Origin: Eledone cirrhosa
Taxonomy: Eukaryota
Assembly (NCBI GenBank): GCA_964016885.1
Contig: OZ024743.1
Location: 336,722,001-336,786,000 of the forward strand
Reading direction: 5' to 3'
DNA length: 64,000 nucleotides
The notes beneath the pieces are model-generated. The model was not told the DNA's origin. It saw only the letters and a program-made list of their open reading frames with translations, and made no database searches. Shown piece by piece: positions 1-64,000 of this stretch. Position 1 is the stretch's first letter. Each line of letters begins with the position of its first letter. A program made the position numbers and the translations under genes.

Positions 1-1857
<1,857 letters not shown>

Positions 1858-2053
1858 TTACATAAATAGAAGTGTGTTATACAGTGAAATGTGTGTAAAG
1901 CAGCCCAACCATTCGAATTTATTAGCACAACAATTTGGATCTCGTTAAGTATACTAGGATCGGAATTAAGAGTATTCCGCAGTTCACAGTAATAATAATA
2001 ATATTAGCTCAAAGAAGAATAGAGAATTTTCTTCTGAGCTCAGATACAAATAT

Positions 2054-2460
<407 letters not shown>

Positions 2461-3060
2461 AAACATATGTCTCCCTTTCATGCTCATCTAACTTATACAT
2501 ATTACACTTATTCATCCACTCTTCTACTTCTTTTCACAATATATCCTTAATTACATTACTATTGTTATATTTTTTTATTTTTTAATAATACATATCAACA
2601 ATTTCTTTCCATCGCACATATTATTAAACCCTTAAATATTATTCTTAATACATATTAACATTTTCTTTTCATCGCACATATTATTAAACCCTTCAATATA
2701 CAAACCTTAATTTAACATTATTCTAAAATTTTTCTCTTCGTTAATTTTCAAATTCTTTTAATTTATATATTATCTTCCAACGGTTTTTTCAACCTCTCTA
2801 TGTAAAACAATATATTTTTCTCAGTTATAAAAGCTATCTCTCTCTCTCTCTATCACCCATCTCTCCTCCTATCTCATCCTTCCTCATTATACTCCTCCCC
2901 CTCCACTTTTTACTCTCATCTCCTCCTCTTGTTCATCATTTCCAATATATATATTGAGGACGGCCGACCGGGGTAGAAGCTGCTAAATGTTCGATCGCCC
3001 TCATGTCTCTGATTTTCAGCCCCAAGGATTTTGTCTATTATATTCCTTTGTTATATTTCG

Positions 3061-3119
3061 AATACCTGATGATGTCACCGGATTCATACTGAACCCGGTC
3101 ATTGAAATGATCATAGTAT
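3061..3119 (+). ncRNA. Type I hammerhead ribozyme motif (minimal, PLE-type)
   Basis: atac-CTGATGA-[tgtcaccgg...ccggtcatt]-GAAA-tgatca-TA-gtat; palindromic stem III. Confidence 0.6.
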
Positions 3120-3166
3120 AATAAACCTTTTAAGGAATTACACCAGTCCAGCCTACTGTTATGTTG

Positions 3167-3216
<50 letters not shown>

Positions 3217-3542
3217 CTTTCTTTATTATTATTATTTTTATATGAAATTCTGATTGATTTTCCTTATATCCCATGTCTGATTTTTTAGCCTTAGAGAATA
3301 ACTATGTGTGTATATGGGTGGTCCATACATGTATTTATTATATTTTAATATCTCTATGTGTGCATCGATCGTGTATACATATATTTATTCTTTTAATATC
3401 CAATTGAGTTCTTAAACACGTGGTTATCTTATCTTTATAAGGACTGCTGGCCATTCGAATCTAGCAGTCTCTTTAGCGCTGAAGGAGACCATCACTAATT
3501 TATTATTGTCGATGTAATTTTTATATCGATATTATTTGGGCA

Positions 3543-3666
3543 TCCACTGATGAGTTTATAAGAGCTCGCTTGTGTATAAGATTATGGATTATATACAAGT
3601 TTCTACATAACCTGGACATTATTTATCCCAAATTGTAGAAATCTTAAAACGAAACGATCGTCTGGA
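3543..3666 (+). ncRNA. Type I hammerhead ribozyme motif with ~97-nt branched stem II
   Basis: tcca-CTGATGA-gtttataaga...tcttaaaac-GAAAC-gatc-GTC-tgga. Confidence 0.7.
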
Positions 3667-3984
3667 AGGAAAGAGATATTTATTTAATTATGTCTCATAT
3701 AAAATAATACAACCAGCTATCCACGAAATACTGATTAGTTAGCACCCCAAACACTAAATTGGGAGAATACTTAGGTATATCGAAATGTTTGTTGAGTGAG
3801 ATGGAGTTCGTCAGAGTATCGCTTAAGGCTTTCTCTGTTAATGTATTAAGTATTAATTATATATATATATATATATGAAATGAAATGAATTGGAGCGATG
3901 AGTGCATAAAATGTTCATAAAATTTAAGAAGAGTGGTATAAATGGAGATGACTGGAGATGACCTAGGCTGAGAGCATGTACATG

Positions 3985-4225
3985 ATCAGCCACGGCATTC
4001 TCAGTCATCCCCATTTATGGATTACCTGACCATTGTACGCATCCCTTCCACAAATAGTGAAAGTGCAAACGTTCCAGTATGGTCAGACGTGGGCCAGGAC
4101 AAAGCAAGACGGTCAGTCTATAGTAGCTGACTGAGACGATGTCTGCGTTCGTCACCTCTGCCCGACCTTTCAGAGATAGCTTTCTCTCGGCCCATTTCTG
4201 GGTGAGAGTAGCCAACATCGTTACC
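3985..4225 (-). mobile_element. Old internal fragment of the Tx1-like family ORF2
   Basis: Translates 'LTQKWAERKLSLKGRAEVTNA..YYRLTV', near-identical to ORF2 at 35076..38495. Confidence 0.9.
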
Positions 4226-4229
4226 ACAT

Positions 4230-6848
4230 CCCAGCTTGAGTCTTTACTTAACGGGACATTACAAAACATAGACACAGGATAGATTGGAAATGAAATTCAA
4301 CACTAAGAGAAAAGAGCTAAATGTTATCACAGATAAACTTAAGCAACGCGTTATAGCAAAAAGTGCAAAGATTAAACGATATGAGAACAGAGTTAGTCAG
4401 TATTGACAGAACCGCATGTTTAACAACCGGACGATGTTATTTGAACAACTTGAAGGGAAAGAAAGAGGTAACGACGCGATCCCTGAAGCTGAACAGACCA
4501 GCACATTCTGGAGAGGGGTATGGAAGCAGGATGTTGAACATAATAGTCAGGCAGTGTGGATTGAGACAGTTAAAAAGGAGGTTAGTAACCAAGCACACCA
4601 ACAACCTGATTTGAGTATCACGGTTGAAACTCTTAAAAAGCAGGCCAATAAACTAATCAACTGGAAATCACCAGGCCCAGATGGTGTGAAAAGGATATTG
4701 GATAAAATAATATAACATCCCTCCACCCAAAACTGACAGCCATGTTCAATGACTGCTTGGTGTCGGGTGTAGTACCAGAGTGGTTGATAAAGGGTACCAG
4801 GGTTCTGGTAATGAAAGACTGAATCAAGGTTAATGATGTTACACATGTCTGTGGGTAATGTGGAAACTGCTAACAAGCATTCTGTCTAAAAAAATCTACC
4901 ATCACCTCCACATAAACAAATTATTGCCGGACAAATAGAAAGGATGCCGAAAGAAGTCCCGTCGTACAAAAGATCAGTTACCCATTGATAAGATTGTAAT
5001 AAAGAACTTCAAGAGGAGGCATACTGGTCTTGCCATGGGATGGATAGATTACAAGAAGGCATTCGACATGGTACCTCATTCTTGGATAACCAAAAGCCTA
5101 GAGATCTTCAAGGTGGCAGACAACATCAGACAGCTATTAAGTAATATGGGAAACAGAGCTAACATCAGGTGGAGAATCATTGGGAGGAGTGAAGATCAAG
5201 AGAAGTATCTTCCAAGGAGATAGTTTGTCCCCTCTATTGTTTGTCCTTACCCTCATCCCCTCGTCACTCATATTGCGAAAAGTGAGAGCAGGATACAATC
5301 TGAGAAGAGGAGAGCTTACCATTAACCACCTCCTCTTCATGGATGATCTAAAACTCTTTGGGAAAAGCGATGAGCTGGATGTACTTGTTGACACTGTCCG
5401 TATTTTCAGCAATGATATATGTATGGAATTTGGTGTTAATAAGTGTGGAGTTCTAGTGATGAAGAGGGGTAAATTGAACAGAAGCAACGGAATCCAAATA
5501 CCAACGGATGAGATTATGAAGGAAATCAACACTGGAGAGGGATACAGATATCTGGACGTTCTGGGGTAAGATGACATCAAGAACAATAACATGAAGGAAT
5601 TGATAAGATCTGAGTACATAAGGAGAGTAAGGAACATACTAAAATCACATCTAAATAGTAGAAATGCCATAAGTGCAGTAAATTCCAGAGCTGTGTTTAT
5701 TACTACAGTGTGGGAATTCTCAAATGGAATGTTACTGAACAAAAACAAATGGATAGGAAGACTAGGAACCTAACAAGCTACAGAATGTTCCACAAGAAGA
5801 GTGATGTTGATAAACTCTACTTAAAGAGATCTGAAGGAGGAAGAGTTCTTATCAGCGTAGAGGATTGTGATCAGATGGAGATGAGCTGTCTACACAAATA
5901 TGTGTCGTAGAGTAGGGAGCCGATGCTCAAAGTTGTACTGAAGACAATAGACCAGGGGATGTCCAAGAAGGAAATAACAACAAAAAGGAAGAGCAACCTT
6001 CATGAAAAAGTCCTTCATAGCACCTTTTTTAAGAAAAAGGAGTTCAGAGATCCACAGACATAGAGCTGGTTTAAAAGAGGAGACCTTAAAAAGCTACAGA
6101 AGGAATTCTACTGGCTGCTCAGGAGCAAGCCATCAGAATGAAGTGGGTGAAACACCATATTGTCAAGGAGGAGGCTATCCCACTCTGTATGATATGTGGA
6201 GAGAGAGAGAGAGGGGAGACTGTGGCTCACATCGTATCCGCGTGTAAACACCTAGCCTAGACTCACTATAAAGGATGGAGGCACGATATAATAGGAAAAG
6301 TGATTCACTGGCATTTATGCAAACTAAATAATTTACCACATTCTGAGAAGTGGTATGAGCATAAGCCAGAATCGGTGATAGAAAACGATCAGGTGAAGGT
6401 GCTATGGGATTTTAGGATACAGACGGACAAGAAATTAGAACACAATAGGTCTGACCTGGTGGTTTTTGACAAGGAAAAAAAATCGAGCCAGATTGTAGAT
6501 GTAGCCTGCCCATTTGACACAAGAGTGCAAGAAAAGGAGGAGAAAATTAACCGATACCAGGATTTAAAGTGGGAATTTAAAAGTATTTGGGACTGTCATG
6601 AGATCAAGGTCGTCTCGATTGTCATAGGAGAACTAGGTACTATCTCGAATAGTATTCAAGGATGGTTAAAGAAGATTAGTCCAGCCCCCTTTTTTGGAAT
6701 ACTTCAAAGGGCATGCTTGCTGAGAACAGCAAGAACACTCCGATGCGTCCTGAATATCTGAGGTTGTAGGTAGCGGCTTAATGTTATAAACTTTGCAGTT
6801 AAATAACATCAATGACTGAGACTCCAAGAAAATAATAATAATAATAAT
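4230..6848 (+). mobile_element. Degenerate R4/Dong-like non-LTR retrotransposon (family A), RT + CCHC + restriction-like endonuclease, (TAA)n tail
   Basis: Fragments 'WKSPGPDG', '[16 protein letters not shown]', '[12 protein letters not shown]', 'HLLFMDDLKLF', 'DLVVFDKEKK..IVDVACPFD..EKINRYQDL'; many stops/frameshifts; (TAA)n at ~6831-6848. Confidence 0.9.
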
Positions 6849-7245
6849 TTCTTTATTAGCCACACTGGGCTTACATTAAGGAAACATTAAAGACGACACA
6901 CGACGATACAGTGCGGGTTTATCTTTGTGTAAAATAAAATTTATAAAATAAATATTTAAAACAAACATAACAACTTCCCCAAAGCTGAGGAGACTCTAAG
7001 GGTCACTCGTGTAGAAATTCCACAAAAGCCACGGTCACCCTGTACTCCAGGGCAAAGTGCCCTCTTTCAGTTTTCCAACTCCAATCTACAGGTGTATGCT
7101 CAAGGCAGACCCATTCACACGGACCATGCTTGCTATTCTAACCCCTCTTTCAACAAACTAGTTGGAAGCAGCACTTCCCTCTCCACCCTGATTTTCCTCT
7201 TCAAGTGAAATCTGAAAAAGTTAATCAGGGTTTCGACGAAGAGGA
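6849..7245 (-). mobile_element. Diverged 3' end of a Tx1-like element
   Basis: tttctttattagccacac...aagtgccctctttcagttttcca...cccattcac...ctgattttcctcttcaagtgaaat aligns by eye with 34826-35220. Confidence 0.8.
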
Positions 7246-8519
7246 AATGGATGTGCCTCTATATATCTTCTTTAAAGACTTCTTTACGCACTGTCAGGTT
7301 AATACTTGACAGTGTATCCCAACCTGTCCCTGTTCTGTATACAACCTCCCACCTGCATAATTATGATATGTTGTGTTATGTTATGTACTATTATATGTAC
7401 TGTAATGACAAAACTATGCTCTCTATGTGAGAGTAGAGATGTCCGCATATAAGGTTAGATGTATATATGTATGTGTATGGATTATTATGCACTGTTATAT
7501 GTACTAGCAAAGAAACCACCCTTCGGGGGGTTTTCTGCTAGCATATGTAGTGCGCATATTTATATTATAATCAAATATGATATGTCAAATAAAATCGTAA
7601 TTGACAATATGCACAGAAATTGAAGAGAGAGACTGTGTTACACTGTCTTCTGTAATCTCTTCTGTAATCCATGATGCATTTAAAAATGACGATATTATAT
7701 AGAAACTGCATTACGGTGAAATGTAATGAAACCTTATATAACGATGCAAATATATGGATGTTTATATAAGCGATGTAATAAGTGTTATAATATAACGGAC
7801 GCTAACCGGAATTGTTGACATTTGAACATTTTAAAAGTGAATCTTAGAATAAGCAATCCTTATATATAAGAATATTTATGTTTAATCAACAGCTACGAAA
7901 TTTAGTGGATAAATTATGTAATATTCATTAATTATTTATTCAAAGTAATCTAACTTATTTTACTAACGGGATAAAAAAAATATATTCAGGACGCAGTCCC
8001 GCATTCCTGCCTTTATTATAGTTATGATTGTATATTACTATATTCTTATATTCTTATATTTGTGTATGGATTATTATGCAATAATATATGTAATATATAT
8101 TACTATATTCTTACATCATTATATTTTTCATCAATACCAGGAGGATGTTTGGTATCATTATTATTTCTATAGCTGTTATAATTATCATTACTTTTATAAT
8201 TAGTCAGGCAACGATCATTATCATTATCACTGATTACACTTATGGCTAATCACATTCAACATAATGGCCAATACATATATCTAATATTTCTTTATATATT
8301 TTTTATCTTTTATATATTTTTATATTTTTATACCATTTTAATATTCCATATTTTCTTGTATATTTTAAAGATACTTTTTATATATAAGGATAAGGATAAA
8401 GAACCCATAACTCTTTGTCGAGTCGTAGAGGCAACGTCATACGGCGTGTCTATGGCACATTAAAACCCGGTGGAGCTCAACCCTCTACTGGTCTGAACAC
8501 AGCCGATGTTTTTTCTATA

Positions 8520-8620
8520 ATCGACCCCAGTACTGGAAAGGATGAAAGGCAAAGTTGACCACGGCGGGATTTGAACTCAGAGCGCGCGAATACCGTAAAG
8601 CATTCTATCCGACGTCTTAA
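8520..8620 (-). mobile_element. tRNA-derived SINE fragment
   Basis: gaaaggatgaaaggcaaagttgacc..cgggatttgaactcaga (B-box-like on minus strand). Confidence 0.6.
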
Positions 8621-8626
8621 GGTCTT

Positions 8627-8910
8627 ATAAAAGGTAATGACGCCCTTCGATCACCTATATTTGCACCTAAAAAGTTACCCTCAGAGGCACAAGTCCGGGC
8701 ACGGTTGTTTGTGGAAGACCAGCAGTCGCCCATGCATACCAGTCTCTCCTATTCACACCACCAATGTTGTCCAAGGGAAAGGCAAAGGCCGATACAGCTT
8801 GGCGCCAGTGACGTCACAACTCATTTCTACAGCTGAGTGAACTGGAGCAACGTGAAATAAAGTGTCTTCCTCAAGAGCACAACGCAAAGCCTGGTCCGAG
8901 AATCGAACTT
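8627..8910 (-). mobile_element. tRNA-derived SINE with CORE-like central domain
   Basis: cagctgagtgaactggagcaacgtgaaataaagtgtctt.ctcaag..cacaac...gaatcgaac, the reverse complement of B-box + CORE-like motif. Confidence 0.7.
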
Positions 8911-9256
8911 ATTTATATATATGAAAAGATTCAGGACCCCGACGGCTGAGCCCCGGTCGTTTCGACAGCTATATATATATATATCAGCAAATGAATGAGT
9001 GAATGAAAGAGTTACAAGCCGTTAAAGAAGAATTCTCCGCATACAGGCTTAATAATGGTGACGGTATCTTACTAACACCTACCGGCAAGCATAGGGTAAC
9101 CCAGAGCGGCCCAACAAGGGGTAGGTTAGCACATGGGGCTAATATGCGCAGAGCACAAAATAGACAGCAGCCCAACCGCCTTGGTAGAAAGACCCACCAG
9201 GGCTTAAACGTCCGCAATAAACCAGCGACGACACGGAAACGCCGGCGTAATGTCAT

Positions 9257-10117
9257 ATGATTCCTCCCCCCCCCCCTTACTCTAGGAGTATAGCCTTTAA
9301 CATACCCAGAATCTTCGACGCCTTAGAGAGGAACTTCCTACCTAACCACAGGTACCACAAGATCCTCAACAAGAATAACGTCAAGATATCTTATTCTACT
9401 ACACATAATTTAGCAGACCTTATAGCACTAAGCAACCACAGTAAGCTCACTAGAATAAAACCAGCCCGTAATGCCAACATTGGTGAATATGGCTACTCGG
9501 TTAACCTTAACAATTCCGTTGCCCAGAATAGTAGCAGCAATAGTAACCAGGACAGTAATCATAGTATTAGCAGTTACGTCTACAATAGCAACACCATAGA
9601 AACTAACCACAGCGCTAGTAGGGAGGCCGACGACCAGGTTAGATACCATAGCAGCGATAACAACGGCCGTAGAAGGCGCTGTAATACGAGCAATAGAAAT
9701 GGCATCATGTCGCTGGACTATAACTACCATAATGCTAACCGCAAAAATGATAACAATGGTGATGGTGATAATGATAGTAATAGGGTTAGCAGCGGTCCTC
9801 ACCATTTTAGAAATAGCAACATAAAACACTGCAATTGCCGAAACCCTAACAACTGTCCGTTCCAAGGCTACTGTTTGATTAGAAACGTAACCTATAAATG
9901 CACAGTTACGAGTTATAATAGTGCTAGGTCTTACATAGACGCCAGATCTGGAGAATTCAAGACTAGATTTAGAGCGCATCTCCACTCATTTAGGAATAGG
10001 AAACTAAGATTCTCTACCTCCCTCGCTAATTATATTACTCAATTAACCGACTCCAACATTAGCTACACCACGCAATGGGAAATTACGAACCAATCAGCCC
10101 CGTATAATTTCAGGTAA
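9257..10117 (+). pseudogene. PLE thumb / Asn-rich linker / GIY-YIG endonuclease fragment
   Basis: 'HRYHKILNKNNVKISYSTT..CNCRNPNNCPFQGYCLIRNVTYKC..SYID..EFKTRFRAHLHSF'. Confidence 0.85.
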
Positions 10118-10884
10118 AATTGCCAGCTCTGCTTAATGAAGTTATACTATATAGTACAAGCACCCCAGGGACTCATTAATAGTCGGGCCGAAACAGTCAT
10201 CAATTGCGGCCGCCGACTGCAAAAATCCTTCTTCAGATGGACACCTGAACCTGAATAACATCATATCCCTGCAGCTCTCTGCATCGCACCCTGGCCTGAC
10301 CCACATGCAGTAGGCTTACCAATGTGCAACGTCTAATGACAACATCAACCACCCATCGGTTTCCCACCGGGACGCTGCGTGGCACCTACTGAGTTGGGCT
10401 CACCCTGCTAAATTCTTCCTCTTGGCTGGGCTGGGTTAAAATAAACTTATGAACCTACTACCTGAACCCGAATAGATTAATTAAACTTATGAACATACAT
10501 CTTGAACCTGAATAGCATCATACCTCCACAGCCTTCTATATCACACCCCAATACAGCCCCCCTACATTAGGTATACCAGTGTGCAATGTATAATGACACT
10601 ATCAACCATCTATTGGTTTCCTACCAAAGCACTGCACAATATCTACTGTGTCAGACCCACCCTGCTAATGTTAAAAAAATGTTTTCCCATAGCTGGATTT
10701 GGTCAAAAATAACTGAGTGATATCCAAGCAGGCACCAGGTAATTACTTCCCTTGGCGAGTTATATCCCTTTCACTGACCCCATTGTGTTTACTACTTTCG
10801 AACAGAATGCAGGGAGACGTGAAGTTGTTGTGATAATTTCTCAACGGTAATTATACTTACAGACCTAACTATTAGTATTTCTGC

Positions 10885-10922
10885 CTCAGATGAGCCCTTC
10901 TGGGCGAAACACGTGTAAGAGA
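10885..10922 (+). ncRNA. Mutated minimal hammerhead motif
   Basis: CAGATGA (U4A change)-gccc-ttct-gggc-GAAAC-acgt-GTA. Confidence 0.6.
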
Positions 10923-11381
10923 TGTTTTAACGGCTTGTAACTCTTTCCTTCACTCATTCATTTGCTTATTCCTGCTCTGCTTAAACCATACGTTAAATAT
11001 TAACCTCCTCTAATATTTAACCCTGCTAACCCAAGCTTCGGCTATTGGCATTTAATATTCTGTATCACACCTCTTTGTATCTCTCTGCTTCATTCTCTCC
11101 TACGATACTTTAATCCTATTGTATATATATATATGGAAAAGAATGAAATGAAATTTCATTTCTCACTCTTAGTACGGCTGATACTTAATATATAAGTATG
11201 TATACGTACATACATATATGTATACAGACGTACAGTAGTATGTATATATATACATATATGTACGTATGGGTTTACCGAATATTTATTATAATGTTCGGTT
11301 TGTTTGTAAACAAACAGCCCGAATTAAGCCGTACAGTGTTCGGCAACCATCGTCGCCCTTTTGTTCAACACTGACAAAGGA

Positions 11382-11424
11382 ACGATGAACTAGTTTCAAG
11401 CTTATTAGCTATCGTCAGCATCGT
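11382..11424 (-). ncRNA. Minimal type I hammerhead ribozyme motif
   Basis: Minus strand: acgatg-CTGACGA-t-agct-aata-agct-t-GAAAC-ta-GTT-catcgt (6-bp stem I). Confidence 0.8.
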
Positions 11425-11468
11425 ATACCTTCCTGTCAGATAATTGAATGTTTGAAAGTATATACTTT

Positions 11469-14121
<2,653 letters not shown>

Positions 14122-14125
<4 letters not shown>

Positions 14126-14306
14126 AGGGAGTAGGACCCCGACGGCTGAGCTCAAGCTGTTTCGACGGCTAATTCTGGACTGGAGTCGAAACGGCTTGAG
14201 CTCAGCCGTCGGGGTCCTACTCGTTCCTATTACCCACTCTACTACGCTAAGTATTGAGTACTTTGGTGCGTTATGGTCCACTTGGTTCCTTACCACATTT
14301 CCTTCG

Positions 14307-14308
<2 letters not shown>
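14122..14308 (+). mobile_element. Miniature palindromic PLE end (inverted + direct copy of HHR 3' half and pLTR tail)
   Basis: 14122-14167 is the reverse complement of 14185-14230; 14185-14308 resembles 28317-28440; (TA)n on both sides. Confidence 0.85.
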
Positions 14309-14358
<50 letters not shown>

Positions 14359-14362
<4 letters not shown>

Positions 14363-14545
14363 CAACTAGAAATTGATTAACATATGAATAAACATGAAAC
14401 AATCACAGGGGATAATTTTTACGAGTGTGTAAGCGCACATAGCTAGGTAGGTAACTAGCTATGTGTGCTTACACACTTATAAAAATTATCCCCTGTGATT
14501 GTTTCATATGTTTATTTATATGTTAATCAATTTCTAGTTGTTATA
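14359..14545. repeat. ~185-bp foldback palindrome
   Basis: aacaactagaaattgattaacat...cacatagctag / ctagctatgtgtg...atgttaatcaatttctagttgtt. Confidence 0.9.
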
Positions 14546-14738
14546 AAATACTCGGACCTATTCATTAGAAACTTGGAGCTTATTTTACGGGTGATATGGC
14601 GCATGCCTTTCTGGCATGACACCCATAATTTTGATTTAGATTAAATTCACTTTGATTTATCTTAATTTTGGATATAGATATATATGTATATACCAAGATA
14701 ATAATAAATGGAAACTATTTTTATAAAACCATATTTAT

Positions 14739-14797
14739 TTTATTATATATATTTCAAGGGCGACCAAGCAAATCTTGGTGCGCTTTCATCAGATAAA
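14739..14797 (-). ncRNA. Hammerhead motif (inverted copy)
   Basis: Reverse complement of 19438-19496. Confidence 0.7.
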
Positions 14798-16269
14798 ATA
14801 CAAAATTTGTTTTATAAATAATGACATACTTATGGAGATCACACCTTAACGGTCCGAAGATTCGCTGGATAGTGGGGACTTATTAGGGGTAATAGAAAGT
14901 TATGTGTGGATATGCAAATGAATTTATGAAAAATTGAAAAAACAACCGGTTATTTAAATTACTCTGGGGGAGGATGTGAATATAGAGAGAGCGAAAAATT
15001 ACTGTTATGAGATATATAGAAAAATAGAGACAAGAGAGAAATTTAACAGAGCATGAACAGATATAACCTAAATAAATCTTAAATTAGAGTTACGTATATT
15101 TAGTAATTATTTTGTTGTAATATAATACAATATTAAGTTTTATAGGTAAAAGGAAATATATATATAGAAAAAATATATATAAAAAATATATATATATAAG
15201 AATATATATTGAAAATATAATAATATATATTGAAAAATAAATTGAGAGTAAATAGATATAAGTGGAAAATAGATAGAAAAATATAGATAGAAGAATAGAT
15301 ATATGAATAGAGGAATGGATATATGAGTGGATATATGGGTATATTCTGTTATAGATAATTATTTTAATAATTTATGAGGGATACTGGTTTATATTTATAT
15401 TTAGTGTAAGTAATTAAATTAACTGAGTTAATATGAATATTTATGTTTCTAATATTTTTAATATTTTAAAATTGGGAAGATAGTGAAAATCCCAATTTTG
15501 TTTATTTATTATTTAGTATGAGACCATTTTGACGAAGATATAAGTTTTAAAAGATATATTTAGCCAGAATTAGTTGTTGGTTATATTAAAAAATATGAAA
15601 AAATATTAAGAAATATTAAAAAATATTTTTTTAAATATTAAAATATTAGAAAAAATTATATAATATAAAAAATATTAAGAGTTCTGGAAAAATTCTGGAA
15701 AAAATCTCTGGAAAAAAGTTTTTTTTTAAATTAAAAAAAATTTTTAAGAATCTCAAAAGATACTCCAAAAAACCATTTTAAAAATACTTAAACTATTTTA
15801 AATGTTTAAAATTATTCTAAAATAGTTAAAATATATAAAATATTTTAAAATATTTTAAAATATTTAAAACCCTTAAAAAGGACTTTAAAAATACTTTAAA
15901 AATACTTAAAAAATACTTTTAAAATATTTTAAAATATTAAAAAATATATAAAAATATTTTAAAATATTCAAAAAAATATTCAAAAAAATTTCAGGCTATA
16001 CAAATAAAATTAAATACATCGAAAACAAAGATAAGACAAAGAACCATAATATTAATTATATTTAAAATAAGAAACCTAACATAAACTCTAATACTAATAG
16101 AAGGAATAGAACTAGAAAGATAATTTGGTATGCACCTCCATTTTCCCTAAGTATTAAAACACCTTTAGCTAAACTATTTTTTAAAGCTCTAGATAAATGC
16201 TTTCCCAAAACCCATAGATACCATTCAATCTTTCACAGATATACAATAAAACTATCTTACTCTACAACT

Positions 16270-16818
16270 ATGAACTTAACACAAAATATAAATAGAATCA
16301 ATAACAGAAATCTAAACCAAAATAGCACTAATACCTCTAGCAATATCCAACTTAATAATACTGTTCCAAATAACATAAACTCTGCTAAATGTAATTGTAG
16401 AATTAAACCAAACTGTCCTTTAAAAAATAAATGCTTAGATAAAAATGTCGTCTATAAATGCTCTGTCAAAACCAATGATCATATATTCAACTATATAGGT
16501 TCTACTTCTACAGACTTCAAATCCCGTTTCAATAATCACAAATGCTCGTTTAATAATATTGGTAAAAAATCTTCAACTTCTCTATCAAACTTGATATGGA
16601 ACTTAAAATCTAAAAATATGGACTATTCTTTAACTTGGGATGTAGTTTCAGAAGCACCTGCCTACAAAAACACAGCTTTATCTAGATTTTGCAAATTGTG
16701 TGTTGAGGAAATTTTCTTCATACTTAAATGTAAGAATTCAATTAATATACGTATGAATTTATTCAGTTCTTGTAAACATCGCCTAAATTCAACATTTAAA
16801 AATATATATGAAATATAA
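16270..16818 (+). pseudogene. PLE GIY-YIG endonuclease fragment (homology begins ~15990)
   Basis: 'CNCRIKPNCPLKNKCLDKNVVYKC..NYIGSTSTDFKSRFNNH..CKLCVEE..CKHR'. Confidence 0.9.
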
Positions 16819-17990
16819 TTACACTTATAATTTTTTCTACATATTGTTCGATATATTCAAATGCCTATAATTTTCACTTACATCTTTATTCTTTACTGCT
16901 TAAATTTTTCACTTTTTATTTTTACTTCCAAAATATGTCATTTATATAAAAATTACTTTTTAAAAAATCACTTATTTCTTAAAAATTATTATCTTATAAA
17001 TCTATTTGTTTAAAATTTTTTTTTTTTTAAGTGTTTTTTAAGGGTTTTAAATATTTTAAAATATTTTTAAATATTTTAAATATTTTAAGAATTTCAGAAT
17101 AATTTTAAACATTTAAAATAGTTTAAGTATTTTTAAAAAGGTTTTTTGGGGTATCTTTTGAGATTCTTAAAACATTTTTTTAATTTTTTTAAAATTTTTT
17201 CCAGAGATTTTTTCCAAAATTTTTCCAGAAATCTTAATATTTTTATATTATATAATTTTTTATAATATTTTAATATTTTGACGAAGATATAAGTTTTAAA
17301 TGATATATTTAGCCAGAATTAGTTATTGGTTATATTAAAAAATATGAAAAAATATTAAGAAATATTAAAAAATATTTTTAAAATATTAAAATATTAGAAC
17401 AAATTATATAATATAAAAATATTAAGATTTCTGGAAAAATTCTGGAAAAAATCTATGGAAAAATTTTCTAAGAATCTCAAAAGATACTCCAAAACATCTT
17501 TTTAAAAATACTTAAAATATTTTAAATGTTTAAGATTATTCTGAAATACTTAAAATATTTAAAATATTTTAAAATATTTTAAAATATTTTAAAATATTTA
17601 AAACCCTTAAAAAACACTTTAAAAATAATTTAAAAAATTAAAAAAATTTTTAAACAAAATAGATTTATAAGATAATAATTTTTTAGAAATAAGTGATTTT
17701 TTAAAAATTAATTTTTAAATAAATGACATATTTTGGAAGTAAAAATAAAAAGTGAAATATTTAAGCAGTAAAGAATAAAGATGTAAAAATATTCAACAGT
17801 AAAGTATAAAGATTTAATAAGTAAAAATAAGTAAAAATATTAAAATTAAAATTAAAGTTAAAATTATAAATTTATAAAAATTAATAAAAATTTATGATCA
17901 TATATGTATATAATTTAAGAAATTTTAATAAGTGAAAATTATAGGCATTTGAATATATCGAACAATATGTAGAAAAAATTATAAGTGTAA

Positions 17991-18533
17991 TTATATTTTA
18001 TATATATTTTTAAGTGTTGAATTTAGGCGATGTTTACAAGAACTGAATAAATTCATACGTATATTAATTGAATTCTTACATTTAAGTATGAAGAAAATTT
18101 CCTCAACACACAATTTGCAAAATCTAGATAAAGCTGTGTTTTTGTAGGCAGGTGCTTCTGAAACCACATCCCAAGTTAAAGAATAGTCCATATTTTTAGA
18201 TTTTAAGTACCAGTTTGATAGAGAAGTTGAAGATGTTTTACCAATATTATTAAACGAGCATTTGTGATTATTGAAATGGGATTTGAAGTCTGTAGAAGTA
18301 GAACCTATATAGTTGAATATATGATTATTGGTTTTGACAGAGCATTTATAGACGACATTTTTATCTAAGCATTTATTTTTTAAAGGACAGTTTGGTTTAA
18401 TTCTACAATTACATTTAGCAGAGTTTATGTTATTTGGAACAGTATTATTAAGTTGGATATTGCTAGAGGTATTAGTGCTATTTTGGTTTAGATTTCTATT
18501 CTTGATTCTATTTATATTTTGTGTTAAGTTCAT
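17991..18533 (-). pseudogene. Inverted second copy of the same GIY-YIG fragment
   Basis: Near-identical translation to 16270..16818. Confidence 0.9.
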
Positions 18534-19437
18534 AGTAGTAGAGTAAGATAGTTTTATTGTCCAGAACTCTTAATATTTTTAATATTATATAATTTTTTCT
18601 AATATTTTAATATTTTAAAAAATAGTTTTTAATATTTCTTAATATTTTTTCATATTTTTTAATATAACCAATAACTAATTCTGGCTAAATATATCTTTAA
18701 ACCTTATATCTTCGTCAAAATGGTCTCATACTAAATAATAAATAAACAAAATTAGGATTTTCACTATCTTCCCAATTTTAAAATATTAAAAATATTAGAA
18801 ACATATAAATATTCATATTAACTCAGTTAATTTAATTACTTACACTAAATACAAATATAAACCAGTATCCCTCATAAATTATTAAAATAATTATCTATAA
18901 CAGAATATACCCATATATCCACTCATATATCCATTCCTCTATTCATATATCTATTCTTCTATCTATATTTTTCTATCTATTTTCCACTTGTATCTATTCA
19001 CTCTGAATTTATTTTTCAATATATATTATTATGTTCTTATATATATATTTTTTTATATATATTTTTTCTATATATATATTTCCTTTTACCTATAAATCTT
19101 AATATTGTATTATATTACAACAAAATAATTACTAAATATACGTAACTCTAATTTAAGATTTATTTAGGTTATATCAGTTCATGCTCTGTTAAATTTCTCT
19201 CTTCTCTCTATTTTTCTATATATCTCATAACAGTAATTTTTCGCTCTCTCTATCTTCTCATCCTCCCCCAGCGTAATTTAAATAAACGGTAGTTTTTTCA
19301 ATTTTTCATAAATTCATTTGCATATCCACACATAACTTTCTATTACCCCTAATAAGTCCCCATTATCCAGCGAATCTTCGGACCGTTAAGGTGTGATCTC
19401 CAATGGTATGTCATTATTTATAAAACAAATTTTGTAT

Positions 19438-19496
19438 TTTATCTGATGAAAGCGCACCAAGATTTGTTTGGTCGCCCTTGAAATATATATAATAAA
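19438..19496 (+). ncRNA. Type I hammerhead motif in pLTR
   Basis: tttat-CTGATGA-aagcgcaccaa..ttggtcgccctt-GAAA-tatata-TA-ataaa. Confidence 0.75.
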
Positions 19497-19645
19497 ATAA
19501 ATATGGTTTTATAAATATAGTTTCCATTTATTATTATCTTGGAATATTTACTCCAGTAACATGTTGAGTACTCTATATCAGTTATAAACATTCATGTTTG
19601 TCTAAATTTCAAGAAATTACACATATATATATATATGTAATTTCT

Positions 19646-19676
<31 letters not shown>

Positions 19677-19680
<4 letters not shown>

Positions 19681-20526
19681 TCACGTCGGACGTCTGTACC
19701 TTTCGCTCATGAAATCCACCCAACTTATGCTGATCAGGACTACCATGTTGCTTGTTTATTTCCTTTCTTTGGTTTGCTTTTATCCTTCTATGTTGTTCAC
19801 TTATCCCCCTCGCTTTACGCGATTTACTGGTCCCAATAACTTTTTTTAGTTATTGCTCGCACCAACCTGAGGTATCTGATTTTTAATGCGATGAAATACC
19901 AATTATGGTTGGAAAATCACTGACGAAGGACTATTTTTATCATATGTAACCTATGTGCAACCACGCAGTATTCTTTCTTCTCATGTTTTTTATATATATT
20001 CACCTCGGCTGAGTTTGTCTGTTTCTCTCTTACTGCTTCCCCGTTCTCTCTGTTTTTCTCACCTTCTTTCGCTTCCTCTGTCAGTTACACTTTCTCTCGA
20101 CTGACCGCTTCCTCGCACTTCCACTCACTCACTCTCTGTTTCTCCCTTTCTCACTCCCTCCCGTTTGGCTAACAGTGGGCCTCTTCTTGCTTACATCTCA
20201 CTCACGTCGGACGTCTGTACCTTTCGCTCATGAAATCCACCCAGATTATGCTGACCAGGACTACCATGTTGCTTGTTTATTTCCTTTCTTTGGTTTGCTT
20301 TTATCCTTCTATGTTGTTCACATGTCCCCCTCGCTTTACGCGATTTACTGGTCCCAATAACTTTTTTTAGTTATTGCTCGCACCAACCTGAGGTATCTAT
20401 CTGTTTTTAATGCGATGAAATACCAATGATGGTTGGAAAATCACTGACGAAGGACTGTTTTTATCATATGTAACCTATGTGCAACCACGCAGTATGCTTC
20501 TTTCTTCTCATGTTTTTTATATATAT
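19677..20526. repeat. Partial tandem direct repeat (~325-bp copies, period 521 bp) with CT-rich spacer; probable non-coding mobile element
   Basis: tcactcacgtcggacgtctg... at 19677 and 20198; flanked by (TA)n. Confidence 0.85.
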
Positions 20527-20539
20527 ATACACATATATG

Positions 20540-22800
20540 ATGTGGACAAATATAATGCAGCCCAACAAAAGGAGTGCCAACAACTTCCAGACCTGGAACA
20601 ATGACGTGCCAGCGTTGTATGGGCTTCGAAAAGACCATAAAACGAGCAGGAACCCTGTCACAGGACCACCAACACGGCCAGTCTGTGGAGCTAACATTGC
20701 TAGTAACTACAGACTTTCATACTTCCTCTCCCTGATCATACGCCTCATCATTGAAATGTCCCCAGATGTATGTGACAGCACGGAGATCCTCCTCAGCAGA
20801 ATCGGCGGGAGTAACCGATCTGGGGACCTAACAAACTGCATAATAGGTAGTATGGATGTTGTGTCCCTGTATCCATCTATTGACGTGGATTTGGCTGTGG
20901 AGAAATGCGTAGAAATGATCAGTGAGAGCAATGTTGAATTCAGTGGGATTGATACCAGTGAGCTGGGACTCCTACGTAAACTTACCTATAGTAATAATGA
21001 TCTAGATACATATGGCCTTAACAACTTGTGCCCTACAAGACCAGCAAGAGGCAGACCACCTACCATTACCCCAATAGCCAAGAAAACCCACACAGATAGA
21101 TGGAACGGGTGGACCAGAGCCATACGGACCCCCGAAAACCACGATGAACTAAAGAAAATGATTGCACATGCGGTGGAGGCCAGCATAAAATTAACCCTTA
21201 AGGAACATATGTTCAAATTTAATGGAAAAATATATGCCCAAGAGGAGGGAGCAGCCATTGGTGTTAGCATTGCAGGCGTCATAGCTAACCTATTCATGGT
21301 ATGGTGGGACAGTAGACTTAAACTTAAAGTTAAAGAACAATTAGACGACTCCTTAACCCTGATAATGTACTCCCGCTATGTTGATGATATAAACATCGTA
21401 GTTAAAACACCCCCACTAGAGAACAGTCAGGAATTAGAGAAAAACACAATGGAAAGCATCCAGCAAATAGCTAACTCCATCCACCAGAGTATTAGAGTTA
21501 CTATACCCACGCAAACACCCCAACCATCGATTACCTGTACTAGACACAGAGCTCTGGTTAGATACCATTAATAACAAAAAACAAATCCCCCATTTCCATT
21601 ATGCCAAACCCATGACTTCCAAATATCTGATCCACCGAAACTCAGCTGTTTCGGACCATACCAAAATCAACATACTGATTGCGGATTTGGTACGGGTGAT
21701 GAGAAACGTGTCCCGCATGTGCAGCCCAGAAAAACTAGAGAGACACATACAACACTTCATCCACCGTATGTAGTTCTCTGGTTACAATCAGAGATATAAA
21801 ATCAGAGTGTACAGAGGAGCCAGAAACAAATAGGCAAAAATGGAAAATAATGACACAAATGGGACCTGCCCCTTGTATAGGAGCAAATTTTGGAATAGAA
21901 TAGAAAGAACTAGGAATAAGGCTAATAGAATAAACTCATAGTATGATAGCAATAAATACCAGAGAGTAATGTTCATCGATACAACCCCTAGAGGTGAATT
22001 AGCTTACAAATTTAGAAGGGCCCTAGATAAACATAAACTCAATATTAAGATAGTAGAAAGACCAGGTACCTCCATAAAAACACTTATTAGCAATACATAC
22101 CCTTTTCAAAGGCCTCCCTGTATAGATAAGAAATGTATAATCTGTAAATTAAGCCCCCATATTAACTGTAAAACTAGAAATGTAGTATATAACATAAGAT
22201 GTACTGAAGGACAATGTAGAGATAAAAATATAGTGTACATAGGTGAGACAGCTCGTAGTATAGTGAAACGGATAAATGAACACTGGCGAGACCTTCAAGA
22301 TAGTAAAGAATCATCTGTACTCTACCAACATGCTAAAATAGAACATAAGGGTAAATTAGAGAACATAGAAATAAAAATAGAATCTACACACAGAAAAGAC
22401 GCAATGTTTAAACAAATCACAGAGGCAATAAACATAAATGAACTCCAACCAAAATTAAATAGAAAACATGAGTGGAACAGCAACATTACAACTTACAATT
22501 AAGGACAAAATGAAAACACACACTCACATAGAACAAACAACCAACCAGTAACATGTAAATAAACAAATAAATAAACGAATATAAACACACACAGACACCC
22601 GGATGTAACACATGCGCAAACTAAGCACACAACACACACACAAAAACAAGATGGCGTAGGACAGAACAAAGGAGAGGCACAAAAACAAAAAAAATAATCC
22701 CCAGTTACTGAAGAGGTCACAAAATATGTGACGATAGAACTTTGACAATATATAAACAATCATCTGGTTGTGGAACCAACCAACCAACCAACCAGAAATT
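20540..22800 (+). mobile_element. Degenerate PLE of a different clade (Nematis/Neptune-like), RT + GIY-YIG
   Basis: 'TRPVCGA..GSMDVVSLYPSID..GAAIG..SRYVDDI' and 'CIDKKCIIC..CKTRNVVYNIRC..YIGETARS..RINEH'; stops and frameshifts; HHR-like ctgaaga-g-gtcac..gtgac-gata at ~22704-22746. Confidence 0.85.
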
Positions 22801-22911
22801 TATAAATTCCTAAATTTATTTATTTATAATTTATAAATTTATTATAATAAATTGAAGTGAAAGCAACTGGTGCGTGTGTTTCTTATTGGCAACATGACCC
22901 TCCCAAAGTAT

Positions 22912-22947
<36 letters not shown>

Positions 22948-23562
22948 ATAATAATAAATTTGAAGGCTAAAATCCAAAGAGGGCTCGATAAAGATAAATA
23001 TATATCAAATATATAAGAACCCTAGAGCAAATATTTATTAAAATAACAGATTAAAGTTTAAGCAAAGCATCGCTGCTTTCACCCTTAACAGGATCTTCTG
23101 AAACTAAAAAAATCAATCTGTGAACGCAGAAGTAAATATTTCGAAAAACGTTGCAACCGAAGGAAAACAGGAAGACGATACTTTGGTTCGTTGAGACGTT
23201 CCCTGGCAATGAACGGAAAAAAAGCGAAGAGAATACGTCATTACGTGGAGCAGTGAGAACAATTACATGAAAAGGTCTTTTATTCCCGTTTGTGGTATAA
23301 ATGAAGTCGTAGACTAATATTCTATTTAGGAAACCGAATTCAGATTTAAGAATAATGTAAATAAATTACAGAGGTTATTGAACTCAATAATAAATAAATA
23401 TATACATACACGTATCCATATACATACATAGACATACATACGCGAAAACACCCGCCAAGGTATGCACGTACACAAAACCACGCGCACACATACAAAAGCC
23501 CGCGCAGCACCTGTACCCGCACACATAAGACCGTATAAACCAAATACGCATAAATAATATAT

Positions 23563-23658
<96 letters not shown>

Positions 23659-24525
23659 CATATAATAATATAAACGTATATAAATATACACACATAAATA
23701 CGTATATAACGCACGCACAAACATGCCTACAGGTAAATACACATATGTTCGCTAAACGTACGTCAACCAAAACACAAAGTACACATGTACACACCCTACA
23801 TACGTGCAAACCCTACATACGCGCAAAATACACGTATACACATGTATCAGTATATATAATATAATATATATACCTATAACAAATACAAGCAAATATACGT
23901 ACGAGAATGCCATTATATATTATTATATTATTATTATAGTGTTATTGTAACATCTATATTGTTTGTGTAAATTAACCGGAGATTATCTATTATATTATAT
24001 TATGTATTGTATAGTTATATAGTTTATTATATATTATATGTTTTACTTTTAATCATTTCATTACTTCATGTTATACTGTATATTATATATACGTATTATT
24101 TTGTATTTTTATTTTTATTCCTATTATGCTTATTTATATTTAAACTCTTAATAAGGTTTAATTTGTGCTGTTAATGGAAATGTGTATTGATGTATATGTA
24201 TATGTGCGTACGTGTGTGTATATATATATATATGTATATTGTGCCTTTTAATTTTAATTTTAATATTGTTACAAGTATATTATATTATATTATATTGTAT
24301 TACATATATTACTATAATTCACGCTCTATATAACCACCTTTGTTTAGCTCTATTTTTTTGTTTTGGACTATATTTGTAATATGGTTCAAAATGTTATCCA
24401 CCTCCTTAGTGATTTTTATTATATATTTTTACCCATAATCTTCCAATACTTTAGTGTATGTACACTCCATATTCTTCGGAGTTTTCGGCTTGTATTGGCC
24501 GATAGTGCTTCTTGTAGTTTTAATT

Positions 24526-24563
24526 GCCCTGATGAGTCCTTAATAGGACGAAACATTGTTGGC
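24526..24563 (+). ncRNA. Minimal type I hammerhead motif
   Basis: gcc-CTGATGA-gtcct-taat-aggac-GAAAC-att-GTT-ggc followed by taataaa. Confidence 0.8.
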
Positions 24564-24989
24564 TAATAAAGACTTTTGATGTATTGAAGGCTTCTTTGTT
24601 TTATTTTCATAATATATATATATATATATATATATTATATTTTTTTATTTTTCATATATTTTCTTTATATTATATCCCTTTACATTCTTGTCTATCACCG
24701 TTCATCTTATACCCTACTACCCGAATTACCCGCGCCTTGCTGTGTTTCACACATTATTTTTGTAAGAAAATGATGATTGATTTTAAATCAGTGATAAAAT
24801 TTATGGAAAAAACTTTGCATTTCAATATTACTCAATGTAAACTGTAATGCATGAAAAATTGGAAAACATTATTTTTTGTAATATATCAAATCAAAATTAC
24901 ATTATTAAATCTTATTCTTATTTTGTTTCTTGTAAATAATTTTTTTTTAAATATCAATTCAAAACTTTTGTGAATAGGCATCATATCTT

Positions 24990-25218
24990 GTCATTTGCCT
25001 ATGGTTTAAATTTCATATAAATCTAAGGGAAAAGATTTTCAGCGGGGGTTTGTGCCCATGGAGAACCTTTTGATTAAAATGAAATATACTTATCCAAGTA
25101 CCCTGGGCAATGTAGTTTCAGAATATATATAGTTATGGGGGTCTATCTCCAAAACCTTAGGAGGAGTTCGTGAACAAACAAACAAACAAACAGGAACTAC
25201 AACTGTATATATAGAGAT
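24990..25218 (+). mobile_element. Possible non-autonomous Helitron/Helentron-type (DINE/HINE-like) 3' part
   Basis: ttaggaggagttcg-(CAAA)n-...tatatatagagatt ending resembles such elements; resemblance only. Confidence 0.35.
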
Positions 25219-25489
25219 TTTGCTTTATATATATACATATGTGTGTGTGTACAAAATATATATGCACTTATCTGTGTATGTATATGCATGTGTGTGTATA
25301 TATATGTATAGATGTGTTTTATGCGTAATGATTAAATATGAGGATATATGGGTTTGGCATCACCAATTCTGGTACCAATGCTGTTGTTGTTTTAGTCATT
25401 GATAGTGTCGAGCTATATATAGCTGTATGTATATGTGCAAGTATATGTACATATACACTAATATATATATATATATATACATATATATA

Positions 25490-25990
25490 TAAATGTAATC
25501 TGAGTTTTTCGATTATTAATAATAACATTCGATTCGTTTGCAATTATGCAAACAATCTTCAATTTTAAAGCCATGTCAGTAGAATTAACCCTTCATTCTT
25601 GCTCTTGTGTTTGCATGTAAACAGAACTGCAAACACTAATGTTTTTTATCAGTGGATCTGCTAATATGCAGATCTAACTGATCAACCAGTCTGCTAATAT
25701 GCAAATCAGGCCGATCAGTCACTGTATATTTTAGAAAATAGCATATATTTTCACTAGCTCTGACAGTTTGGCAGGTGAACAGTGAGCTGTACTGATGAAG
25801 GGTGATACCCAGAAACATTAGTGTCTGCAGTTCTGTTTACATGCCAACACAAGAACAAGAATGAAGGGTTCATTCTACTGATATGGCTTTAAAATTGAGG
25901 CTTGTTTGCATAACTGCAAACGAATCGAATGTTATTATTAATAAACGAAAACCTCAGATTACATTTATTGTATTAGCCATGTAGAGCAAC
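25490..25990 (+). mobile_element. Non-coding mini-PLE: ~155-bp inverted arms around a hammerhead
   Basis: 25491-25645 is the reverse complement of ~25813-25966. Confidence 0.8.
25787..25830 (+). ncRNA. Type I hammerhead motif
   Basis: ctgta-CTGATGA-a-gggt-gat-accc-a-GAAAC-attagt-GTC-tgcag. Confidence 0.8.
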
Positions 25991-26805
25991 ATTTTTATTT
26001 ATTTATTTATTTTTTTTATATATAGGAAAAAGTATGACACCGACGGCAGAGCTCAAGCCGTTTCGACGGCTATTTCAGGATTAAATTAGAATTTTTAGCC
26101 TGGTGAATAAATAGCCGAACTTGTCAAGGAGGTACTTCCTTTTATGGGAAGATTGTAGTTGTCAAGAGGATTGGTTAAAATTTGTTGTAAAGAATCATGG
26201 CATTTGGTGGGAGGTAGGGGTGGCTGAACTTGCCTGTAGAACAATAGGGGAGTGAGTGGAGCGGTCAAGTGTTGAAAGTGATATGTATACAGCAGATTCT
26301 AAGGATAGTGTATGAAGTGGAGGAGGGAGGTTATAGAATAGGTATATCGAATGAGAGTAGGAGACAATAAAAGATAATAGAAAGAAATAAAAAATATATA
26401 AAATTAGATAGTGAGAAATGAATAAAAAAAATCACAATGCTATCTTACAGGTTAATAAGTTGAGAATAGAAAAAACATATAGAAATTGAGTAGTACCAGA
26501 ACTGATACAAAATTAAAGGCGTTTAACACGTCTGCTAAAAGTAGTTAGTAAAACGTATTCGGTCAATTCTATCTTAAAATTACAGTGGTGGGGGAACTGA
26601 TGCTACAAAGGCCCGATGGGCTGCATGGGGGTAGACGAAAGGGGAAAATCAGACGAGGAAGGAAATAGGGGGTGGAAGGAAGTGATAGGATGAGACAGTG
26701 GGAAGAAGACAAAGAGGAAAAGAAAAGAAAGGAGATACATCTACCTAAGTAAGCTGGGGTTTCCTCTAACTTATTCGGCAAGTGGGGGTGGGTATCAGCC
26801 CTTGT

Positions 26806-27790
26806 CTACCCACCCGGGTCATTATGGGGTTTGAGGGCGAGGTAAGTCCTACGCAATCTGTGTTTGCATGCGGTTACCAGTTCGTCTTTCTTGTTTAGGA
26901 GTTGGTCCTTCGAAAACAGCATTTGTAATGTTTCCTCCGAGCATAAGTTACACGGACGGCGTCCTCCCGTGTAAGAGTTAGCTCTGGACAGTAAGCTCCA
27001 AGTGAGATTGTAGGTTATATTATTATCTTGGAGGTCCCAGATGTGGCCCGAAAGTGCGGTGGCGTGTCGCCGGACCGGGTTTCGGAAAGTATGTCGGTGT
27101 TGATAGAGCCGGGTCTTGAAGTCACACGGGGTTAATCCTATATAAGTTTTGTTGGAGGTGTCCGTCCTCACGTTGCACTGGTAGATCACGTTACGTTCTC
27201 GACATTTGTTGTTGAGGGGGCACGTAGATCTATCAGTGAAGTTGCACCTCCTGGTCGGTTCTCCACTAATGTCTAGGGTATTTCTTCCATAGGGGTTGAG
27301 TTTTTTGTTGTTTGAGGAGACGATGTTTTGTGCGAAGTTAGGTGTGGTGCTGTAGGAGAGTTCGATGGTGTTTTTGTTGATTATGTTGTGGTAGTGGTGT
27401 TGTAGTGGGAAGTGTTTTTCGAGGAGTCCAAAGAAGATTTTCCCGATAGGTGTTGCCACCTCAGCATTATGGGGAGGATTGAACCACGTTACGTTGCGTG
27501 AGCGGCGTTGTCGCCTGCTGGTTCCGCTAAGGGAAGCTGGATAAAAGGATATTTTCTCCCGTAAGCCACTTCGTTTGAGGGCCTGGTTGTAATGAGGCGC
27601 GTGTTCGTCGAATATCTGCTCATTAGCGGACAAACGAGATATGCGGAGGGAGATGTTTTCAACCAGGTTATTGGTGATGTTTCAAGGATGGTTAGAGGGG
27701 CGGTGGATGTAGTGCAGGTTGTCGTTTGGTTTCCTGTATGGGTTGTACAGATCATTTTAGAGGTTAAGGGTAACGTCCAGGAAATTGACC
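26806..27790 (-). pseudogene. PLE thumb + GIY-YIG endonuclease fragment
   Basis: 'WFNPPHN..IGKIFFGLLEKHFP..CPLNNKCRERNVIYQC..TYIGLT..FKTRLYQH..CNLCSEE..CKHR'. Confidence 0.9.
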
Positions 27791-28249
27791 CCTGTAATTT
27801 TAAGATAGAATTGGCCGAATACGTTTTACTAACTACTTATAGCAGACGTATTAAACCCCTTTAATTTTGTATCAGTTCCTGGTACTACTCAATTTCTACA
27901 ATCTTTTTCTATTCTCAACTTATTAACCTGTAATTGTAAGATAGCATTGTGATTTTTTTTATTCATTTCTCACTATCTAATTTTATATTTTCTTTTTTCT
28001 TTCTATTATCTTTTATTATCTCCTACTCTCATTCGATTTACCTATTCTATAACCTCCCTCCTCCATTTCATACACTATCCTTAGAATCTGCTGTATACAT
28101 ATCACTTTCAACACTTGACCGCTCCACTCACTCCCCTATTGTTCTACAGGCAAGTTCAGCCACCCCTACCTCCCACCAAATGCCATGATTCTTTACAACA
28201 AATTTTAACCAATCCTCCTGACCACTTCAATCTTCCCATATAAGGAAGT

Positions 28250-28347
28250 ACCCCCATTGACAAGTTCGGATATTTATTCACCAGGCTAAAAATTCTAATT
28301 TAGTCCAGAAATAGCCGTCGAAACGGCTTGAGCTCTGCCGTCGGGGT
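28250..28347 (+). ncRNA. Hammerhead motif with U3-A8 variant core and long stem II (inverted copy at 26037-26133, minus strand)
   Basis: acccc.a-TTGACAA-gttcggatattt...aaatagccgtc-GAAAC-ggct..gcc-GTC-ggggt. Confidence 0.6.
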
Positions 28348-28587
28348 CATACTTTTTCCTATTTCCCACTTTATTACCCTAAGTATTGAGTAATCTGGTG
28401 CGTTATGGTCCATCTGGTTCCTTACCACAATTCCTTTGTTATATATATATATATAACAATAAATCTAATCTAATTTGTTATATATATATATATAACAATA
28501 AATCTAATCTAAATGAAAATGTTTCAAATCTGGATAAAATTTTCAAATCTAAAAAAAATCCACCCCCTAACAAACTACTAATGGATT

Positions 28588-30462
28588 TTGAAAATGATAT
28601 CGTATCTATCATCCAAGGCATCAAATTCAAAAAAAAACTTTAAAGGCCAGGTTTTCTTAAGAAGTATTAAGGATAATATTGAAAACTTGGAGAAAACAGA
28701 GAAAATTCTAGTGAAGTCGGACAAAACTAATAATCTTTATGGAATACAAAAGGACATTTATAACGACCTTATATTGAAAGAACTAAGGAAAATGTACAAG
28801 GTAGCAAATAAGGACGAACTTGAAAAACTGAATAGAGATGCATCTTGTATAATGCATGAATTAGACATTGAGAATAAAACACAACCCTTCATGCCTAGGA
28901 AACCTAAGATCAATATGAAGGATCACAAAAGAAACTTTGAAAATGATTTACCAGTCAGATTAATTGCACTATCTAAATCTGACCTGGGCAAACTTAGCAA
29001 AAATATTCTAGACAGGGTAATACAACAAATTAAAAACTTACCTAATTTATCTTACTTAAAATTATGGAAAGGGACTAGTGGGGTTATCGATTGGTTTAAA
29101 GAAATTAAATATAACTATAATAATAAGTTTATTCAGCTGGATATTGCTAACTACTATTCATCTATCACTCCTAATCTACTGAATAAGGCACTAAATTACG
29201 CATTTAAACATACAGACCTAACTAGCAATGAAATGCACATTATATTATCGGCAAGGAAAACATTGATAGAATTTAATAACCAACTCTGGACTAGGGCAGA
29301 TAGAAATAATAATTTCGACATAACTATGGGATCATCAGACTCAGCTCAGGTAACGGACCTTGTGGGCCTATTTATAATTAATTCGCTACACAGAAAAATA
29401 CCAGGTGTAACCGGAGGCTTATATCGTGATGACATGCTTTTACTTATACAAAATAATAGCTGTGAACTAAATAGAAAAAGAAAACAAATTATACCATTTT
29501 TTAATTACCTTAATCTAAAAGTAGAAATAGAGAATAACCATAAAATAGTCAATTTTCTTGACGTAACACTAAATCTCAACACATGTCTTCAAAATCCATT
29601 TCACAAACTAAATGAGAACTTGAATTATGTTAATTTTAATTCTAATCACCACAGATCTGTTAAAAATACTATAGTGAACTCTGTTCAAGAACGAATTACA
29701 AGAATTTCATCTAATAAAAATATATTTGATGAAAAAGCGCAGTATTACAACGAAGCGTTAGGTAGAGCTGGATATAGAAATAAAATTAAATACATTGATA
29801 ATAATAATAATAAGCAAACTAACCAAAATAATAACAATTTTAATTATGGTAAAAACTTTAACAACTATAATAGAAAACATTACAATAATTCCAAAAGCCG
29901 AAAAAGAAATAGAACTAGAAATATATTATGGTTTGCTCCCCCTTTCTCACTAAATATTAAAACCCCTATTGCTAAACTATTCTTTAAAGCTCTTGACAAA
30001 CGCTTCCCTAGAACACATAAATATTACTCAATTTTTAATAGACACACTATAAAATTAACTTACTCGTCCACCAAAAATTTAGCACAAAATATTAATAGAA
30101 TTAATAATAGAAATATAAAACCTAACCAAAATACCAATAATAACCCAAGCAATATTCAATTGAATAACTGTAACTGTAGAAATAAATCTAACTGCCCGTT
30201 AAATAACAACTGCTTAGCTAAAAATGTAGTGTACAATTGTAATGTTAAAACTAATTTAAATTCATTTAACTATGTTGGTTCTACCTCTACAGAATTTAAA
30301 TTTCGGTTCAATAATCATAAAAATTATTTCACAGATCCAAACAAAAAATCTTCAACTTCGCTATCTAGCCTACTATGGGACCTAAAACGAGATAATGTTA
30401 AATATTCGATGACTTGGAATATTATTTCCAAATACTTGTCGAGTGCTTTATATCAGTTATAA
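28588..30462 (+). CDS. PLE polyprotein (RT + GIY-YIG), frameshifted at N-terminus and truncated at ~30432
   Basis: 'QLDIANYYSSIT', 'DITMGSSDSAQVTDLVGL', 'GLYRDD', 'FLDVTLNL', 'WFAPPFS', 'CNCRNKSNCPL..VVY..YVGST'. Confidence 0.9.
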   Translation: MKMISYLSSKASNSKKNFKGQVFLRSIKDNIENLEKTEKILVKSDKTNNLYGIQKDIYNDLILKELRKMYKVANKDELEKLNRDASCIMHELDIENKTQPFMPRKPKINMKDHKRNFENDLPVRLIALSKSDLGKLSKNILDRVIQQIKNLPNLSYLKLWKGTSGVIDWFKEIKYNYNNKFIQLDIANYYSSITPNLLNKALNYAFKHTDLTSNEMHIILSARKTLIEFNNQLWTRADRNNNFDITMGSSDSAQVTDLVGLFIINSLHRKIPGVTGGLYRDDMLLLIQNNSCELNRKRKQIIPFFNYLNLKVEIENNHKIVNFLDVTLNLNTCLQNPFHKLNENLNYVNFNSNHHRSVKNTIVNSVQERITRISSNKNIFDEKAQYYNEALGRAGYRNKIKYIDNNNNKQTNQNNNNFNYGKNFNNYNRKHYNNSKSRKRNRTRNILWFAPPFSLNIKTPIAKLFFKALDKRFPRTHKYYSIFNRHTIKLTYSSTKNLAQNINRINNRNIKPNQNTNNNPSNIQLNNCNCRNKSNCPLNNNCLAKNVVYNCNVKTNLNSFNYVGSTSTEFKFRFNNHKNYFTDPNKKSSTSLSSLLWDLKRDNVKYSMTWNIISKYLSSALYQL

Positions 30463-30525
30463 AAATATTTACTTGTTGTATCCCAACAATTTTAAATAGA
30501 ACTTTTGCATTAGTAAAATGAGGTA

Positions 30526-30615
30526 TCCTCTTGATAAGTCGGCAGACCTCGCAGGGACTCTATATCTTTATGATGTATTGTCTTTGTTTATGCCACGAAA
30601 CTACGTAGTCGAGGA
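30526..30615 (+). ncRNA. Type I hammerhead, U3-A8 variant core (copy 1)
   Basis: tcctc-TTGATAA-gtcggca...tgccac-GAAAC-tacgta-GTC-gagga. Confidence 0.75.
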
Positions 30616-31118
30616 ATCTAGGAGCAGTTTAGGTATGATACATTTTATTACTAATTATATCTAAATGTTCCTTCTCTCTTCATAATGTATTTTTAACTCT
30701 GATACTGGTTCAGTCTAGTTCAACCGGATTGGTCTGTCCCAGTCATTCATTGAGCAACATCGGTGAGGTTGGCACCCTTAACTCACGGTTGGGTGTGGAT
30801 GCATTCATGTATATGTGTGTGTCCGCATGTATCTGTGTGTTTCTAAATATATTGTTAATAACTCCCTCTGGTTGAGTAATCTTTGAAGTGTGGTGGCTGC
30901 TGGAAAGCTGCCATTACTCATACTTCTCGTCTCCTTCACCACCTCTTCTGCGGCTTCGATATAAATACCCCCTCCGCCTCTGTGGTATTTTCTTCGGGGT
31001 TATAAGAGGCTTAGCTCTGTTTCTCGATCGTTATATCGCGTGACTATCTCCCCCTCCGCCTTTTGGAATTCTTTCTCACGTCGTGTAGACGCGTTCTTGA
31101 GACTAGTAAAATGAGGTA

Positions 31119-31208
31119 TCCTCTTGATAAGTCGGCAGACCTCGCAGGGACTCTATATCTTTATGATGTATTGTTTTTGTTTATGCCACGAAACTACGTA
31201 GTCGAGGA
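31119..31208 (+). ncRNA. Type I hammerhead, U3-A8 variant core (copy 2)
   Basis: Same core and stems as copy 1. Confidence 0.75.
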
Positions 31209-31274
31209 ATCTAGGAGCAGTTTAGGTATGATACATTTTATTACTAATTATATCTAAATGTTCCTTCTCTCTTC

Positions 31275-31410
<136 letters not shown>

Positions 31411-31581
31411 AAAAGATGAGTATTGACGTACATGTACGTCAATACTCATCTTTGTCCATTTCTCCGAGGCTTCTTAACCCCGCTATCAGGCTAAATAATT
31501 TCTTTAATTTCTTTAGTCAAAATACGGCGATAGCTTACATTTCTAATAATTTCAAAACAGCTCGCTGTTTCGGAAATATTC

Positions 31582-31700
<119 letters not shown>

Positions 31701-31941
31701 CTGGCTCACCCCTTCCTCACCAACAATATAAAAAGCCCCGGCACCACCACCGACATAGCCAACAACAATAACAGCCAACTACAACAAAAAGTATATTATA
31801 TTATTGTAATGCACTGGGTGATTGCTGGCCTTGTGCCTGGAGTGGAGACAATTATTAATAATTTCATTCTTAAGCCACGCAATGCTCACATTAAGGAACC
31901 ACTCATGATAATAACAATTTTAAAAAAACAACAAAAAGAAA

Positions 31942-34413
31942 ACCCCGTGACCAAGAAATACCGGGATGGCGGCCGACGGGGAATAGCCGTGTCTCTAGGG
32001 GAGAACGACCCCTCTAGTCTTGGTTGACACTCGTTCTAGAAGTGGTAACACGAAATGATTACCCCTTGGCGGATAAGGATAAAACGCGACAAAATAAAGT
32101 AAATGTCTAATGATAAAATCTCATACCGGATCGGCCGTCACCCGGGTAAAAAAGGGCCGCGTCCCTCAGAGAGGAACCAGACTGGGGTCGAAAAATCAGC
32201 TAATGGTTCAAACCTTCCCATCACTTCGGAGCTGGAGACCTCCCATAACCGGAATACTCCTACTGTTGGCCCTCCATGCTCACCACCAAGAAATCCAAAG
32301 AAAAAGAGAGAAAAATGGTCAAGGGAAGATAATAAAGAAGTCCTTGAGGCTTTCTACACTGCCATGTACTACCCATCAAATACATCGAATACAGAACAGA
32401 CATATATCAACTGGAAAAAGAAACATCCCGAAAACAGAGGCTATATTGACAGTAACAAACTAGCCAATATACGAAGAAATATTGTAAGAAAAAAGTTACT
32501 AACTGATATAGAAATTGATCAGATCAAGCTATTAGCACAAAGTCAGCGAAGGGAAAATGAAACATGTGTCAGTGAAAATGAGGTAAACTGTAACACTTCG
32601 AACCCCAGGGTTGAGGCGGAATCACTGGCAACAGAACAAATTAAAGAAAGGAGCGAAAAAGTGGAGGGAGTGCATGCTCAGGATGAAACTCCAAATGAAA
32701 ATAATGAGATCGTAAATGATAAAGAAATGAATGAGAATGAACTTGCCAACTTGAAGGATGAAATTATGATCGAATGGATGAAAATGAAAGAATCTGACAT
32801 GGGGCAACGAGACACCCTCCCTAAGATCCAGAACTCCAAACAGAACCACAAGATAATACACAAGACTAACATAATTCTCAAAAACATTATCATCACAAAC
32901 AAACTAAACATTACTGATTTAAATCATCTCTATTATGCATCGGCTAAAGTCACCACTCATTTATGTGGAGTGAAGATGAAAAAACAAAGGAATTCCCACA
33001 AGAAATCTACTTGGCAAGAGAACATCAATCGCCAAATAAACCTTCTCCGATCTGACATAGAAATTTTAACAAACTATAAAGTAGGTGAACATGTTAAACA
33101 AACTAAACTTAGAAAATTGAAAAAAAAGTACAGTATAAAATCAGCATGTGACAGAGACATGCTGATAGAAATAATCAAGCAAAAAGTGTCGGCCAAAGCT
33201 GCTCGTATAAGGTGCTTTGAAAAACGATCTAGATTATATAAGGACAATAATATGTTCAAAAATAACCAAAGAAACTTCTACAGAAAAATTGGTAAGTCAA
33301 CAATAACTGCTAAATCAATACCACCCAAGGAGGAAGTGCAAGAATTCTGGGAAAAGATCTGGGCCGAAGAAAAAGTTCATAACATACATGCCCCATGGAT
33401 AGACAGACAAATGAAAGATACAGCTCACCTTGAGGAACAAATATGGGAAAATATAACAGTTGAACAGTTGCGCTTGGCTCTAAGAAAAACCAGCAAATGG
33501 AAATCCCCAGGAAAAGACAAAATACAAAACTTTTGGATAAATGCCTTCACAGAGTCTCATGAGCTGTTAGCCCAACTTTACAATGAAATAGTTAAGGAGC
33601 CAGAAAAGATACCATCATGGCTAGTTAACGGCATTACATTCCTACTTCCGAAGAATGATGAGACAAACAATCCCAAAAATTACAGACCGATAACTTGCTT
33701 GACCACAATGTATAAATGTTAACATCAGTCCTAACTGAATACACATATGACCACCTGATAACAAATGACCTATTTCCCATTGAGCAGAAAGGGTGTAAAC
33801 GAGGCTCATATGGCTGTAAGGATCAGCTTCTGGTTAACAAAATGATACTGGAAGATTGTCATAATAGACACAAAAATCTATCGATTGCTTGGATAGATTA
33901 TAAAAAAGCATTCGATAGTTTGCAACACAGTTGGATTGAAAAATGTTTAGAGATTTTCAAAATATCCCCCGTTGTCAGGAGATTTTTGTCATTCAGTATG
34001 AAGACATGGAAAACGACACTCCTTTTGAATAGTGAAACAAAATCACTGGAAGCTGGAGAAGTTAATATTAATTGTGGAATTTTTCAGGGTGACTCTTTAT
34101 CACGGCTTTTATTCTGCATCGCACTTATACCATTAAGTAAAATGCTCAATGAAACAAAACATGGATATAAAGTCTATGACAAAACCATTAATCACTTGTT
34201 CTACATGGATGACCTGAAACTATTTTCAAAAAATGATGAACAATTGCAAGGGCTATTATCCACTGTGGAGCAGTTCAGTGATGACATTAAAATGGAGTTT
34301 GGACTAGATAAATGCGCCAAAGCAACATTCACCAGAGGAAAGCTGCTGAAGAGTTCAGACATTAATCTTGATCGGGGGAACGTGATAAGAGAACTTGATC
34401 AAGAAAAAACTTA
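31942..34413 (+). mobile_element. R4/Dong-like non-LTR element family B, 5' part (5' UTR, N-terminus, RT), interrupted at 34413
   Basis: ORFs 32103..33722 and 33716..34414 (one frameshift): 'WKSPGKDKIQNFW', 'YRPITCL', '[10 protein letters not shown]', 'GIFQGDSLS', 'HLFYMDDLKLF'; 5' boundary approximate. Confidence 0.9.
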
Positions 34414-34428
34414 GAAAGAGGCAACGAC

Positions 34429-34780
34429 TGGATGTGGCCTGCCCATTCGACACGAGAGTGCAAGAAAGGGAGAGGGAGAAAATTAAGCGATACCAGGACT
34501 TAAAGTGGGAGGTAAAAAGGATTTGGAACTGCCATGAAGTCAAAGTGGTCCCGATTGTCATAGGCGCACTAGGTACTATCTCAAAAAGTTTCCAGGGATG
34601 GTTAAAGAAAATTGGTCCTTTCACGCTTTTTGGAACGCTTCAAAAGACATGCTTGCTGGGAACAACAAGAACCCTCCGATACGTCCTGAATATCTGAGGC
34701 TGCAGGTAGTGGCTTGATATTCATCTCAACAAACTTTCCAGTTAACTAACATCAATGACTGAGACTCAAAGAGTAATAAC

Positions 34781-34825
<45 letters not shown>
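34429..34825 (+). mobile_element. R4/Dong-like family A 3' fragment with (TAA)n tail
   Basis: 'DVACPFDTRVQEREREKIKRYQDLKWE..TLRYVLNI'; 3' UTR matches 6762-6830. Confidence 0.92.
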
Positions 34826-34827
<2 letters not shown>

Positions 34828-35075
34828 TTTCTTTATTAACCACAAGGGTTTACATAAAGTAGACATTAAGGACAGTGCAGGACAATGCAGGACGGTACAA
34901 ATGGGCATTTCTGCGTGTAAAAAACAAAAACAGAGGATGTAACAAAAAATAACAATGAAAAATTCCCCAATAGGGGGCAGACTTCGGAGGGACATTTGTG
35001 GAGAAAGCCCAGTAAAAAGCCACAATGACCCTGACCACCAAGGCAAGTGCCCTCTCCCAGTTTTCCACCTTTAGT

Positions 35076-38000
35076 TTACAGATATATACACAGAGTCGGC
35101 CCATTCACTCGGGCCATTCTTGCTTCTCTCACCCATCTTTCAACAAAATGCTGGGAAGAGAGCACTTCCTTCTCTACTCTGATTTTCCTTTTCAAATGAA
35201 ATTTGAAAAAGTCAATCAGAGCATCACCGAAGAGGTAAGTGCTCGTCTTCAGCCCTTTCAAACGTGTCCACCATACTATCTCTTTCGCCATGGCCACCAG
35301 ACAGATAAAAACTGCCTGCCCTTCCCGGCTAAAGGAGGAGGGCGGGGCAATCCTCACGATAGACTCAGATGATAGCTGGATCCGTCCTAAACGCGACAGC
35401 AGGTGTTCGACATAAACCCACAAGTCAGCAATTTTCGGACACTGGACGAGTGCGTGCAGGACGGTTTCGTCGCCCTGCGCGCATCTCGGACATGCCCGGC
35501 TGACGGCACCTCCATGCCTGTAGAGTTTATCCCGAACTGGCAAGGCTCCTCGGTAGCACTGCCAGGCCAGAGATTTCTGGAAGTTGTCCATAGGCCCCGG
35601 CCCGAAAGTTCTTCCGAAGAGATTGGCTAGTTGATTTTCGTCGACGCCTAGAGTTTCCCCAAGTACGTCGTCGCTCTTCCCCTCCACTAATCCTCTATAG
35701 AACGCCGAGGTGGAGTTTCCACCGATCACATTGCCCGATTGGTCGAGGGCTGTGAGCGCCTGAAGACATTCCAGTCTCCAGGCGCTCCCTCTCGGTCTTC
35801 GCTTGACCCAGGACTGCAGCTCCGTCAAGGAAACGAGCTGGGGAAAAACGCGTCTAGCAAACGGCGACCACACCTGATCACCGTCGAGGAAGAGGTGGAG
35901 ATGTCGTAGCCTGAGCGCGTGCCTGCGCATCATCAGCCACGGCATGCCCAGCCCTCCACGTAGCGGGTGTTGACAACAGATGGACCGCCTGACCATCGGA
36001 GCACGTCCCTTCCACAAAAAGCGAAAGAGCAAACGCTCCAGCGCAGTCAGGCGAGGCTTAGGACAAGGTACGACGGTTAGGCGGTAGCAGATGACAGACG
36101 CGATGTACGCGTTAGCCACCTCCGCTCGACCTTTCAGGGATAGCTTCCTCTCCGCCCATTTCTGGGTGAGAGAAGCCACCCTGCTCGTCACCTCGTCCCA
36201 GTTTTTGTCCGTCTGGAGGTCCGGACCGAACCAGACCCCTAGCAATTTAACCGGTCCGTCCGTCCAGCGCCCGACGACGCTGTTGGACGGCATGGACCTG
36301 CCTCTCCAGGTGCCGAGCTGCAGGCCCACTGACTTTTCCTGGTTGATCATTGCTCCTGTCACCGCTTCGTATTCTCTTAGTGTAGTGCCGATCGCCTCGA
36401 TGTGTTTGGCGTTCGACACCACTACGGTGACATCGTCCGCATATGCTGACACGGATCTTCCGCATCCTAGTTCGCGCGGGACTCCCCTCAACGTCTCCAG
36501 TTTGTGCAGTAATGGCTCGAGAGTCAATACGTACAAGAGGGACGAGAGGGGACATCCTTGGCGGACCGAGCGCATGATGTTGAACGGTTCCGACAGGTGA
36601 CCGTTCACTCTCACCACAGAGCAGATGTCGCTGTGCATGGCAGCGATCCAGCCTCTGAAGACGGGCCCAAAGCCAGCCGCCCTCAGGACTGCCGCTAGGT
36701 AACGATGGTCGACCCTATCGAAAGCTTTCGACTGATCTAAATTGATCAAGGACCCACCCGTGCCAGGTTCCCTAGCTACCCTCTCTACGATGTATCGCAT
36801 GAGGTGGAGGTTGTCGTGGATGGATCTGTCGGGAATGGCGCATGTCTGCGCCTCTCCCACCAGACCACCAACGACAAGCGCCAACCTCTTTGCTAGCACC
36901 TTGGCCAAAATCTTAAACTCTGTGTTTAGCAGAGTTATGGGCCGGAAATTGTCTATGTTATCCCCCTTGTTCGGATCCTTTCTCAGCAGTGCCACCGCTC
37001 CTCGGCTCACAGAACTGGGAATTCTCCTGTTCTGTTGCCAGTTGCAGTAGACGTCCGCCAAGAGGCCTCCGAACAAGTCTGGCATCTGTACGTAAAGTTC
37101 ATAGGGCAGACCATCCAAACCAGGCGATTTACCCCTTGTGCAGCCAGTCATTGCCTCCCGTACTTCAGCGGCTGTTATCGGCTTTTCGCAACACTTCGCC
37201 TCAGTGGCCGAGAGCCGCGGCAGTCCGTCGAGGTAGACACTAAAGTCCATCCCTCTACTCGCCCCCCCGCTGCCCCCGAACAGCTGAGCGAAGTGTCGCT
37301 GAAAAGCTTCACACATTTGCCCGGGATCGAGTAGCATGCGCCCGTCGTGGTCCACCAAAGACCGGATCGTGGCTTTGTTGCCACGACGCGCCTCCGCCAC
37401 TCGGGCCCATTGAACGGCTTTCGTCCCCTCGTGTCTGAGAGCACGCACCCTAGCTCTGACAACGCAGCCTTCGTGCTTTGCATTGAAGAATTGGTCAAGG
37501 GCCAATTTCGCCGCAAGCACGTCGGTCGCAATGCCTTTGCTAAGCGCCTCGTCTAATTTTCTAACTAGTTCTCCCTCTGCTCTATTTTTCTCTATTGCTA
37601 AAGCCTTACTAAACCTAATCGATTCTATTCTAATCGCTCTTTTCAGAGCAAACCACCACTTGTTGTTGACGATGGCCCCCGTCAACGCCCGCTTAACTAG
37701 TTCGCTAATCCGGTCTGTGTAGGCCTTGCGCGCTGGTAAGGACGCGTTTAGCTTCCAGTAGCCGGGTCCTCGTCTATGAAGCCTATCTAAGTCAAGCACA
37801 CAGGTCACGAATTTGTGGTCCGTGTAGCTGACTATCTTGAATTGTGGACAGCCTATGCTAGACATATCTATTTCCCTACAAAATACTCTATCTAGATATG
37901 ATGTGGATGACCCTATGCGGTTTGTCCAAGTCCACATTGGCACATTCGGGAAATCCAATCGGTACCTGTCAGACAGTTCAAAACGCCTGAGCAGGTTGGT

Positions 38001-38495
38001 GAGGCTCTTGCACCCTCCACCCCTATCCGCTAATCCCACACAGTCCCAGCGTGCATCTAAGATCCCGTTCCAGTCGCCCACTAACACTAAAGAGCGGGAC
38101 GTTCCAAGAAAGGTCTCCAGACGCCGGAAGAAATCAGGCCGCCCTGCTCCTGTCGGGGCATAGACGGCCACTAGCCTGAAAGCTTGCCCGTCTCCGCTGG
38201 TCACGTCCAGCACCACCAGCTTACCCTCTGGGTCCAGGAAGATGGCCCGTATGGCGAGATCCAAACCTCTCCGAAAAAGCACAGCAACTCCTCCACCCGA
38301 TCCAGGACGGCTGGGAGATGCGTACACATCGTAGCCGCCGAAGATCGGTGCGAAGGCCCGTGCTTCGGAGATTCTGGTCTCGCTGATGGCCACTACATCT
38401 ATGTTTAGTGACCTGAGGTCGTTGAGCAGGTGACCCTGCTTCCATGACGACCCCAAGCCACGCGCATTTATGCTGCCTATTCTGAGTGAGGTCAT
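35076..38495 (-). CDS. ORF2: APE endonuclease + reverse transcriptase + C-terminal zinc motif (intact, 1139 aa)
   Basis: SINARGL, ISETRI, VYAP, GDWN, YLDRVF, TDHK; KSPGLDGLP, FRPITLLN, DQSKAFDRV, VRQGCPLS, YADD; CPRC..ETVLHALVQC. Confidence 0.97.
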   Translation of the reverse strand: MTSLRIGSINARGLGSSWKQGHLLNDLRSLNIDVVAISETRISEARAFAPIFGGYDVYASPSRPGSGGGVAVLFRRGLDLAIRAIFLDPEGKLVVLDVTSGDGQAFRLVAVYAPTGAGRPDFFRRLETFLGTSRSLVLVGDWNGILDARWDCVGLADRGGGCKSLTNLLRRFELSDRYRLDFPNVPMWTWTNRIGSSTSYLDRVFCREIDMSSIGCPQFKIVSYTDHKFVTCVLDLDRLHRRGPGYWKLNASLPARKAYTDRISELVKRALTGAIVNNKWWFALKRAIRIESIRFSKALAIEKNRAEGELVRKLDEALSKGIATDVLAAKLALDQFFNAKHEGCVVRARVRALRHEGTKAVQWARVAEARRGNKATIRSLVDHDGRMLLDPGQMCEAFQRHFAQLFGGSGGASRGMDFSVYLDGLPRLSATEAKCCEKPITAAEVREAMTGCTRGKSPGLDGLPYELYVQMPDLFGGLLADVYCNWQQNRRIPSSVSRGAVALLRKDPNKGDNIDNFRPITLLNTEFKILAKVLAKRLALVVGGLVGEAQTCAIPDRSIHDNLHLMRYIVERVAREPGTGGSLINLDQSKAFDRVDHRYLAAVLRAAGFGPVFRGWIAAMHSDICSVVRVNGHLSEPFNIMRSVRQGCPLSSLLYVLTLEPLLHKLETLRGVPRELGCGRSVSAYADDVTVVVSNAKHIEAIGTTLREYEAVTGAMINQEKSVGLQLGTWRGRSMPSNSVVGRWTDGPVKLLGVWFGPDLQTDKNWDEVTSRVASLTQKWAERKLSLKGRAEVANAYIASVICYRLTVVPCPKPRLTALERLLFRFLWKGRAPMVRRSICCQHPLRGGLGMPWLMMRRHALRLRHLHLFLDGDQVWSPFARRVFPQLVSLTELQSWVKRRPRGSAWRLECLQALTALDQSGNVIGGNSTSAFYRGLVEGKSDDVLGETLGVDENQLANLFGRTFGPGPMDNFQKSLAWQCYRGALPVRDKLYRHGGAVSRACPRCAQGDETVLHALVQCPKIADLWVYVEHLLSRLGRIQLSSESIVRIAPPSSFSREGQAVFICLVAMAKEIVWWTRLKGLKTSTYLFGDALIDFFKFHLKRKIRVEKEVLSSQHFVERWVREARMARVNGPTLCIYL

Positions 38496-38530
38496 GTTTA
38501 AAATAGAGTGGAAAAGATGGGAAAGACCAC

Positions 38531-40627
38531 TTACCGTACTTTTGGTAGAGGAGGGATGGTTTTTACATCCCTTTTCACTTGATCGTCTGGTGAAGGGACC
38601 GTTGAATCGTCCCTTCGGCTGGTCGTCGGCTCTTCTAAGAGAATGTCTGAATATACTCTTCGATTAATGGTTCCTCCTAGGTCCCTGAAATCACCAACTG
38701 CGTTGGGGAATTTCGTTTTAATGTTTGTGTATTGTTTCTGTGCTATTTTTAGCAGTCTTATGTTAGTTGGCGTTTTGATTGGTGCTGGTATTATGTAGTC
38801 CTGTTGTGAAATGTCTGTGTGTTCAATTATGTAAGTCATTAGTTTCTTGTTGTGTGTGTTTATTGCCGTGCATTTGTTTTTCTGGGGGTGGGGTGCGGTT
38901 CTGCTATTTTCTTGTCGTTGTTGCTGGGTGTGTGTGTTTTGTTGTTGTGTTTGCGATGTTGGTGCTTGTGGTGGTGGTGTTGAAGGTGTTGTTGGCGGTG
39001 GGGTTGTCGCCGGTGGTGATGGTGGTGCTGGTGTGGGTGGTGATGGTGTTGGTGGTGTTGCTGCTGTGGGTCTCTTTGCAGTAGACTTTACCCTTTTCTC
39101 ATTTCTTTCCTCCCTTTTCAAAGGCGACGATGCGCTGCTTCTGCGTTTGTGCCTTCTTGCGACCTTTTGCCATCCCTCTCCCACCTCACACTCCATGTCT
39201 GATTCTGTAAGGTCGGGGAGGGGTACCAGCTCCACTCTTTCACTTGTTGTTGTTGGTGATGTTTGCACTGGAGTCTCTGTTGCAGCTGCATTTGGTATTG
39301 CTGTTGTTGTTGTTAATATTTCCACTGCTGCTGCTGTCTTTGATTTCCGTGGAGTGGGTATGGGTGCCACGGACCTATCGTTCCTGGTTGCCGCTTGTCC
39401 TGTTGCTGGTAGCCGTGGAGCCGGATTCGGAAGGAGGGGGGTTTTCTCCTTTCTCAGGGTCTTCTCGTTGCAGAAGGCCCTGAGGTGAGTCTTCGATCCA
39501 CAGCGAAAGCATTTCGGGCGTTTGCCCTCAACACTTATGGGCAGTTGAGTGCCGTTATCGAAGTCTATCACATCCGGGATAGCTTCGATGCACTCCTGGT
39601 TGGTTTGGATTAGCATCTCAATGGAGGAGCCGACCCAATCTTCTCTTACTTTTTTCTGTACTTGCAGTACAGTTGTTTTGTCCTCGATTCCGACGAGGAC
39701 AGACGCGGCCAGCCAAGAAGGGGTCATTCCGGGGGGGACGTGGGTCAGTTTGACCCTCACAATTTTTTGCCCACAGTAGGAGGGCACCAACACCATTTCC
39801 TCGCTCCTTAGGGTCACTACTGATTGGGCCTTTGCCTCCTGGGGTGTGGCAAAAAGTACGTCTACGGTGGCATATTTTTTGCCTCGGGTGATGTGCGTTT
39901 TCCGCTGCCACACAGACCCCAAGGCTTTTTGTATTTGGGCCTCTGTGGCTCTTTCCACCCTACGGGATTTTGTACTTACTGTACGGTACGTGACCGTACA
40001 GTGCTCTTGGGTTTCGAAAAAATTTTTCGCTGCCTTGCAGATTGCTCGGTGTCCGTTCTTTGTCACCATCTTCTTCGCTTCCTCTAATTCCTCATTTGTT
40101 ATGAGGATTGTTTCCAAGTTTTTCGCAATACCTGCAAATGAGATTGGTTTTTCTCTGCTGTTGTTGTTGTCGTCAGAGCTGCTGGTACTTTTGTTGTTGC
40201 TGCAGGTACTACGACTACTGCCTCCGCCGCTGTTGCTGTGGTTGTTGTTGGTGTTGCTGCTGCTAATGCTGTTGTTGTTTATGCTGCTGGTGATGCTGTT
40301 GCGGCTGCTACTGTTGTTTTCATTGTCACTGTTGCTGTTGTTATTACGGCTGCTACTGCTATTATTCCTGACGTCAGACGAATGAACTGGGTTTTCGTAT
40401 TTCCCGCACACCTGTTTCGTCGCTGTCGTCGTCGTCGTGGAGAAACCTTGCACGCTTTGCACGAGACTTTTCTTTTCTTTCGTCACTTGCGAAAGAGAAG
40501 GGAGGGAGAGAGACACATTTAAAGAAGGGAGGGAGAGAGACAATCTTCTCTCTGCTGTAGTGATGATTGAGGAAGAAGAAGACGGAATGAGTGGGAGTGA
40601 CGTATGAAATTTCTTTTTCGTAGCCAT
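38531..40627 (-). CDS. ORF1 gag-like protein, single CCHC knuckle (698 aa)
   Basis: CFRCGSKTHLRAFC; N/S-rich and P/T-rich low-complexity tracts; directly upstream of ORF2. Confidence 0.9.
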   Translation of the reverse strand: MATKKKFHTSLPLIPSSSSSIITTAERRLSLSLPSLNVSLSLPSLSQVTKEKKSLVQSVQGFSTTTTTATKQVCGKYENPVHSSDVRNNSSSSRNNNSNSDNENNSSSRNSITSSINNNSISSSNTNNNHSNSGGGSSRSTCSNNKSTSSSDDNNNSREKPISFAGIAKNLETILITNEELEEAKKMVTKNGHRAICKAAKNFFETQEHCTVTYRTVSTKSRRVERATEAQIQKALGSVWQRKTHITRGKKYATVDVLFATPQEAKAQSVVTLRSEEMVLVPSYCGQKIVRVKLTHVPPGMTPSWLAASVLVGIEDKTTVLQVQKKVREDWVGSSIEMLIQTNQECIEAIPDVIDFDNGTQLPISVEGKRPKCFRCGSKTHLRAFCNEKTLRKEKTPLLPNPAPRLPATGQAATRNDRSVAPIPTPRKSKTAAAVEILTTTTAIPNAAATETPVQTSPTTTSERVELVPLPDLTESDMECEVGEGWQKVARRHKRRSSASSPLKREERNEKRVKSTAKRPTAATPPTPSPPTPAPPSPPATTPPPTTPSTPPPQAPTSQTQQQNTHTQQQRQENSRTAPHPQKNKCTAINTHNKKLMTYIIEHTDISQQDYIIPAPIKTPTNIRLLKIAQKQYTNIKTKFPNAVGDFRDLGGTINRRVYSDILLEEPTTSRRDDSTVPSPDDQVKRDVKTIPPLPKVR

Positions 40628-40842
40628 GTTGTTTTTTGTTTAAAATGAAATTTTGGGTACAAAACCCCAATAACTGATTATTTAACCCCGAAGGGCCAAA
40701 TAACGGACAGAAAGACCCCTCTCACGAGGAGGAGGGTGTCTTTATCAACAATTTGGTTCAAGTTTTAAACAATTTACAATTGTTTTAACGGTTAAAAATT
40801 ACTATACCTTACAGAGCCGAGCCTCCGTCAACCATGGCATTC

Positions 40843-40901
<59 letters not shown>

Positions 40902-41161
40902 TTTCTTTATTAACCACAAGGGTTTACATAAAGTAGACATTAAGGACAGTGCAGGACAATGCAGGACGGTACAAATGGGCATTTCTGCGTGTAAAAAAAC
41001 AAAAACAGAGGATGTAACAAAAATAACAATGAAAATAACAATGAAAAATTCCCCAATAGGGGGGAGACTTCGGAGGGACATTTGTGGAGAAAGCCCAGTA
41101 AAAAGCCACAATGACCCTGACCACCAAGGCAAGTGCCCTCTCCCAGTTTTCCACCTTTAGT

Positions 41162-44100
41162 TTACAGATATATACTCAGAGTCGGCCCATTCACTCGGGC
41201 CATTCTTGCTTCTCTCACCCATCTTTCAACAAAATGCTGGGAAGAGAGCACTTCCCTCTCTACTCTGATTTTCCTTTTCAAATGAAATTTGAAAAAGTCA
41301 ATCAGAGCATCACCGAAGAGGTAAGTGCTCGTCTTCAGCCCTTTCAAACGTGTCCACCATACTATCTCTTTCGCCATGGCCACCAGACAGATAAAAACTG
41401 CCTGCCCTTCCCGGCTAAAGGAGGAGGGCGGGGCAATCCTCACGATGGACTCGGATGATAGCTGGATCCGTCCTAAACGCGACAGCAGGTGTTCGACATA
41501 AACCCACAAGTCAGCAATTTTCGGACACTGGACGAGTGCGTGCAGGACGGTTTCGTCGCCCTGCGCGCATCTCGGACATGCCCGGCTGACGGCACCTCCA
41601 TGCCTGTAGAGTTTATCCCGAACTGGCAAGGCTCCTCGGTAGCACTGCCAGGCCAGAGATTTCTGGAAGTTGTCCATAGGCCCTGGCCCGAAAGTTCTTC
41701 CGAAGAGATTGGCTAGTTGATTTTCGTCGACGCCTAGAGTTTCCCCAAGTACGTCGTCGCTCTTCCCCTCCACTAATCCTCTATAGAACGCCGAGGTGGA
41801 GTTTCCACCGATCACATTGCCCGATTGGTCGAGGGCTGTGAGCGCCTGAAGACATTCCAGTTTCCAGGCGCTCCCTCTCGGTCTTCGCTTGACCCAGGAC
41901 TGCAGCTCCGTCAAGGAAACGAGCTGGGGAAAAACGCGTCTAGCAAACGGCGACCACACCTGATCACCGTCGAGGAAGAGGTGGAGATGTCGTAGCCTGA
42001 GCGCGTGCCTGCGCATCATCAGCCACGGCATGCCCAGCCCTCCACGTAGCGGGTGTTGACAACAGATGGACCGCCTGACCATCGGAGCACGTCCCTTCCA
42101 CAAAAAGCGAAAGAGCAAACGCTCCAGCGCAGTCAGGCGAGGCTTAGGACAAGGTACGACGGTTAGGCGGTAGCAGATGACAGACGCGATGTACGCGTTA
42201 GCCACCTCCGCTCGACCTTTCAGGGATAGCTTCCTCTCCGCCCATTTCTGGGTGAGAGAAGCCACCCTGCTCGTCACCTCGTCCCAGTTTTTGTCCGTCT
42301 GGAGGTCCGGACCGAACCAGACCCCTAGCAATTTAACCGGTCCGTCCGTCCAGCGCCCGACGACGCTGTTGGACGGCATGGACCTGCCTCTCCAGGTGCC
42401 GAGCTGCAGGCCCACTGACTTTTCCTGGTTGATCATTGCTCCTGTCACCGCTTCGTATTCTCTTAGTGTAGTGCCGATCGCCTCGATGTGTTTGGCGTTC
42501 GACACCACTACGGTGACATCGTCCGCATATGCTGACACGGATCTTCCGCATCCTAGTTCGCGCGGGACTCCCCTCAACGTCTCCAGTTTGTGCAGTAATG
42601 GCTCGAGAGTCAATACGTACAAGAGGGACGAGAGGGGACATCCTTGGCGGACCGAGCGCATGATGTTGAACGGTTCCGACAGGTGACCGTTCACTCTCAC
42701 CACAGAGCAGATGTCGCTGTGCATGGCAGCGATCCAGCCTCTGAAGACGGGCCCAAAGCCAGCCGCCCTCAGGACTGCCGCTAGGTAACGATGGTCGACC
42801 CTATCGAAAGCTTTCGACTGATCTAAATTGATCAAGGACCCACCCGTGCCAGGTTCCCTAGCTACCCTCTCTACGATGTATCGCATGAGGTGGAGGTTGT
42901 CGTGGATGGATCTGTCGGGAATGGCGCATGTCTGCGCCTCTCCCACCAGACCACCAACGACAAGCGCCAACCTCTTTGCTAGCACCTTGGCCAAAATCTT
43001 AAACTCTGTGTTTAGCAGAGTTATGGGCCGGAAATTGTCTATGTTATCCCCCTTGTTCGGATCCTTTCTCAGCAGTGCCACCGCTCCTCGGCTCACAGAA
43101 CTGGGAATTCTCCTGTTCTGTTGCCAGTTGCAGTAGACGTCCGCCAAGAGGCCTCCGAACAAGTCTGGCATCTGTACGTAAAGTTCATAGGGCAGACCAT
43201 CCAAACCAGGCGATTTACCCCTTGTGCAGCCAGTCATTGCCTCCCGTACTTCAGCGGCTGTTATCGGCTTTTCGCAACACTTCGCCTCAGTGGCCGAGAG
43301 CCGCGGCAGTCCGTCGAGGTAGACACTAAAGTCCATCCCTCTACTCGCCCCCCCCGCTGCCCCCGAACAGCTGAGCGAAGTGTCGCTGAAAAGCTTCACA
43401 CATTTGCCCGGGATCGAGTAGCATGCGCCCGTCGTGGTCCACCAAAGACCGGATCGTGGCTTTGTTGCCACGACGCGCCTCCGCCACTCGGGCCCATTGA
43501 ACGGCTTTCGTCCCCTCGTGTCTGAGAGCACGCACCCTAGCTCTGACAACGCAGCCTTCGTGCTTTGCATTGAAGAATTGGTCAAGGGCCAATTTCGCCG
43601 CAAGCACGTCGGTCGCAATGCCTTTGCTAAGCGCCTCGTCTAATTTTCTAACTAGTTCTCCCTCTGCTCTATTTTTCTCTATTGCTAAAGCCTTACTAAA
43701 CCTAATCGATTCTATTCTAATCGCTCTTTTCAGAGCAAACCACCACTTGTTGTTGACGATGGCCCCCGTCAACGCCCGCTTAACTAGTTCGCTAATCCGG
43801 TCTGTGTAGGCCTTGCGCGCTGGTAAGGACGCGTTTAGCTTCCAGTAGCCGGGTCCTCGTCTATGAAGCCTATCTAAGTCAAGCACACAGGTCACGAATT
43901 TGTGGTCCGTGTAGCTGACTATCTTGAATTGTGGACAGCCTATGCTAGACATATCTATTTCCCTACAAAATACTCTATCTAGATATGATGTGGATGACCC
44001 TATGCGGTTTGTCCAAGTCCACATTGGCACATTCGGGAAATCCAATCGGTACCTGTCAGACAGTTCAAAACGCCTGAGCAGGTTGGTGAGGCTCTTGCAC

Positions 44101-44582
44101 CCTCCACCCCTATCCGCTAATCCCACACAGTCCCAGCGTGCATCTAAGATCCCGTTCCAGTCGCCCACTAACACTAAAGAGCGGGACGTTCCAAGAAAGG
44201 TCTCCAGACGCCGGAAGAAATCAGGCCGCCCTGCTCCTGTCGGGGCATAGACGGCCACTAGCCTGAAAGCTTGCCCGTCTCCGCTGGTCACGTCCAGCAC
44301 CACCAGCTTACCCTCTGGGTCCAGGAAGATGGCCCGTATGGCGAGATCCAAACCTCTCCGAAAAAGCACAGCAACTCCTCCACCCGATCCAGGACGGCTG
44401 GGAGATGCGTACACATCGTAGCCGCCGAAGATCGGTGCGAAGGCCCGTGCTTCGGAGATTCTGGTCTCGCTGATGGCCACTACATCTATGTTTAGTGACC
44501 TGAGGTCGTTGAGCAGGTGACCCTGCTTCCATGACGACCCCAAGCCACGCGCATTTATGCTGCCTATTCTGAGTGAGGTCAT
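41162..44582 (-). pseudogene. ORF2 copy 2, +1 frameshift in a homopolymer (real or sequencing error)
   Basis: Split ORFs 43341..44582 and 41162..43618. Confidence 0.85.
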
Positions 44583-44617
44583 GTTTAAAATAGAGTGGAA
44601 AAGATGGGAAAGACCAC

Positions 44618-46714
44618 TTACCGTACTTTTGGTAGAGGAGGGATGGTTTTTACATCCCTTTTCACTTGATCGTCTGGTGAAGGGACCGTTGAATCGTCCC
44701 TTCGGCTGGTCGTCGGCTCTTCTAAGAGAATGTCTGAATATACTCTTCGATTAATGGTTCCTCCTAGGTCCCTGAAATCACCAACTGCGTTGGGGAATTT
44801 CGTTTTAATGTTTGTGTATTGTTTCTGTGCTATTTTTAGCAGTCTTATGTTAGTTGGCGTTTTGATTGGTGCTGGTATTATGTAGTCCTGTTGTGAAATG
44901 TCTGTGTGTTCAATTATGTAAGTCATTAGTTTCTTGTTGTGTGTGTTTATTGCCGTGCATTTGTTTTTCTGGGGGTGGGGTGCGGTTCTGCTATTTTCTT
45001 GTCGTTGTTGCTGGGTGTGTGTGTTTTGTTGTTGTGTTTGCGATGTTGGTGCTTGTGGTGGTGGTGTTGAAGGTGTTGTTGGCGGTGGGGTTGTCGCCGG
45101 TGGTGATGGTGGTGCTGGTGTGGGTGGTGATGGTGTTGGTGGTGTTGCTGCTGTGGGTCTCTTTGCAGTAGACTTTACCCTTTTCTCATTTCTTTCCTCC
45201 CTTTTCAAAGGCGACGATGCGCTGCTTCTGCGTTTGTGCCTTCTTGCGACCTTTTGCCATCCCTCTCCCACCTCACACTCCATGTCTGATTCTGTAAGGT
45301 CGGGGAGGGGTACCAGCTCCACTCTTTCACTTGTTGTTGTTGGTGATGTTTGCACTGGAGTCTCTGTTGCAGCTGCATTTGGTATTGCTGTTGTTGTTGT
45401 TAATATTTCCACTGCTGCTGCTGTCTTTGATTTCCGTGGAGTGGGTATGGGTGCCACGGACCTATCGTTCCTGGTTGCCGCTTGTCCTGTTGCTGGTAGC
45501 CGTGGAGCCGGATTCGGAAGGAGGGGGGTTTTCTCCTTTCTCAGGGTCTTCTCGTTGCAGAAGGCCCTGAGGTGAGTCTTCGATCCACAGCGAAAGCATT
45601 TCGGGCGTTTGCCCTCAACACTTATGGGCAGTTGAGTGCCGTTATCGAAGTCTATCACATCCGGGATAGCTTCGATGCACTCCTGGTTGGTTTGGATTAG
45701 CATCTCAATGGAGGAGCCGACCCAATCTTCTCTTACTTTTTTCTGTACTTGCAGTACAGTTGTTTTGTCCTCGATTCCGACGAGGACAGACGCGGCCAGC
45801 CAAGAAGGGGTCATTCCGGGGGGGACGTGGGTCAGTTTGACCCTCACAATTTTTTGCCCACAGTAGGAGGGCACCAACACCATTTCCTCGCTCCTTAGGG
45901 TCACTACTGATTGGGCCTTTGCCTCCTGGGGTGTGGCAAAAAGTACGTCTACGGTGGCATATTTTTTGCCTCGGGTGATGTGCGTTTTCCGCTGCCACAC
46001 AGACCCCAAGGCTTTTTGTATTTGGGCCTCTGTGGCTCTTTCCACCCTACGGGATTTTGTACTTACTGTACGGTACGTGACCGTACAGTGCTCTTGGGTT
46101 TCGAAAAAATTTTTCGCTGCCTTGCAGATTGCTCGGTGTCCGTTCTTTGTCACCATCTTCTTCGCTTCCTCTAATTCCTCATTTGTTATGAGGATTGTTT
46201 CCAAGTTTTTCGCAATACCTGCAAATGAGATTGGTTTTTCTCTGCTGTTGTTGTTGTCGTCAGAGCTGCTGGTACTTTTGTTGTTGCTGCAGGTACTACG
46301 ACTACTGCCTCCGCCGCTGTTGCTGTGGTTGTTGTTGGTGTTGCTGCTGCTAATGCTGTTGTTGTTTATGCTGCTGGTGATGCTGTTGCGGCTGCTACTG
46401 TTGTTTTCATTGTCACTGTTGCTGTTGTTATTACGGCTGCTACTGCTATTATTCCTGACGTCAGACGAATGAACTGGGTTTTCGTATTTCCCGCACACCT
46501 GTTTCGTCGCTGTCGTCGTCGTCGTGGAGAAACCTTGCACGCTTTGCACGAGACTTTTCTTTTCTTTCGTCACTTGCGAAAGAGAAGGGAGGGAGAGAGA
46601 CACATTTAAAGAAGGGAGGGAGAGAGACAATCTTCTCTCTGCTGTAGTGATGATTGAGGAAGAAGAAGACGGAATGAGTGGGAGTGACGTATGAAATTTC
46701 TTTTTCGTAGCCAT
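44618..46714 (-). CDS. ORF1 copy 2
   Basis: Same translation as copy 1. Confidence 0.9.
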   Translation of the reverse strand: MATKKKFHTSLPLIPSSSSSIITTAERRLSLSLPSLNVSLSLPSLSQVTKEKKSLVQSVQGFSTTTTTATKQVCGKYENPVHSSDVRNNSSSSRNNNSNSDNENNSSSRNSITSSINNNSISSSNTNNNHSNSGGGSSRSTCSNNKSTSSSDDNNNSREKPISFAGIAKNLETILITNEELEEAKKMVTKNGHRAICKAAKNFFETQEHCTVTYRTVSTKSRRVERATEAQIQKALGSVWQRKTHITRGKKYATVDVLFATPQEAKAQSVVTLRSEEMVLVPSYCGQKIVRVKLTHVPPGMTPSWLAASVLVGIEDKTTVLQVQKKVREDWVGSSIEMLIQTNQECIEAIPDVIDFDNGTQLPISVEGKRPKCFRCGSKTHLRAFCNEKTLRKEKTPLLPNPAPRLPATGQAATRNDRSVAPIPTPRKSKTAAAVEILTTTTAIPNAAATETPVQTSPTTTSERVELVPLPDLTESDMECEVGEGWQKVARRHKRRSSASSPLKREERNEKRVKSTAKRPTAATPPTPSPPTPAPPSPPATTPPPTTPSTPPPQAPTSQTQQQNTHTQQQRQENSRTAPHPQKNKCTAINTHNKKLMTYIIEHTDISQQDYIIPAPIKTPTNIRLLKIAQKQYTNIKTKFPNAVGDFRDLGGTINRRVYSDILLEEPTTSRRDDSTVPSPDDQVKRDVKTIPPLPKVR

Positions 46715-46929
46715 GTTGTTTTTTGTTTAAAATGAAATTTTGGGTACAAAACCCCAATAACTGATTATTTAACCCCGAAGGGCCAAATAACGGACAGAAA
46801 GACCCCTCTCACGAGGAGGAGGGTGTCTTTATCAACAATTTGGTTCAAGTTTTAAACAATTTACAATTGTTTTAACGGTTAAAAATTACTATACCTTACA
46901 GAGCCGAGCCTCCGTCAACCATGGCATTC

Positions 46930-46985
<56 letters not shown>

Positions 46986-47247
46986 TTTCTTTATTAACCA
47001 CAAGGGTTTACATAAAGTAGACATTAAGGACAGTGCAGGACAATGCAGGACGGTACAAATGGGCATTTCTGCGTGTAAAAAAAACAAAAACAGAGGATGT
47101 AACAAAAATAACAATGAAAATAACAATGAAAAAATTCCCCAATAGGGGGGAGACTTCGGAGGGACATTTGTGGAGAAAGCCCAGTAAAAAGCCACAATGA
47201 CCCTGACCACCAAGGCAAGTGCCCTCTCCCAGTTTTCCACCTTTAGT

Positions 47248-50200
47248 TTACAGATATATACTCAGAGTCGGCCCATTCACTCGGGCCATTCTTGCTTCTC
47301 TCACCCATCTTTCAACAAAATGCTGGGAAGAGAGCACTTCCTTCTCTACTCTGATTTTCCTTTTCAAATGAAATTTGAAAAAGTCAATCAGAGCATCACC
47401 GAAGAGGTAAGTGCTCGTCTTCAGCCCTTTCAAACGTGTCCACCATACTATCTCTTTCGCCATGGCCACCAGACAGATAAAAACTGCCTGCCCTTCCCGG
47501 CTAAAGGAGGAGGGCGGGGCAATCCTCACGATAGACTCAGATGATAGCTGGATCCGTCCTAAACGCGACAGCAGGTGTTCGACATAAACCCACAAGTCAG
47601 CAATTTTCGGACACTGGACGAGTGCGTGCAGGACGGTTTCGTCGCCCTGCGCGCATCTCGGACATGCCCGGCTGACGGCACCTCCATGCCTGTAGAGTTT
47701 ATCCCGAACTGGCAAGGCTCCTCGGTAGCACTGCCAGGCCAGAGATTTCTGGAAGTTGTCCATAGGCCCTGGCCCGAAAGTTCTTCCGAAGAGATTGGCT
47801 AGTTGATTTTCGTCGACGCCTAGAGTTTCCCCAAGTACGTCGTCGCTCTTCCCCTCCACTAATCCTCTATAGAACGCCGAGGTGGAGTTTCCACCGATCA
47901 CATTGCCCGATTGGTCGAGGGCTGTGAGCGCCTGAAGACATTCCAGTCTCCAGGCGCTCCCTCTCGGTCTTCGCTTGACCCAGGACTGCAGCTCCGTCAA
48001 GGAAACGAGCTGGGGAAAAACGCGTCTAGCAAACGGCGACCACACCTGATCACCGTCGAGGAAGAGGTGGAGATGTCGTAGCCTGAGCGCGTGCCTGCGC
48101 ATCATCAGCCACGGCATGCCCAGCCCTCCACGTAGCGGGTGTTGACAACAGATGGACCGCCTGACCATCGGAGCACGTCCCTTCCACAAAAAGCGAAAGA
48201 GCAAACGCTCCAGCGCAGTCAGGCGAGGCTTAGGACAAGGTACGACGGTTAGGCGGTAGCAGATGACAGACGCGATGTACGCGTTAGCCACCTCCGCTCG
48301 ACCTTTCAGGGATAGCTTCCTCTCCGCCCATTTCTGGGTGAGAGAAGCCACCCTGCTCGTCACCTCGTCCCAGTTTTTGTCCGTCTGGAGGTCCGGACCG
48401 AACCAGACCCCTAGCAATTTAACCGGTCCGTCCGTCCAGCGCCCGACGACGCTGTTGGACGGCATGGACCTGCCTCTCCAGGTGCCGAGCTGCAGGCCCA
48501 CTGACTTTTCCTGGTTGATCATTGCTCCTGTCACCGCTTCGTATTCTCTTAGTGTAGTGCCGATCGCCTCGATGTGTTTGGCGTTCGACACCACTACGGT
48601 GACATCGTCCGCATATGCTGACACGGATCTTCCGCATCCTAGTTCGCGCGGGACTCCCCTCAACGTCTCCAGTTTGTGCAGTAATGGCTCGAGAGTCAAT
48701 ACGTACAAGAGGGACGAGAGGGGACATCCTTGGCGGACCGAGCGCATGATGTTGAACGGTTCCGACAGGTGACCGTTCACTCTCACCACAGAGCAGATGT
48801 CGCTGTGCATGGCAGCGATCCAGCCTCTGAAGACGGGCCCAAAGCCAGCCGCCCTCAGGACTGCCGCTAGGTAACGATGGTCGACCCTATCGAAAGCTTT
48901 CGACTGATCTAAATTGATCAAGGACCCACCCGTGCCAGGTTCCCTAGCTACCCTCTCTACGATGTATCGCATGAGGTGGAGGTTGTCGTGGATGGATCTG
49001 TCGGGAATGGCGCATGTCTGCGCCTCTCCCACCAGACCACCAACGACAAGCGCCAACCTCTTTGCTAGCACCTTGGCCAAAATCTTAAACTCTGTGTTTA
49101 GCAGAGTTATGGGCCGGAAATTGTCTATGTTATCCCCCTTGTTCGGATCCTTTCTCAGCAGTGCCACCGCTCCTCGGCTCACAGAACTGGGAATTCTCCC
49201 GTTCTGTTGCCAGTTGCAGTAGACGTCCGCCAAGAGGCCTCCGAACAAGTCTGGCATCTGTACGTAAAGTTCATAGGGCAGACCATCCAAACCAGGCGAT
49301 TTACCCCTTGTGCAGCCAGTCATTGCCTCCCGTACTTCAGCGGCTGTTATCGGCTTTTCGCAACACCTCGCCTCAGTGGCCGAGAGCCGCGGCAGCCCGT
49401 CGAGGTAGACACTAAAGTCCATCCCTCTACCCGGCCCCCCGCTGCCCCCGAACAGCTGAGCGAAGTGTCGCTGAAAAGCTTCACACATTTGCCCGGGATC
49501 GAGTAGCATGCGCCCGTCGTGGTCCACCAAAGACCGGATCGTGGCTTTGTTGCCACGACGCGCCTCCGCCACTCGGGCCCATTGAACGGCTTTCGTCCCC
49601 TCGTGTCTGAGAGCACGCACCCTAGCTCTGACAACGCAGCCTTCGTGCTTTGCATTGAAGAATTGGTCAAGGGCCAATTTCGCCGCAAGCACGTCGGTCG
49701 CAATGCCTTTGCTAAGCGCCTCGTCTAATTTTCTAACTAGTTCTCCCTCTGCTCTATTTTTCTCTATTGCTAAAGCCTTACTAAACCTAATCGATTCTAT
49801 TCTAATCGCTCTTTTCAGAGCAAACCACCACTTGTTGTTGACGATGGCCCCCGTCAACGCCCGCTTAACTAGTTCGCTAATCCGGTCTCTGTAGGCCTTG
49901 CGCGCTGGTAAGGACGCGTTTAGCTTCCAGTAGCCGGGTCCTCGTCTATGAAGCCTATCTAAGTCAAGCACACAGGTCACGAATTTGTGGTCCGTGTAGC
50001 TGACTATCTTGAATTGTGGACAGCCTATGCTAGACCTATCTATTTCCCTACAAAATACTCTATCTAGATATGATCTGGATGACCCTATGCGGTTTGTCCA
50101 AGTCCACATTGGCACATTCGGGAAATCCAATCGGTACCTGTCAGACAGTTCAAAACGCCTGAGCAGGTTGGTGAGGCTCTTGCACCCTCCACCCCTATCC

Positions 50201-50667
50201 GCTAATCCCACACAGTCCCAGCGTGCATCTAAGATCCCGTTCCAGTCGCCCACTAACACTAAAGAGCGGGACGTTCCAAGAAAGGTCTCCAGACGCCGGA
50301 AGAAATCAGGCCGCCCTGCTCCTGTCGGGGCATAGACGGCCACTAGCCTGAAAGCTTGCCCGTCTCCGCTGGTCACGTCCAGCACCACCAGCTTACCCTC
50401 TGGGTCCAGGAAGATGGCCCGTATGGCGAGATCCAAACCTCTCCGAAAAAGTACAGCAACTCCTCCACCGGATCCAGGACGGCTGGGAGATGCGTACACA
50501 TCGTAGCCGCCGAAGATCGGTGCGAAGGCCCGTGCTTCGGAGATTCTGGTCTCGCTGATGGCCACTACATCTATGTTTAGTGACCTGAGGTCGTTGAGCA
50601 GGTGACCCTGCTTCCATGACGACCCCAAGCCACGCGCATTTATGCTGCCTATTCTGAGTGAGGTCAT
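47248..50667 (-). CDS. ORF2 copy 3 (intact)
   Basis: 1139 aa APE-RT. Confidence 0.97.
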   Translation of the reverse strand: MTSLRIGSINARGLGSSWKQGHLLNDLRSLNIDVVAISETRISEARAFAPIFGGYDVYASPSRPGSGGGVAVLFRRGLDLAIRAIFLDPEGKLVVLDVTSGDGQAFRLVAVYAPTGAGRPDFFRRLETFLGTSRSLVLVGDWNGILDARWDCVGLADRGGGCKSLTNLLRRFELSDRYRLDFPNVPMWTWTNRIGSSRSYLDRVFCREIDRSSIGCPQFKIVSYTDHKFVTCVLDLDRLHRRGPGYWKLNASLPARKAYRDRISELVKRALTGAIVNNKWWFALKRAIRIESIRFSKALAIEKNRAEGELVRKLDEALSKGIATDVLAAKLALDQFFNAKHEGCVVRARVRALRHEGTKAVQWARVAEARRGNKATIRSLVDHDGRMLLDPGQMCEAFQRHFAQLFGGSGGPGRGMDFSVYLDGLPRLSATEARCCEKPITAAEVREAMTGCTRGKSPGLDGLPYELYVQMPDLFGGLLADVYCNWQQNGRIPSSVSRGAVALLRKDPNKGDNIDNFRPITLLNTEFKILAKVLAKRLALVVGGLVGEAQTCAIPDRSIHDNLHLMRYIVERVAREPGTGGSLINLDQSKAFDRVDHRYLAAVLRAAGFGPVFRGWIAAMHSDICSVVRVNGHLSEPFNIMRSVRQGCPLSSLLYVLTLEPLLHKLETLRGVPRELGCGRSVSAYADDVTVVVSNAKHIEAIGTTLREYEAVTGAMINQEKSVGLQLGTWRGRSMPSNSVVGRWTDGPVKLLGVWFGPDLQTDKNWDEVTSRVASLTQKWAERKLSLKGRAEVANAYIASVICYRLTVVPCPKPRLTALERLLFRFLWKGRAPMVRRSICCQHPLRGGLGMPWLMMRRHALRLRHLHLFLDGDQVWSPFARRVFPQLVSLTELQSWVKRRPRGSAWRLECLQALTALDQSGNVIGGNSTSAFYRGLVEGKSDDVLGETLGVDENQLANLFGRTFGPGPMDNFQKSLAWQCYRGALPVRDKLYRHGGAVSRACPRCAQGDETVLHALVQCPKIADLWVYVEHLLSRLGRIQLSSESIVRIAPPSSFSREGQAVFICLVAMAKEIVWWTRLKGLKTSTYLFGDALIDFFKFHLKRKIRVEKEVLSSQHFVERWVREARMARVNGPTLSIYL

Positions 50668-50702
50668 GTTTAAAATAGAGTGGAAAAGATGGGAAAGACC
50701 AC

Positions 50703-52799
50703 TTACCGTATTTTTGGTAGAGGAGGGATGGTTTTTACATCCCTTTTCACTTGATCGTCTGGTGAAGGGACCGTTGAATCGTCCCTTCGGCTGGTCGTCG
50801 GCTCTTCTAAGAGAATGTCTGAATATACTCTTCGATTAATGGTTCCTCCTAGGTCCCTGAAATCACCAACTGCGTTGGGGAATTTCGTTTTAATGTTTGT
50901 GTATTGTTTCTGTGCTATTTTTAGCAGTCTTATGTTAGTTGGCGTTTTGATTGGTGCTGGTATTATGTAGTCCTGTTGTGAAATGTCTGTGTGTTCAATT
51001 ATGTAAGTCATTAGTTTCTTGTTGTGTGTGTTTATTGCCGTGCATTTGTTTTTCTGGGGGTGGGGTGTGGTTCTGCTATTTTCTTGTCGTTGTTGCTGGG
51101 TGTGTGTGTTTTGTTGTTGTGTTTGCGATGTTGGTGCTTGTGGTGGTGGTGTTGAAGGTGTTGTTGGCGGTGGGGTTGTCGCCGGTGGTGATGGTGGTGC
51201 TGGTGTGGGTGGTGATGGTGTTGGTGGTGTTGCTGCTGTGGGTCTCTTTGCAGTAGACTTTACCCTTTTCTCATTTCTTTCCTCCCTTTTCAAAGGCGAC
51301 GATGCGCTGCTTCTGCGTTTGTGCCTTCTTGAGACCTTTTGCCATCCCTCTCCCACCTCACACTCCATGTCTGATTCTGTAAGGTCGGGGAGGGGTACCA
51401 GCTCCACTCTTTCACTTGTTGTTGTTGGTGATGTTTGCACTGGAGTCTCTGTTGCAGCTGCATTTGGTATTGCTGTTGTTGTTGTTAATATTTCCACTGC
51501 TGCTGCTGTCTTTGATTTCCGTGGAGTGGGTATGGGTGCCACGGACCTATCGTTCCTGGTTGCCGCTTGTCCTGTTGCTGGTAGCCGTGGAACCGGATTC
51601 GGGAGGAGGGGGGTTTTCTCCTTTCTCAGGGTCTTCTCGTTGCAGAAGGCCCTGAGGTGAGTCTTCGATCCACAGCGAAAGCATTTCGGGCGTTTGCCCT
51701 CAACACTTATGGGCAGTTGAGTGCCGTTATCGAAGTCTATCACATCCGGGATAGCTTCGATGCACTCCTGGTTGGTTTGGATTAGCATCTCAATGGAGGA
51801 GCCGACCCAATCTTCTCTTACTTTTTTCTGTACTTGCAGTACAGTTGTTTTGTCCTCGATTCCGACGAGGACAGACGCGGCCAGCCAAGAAGGGGTCATT
51901 CCGGGGGGGACGTGGGTCAGTTTGACCCTCACAATTTTTTGCCCGCAGTAGGAGGGCACCAACACCATTTCCTCGCTCCTTAGGGTCACTACTGATTGGG
52001 CCTTTGCCTCCTGGGGTGTGGCAAAAAGTACGTCTACGGTGGCGTATTTTTTGCCTCGGGTGATGTGCGTTTTCCTCTGCCACACAGACCCCAAGGCTTT
52101 TTGTATTTGGGCCTCTGTGGCTCTTTCCACCCTACGGGATTTTGTACTTACTGTACGGTACGTGACCGTACAGTGCTCTTGGGTTTCGAAAAAATTTTTC
52201 GCTGCCTTGCAGATTGCTCGGTGTCCGTTCTTTGTCACCATCTTCTTCGCTTCCTCTAATTCCTCATTTGTTATGAGGATTGTTTCCAGGTTTTTCGCAA
52301 TACCTGCAAATGAGATTGGTTTTTCTCTGCTGTTGTTGTTGTCGTCAGAGCTGCTGGTACTTTTGTTGTTGCTGCAGGTACTACGACTACTGCCTCCGCC
52401 GCTGTTGCTGTGGTTGTTGTTGGTGTTGCTGCTGCTAATGCTGTTGTTGTTTATGCTGCTGGTGATGCTGTTGCGGCTGCTACTGTTGTTTTCATTGTCA
52501 CTGTTGCTGTTGTTATTACGGCTGCTACTGCTATTATTCCTGACGTCAGACGAATGAACTGGGTTTTCGTATTTCCCGCACACCTGTTTCGTCGCTGTCG
52601 TCGTCGTCGTGGAGAAACCTTGCACGCTTTGCACGAGACTTTTCTTTTCTTTCGTCGCTTGCGAAAGAGAAGGGAGGGAGAGAGACACATTTAAAGAAGG
52701 GAGGGAGAGAGACAATCTTCTCTCTGCTGTAGTGATGATTGAGGAAGAAGAAGACGGAATGAGTGGGAGTGACGTATGAAATTTCTTTTTGGTAGCCAT
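50703..52799 (-). CDS. ORF1 copy 3
   Basis: MATKKKF start by analogy with copies 1/2 (ORF track extends to a non-ATG start at 52832). Confidence 0.88.
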   Translation of the reverse strand: MATKKKFHTSLPLIPSSSSSIITTAERRLSLSLPSLNVSLSLPSLSQATKEKKSLVQSVQGFSTTTTTATKQVCGKYENPVHSSDVRNNSSSSRNNNSNSDNENNSSSRNSITSSINNNSISSSNTNNNHSNSGGGSSRSTCSNNKSTSSSDDNNNSREKPISFAGIAKNLETILITNEELEEAKKMVTKNGHRAICKAAKNFFETQEHCTVTYRTVSTKSRRVERATEAQIQKALGSVWQRKTHITRGKKYATVDVLFATPQEAKAQSVVTLRSEEMVLVPSYCGQKIVRVKLTHVPPGMTPSWLAASVLVGIEDKTTVLQVQKKVREDWVGSSIEMLIQTNQECIEAIPDVIDFDNGTQLPISVEGKRPKCFRCGSKTHLRAFCNEKTLRKEKTPLLPNPVPRLPATGQAATRNDRSVAPIPTPRKSKTAAAVEILTTTTAIPNAAATETPVQTSPTTTSERVELVPLPDLTESDMECEVGEGWQKVSRRHKRRSSASSPLKREERNEKRVKSTAKRPTAATPPTPSPPTPAPPSPPATTPPPTTPSTPPPQAPTSQTQQQNTHTQQQRQENSRTTPHPQKNKCTAINTHNKKLMTYIIEHTDISQQDYIIPAPIKTPTNIRLLKIAQKQYTNIKTKFPNAVGDFRDLGGTINRRVYSDILLEEPTTSRRDDSTVPSPDDQVKRDVKTIPPLPKIR

Positions 52800-53012
52800 G
52801 TTTTTTTGTTTAAAATGAAATTTTGGGTACAAAACCCCAATAACTGGTTATTTAACCCCGAAGGGCCAAATAACGGACAGAAAGACCCCTCTCACGAGGA
52901 GGAGGGTGTCTTTATCAACAATTTGGTTCAAGTTTTAAACAATTTACAATTGTTTTAACGGTTAAAAATTACTATACCTTACAGAGCCGAGCCTCCGTCA
53001 ACCATGGCATTC

Positions 53013-53044
<32 letters not shown>

Positions 53045-53304
53045 TTTCTTTATTAACCACAAGGGTTTACATAAAGTAGACATTAAGGACAGTGCAGGAC
53101 AATGCAGGACGGTACAAATGGGCATTTCTGCGTGTAAAAAAACAAAAACAGAGGATGTAACAAAAATAACAATGAAAATAACAATGAAAAATTCCCCAAT
53201 AGGGGGGAGACTTCGGAGGGACATTTGTGGAGAAAGCCCAGTAAAAAGCCACAATGACCCTGACCACCAAGGCAAGTGCCCTCTCCCAGTTTTCCACCTT
53301 TAGT

Positions 53305-56300
53305 TTACAGATATATACTCAGAGTCGGCCCATTCACTCGGGCCATTCTTGCTTCTCTCACCCATCTTTCAACAAAATGCTGGGAAGAGAGCACTTCCTT
53401 CTCTACTCTGATTTTCCTTTTCAAATGAAATTTGAAAAAGTCAATCAGAGCATCACCGAAGAGGTAAGTGCTCGTCTTCAGCCCTTTCAAACGTGTCCAC
53501 CATACTATCTCTTTCGCCATGGCCACCAGACAGATAAAAACTGCCTGCCCTTCCCGGCTAAAGGAGGAGGGCGGGGCAATCCTCACGATAGACTCAGATG
53601 ATAGCTGGATCCGTCCTAAACGCGACAGCAGGTGTTCGACATAAACCCACAAGTCAGCAATTTTCGGACACTGGACGAGTGCGTGCAGGACGGTTTCGTC
53701 GCCCTGCGCGCATCTCGGACATGCCCGGCTGACGGCACCTCCATGCCTGTAGAGTTTATCCCGAACTGGCAAGGCTCCTCGGTAGCACTGCCAGGCCAGA
53801 GATTTCTGGAAGTTGTCCATAGGCCCTGGCCCGAAAGTTCTTCCGAAGAGATTGGCTAGTTGATTTTCGTCGACGCCTAGAGTTTCCCCAAGTACGTCGT
53901 CGCTCTTCCCCTCCACTAATCCTCTATAGAACGCCGAGGTGGAGTTTCCACCGATCACATTGCCCGATTGGTCGAGGGCTGTGAGCGCCTGAAGACATTC
54001 CAGTCTCCAGGCGCTCCCTCTCGGTCTTCGCTTGACCCAGGACTGCAGCTCCGTCAAGGAAACGAGCTGGGGAAAAACGCGTCTAGCAAACGGCGACCAC
54101 ACCTGATCACCGTCGAGGAAGAGGTGGAGATGTCGTAGCCTGAGCGCGTGCCTGCGCATCATCAGCCACGGCATGCCCAGCCCTCCACGTAGCGGGTGTT
54201 GACAACAGATGGACCGCCTGACCATCGGAGCACGTCCCTTCCACAAAAAGCGAAAGAGCAAACGCTCCAGCGCAGTCAGGCGAGGCTTAGGACAAGGTAC
54301 GACGGTTAGGCGGTAGCAGATGACAGACGCGATGTACGCGTTAGCCACCTCCGCTCGACCTTTCAGGGATAGCTTCCTCTCCGCCCATTTCTGGGTGAGA
54401 GAAGCCACCCTGCTCGTCACCTCGTCCCAGTTTTTGTCCGTCTGGAGGTCCGGACCGAACCAGACCCCTAGCAATTTAACCGGTCCGTCCGTCCAGCGCC
54501 CGACGACGCTGTTGGACGGCATGGACCTGCCTCTCAAGGTGCCGAGCTGCAGGCCCACTGACTTTTCCTGGTTGATCATTGCTCCTGTCACCGCTTCGTA
54601 TTCTCTTAGTGTAGTGCCGATCGCCTCGATGTGTTTGGCGTTCGACACCACTACGGTGACATCGTCCGCATATGCTGACACGGATCTTCCGCATCCTAGT
54701 TCGCGCGGGACTCCCCTCAACGTCTCCAGTTTGTGCAGTAATGGCTCGAGAGTCAATACGTACAAGAGGGACGAGAGGGGACATCCTTGGCGGACCGAGC
54801 GCATGATGTTGAACGGTTCCGACAGGTGACCGTTCACTCTCACCACAGAGCAGATGTCGCTGTGCATGGCAGCGATCCAGCCTCTGAAGACGGGCCCAAA
54901 GCCAGCCGCCCTCAGGACTGCCGCTAGGTAACGATGGTCGACCCTATCGAAAGCTTTCGACTGATCTAAATTGATCAAGGACCCACCCGTGCCAGGTTCC
55001 CTAGCTACCCTCTCTACGATGTATCGCATGAGGTGGAGGTTGTTGTGGATGGATCTGTCGGGAATGGCGCATGTCTGCGCCTCTCCCACCAGACCACCAA
55101 CGACAAGCGCCAACCTCTTTGCTAGCACCTTGGCCAAAATCTTAAACTCTGTGTTTAGCAGAGTTATGGGCCGGAAATTGTCTATGTTATCCCCCTTGTT
55201 CGGATCCTTTCTCAGCAGTGCCACCGCTCCTCGGCTCACAGAACTGGGAATTCTCCCGTTCTGTTGCCAGTTGCAGTAGACGTCCGCCAAGAGGCCTCCG
55301 AACAAGTCTGGCATCTGTACGTAAAGTTCATAGGGCAGACCATCCAAACCAGGCGATTTACCCCTTGTGCAGCCAGTCATTGCCTCCCGTACTTCAGCGG
55401 CTGTTATCGGCTTTTCGCAACACCTCGCCTCAGTGGCCGAGAGCCGCGGCAGCCCGTCGAGGTAGACACTAAAGTCCATCCCTCTACCCGGCCCCCCGCT
55501 GCCCCCGAACAGCTGAGCGAAGTGTCGCTGAAAAGCTTCACACATTTGCCCGGGATCGAGTAGCATGCGCCCGTCGTGGTCCACCAAAGACCGGATCGTG
55601 GCTTTGTTGCCACGACGCGCCTCCGCCACTCGGGCCCATTGAACGGCTTTCGTCCCCTCGTGTCTGAGAGCACGCACCCTAGCTCTGACAACGCAGCCTT
55701 CGTGCTTTGCATTGAAGAATTGGTCAAGGGCCAATTTCGCCGCAAGCACGTCGGTCGCAATGCCTTTGCTAAGCGCCTCGTCTAATTTTCTAACTAGTTC
55801 TCCCTCTGCTCTATTTTTCTCTATTGCTAAAGCCTTACTAAACCTAATCGATTCTATTCTAATCGCTCTTTTCAGAGCAAACCACCACTTGTTGTTGACG
55901 ATGGCCCCCGTCAACGCCCGCTTAACTAGTTCGCTAATCCGGTCTCTGTAGGCCTTGCGCGCTGGTAAGGACGCGTTTAGCTTCCAGTAGCCGGGTCCTC
56001 GTCTATGAAGCCTATCTAAGTCAAGCACACAGGTCACGAATTTGTGGTCCGTGTAGCTGACTATCTTGAATTGTGGACAGCCTATGCTAGACCTATCTAT
56101 TTCCCTACAAAATACTCTATCTAGATATGATCTGGATGACCCTATGCGGTTTGTCCAAGTCCACATTGGCACATTCGGGAAATCCAATCGGTACCTGTCA
56201 GACAGTTCAAAACGCCTGAGCAGGTTGGTGAGGCTCTTGCACCCTCCACCCCTATCCGCTAATCCCACACAGTCCCAGCGTGCATCTAAGATCCCGTTCC

Positions 56301-56724
56301 AGTCGCCCACTAACACTAAAGAGCGGGACGTTCCAAGAAAGGTCTCCAGACGCCGGAAGAAATCAGGCCGCCCTGCTCCTGTCGGGGCATAGACGGCCAC
56401 TAGCCTGAAAGATTGCCCGTCTCCGCTGGTCACGTCCAGCACCACCAGCTTACCCTCTGGGTCCAGGAAGATGGCCCGTATGGCGAGATCCAAACCTCTC
56501 CGAAAAAGTACAGCAACTCCTCCACCGGATCCAGGACGGCTGGGAGATGCGTACACATCGTAGCCGCCGAAGATCGGTGCGAAGGCCCGTGCTTCGGAGA
56601 TTCTGGTCTCGCTGATGGCCACTACATCTATGTTTAGTGACCTGAGGTCGTTGAGCAGGTGACCCTGCTTCCATGACGACCCCAAGCCACGCGCATTTAT
56701 GCTGCCTATTCTGAGTGAGGTCAT
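53305..56724 (-). CDS. ORF2 copy 4 (intact)
   Basis: 1139 aa APE-RT. Confidence 0.97.
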   Translation of the reverse strand: MTSLRIGSINARGLGSSWKQGHLLNDLRSLNIDVVAISETRISEARAFAPIFGGYDVYASPSRPGSGGGVAVLFRRGLDLAIRAIFLDPEGKLVVLDVTSGDGQSFRLVAVYAPTGAGRPDFFRRLETFLGTSRSLVLVGDWNGILDARWDCVGLADRGGGCKSLTNLLRRFELSDRYRLDFPNVPMWTWTNRIGSSRSYLDRVFCREIDRSSIGCPQFKIVSYTDHKFVTCVLDLDRLHRRGPGYWKLNASLPARKAYRDRISELVKRALTGAIVNNKWWFALKRAIRIESIRFSKALAIEKNRAEGELVRKLDEALSKGIATDVLAAKLALDQFFNAKHEGCVVRARVRALRHEGTKAVQWARVAEARRGNKATIRSLVDHDGRMLLDPGQMCEAFQRHFAQLFGGSGGPGRGMDFSVYLDGLPRLSATEARCCEKPITAAEVREAMTGCTRGKSPGLDGLPYELYVQMPDLFGGLLADVYCNWQQNGRIPSSVSRGAVALLRKDPNKGDNIDNFRPITLLNTEFKILAKVLAKRLALVVGGLVGEAQTCAIPDRSIHNNLHLMRYIVERVAREPGTGGSLINLDQSKAFDRVDHRYLAAVLRAAGFGPVFRGWIAAMHSDICSVVRVNGHLSEPFNIMRSVRQGCPLSSLLYVLTLEPLLHKLETLRGVPRELGCGRSVSAYADDVTVVVSNAKHIEAIGTTLREYEAVTGAMINQEKSVGLQLGTLRGRSMPSNSVVGRWTDGPVKLLGVWFGPDLQTDKNWDEVTSRVASLTQKWAERKLSLKGRAEVANAYIASVICYRLTVVPCPKPRLTALERLLFRFLWKGRAPMVRRSICCQHPLRGGLGMPWLMMRRHALRLRHLHLFLDGDQVWSPFARRVFPQLVSLTELQSWVKRRPRGSAWRLECLQALTALDQSGNVIGGNSTSAFYRGLVEGKSDDVLGETLGVDENQLANLFGRTFGPGPMDNFQKSLAWQCYRGALPVRDKLYRHGGAVSRACPRCAQGDETVLHALVQCPKIADLWVYVEHLLSRLGRIQLSSESIVRIAPPSSFSREGQAVFICLVAMAKEIVWWTRLKGLKTSTYLFGDALIDFFKFHLKRKIRVEKEVLSSQHFVERWVREARMARVNGPTLSIYL

Positions 56725-56759
56725 GTTTAAAATAGAGTGGAAAAGATGGGAAAGACCAC

Positions 56760-58850
56760 TTACCGTATTTTTGGTAGAGGAGGGATGGTTTTTACATCCC
56801 TTTTCACTTGATCGTCTGGTGAAGGGACCGTTGAATCGTCCCTTCGGCTGGTCGTCGGCTCTTCTAAGAGAATGTCTGAATATACTCTTCGATTAATGGT
56901 TCCTCCTAGGTCCCTGAAATCACCAACTGCGTTGGGGAATTTCGTTTTAATGTTTGTGTATTGTTTCTGTGCTATTTTTAGCAGTCTTATGTTAGTTGGC
57001 GTTTTGATTGGTGCTGGTATTATGTAGTCCTGTTGTGAAATGTCTGTGTGTTCAATTATGTAAGTCATTAGTTTCTTGTTGTGTGTGTTTATTGCCGTGC
57101 ATTTGTTTTTCTGGGGGTGGGGTGTGGTTCTGCTATTTTCTTGTCGTTGTTGCTGGGTGTGTGTGTTTTGTTGTTGTGTTTGCGATGTTGGTGCTTGTGG
57201 TGTTGAAGGTGTTGTTGGCGGTGGGGTTGTCGCCGGTGGTGATGGTGGTGCTGGTGTGGGTGGTGATGGTGTTGGTGGTGTTGCTGCTGTGGGTCTCTTT
57301 GCAGTAGACTTTACCCTTTTCTCATTTCTTTCCTCCCTTTTCAAAGGCGACGATGCGCTGCTTCTGCGTTTGTGCCTTCTTGAGACCTTTTGCCATCCCT
57401 CTCCCACCTCACACTCCATGTCTGATTCTGTAAGGTCGGGGAGGGGTACCAGTTCCACTCTTTCACTTGTTGTTGTTGGTGATGTTTGCACTGGAGTCTC
57501 TGTTGCAGCTGCATTTGGTATTGCTGTTGTTGTTGTTAATATTTCCACTGCTGCTGCTGTCTTTGATTTCCGTGGAGTGGGTATGGGTGCCACGGACCTA
57601 TCGTTCCTGGTTGCCGCTTGTCCTGTTGCTGGTAGCCGTGGAACCGGATTCGGGAGGAGGGGGGTTTTCTCCTTTCTCAGGGTCTTCTCGTTGCAGAAGG
57701 CCCTGAGGTGAGTCTTCGATCCACAGCGAAAGCATTTCGGGCGTTTGCCCTCAACACTTATGGGCAGTTGAGTGCCGTTATCGAAGTCTATCACATCCGG
57801 GATAGCTTCGATGCACTCCTGGTTGGTTTGGATTAGCATCTCAATGGAGGAGCCGACCCAATCTTCTCTTACTTTTTTCTGTACTTGCAGTACAGTTGTT
57901 TTGTCCTCGATTCCGACGAGGACAGACGCGGCCAGCCAAGAAGGGGTCATTCCGGGGGGGACGTGGGTCAGTTTGACCCTCACAATTTTTTGCCCGCAGT
58001 AGGAGGGCACCAACACCATTTTCTCGCTCCTTAGGGTCACTACTGATTGGGCCTTTGCCTCCTGGGGTGTGGCAAAAAGTACGTCTACGGTGGCGTATTT
58101 TTTGCCTCGGGTGATGTGCGTTTTCCTCTGCCACACAGACCCCAAGGCTTTTTGTATTTGGGCCTCTGTGGCTCTTTCCACCCTACGGGATTTTGTACTT
58201 ACTGTACGGTACGTGACCGTACAGTGCTCTTGGGTTTCGAAAAAATTTTTCGCTGCCTTGCAGATTGCTCGGTGTCCGTTCTTTGTCACCATCTTCTTCG
58301 CTTCCTCTAATTCCTCATTTGTTATGAGGATTGTTTCCAGGTTTTTCGCAATACCTGCAAATGAGATTGGTTTTTCTCTGCTGTTGTTGTTGTCGTCAGA
58401 GCTGCTGGTACTTTTGTTGTTGCTGCAGGTACTACGACTACTGCCTCCGCCGCTGTTGCTGTGGTTGTTGTTGGTGTTGCTGCTGCTAATGCTGTTGTTG
58501 TTTATGCTGCTGGTGATGCTGTTGCGGCTGCTACTGTTGTTTTCATTGTCACTGTTGCTGTTGTTATTACGGCTGCTACTGCTATTATTCCTGACGTCAG
58601 ACGAATGAACTGGGTTTTCGTATTTCCCGCACACCTGTTTCGTCGCTGTCGTCGTCGTCGTGGAGAAACCTTGCACGCTTTGCACGAGACTTTTCTTTTC
58701 TTTCGTCGCTTGCGAAAGAGAAGGGAGGGAGAGAGACACATTTAAAGAAGGGAGGGAGAGAGACAATCTTCTCTCTGCTGTAGTGATGATTGAGGAAGAA
58801 GAAGACGGAATGAGTGGGAGTGACGTATGAAATTTCTTTTTGGTAGCCAT
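56760..58850 (-). CDS. ORF1 copy 4 (2-codon deletion in Pro tract)
   Basis: TPSTPQAP versus TPSTPPPQAP. Confidence 0.88.
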   Translation of the reverse strand: MATKKKFHTSLPLIPSSSSSIITTAERRLSLSLPSLNVSLSLPSLSQATKEKKSLVQSVQGFSTTTTTATKQVCGKYENPVHSSDVRNNSSSSRNNNSNSDNENNSSSRNSITSSINNNSISSSNTNNNHSNSGGGSSRSTCSNNKSTSSSDDNNNSREKPISFAGIAKNLETILITNEELEEAKKMVTKNGHRAICKAAKNFFETQEHCTVTYRTVSTKSRRVERATEAQIQKALGSVWQRKTHITRGKKYATVDVLFATPQEAKAQSVVTLRSEKMVLVPSYCGQKIVRVKLTHVPPGMTPSWLAASVLVGIEDKTTVLQVQKKVREDWVGSSIEMLIQTNQECIEAIPDVIDFDNGTQLPISVEGKRPKCFRCGSKTHLRAFCNEKTLRKEKTPLLPNPVPRLPATGQAATRNDRSVAPIPTPRKSKTAAAVEILTTTTAIPNAAATETPVQTSPTTTSERVELVPLPDLTESDMECEVGEGWQKVSRRHKRRSSASSPLKREERNEKRVKSTAKRPTAATPPTPSPPTPAPPSPPATTPPPTTPSTPQAPTSQTQQQNTHTQQQRQENSRTTPHPQKNKCTAINTHNKKLMTYIIEHTDISQQDYIIPAPIKTPTNIRLLKIAQKQYTNIKTKFPNAVGDFRDLGGTINRRVYSDILLEEPTTSRRDDSTVPSPDDQVKRDVKTIPPLPKIR

Positions 58851-59086
58851 GTTTTTTTGTTTAAAATGAAATTTTGGGTACAAAACCCCAATAACTGGTT
58901 ATTTAACCCCGAAGGGCCAAATAACGGACAGAAAGACCCCTCTCACGAGGAGGAGGGTGTCTTTATCAACAATTTGGTTCAAGTTTTAAACAATTTACAA
59001 TTGTTTTAACGGTTAAAAATTACTATACCTTACAGAGCCGAGCCTCCGTCAACCATGGCATTCAATAATAATAATAATAATAATAA

Positions 59087-60113
59087 GAGGTCTTATCAGC
59101 ATAGAGGACTGTGTTCAGATGGAGAAAAACAACCTATACAAATACGTGACCTATAGTAAGGAGCCAATGCTCAAAACTGTACTGAAGGAGGGGACAGTAG
59201 GCCAGGGGATGTCCAAGGAGGAAATAACATCAAGGAGGAAGAGCAGCCTTAAGGGAAAATCCCTTCATAGTACCTTCTTTGAGAAAACTGAATTTAGAGA
59301 TCCACAGACATGGAACTGGTTGAGAAGAGGAGACCTCAAAAAGGCTACAGAAGGAATGATAATGGCTGCGCAGGAGCAGGCCCTCAAAACGAAGTGGTTG
59401 AAGCACCATATTTACAAGGAGGAGGCTATCCCACTGTGCAGGATCTGTGGAGAGAGAGAGGAGACTGTGGCTCACATTGTGTCCGAGTGTAAACACCTAG
59501 CCCAGACCCACTATAAGGGCTGGAGACACGATGTGATGGGCAGGGTGATCCACTGGCACCTGTGCAAAGTAAACAATTTACCACATTCTGAGAAATGGTA
59601 TGAGCATAGGCCGGAGGCGGTGATGGAGAACAATCAGGTGAAGGTGCTGTGGGATTTTAGGATACAGACGGACAAAAAACTGGAACACAATAGACCTGAC
59701 CTGGTGGTTGTGGACAAAGAAAAAAGATCGTGTCTGATTGTGGATGTGGCCTGCCCGTTCGACACGAGAGTGCAAGAGAAGGAGAGGGAGAAAATTAACC
59801 GATACCAGGACCTAAAGTGGGAGGTGAAAAGGATTTGGAACTGCCATGAAGTCAAAGTGATCCCGATTGTCATAGGCGCACTGGGGACTATCTCCAAAAG
59901 TTTCCAGGGATGGTTAAAGAAAATCGGCCCCTTCACGCTTTTTGGAACGCTTCAAAAGGCATGCTTGCTTGGAACAGCAAGAACCCTCCGATACGTCCTG
60001 AATATCTGAGGCTGCAGGTAGTGGCTTGATATTTATTCCAACGGACTTTCCAGTTAACCAACATCAATGACTGAGATTCAAGGAATAACAACAACAATAA
60101 TAATAATAATAAC
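59087..60113 (+). mobile_element. R4/Dong-like family A 3' fragment (CCHC + RLE) with (AAC/AAT)n tail
   Basis: ORF 59119..60009: 'CRICGEREETVAHIVSEC', 'RPDLVVVDK..IVDVACPFD..EKINRYQDL'. Confidence 0.93.
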
Positions 60114-61617
60114 AAGAGAACTTGATCAAGAAAAAACTTACAAATATCTAGGTGTTTGTGAAGGAGACGGAATCAAGCACTCGACAATGAGGGAAAGGAT
60201 AAGGAAGGAATGTTACCGCAGAGTAAGAGCAATCTTAAGAACGGATTTGAATTCAAGGAATAGGATCGATGCCATAAACACGCTTGCCGTACCAGTAGTA
60301 ACCTACAGTTACAATGTCATCAACTGGTCAAGCACAGAGATCCGTAGGCTCAATACAAAAATTCGAAAATTCTTAACCATGCACAGAATGCATCACCCTA
60401 AGGCAGATACAGATAGAATATATCTCCCTAGGAAAGAAGGAGGACGTGGGTTAATCCAGTTAGACATTGCGTTGAAAACTGCAACAATTGGATTATATAC
60501 ATATCTAAGGGAATCACATGATTGGATGATCAAACTCGTTTTGAAACACGAAAGCATCAAAAGATCATATTCCATTACAAAAGATGCACAAAGATACAGT
60601 AATGGACTACAAATTTCAGAAATCCCATTTACTGCTGAAATGGAAAACACAGAAAAGGCAAAGCAGGTAAAAGTAACTGCAAAGAAAGAACTGCTACAGA
60701 AACTGGCTAAGAAATGGCAAGAAAAGCCTCTGTATTTAAAATACCCAGAACGAGCTAACAATCCTGATGTTGACAAAACTTTAACCCATCAGTGGTTGGC
60801 ATCCTCTGGACTGAAATCGGAGACTGAAGGACTGCTTATATCAGCACAAGATCAGTGTCTGCCAACATAAAATTACCAAGCCAACATAATAAAAAATGGA
60901 TGCAGCCCATTATGCCGTGTATGTAAAAAACAACCAGAGACCATTGCCCATATAATTTCAATGTGCAGTCCTATAGCTCCAACCGAATACCTAAACAGGC
61001 ATGACAGAGCTGCACAATACATACATTGGATAATGTGTAAGCATTTTGACCTGCCCCATCAAAAGAATTGGTGGGAGAATCAACCACCTCCCATACTTGA
61101 AAAAGATCACATCTCAATCTTGTGGAACTTTAGCATCCAAACAGACAGAAAAATAGATGCAAATAGACCTGATATAATATTGAAGGACTTTAAAAAGAGG
61201 GTATGCCTGCTAATTGATATGTCCGTTCCAATAGACAAGAATGTATCTATAAAAACATTTGAAAAATTGAGCAAGTATAAGGACCTGGAGATAGAAATTG
61301 GAAAAATGTGGAAATTGAGAACTAAAACAATACCAATGGTTGTAGGCGCTCTGGGAATGATACCTAAGGGGTCTAATGATTACTTATCGCAAATCCCAGG
61401 AAACCCGCGTATAGGAGAAATACAAAAGATAGTTCTAATGGGAACTGCCCATATACTAAGGAAGATTCTGTCAATATAAGTACATCACTAAACACTAAAG
61501 ATGCATGTGTGAGTATGTATGTTCTTTCTTGAACATGGCGGACCTTGTTGTCTCTTGAGGTCACTGGTTGTGACTTGGTGATAACTCGTATTAACATAAA
61601 GCAAGATAAATGCAACT

Positions 61618-61658
<41 letters not shown>
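60114..61658 (+). mobile_element. R4/Dong-like family B, 3' part (thumb, CCHC, RLE, 3' UTR, (TAA)n tail)
   Basis: Continues 'RELDQEKTYKYLGV'; 'RPDIILKD..LIDMSVPID..EKLSKYKDL'; one in-frame stop at 60870. Confidence 0.93.
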
Positions 61659-62206
61659 TGATGGGAAGGGTGATCCACTGGCACCTATGCAAAGTAAACA
61701 ATTTACCACATTCTGAGAAGTGGTATGAGCATAAGCCAGAGTCGGTGATAGAAAACGATCAGGTGAAGGTGCTGTGGGATTTTAGGATACAGACGGACAA
61801 GAAACTGGAACACAATAGACCTGACCTGGTGGTTTTGGACAAAGAATAAAAGATCGTGCCTGATTGTGGATGTGGCCTGCCCATTCGACACGAGAGTGCA
61901 AGAGAAGGAAAGGGAGAAAATTAACCGATACCAGGACTTAAAGTGGGAGGTAAAAAAGATTTGGAACTGCCATGAAGTCAAAGTGGTCCCGATTGTCATA
62001 GGCGCACTAGGTACTATCTCAAGAAGTTTCCAGGGATGGTTAAAGAAAATTGGTCCTTTCACGCTTTTTGGAACGCTTCAAAAGACATGCTTGCTGGGAA
62101 CAGCAAGAACCCTCCGATACGTCCTGAATATCTGAGGCTGCAGGTAGTGGCTTGATATTCATTTCAACAAACTTTCCAGTTAACTAACATCAATGATTGA
62201 GACTCA

Positions 62207-62260
<54 letters not shown>
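61659..62260 (+). mobile_element. R4/Dong-like family A 3' fragment inserted in the family B tail, with its own (TAA)n tail
   Basis: 'GRVIHWHLCK..RPDLVV..DVACPFD..TLRYVLNI'. Confidence 0.93.
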
Positions 62261-62261
<1 letters not shown>

Positions 62262-64000
62262 TTTTCTTTATTAACCACAAGGGTTCACATAAAGTAGACA
62301 TTAAGGACAGTACAGGACAATACAGGACGGTACAAATGGGCATTTCTGCGTGTAAAAAAACAGAGGTTGAAATAAAATAACAAAGAAAAATTCCCCAATA
62401 GGGGGGAGACTTTCGAGGGACATTTGTGGAGAAAGCCCATTAAAAGAACACAGTAGCCCTGACCACCAGGGCAAGTGCCCTCTCCCAGTTTTCCACCTTT
62501 AATTTACAGACACATACTCAGAGAAGGCCCATTCATTCGGGCCATACTGGCTTCTCTCACCCATCTTTCAACAAAATGCTGGGAAGAGAGCACTTCCCTC
62601 TCTACCCTGATTTTCCTTTTCAAATGAAATTTGAAAAAGTTAATCAGGGCATCACCGAAGAGGTAAGTGCTCGTCTTCAGCCCTTTCAAACGTGTCCACC
62701 ATACTATCTCTTTCGCCATGGCCACCAGACAGATAAAAACTGCCTGCCCTTCCAGGATAAAGGAAGGGGGCGGGGCAATCCTAACGATGGACTCAGCTGA
62801 TAGCCGGATAGGTCCTACACGTGACAGCAGGTGTTCGACATAAACCCACAAGTCAGCAATGCTCGGACACTGGACGAGTGCGTGCAGGACGGTTGCGTCG
62901 CCCTGCGCGCATCTCGGATATGCCCGGCTGACGGCACCTCCATGCCTGTAGAGTTTATCCCGAACTGGCAAAGCTCCTCGGTAGCACTGCCAGGCCAGGG
63001 ATTTCTGGAAGTTGTCCATAGGCCCCGGCCCGAAAGTCCTTCCGAAGAGATTGGCCAGTTGATTTTCGTCGACGCCTAGAGTTTCTCCAAGTACGTCGTC
63101 GCTCTTCCCCTCCACTAATCCCCTATAGAACGCCAAGGTGGAGTTTCCACCGATCACATTGCCCGATTGGTCGAGGGCTGTGAGCGCCTGAAGACATTCC
63201 AGTCTCCAGGCGCTCCCTCTCGGTCTTCGCTTGACCCAGGACTGCAGCTCCGTCAAGGAAACGAGCTGGGGAAATACGCGCCTAGCAAACGGCGACCACA
63301 CCTGATCACCGTCGATGAAGAGGTAGAGATGTCGTAGCCTGAGCGCGTGCCTGCGCATCATCAGCCACGGCATGCCCAGCCCTCCACGTAGCGGGTGTTG
63401 ACAGTAGATGGACCGCCTGACCATCGGAGCGCGTCCCTTCCACAAGAAGCGAAAGAGCAAACGCTCCAGCGCAGTCAGGCGGGGCTTAGGACAAGGTACG
63501 ACGGTCAGGCGGTAGTAGATGACGGATGCGATGTACGCATTCGCCACCTCCGCTCGACCTTTCAGGGATAGCTTCCTCTCGGCCCATTTCTGGGTGAGAG
63601 AAGCCACCTGCTCGTCACCTCGTCCCAGTTTTTGTCCGTCTGGAGGTCTGGACCGAACCAGACCCCTAGCAATTTAACCGGTCCGTCCGTCCAGCGCCCG
63701 ACGACGCTGTTGGACGGCATGGACCTGCCTCTCCAGGTGCCGAGCTGCAGGCCCACTGACTTTTCCTGGTTGATCATTGCTCCTGTCACCGCTTCGTATT
63801 CTCTTAGTGTAGTGCCGATCGCCTCGATGTGTTTGGCGTTCGACACCACTACGGTGACATCGTCGGCATATGCTGACACGGATCTTCCGCATCCTAGTTC
63901 GCGCGGGACCCCCCTCAACGTCTCCAGTTTGTGCAGTAATGGCTCGAGAGTCAATACGTACAATAGGGACGAGAGGGGACATCCTTGGCGGACCGAGCGC
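62261..64000 (-). mobile_element. Tx1-like element copy 5 (diverged subfamily, frameshift at ~63606), runs off window end
   Basis: ORF2 C-terminal fragments 62504..63607 and 63562..63963. Confidence 0.93.

Follow-up and report, generated by a model that had tools for sequence, protein, structure and literature searches.

The window analysed here is a stretch of 64,000 nt of the Eledone cirrhosa genome (assembly GCA_964016885.1, contig OZ024743.1, positions 336,722,001 to 336,786,000, forward strand). Within it, one LINE of a family termed B is split by 25.7 kb holding six mobile element copies set in short TAA repeats. B follows an (AAT)30 tract (31608..31699, plus strand); its left part (31700..34413, plus strand) is slightly 5'-truncated and carries open reading frame pieces at 32103-33722 and 33716-34414, with the RT. 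The last 27 bp of this part (34387..34413, plus strand) recur at 60114..60140 (plus strand), where B resumes with its right part (60141..61618, plus strand), which consists of thumb, CCHC finger, RLE and 3' UTR. Between the two lie A1 (34414..34773, plus strand), a 5'-truncated piece of a family A that ends in the A 3' end; the A1 tail (34774..34825, plus strand), an (AAT)n landing pad; four full-length Tx1-like LINEs on the minus strand, namely T1 (34826..40842), T2 (40900..46929), T3 (46984..53012) and T4 (53043..59063); a second 5'-truncated A piece, A2, of a younger sub-lineage (59087..60087, plus strand), with a frame for a CCHC finger and a PD-(D/E)xK-like nuclease; and an AAC/AAT tail (60088..60113, plus strand) that adjoins the right copy of the 27-bp repeat. 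(AAT)19, (AAT)18 and (AAT)10 precede T2, T3 and T4, respectively, and about 7.7 AAT units lie between T4 and A2. The anatomy is that given in the first-pass annotation: A piece, (AAT)n, four minus-strand LINEs, A piece, tail. The nest continues to the right of B (61619..64000) with (TAA)13, (AAT)18, a third A piece (61659-62206, plus strand) and an older Tx1-like copy (95%, minus strand) that leaves the window at its end.

On sequence grounds, A and B are classed as R4/Dong-like LINEs with RT and a putative restriction-like nuclease. They have an RVT_1 match and no Exo_endo_phos (APE) domain, and a CCHC finger and PD-(D/E)xK-type motifs can be read in the translations. The best solved relatives of the B RT are R2 proteins (2e-14 vs 2e-4 for L1), as are those of the A C-terminus (9e-4). 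The N-terminal SANT/Myb-like domain described for the R4/Dong clade in the text cited (PMC7998251) gave no Pfam hit in A or B. The two families are 42% identical over the C-terminal 200 aa, and both insert in (TAA)n such that their sense strand carries the TAA units. The end motif located the B 3' end in 17 of 22 copies, and all 17 continue as AAT repeats, as do nearly all A 3' ends, the tails being judged by eye (in one set of loci for 27 of the 30, those shown); exceptions are loci L078 and L090. B itself lies between (AAT)30 and (TAA)13. It is dead through two other breaks besides the insert, a frameshift near 33716-33722 and an in-frame stop at 60868-60870, neither of which was in the first-pass annotation. 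The first 15 nt of A1 correspond to a part of A that lies 2,056 nt upstream of the rest and are followed by the A 3' end, a sign of a template jump or a deletion.

Is the 27-bp repeat a true target site duplication (TSD)? Very probably it is. Both copies are exact and 25,700 bp apart, bracketing the insert as had been reported, and no third site is found in the window on either strand, allowing up to 7 mismatches; the chance expectation for an exact 27-mer repeat is ~5e-11. In silico excision, suggested earlier as a check, rejoins the open reading frame in a single frame as ...VIRELDQEKT/YKYLGV.... Other family-B copies carry the 27-mer once, in empty context, in 22 of 22 cases (19 exact, two with one mismatch, one with a one-base deletion); the repeat is thus not an inherent feature of B, and the idea that B might contain it twice can be set aside. 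The two B halves belong to the same family, differing by means of 2.0% and 2.6% from these 22 copies. Private changes number 8/1399 and 13/1395 (p=0.29), a comparison with little power to tell sub-lineages apart because B alleles are mosaic. The B/A1 junction sequence occurs only here in the genome. Among the pieces listed from four public runs, short contigs not assignable to this locus, none spans the junction and no empty or intermediate allele appeared, and of the public runs probed with seven sampled words none had half of the words.

A search for another clean case of A inserted off-target and flanked by a TSD found none, and of the two loci that fitted a narrow pattern for A ends with short tails, neither is a clean off-target case. 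L078, a candidate A insertion into a Tx1-like copy, was rejected: A starts in an AAT run there and the Tx1 piece is without its 3' end. At another locus, C3_160, B pieces overlap by 255 bp around A and Tx1 inserts, and by eye the overlaps differ by two substitutions and a 12-bp deletion; this may be another split B, there with a long TSD, or a pair of separate B copies.

The four 6-kb elements, on the strand opposite to A and B, are very young LINEs of the L1 group, which we take to be Tx1-like, a label carried over from the first-pass annotation and based on architecture. T1 has an ORF1 frame of 702 aa and an ORF2 frame of 1195 aa (APE, RT, zf-RVT), both open. The CCHC knuckle of ORF1 reads as CX2CX4HX4C, and ORF2 has an N-terminal APE, RT and a C-terminal zinc finger. 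The best solved relative of the RT/EN is human L1 ORF2p (1e-52 vs 2e-21 for R2). The frames are open also in T3 and T4; ORF2 of T2 is frameshifted, a point missing from the earlier annotation. In a sample of 80 of roughly 1,000 candidate copies, picked by their 5' ends, (AAT)3 or more (AATAATAAT) follows all 80 and AATAAT precedes 75. T1 and T2 show no substitutions over the 5' 5.1 kb and seven in the 3' 1 kb. Seven alleles common to the two are absent from all 76 outside copies (12 of them full-length and chosen for an exact match to the T1 5' end), and the nearest outside copy is 21 substitutions away. T2 is a chimera: its 5' 5.1 kb is as in T1, and its 3' 1 kb is from another haplotype. T3 differs by three substitutions from a copy on another contig (C1), and T4 by five from T3. 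The A1 tail had been thought to draw five more insertions. With T2 identical to T1 over 5.1 kb, and thus part-copied from it, there were not five independent ones. As T1 and T3/T4 would descend from different source lineages, Tx1-like elements inserted separately at least twice here, and probably three times.

How was the locus assembled? It is probable that a small off-target A copy split B with a 27-bp duplication, that its TAA tail was reused, and that T2 was completed on T1. A1 would have inserted in B where the A nuclease nicks at GAT/AAG, which resembles its AAT/AAT target, duplicating 27 bp and leaving a TAA tail. A2 would then have landed in this tail on the same strand, and the Tx1-like copies in the reverse orientation, with the AAT strand as primer; as each of these leaves AAT on both sides, the landing pad persists. 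T2 likely started as a new reverse transcription of ~1 kb that was completed by a switch onto the adjacent T1 DNA, a switch that would also re-copy the spacer. At other loci, unequal crossover may contribute to array growth. The likely order is B, A1, A2, T1, T2 and T3/T4. The events had been described as having a readable order, and this applies to A1, which has an A-derived 5' junction and is the most diverged of the inserts. The place of A2 relative to T1-T4, and the order among the T copies, are not structural and are weakly readable, from divergence. Counts of private alleles rank as this order would lead one to expect (B 21/2794, A1 3/347, A2 2/1001; per 6 kb, T1 9, T2 9, T4 4 and T3 0).

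The accompanying proposal of a tail-seeded route to genome expansion stands in so far as tails serve as landing sites: of 40 sampled loci, 17 start on an A or B tail. It is not special to this locus, as B was already in a TAA nest that reaches past the window. Nests of this kind are frequent throughout the genome, and for the most part they reflect target preferences that were already known. The route is also not new in principle: (TAA)n targeting and target-regenerating double insertion have both been published.

Other Tx1-like arrays show patterns related to that of T1 and T2. Neighbouring copies have identical 5' sequence of 2 kb or more in 11 of 39 pairs, vs 7 of 3043 unlinked pairs; for identical 3' sequence of this length the numbers are 4 of 39 and 16 of 3043. 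Six arrays have imperfect spacers (C1_441, C2_124, C1_234, C1_118, C2_187 and C3_316), and in these a non-AAT spacer of 42-258 bp recurs after at least two copies, from the 5' end of the copy. Spacers restart at the 5' end of the previous copy in 10/10 cases in C1_441 and 5/5 in C2_124, and they stop at varying AAT positions. The similar low-complexity spacers of C2_124 and C1_234 suggested mobilized dimers, but details differ and each spacer is confined to its own array. In 8 of 10 chimeric pairs, an identical pair left out, the new 3' part is unlike the right neighbour or the right neighbour is absent. The re-duplicated spacers and shared 5' tracts fit completion of cDNA on a neighbour, plus unequal crossover. 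The broader proposal, which we put forward tentatively and rate at slightly less than an even chance, is that an (AAT)n-specific Tx1-like LINE routinely finishes its insertions on the adjoining copy. 5'-Truncated cDNAs would become full-length recombinants, the pad would be re-copied, and arrays would grow as trains that repair themselves and recombine, seeded by tails of an unrelated Dong-like family. In the window, spacers of 19, 18 and 10 units exceed the last one (7.7), which plain re-copying does not predict, so that slippage or an added tail is needed.

The most serious alternative accepts the TSD and ascribes the Tx1 array to ordinary insertions followed by unequal crossover or gene conversion, T2 having arisen by meiotic recombination between T1 and a copy on another allele. 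We regard it as rather unlikely. Unequal exchange after double insertion is the model published for R1 arrays, as presented in the text cited (bioRxiv 10.1101/158386), and a template switch leaves the sequence that would also result from crossover between an insertion allele and a pre-insertion allele. Among the 10 chimeras, two agree with the neighbour on either side (0 and 2 differences), C2_166_3 and C2_124_5 being patchworks of both, and one further pair, C1_234_3/4, is fully identical, as unequal crossover predicts. However, a crossover would be needed after nearly every insertion to account for the spacer restarts of C1_441 and C2_124, whole-unit duplicates among neighbours are rare (1/39), and tracts in common lie preferentially towards the 5' end (Wilcoxon p=0.03).

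Less probable is that the TSD is false, an explanation we give a small chance. Here, the left half would be a 3'-deleted B copy, for example one where A1 landed in the B tail and removed 1.5 kb, and the right half a later, independent 5'-truncated B in the tail of A2, the 27 bp being a chance overlap. Three other loci do have a 5'-truncated B with exactly the same first base as the right TSD copy; (AAT)n immediately precedes it, and in two cases it lies directly behind an A tail. The right half might thus have inserted independently. At C3_160, a B copy breaks off on its 3' side and continues into A; and the right half is somewhat farther from the B majority (22 vs 12 changes, p=0.12). The three loci were considered as copies of the present one and rejected, as they have other elements upstream and other tails, and their similarity is 95-96%; no B piece ending at the left-TSD position is found in the 20-28 kb fetched upstream of them. 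They join, however, by AAT/AAG microhomology, whereas the junction in the window is AAC/AAG, and two independent events would be required. The coincidence would also be rare: by eye, among 100 of 109 listed matches, ~35 loci of 2,937 B matches have their start behind (AAT)4 and no more than 30 nt from this site, and ~9 of these share at least 12 nt with the 27-mer, a rate of ~0.3%.

That all four Tx1-like copies are independent full-length insertions, T1 and T2 stemming from one unsampled source lineage, is more doubtful still. Dispersed copies can be near-identical (two substitutions between L093 and L099, three between T3 and a copy on C1) and the sample covers only 80 of the candidates, but T1 and T2 pass from identity over 5.1 kb to divergence in the 3' 1 kb, they have seven private shared alleles, and 47 of 74 doubleton alleles are common to adjacent copies. 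Array inflation or haplotype switching by the assembler is the least likely: near-identical 6-kb units are hard to assemble and no read data bridged the locus, but the four copies all differ (5-31 substitutions), share alleles with dispersed copies and have unequal spacers, and the chimera pattern is repeated in several arrays.

How do these elements compare with known systems? In the accounts cited, Dong of Bombyx mori, DongAg, DongBg and ostracod Dong1/2 belong to the R4 clade, target (TAA)n and have a single ORF with RT and a C-terminal restriction-like nuclease (PMC7998251, PMC3812793, PMC1635306). A and B resemble them in these domains and in ending in, and sitting in, (TAA)n. Unlike Dong as described there, two families use one landing pad together with an element of APE type, and an A copy inserted off-target, within B. 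The Tx1 clade, in the texts cited, includes Tx1L, Keno, Kibi with (TC)n, Koshi with (TTC)n and crocodilian (TTCC)n/(TTTC)n families (PMC4494074, PMC3812793). T1-T4 are similar in having two ORFs, APE and RT, L1-group affinity and a strict microsatellite target. Unlike those families, they insert in (AAT)n/(ATT)n, and they do so from the other strand than Dong; such a target for a Tx1 element was not found in the literature searched, Repbase and Kojima and Fujiwara (2004) lying outside this scope.

In double insertion as set out in the portion cited of McGurk and Barbash (bioRxiv 10.1101/158386), an element keeps its target and makes a new one, giving target-spaced head-to-tail arrays with later unequal exchange; the Drosophila R1 array is treated there too, and most non-LTR tandems in that work are 5'-truncated. 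The Tx1-like arrays are likewise head-to-tail with target copies as spacers. In contrast to that work, the arrays examined here, sampled by 5' end, are nearly all full-length and of mixed source, spacers of up to 258 bp are re-copied from the previous 5' end, and chimeras are 5'-biased. Templated or chimeric L1 insertions by an SDSA-like switch are described as rare in human tumours (22 cases, templates <250 bp; bioRxiv 10.1101/2024.08.27.596794), and homology-driven recombination of L1 cDNA intermediates is described in the text cited (PMC13526784). As in those cases, a cDNA would leave its RNA, pair with nearby homologous DNA and duplicate a segment; unlike the rare tumour events, this would be a routine germline route that copies kilobases and yields full-length elements.

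The split of B is a clean but ordinary nested insertion, and the more novel point is the copying between neighbours in arrays. The effect on genome size appears modest, as roughly 1,000 copies (a first-look candidate count, with lower bounds of 905-1049) of 6 kb make up ~0.2% of 3.0 Gb. 5' Truncation is the main source of dead copies for target-specific LINEs. If neighbour-templated completion is the default, such elements would escape 5' truncation and shuffle haplotypes locally. Neighbour completion, if true, would explain the full-length tandem trains and would make 5'-junction formation testable with natural markers.

The 27-bp repeat reported in the first-pass annotation has identical copies at 34387-34413 and 60114-60140. 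They enclose 25,700 bp, and four 6.0-kb elements (T1 to T4) make up 24,097 bp of this; a search of the window at up to seven mismatches gave no third site. Scripted excision of the insert restores a continuous frame (...VIRELDQEKT/YKYLGV...) in the host LINE, family B, as had been proposed. Does B itself carry the 27-mer twice? It is single, in an empty context, in 22/22 other B copies (nine top-ranking matches of the left half and 13 of the right half, the window's own copy aside), and the left junction occurs nowhere else in the 3.0-Gb assembly. Apart from the split, the host B shifts frame near 33716-33722 and meets a stop codon at 60868-60870.

In B (31700-34413 with 60141-61618), an RT, to which R2 proteins are the closest relatives among solved structures, is followed by a restriction-like nuclease with a CCHC finger in between. 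Family A, present as the pieces A1 and A2, shares the C-terminus type (42% identity over 200 aa), and the 3' ends of both families are (TAA)n. Both resemble Dong/R4 elements, for which such a layout and a (TAA)n target are described (PMC7998251, PMC3812793). T1 to T4, on the minus strand, have an ORF1 that bears a knuckle and an ORF2 with APE, RT and zinc finger in that order, and its nearest solved structure is human L1 ORF2p; the Tx1 clade is a plausible assignment.

An open frame of 626 aa (28582-30462, plus strand) has RT-like motifs and, at its C-terminus, one like GIY-YIG, suggestive of a Penelope-like element; a Pfam search gave no match at 0.001. Long inverted repeats at 14688-16880 and 17929-19547 (about 1,000 bp at 96%, 640 bp at 97%) have internal tandem repeats rich in AT and look like a foldback-type DNA element. 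Direct repeats of 655 bp (11695-12348 and 13400-14052, 98% identical) each lie beside a (TA)n run, and shorter ones, 99% identical with (AT)n ends, are found at 1712-1851/2177-2316 (140 bp) and 30511-30690/31104-31283 (180 bp).

The Tx1-like family is young and abundant. Matches to the T4 5' end number at least 905 candidates, many in tandem, and all 40 scored are 100% identical. In 80 full-length copies, a non-random sample chosen by 5'-end identity mostly from the largest contigs, ORF2 is open in 60, (AAT)3 follows all 80 and AATAAT precedes 75. Microsatellite targets described for Tx1 elements include TC, TTC, TTCC and TTTC (PMC4494074); an (AAT)n target for a Tx1-like element was not found in the main text of open-access literature. 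A short element within (AAT)n, in the Tx1-like orientation and with an end resembling the Tx1-like 3' end, is probably a SINE sharing this target (loci L063, L080, L085, L142, L155 and one spacer of the C2_166 array). Older, 95% Tx1-like copies at G000:C4:336.786-336.806 Mb (L055-L056) match the young family over the 3' 3.77 kb only; their 5' region differs.

In what order did the insertions occur? Pure AAT spacers mask the inner TSDs, so structure alone gives B first and A1 second, and the readable order claimed earlier holds that far. Counts of alleles that no sampled relative carries (B 21/2794; A1 3/347; A2 2/1001; per 6 kb, T1 9, T2 9, T4 4, T3 0), which are small and sampling-dependent, fit the order B, A1, A2, T1, T2, T3/T4; the nearest relative of A1 is 8 away. 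By 22 diagnostic substitutions, and in a tree, T1/T2 and T3/T4 are separate lineages, T3 being 3 from a copy on another contig and 5 from T4. T2 has no substitutions from T1 in the 5' 5.1 kb and seven differing sites in the 3' 1 kb, and so is a chimera; the five independent later insertions once envisaged do not survive this. Seven alleles common to T1 and T2 are absent from all 76 outside copies, and outside copies lie closer (2-3) to the 3' 1 kb of T2 than T3/T4 do (4).

Neighbour chimerism is general, beyond T2. Identical 5' sequence of at least 2 kb occurs in 11/39 adjacent pairs vs 7/3,043 different-locus pairs, and identical 3' sequence of that length in 4/39 vs 16/3,043; neighbours share 47/74 doubleton alleles, and just one adjacent pair of 39 is fully identical. 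Non-AAT spacer sequence repeats after several copies, restarting at the copy 5' end with variable AAT end positions (10/10 spacers in array C1_441, 5/5 in C2_124, likewise in C1_234, C1_118, C2_187 and C3_316); weaker cases are a 58-bp piece in a single C2_166 spacer and two L154 spacers that match in part only. New cDNA might be primed at AAT downstream of a resident copy, pair with that copy and be finished on it; such completion on a neighbour is the simplest reading. It is in line with L1 precedents, namely rare templated insertions, for which finishing on nearby DNA was proposed (bioRxiv 10.1101/2024.08.27.596794), and homology-dependent recombination of L1 cDNA (PMC13526784). Unequal crossover would yield identical products and clearly acts as well, 2/10 chimeras being patchworks of both neighbours; with sequence from a single assembly the two can be told apart only in part.

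The ten-copy C1_441 array (G000:C1:441.09-441.14 Mb, L041-L046) has a 51-bp imperfect spacer and a final copy without its 3' 3.9 kb; an older 3'-less copy lies behind an A tail at L078, and the two offer a hint of internal priming. Similar compound spacers (AAT, A, AT and CA runs) on different contigs, in C2_124 (L162-L167) and C1_234 (L168-L172), suggest a shared simple-repeat element.

Is the bracketing repeat a true TSD? We consider this very probable. The first 15 nt of A1 are family A sequence from 2,056 nt upstream of its resumption point, a junction that resembles a template jump; the A tail at the 3' junction abuts GAT/AAG, close to the AAT/AAT target; and 27 bp is near lengths given for other RLE elements (22 bp in EhSINE1, 20 bp in reptile Utopia). 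All three favour a true TSD. Private divergence of the B halves (left 8/1399 vs right 13/1395, p=0.29) is compatible with one copy. No empty or intermediate allele was seen in four public sequencing runs, where no piece among those listed bridges the junction. The right half could instead be a separate 5'-truncated B, since at three other loci such a copy begins at the identical base right after (AAT)n, none preceded, in the 20-28 kb covered upstream, by a B piece that stops at the left-TSD position, but their junction is AAT|AAG and that of the window AAC|AAG, and coincidence is rare: from 2,937 B matches at the site, about 35 loci begin within 30 nt of it after (AAT)4 and about nine overlap the 27-mer by at least 12 nt (counts from 100 of the 109 matches listed). 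A possible second split B with a long duplication lies at G000:C3:160.70 Mb (L196-L198), where B pieces overlapping by 255 bp, the right one sharing its start base with the window copy, surround A and Tx1-like inserts.

The tail-seeding put forward in the first-pass annotation is common, as within 450 bp upstream of the first young full-length Tx1-like copy at 40 loci there is an A 3' end in 13 (the window being one) and a B 3' end in 4, the rest having the 5' end of another Tx1 copy (4) or other sequence (19). Nor is it restricted to this site: B, flanked by (AAT)30 and (TAA)13, itself lies in a TAA nest, and A and Tx1-like pieces continue through the 20 kb analysed past the window end. At about 4400-7250 of the window, an older A copy (82% to A2) with an (AAT)n end lies tail to tail with a 72% Tx1-like element, meeting its 3' end, an earlier-generation instance of this pattern. 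A double-insertion model has an insertion retain and regenerate its target (bioRxiv 10.1101/158386).

There is precedent for Dong insertion in (TAA)n, for nesting and for tandem arrays. A 2026 octopus repeat annotation lists Dong-R4 and L1-Tx1 families as recently active, and the word 'nested' is absent from its main text; searches of open-access literature (main text) gave no report of array growth templated by a neighbour. The split feature is real and largely explained by known targeting, and it is the array mechanism, not the TSD, that carries the interest of this locus.
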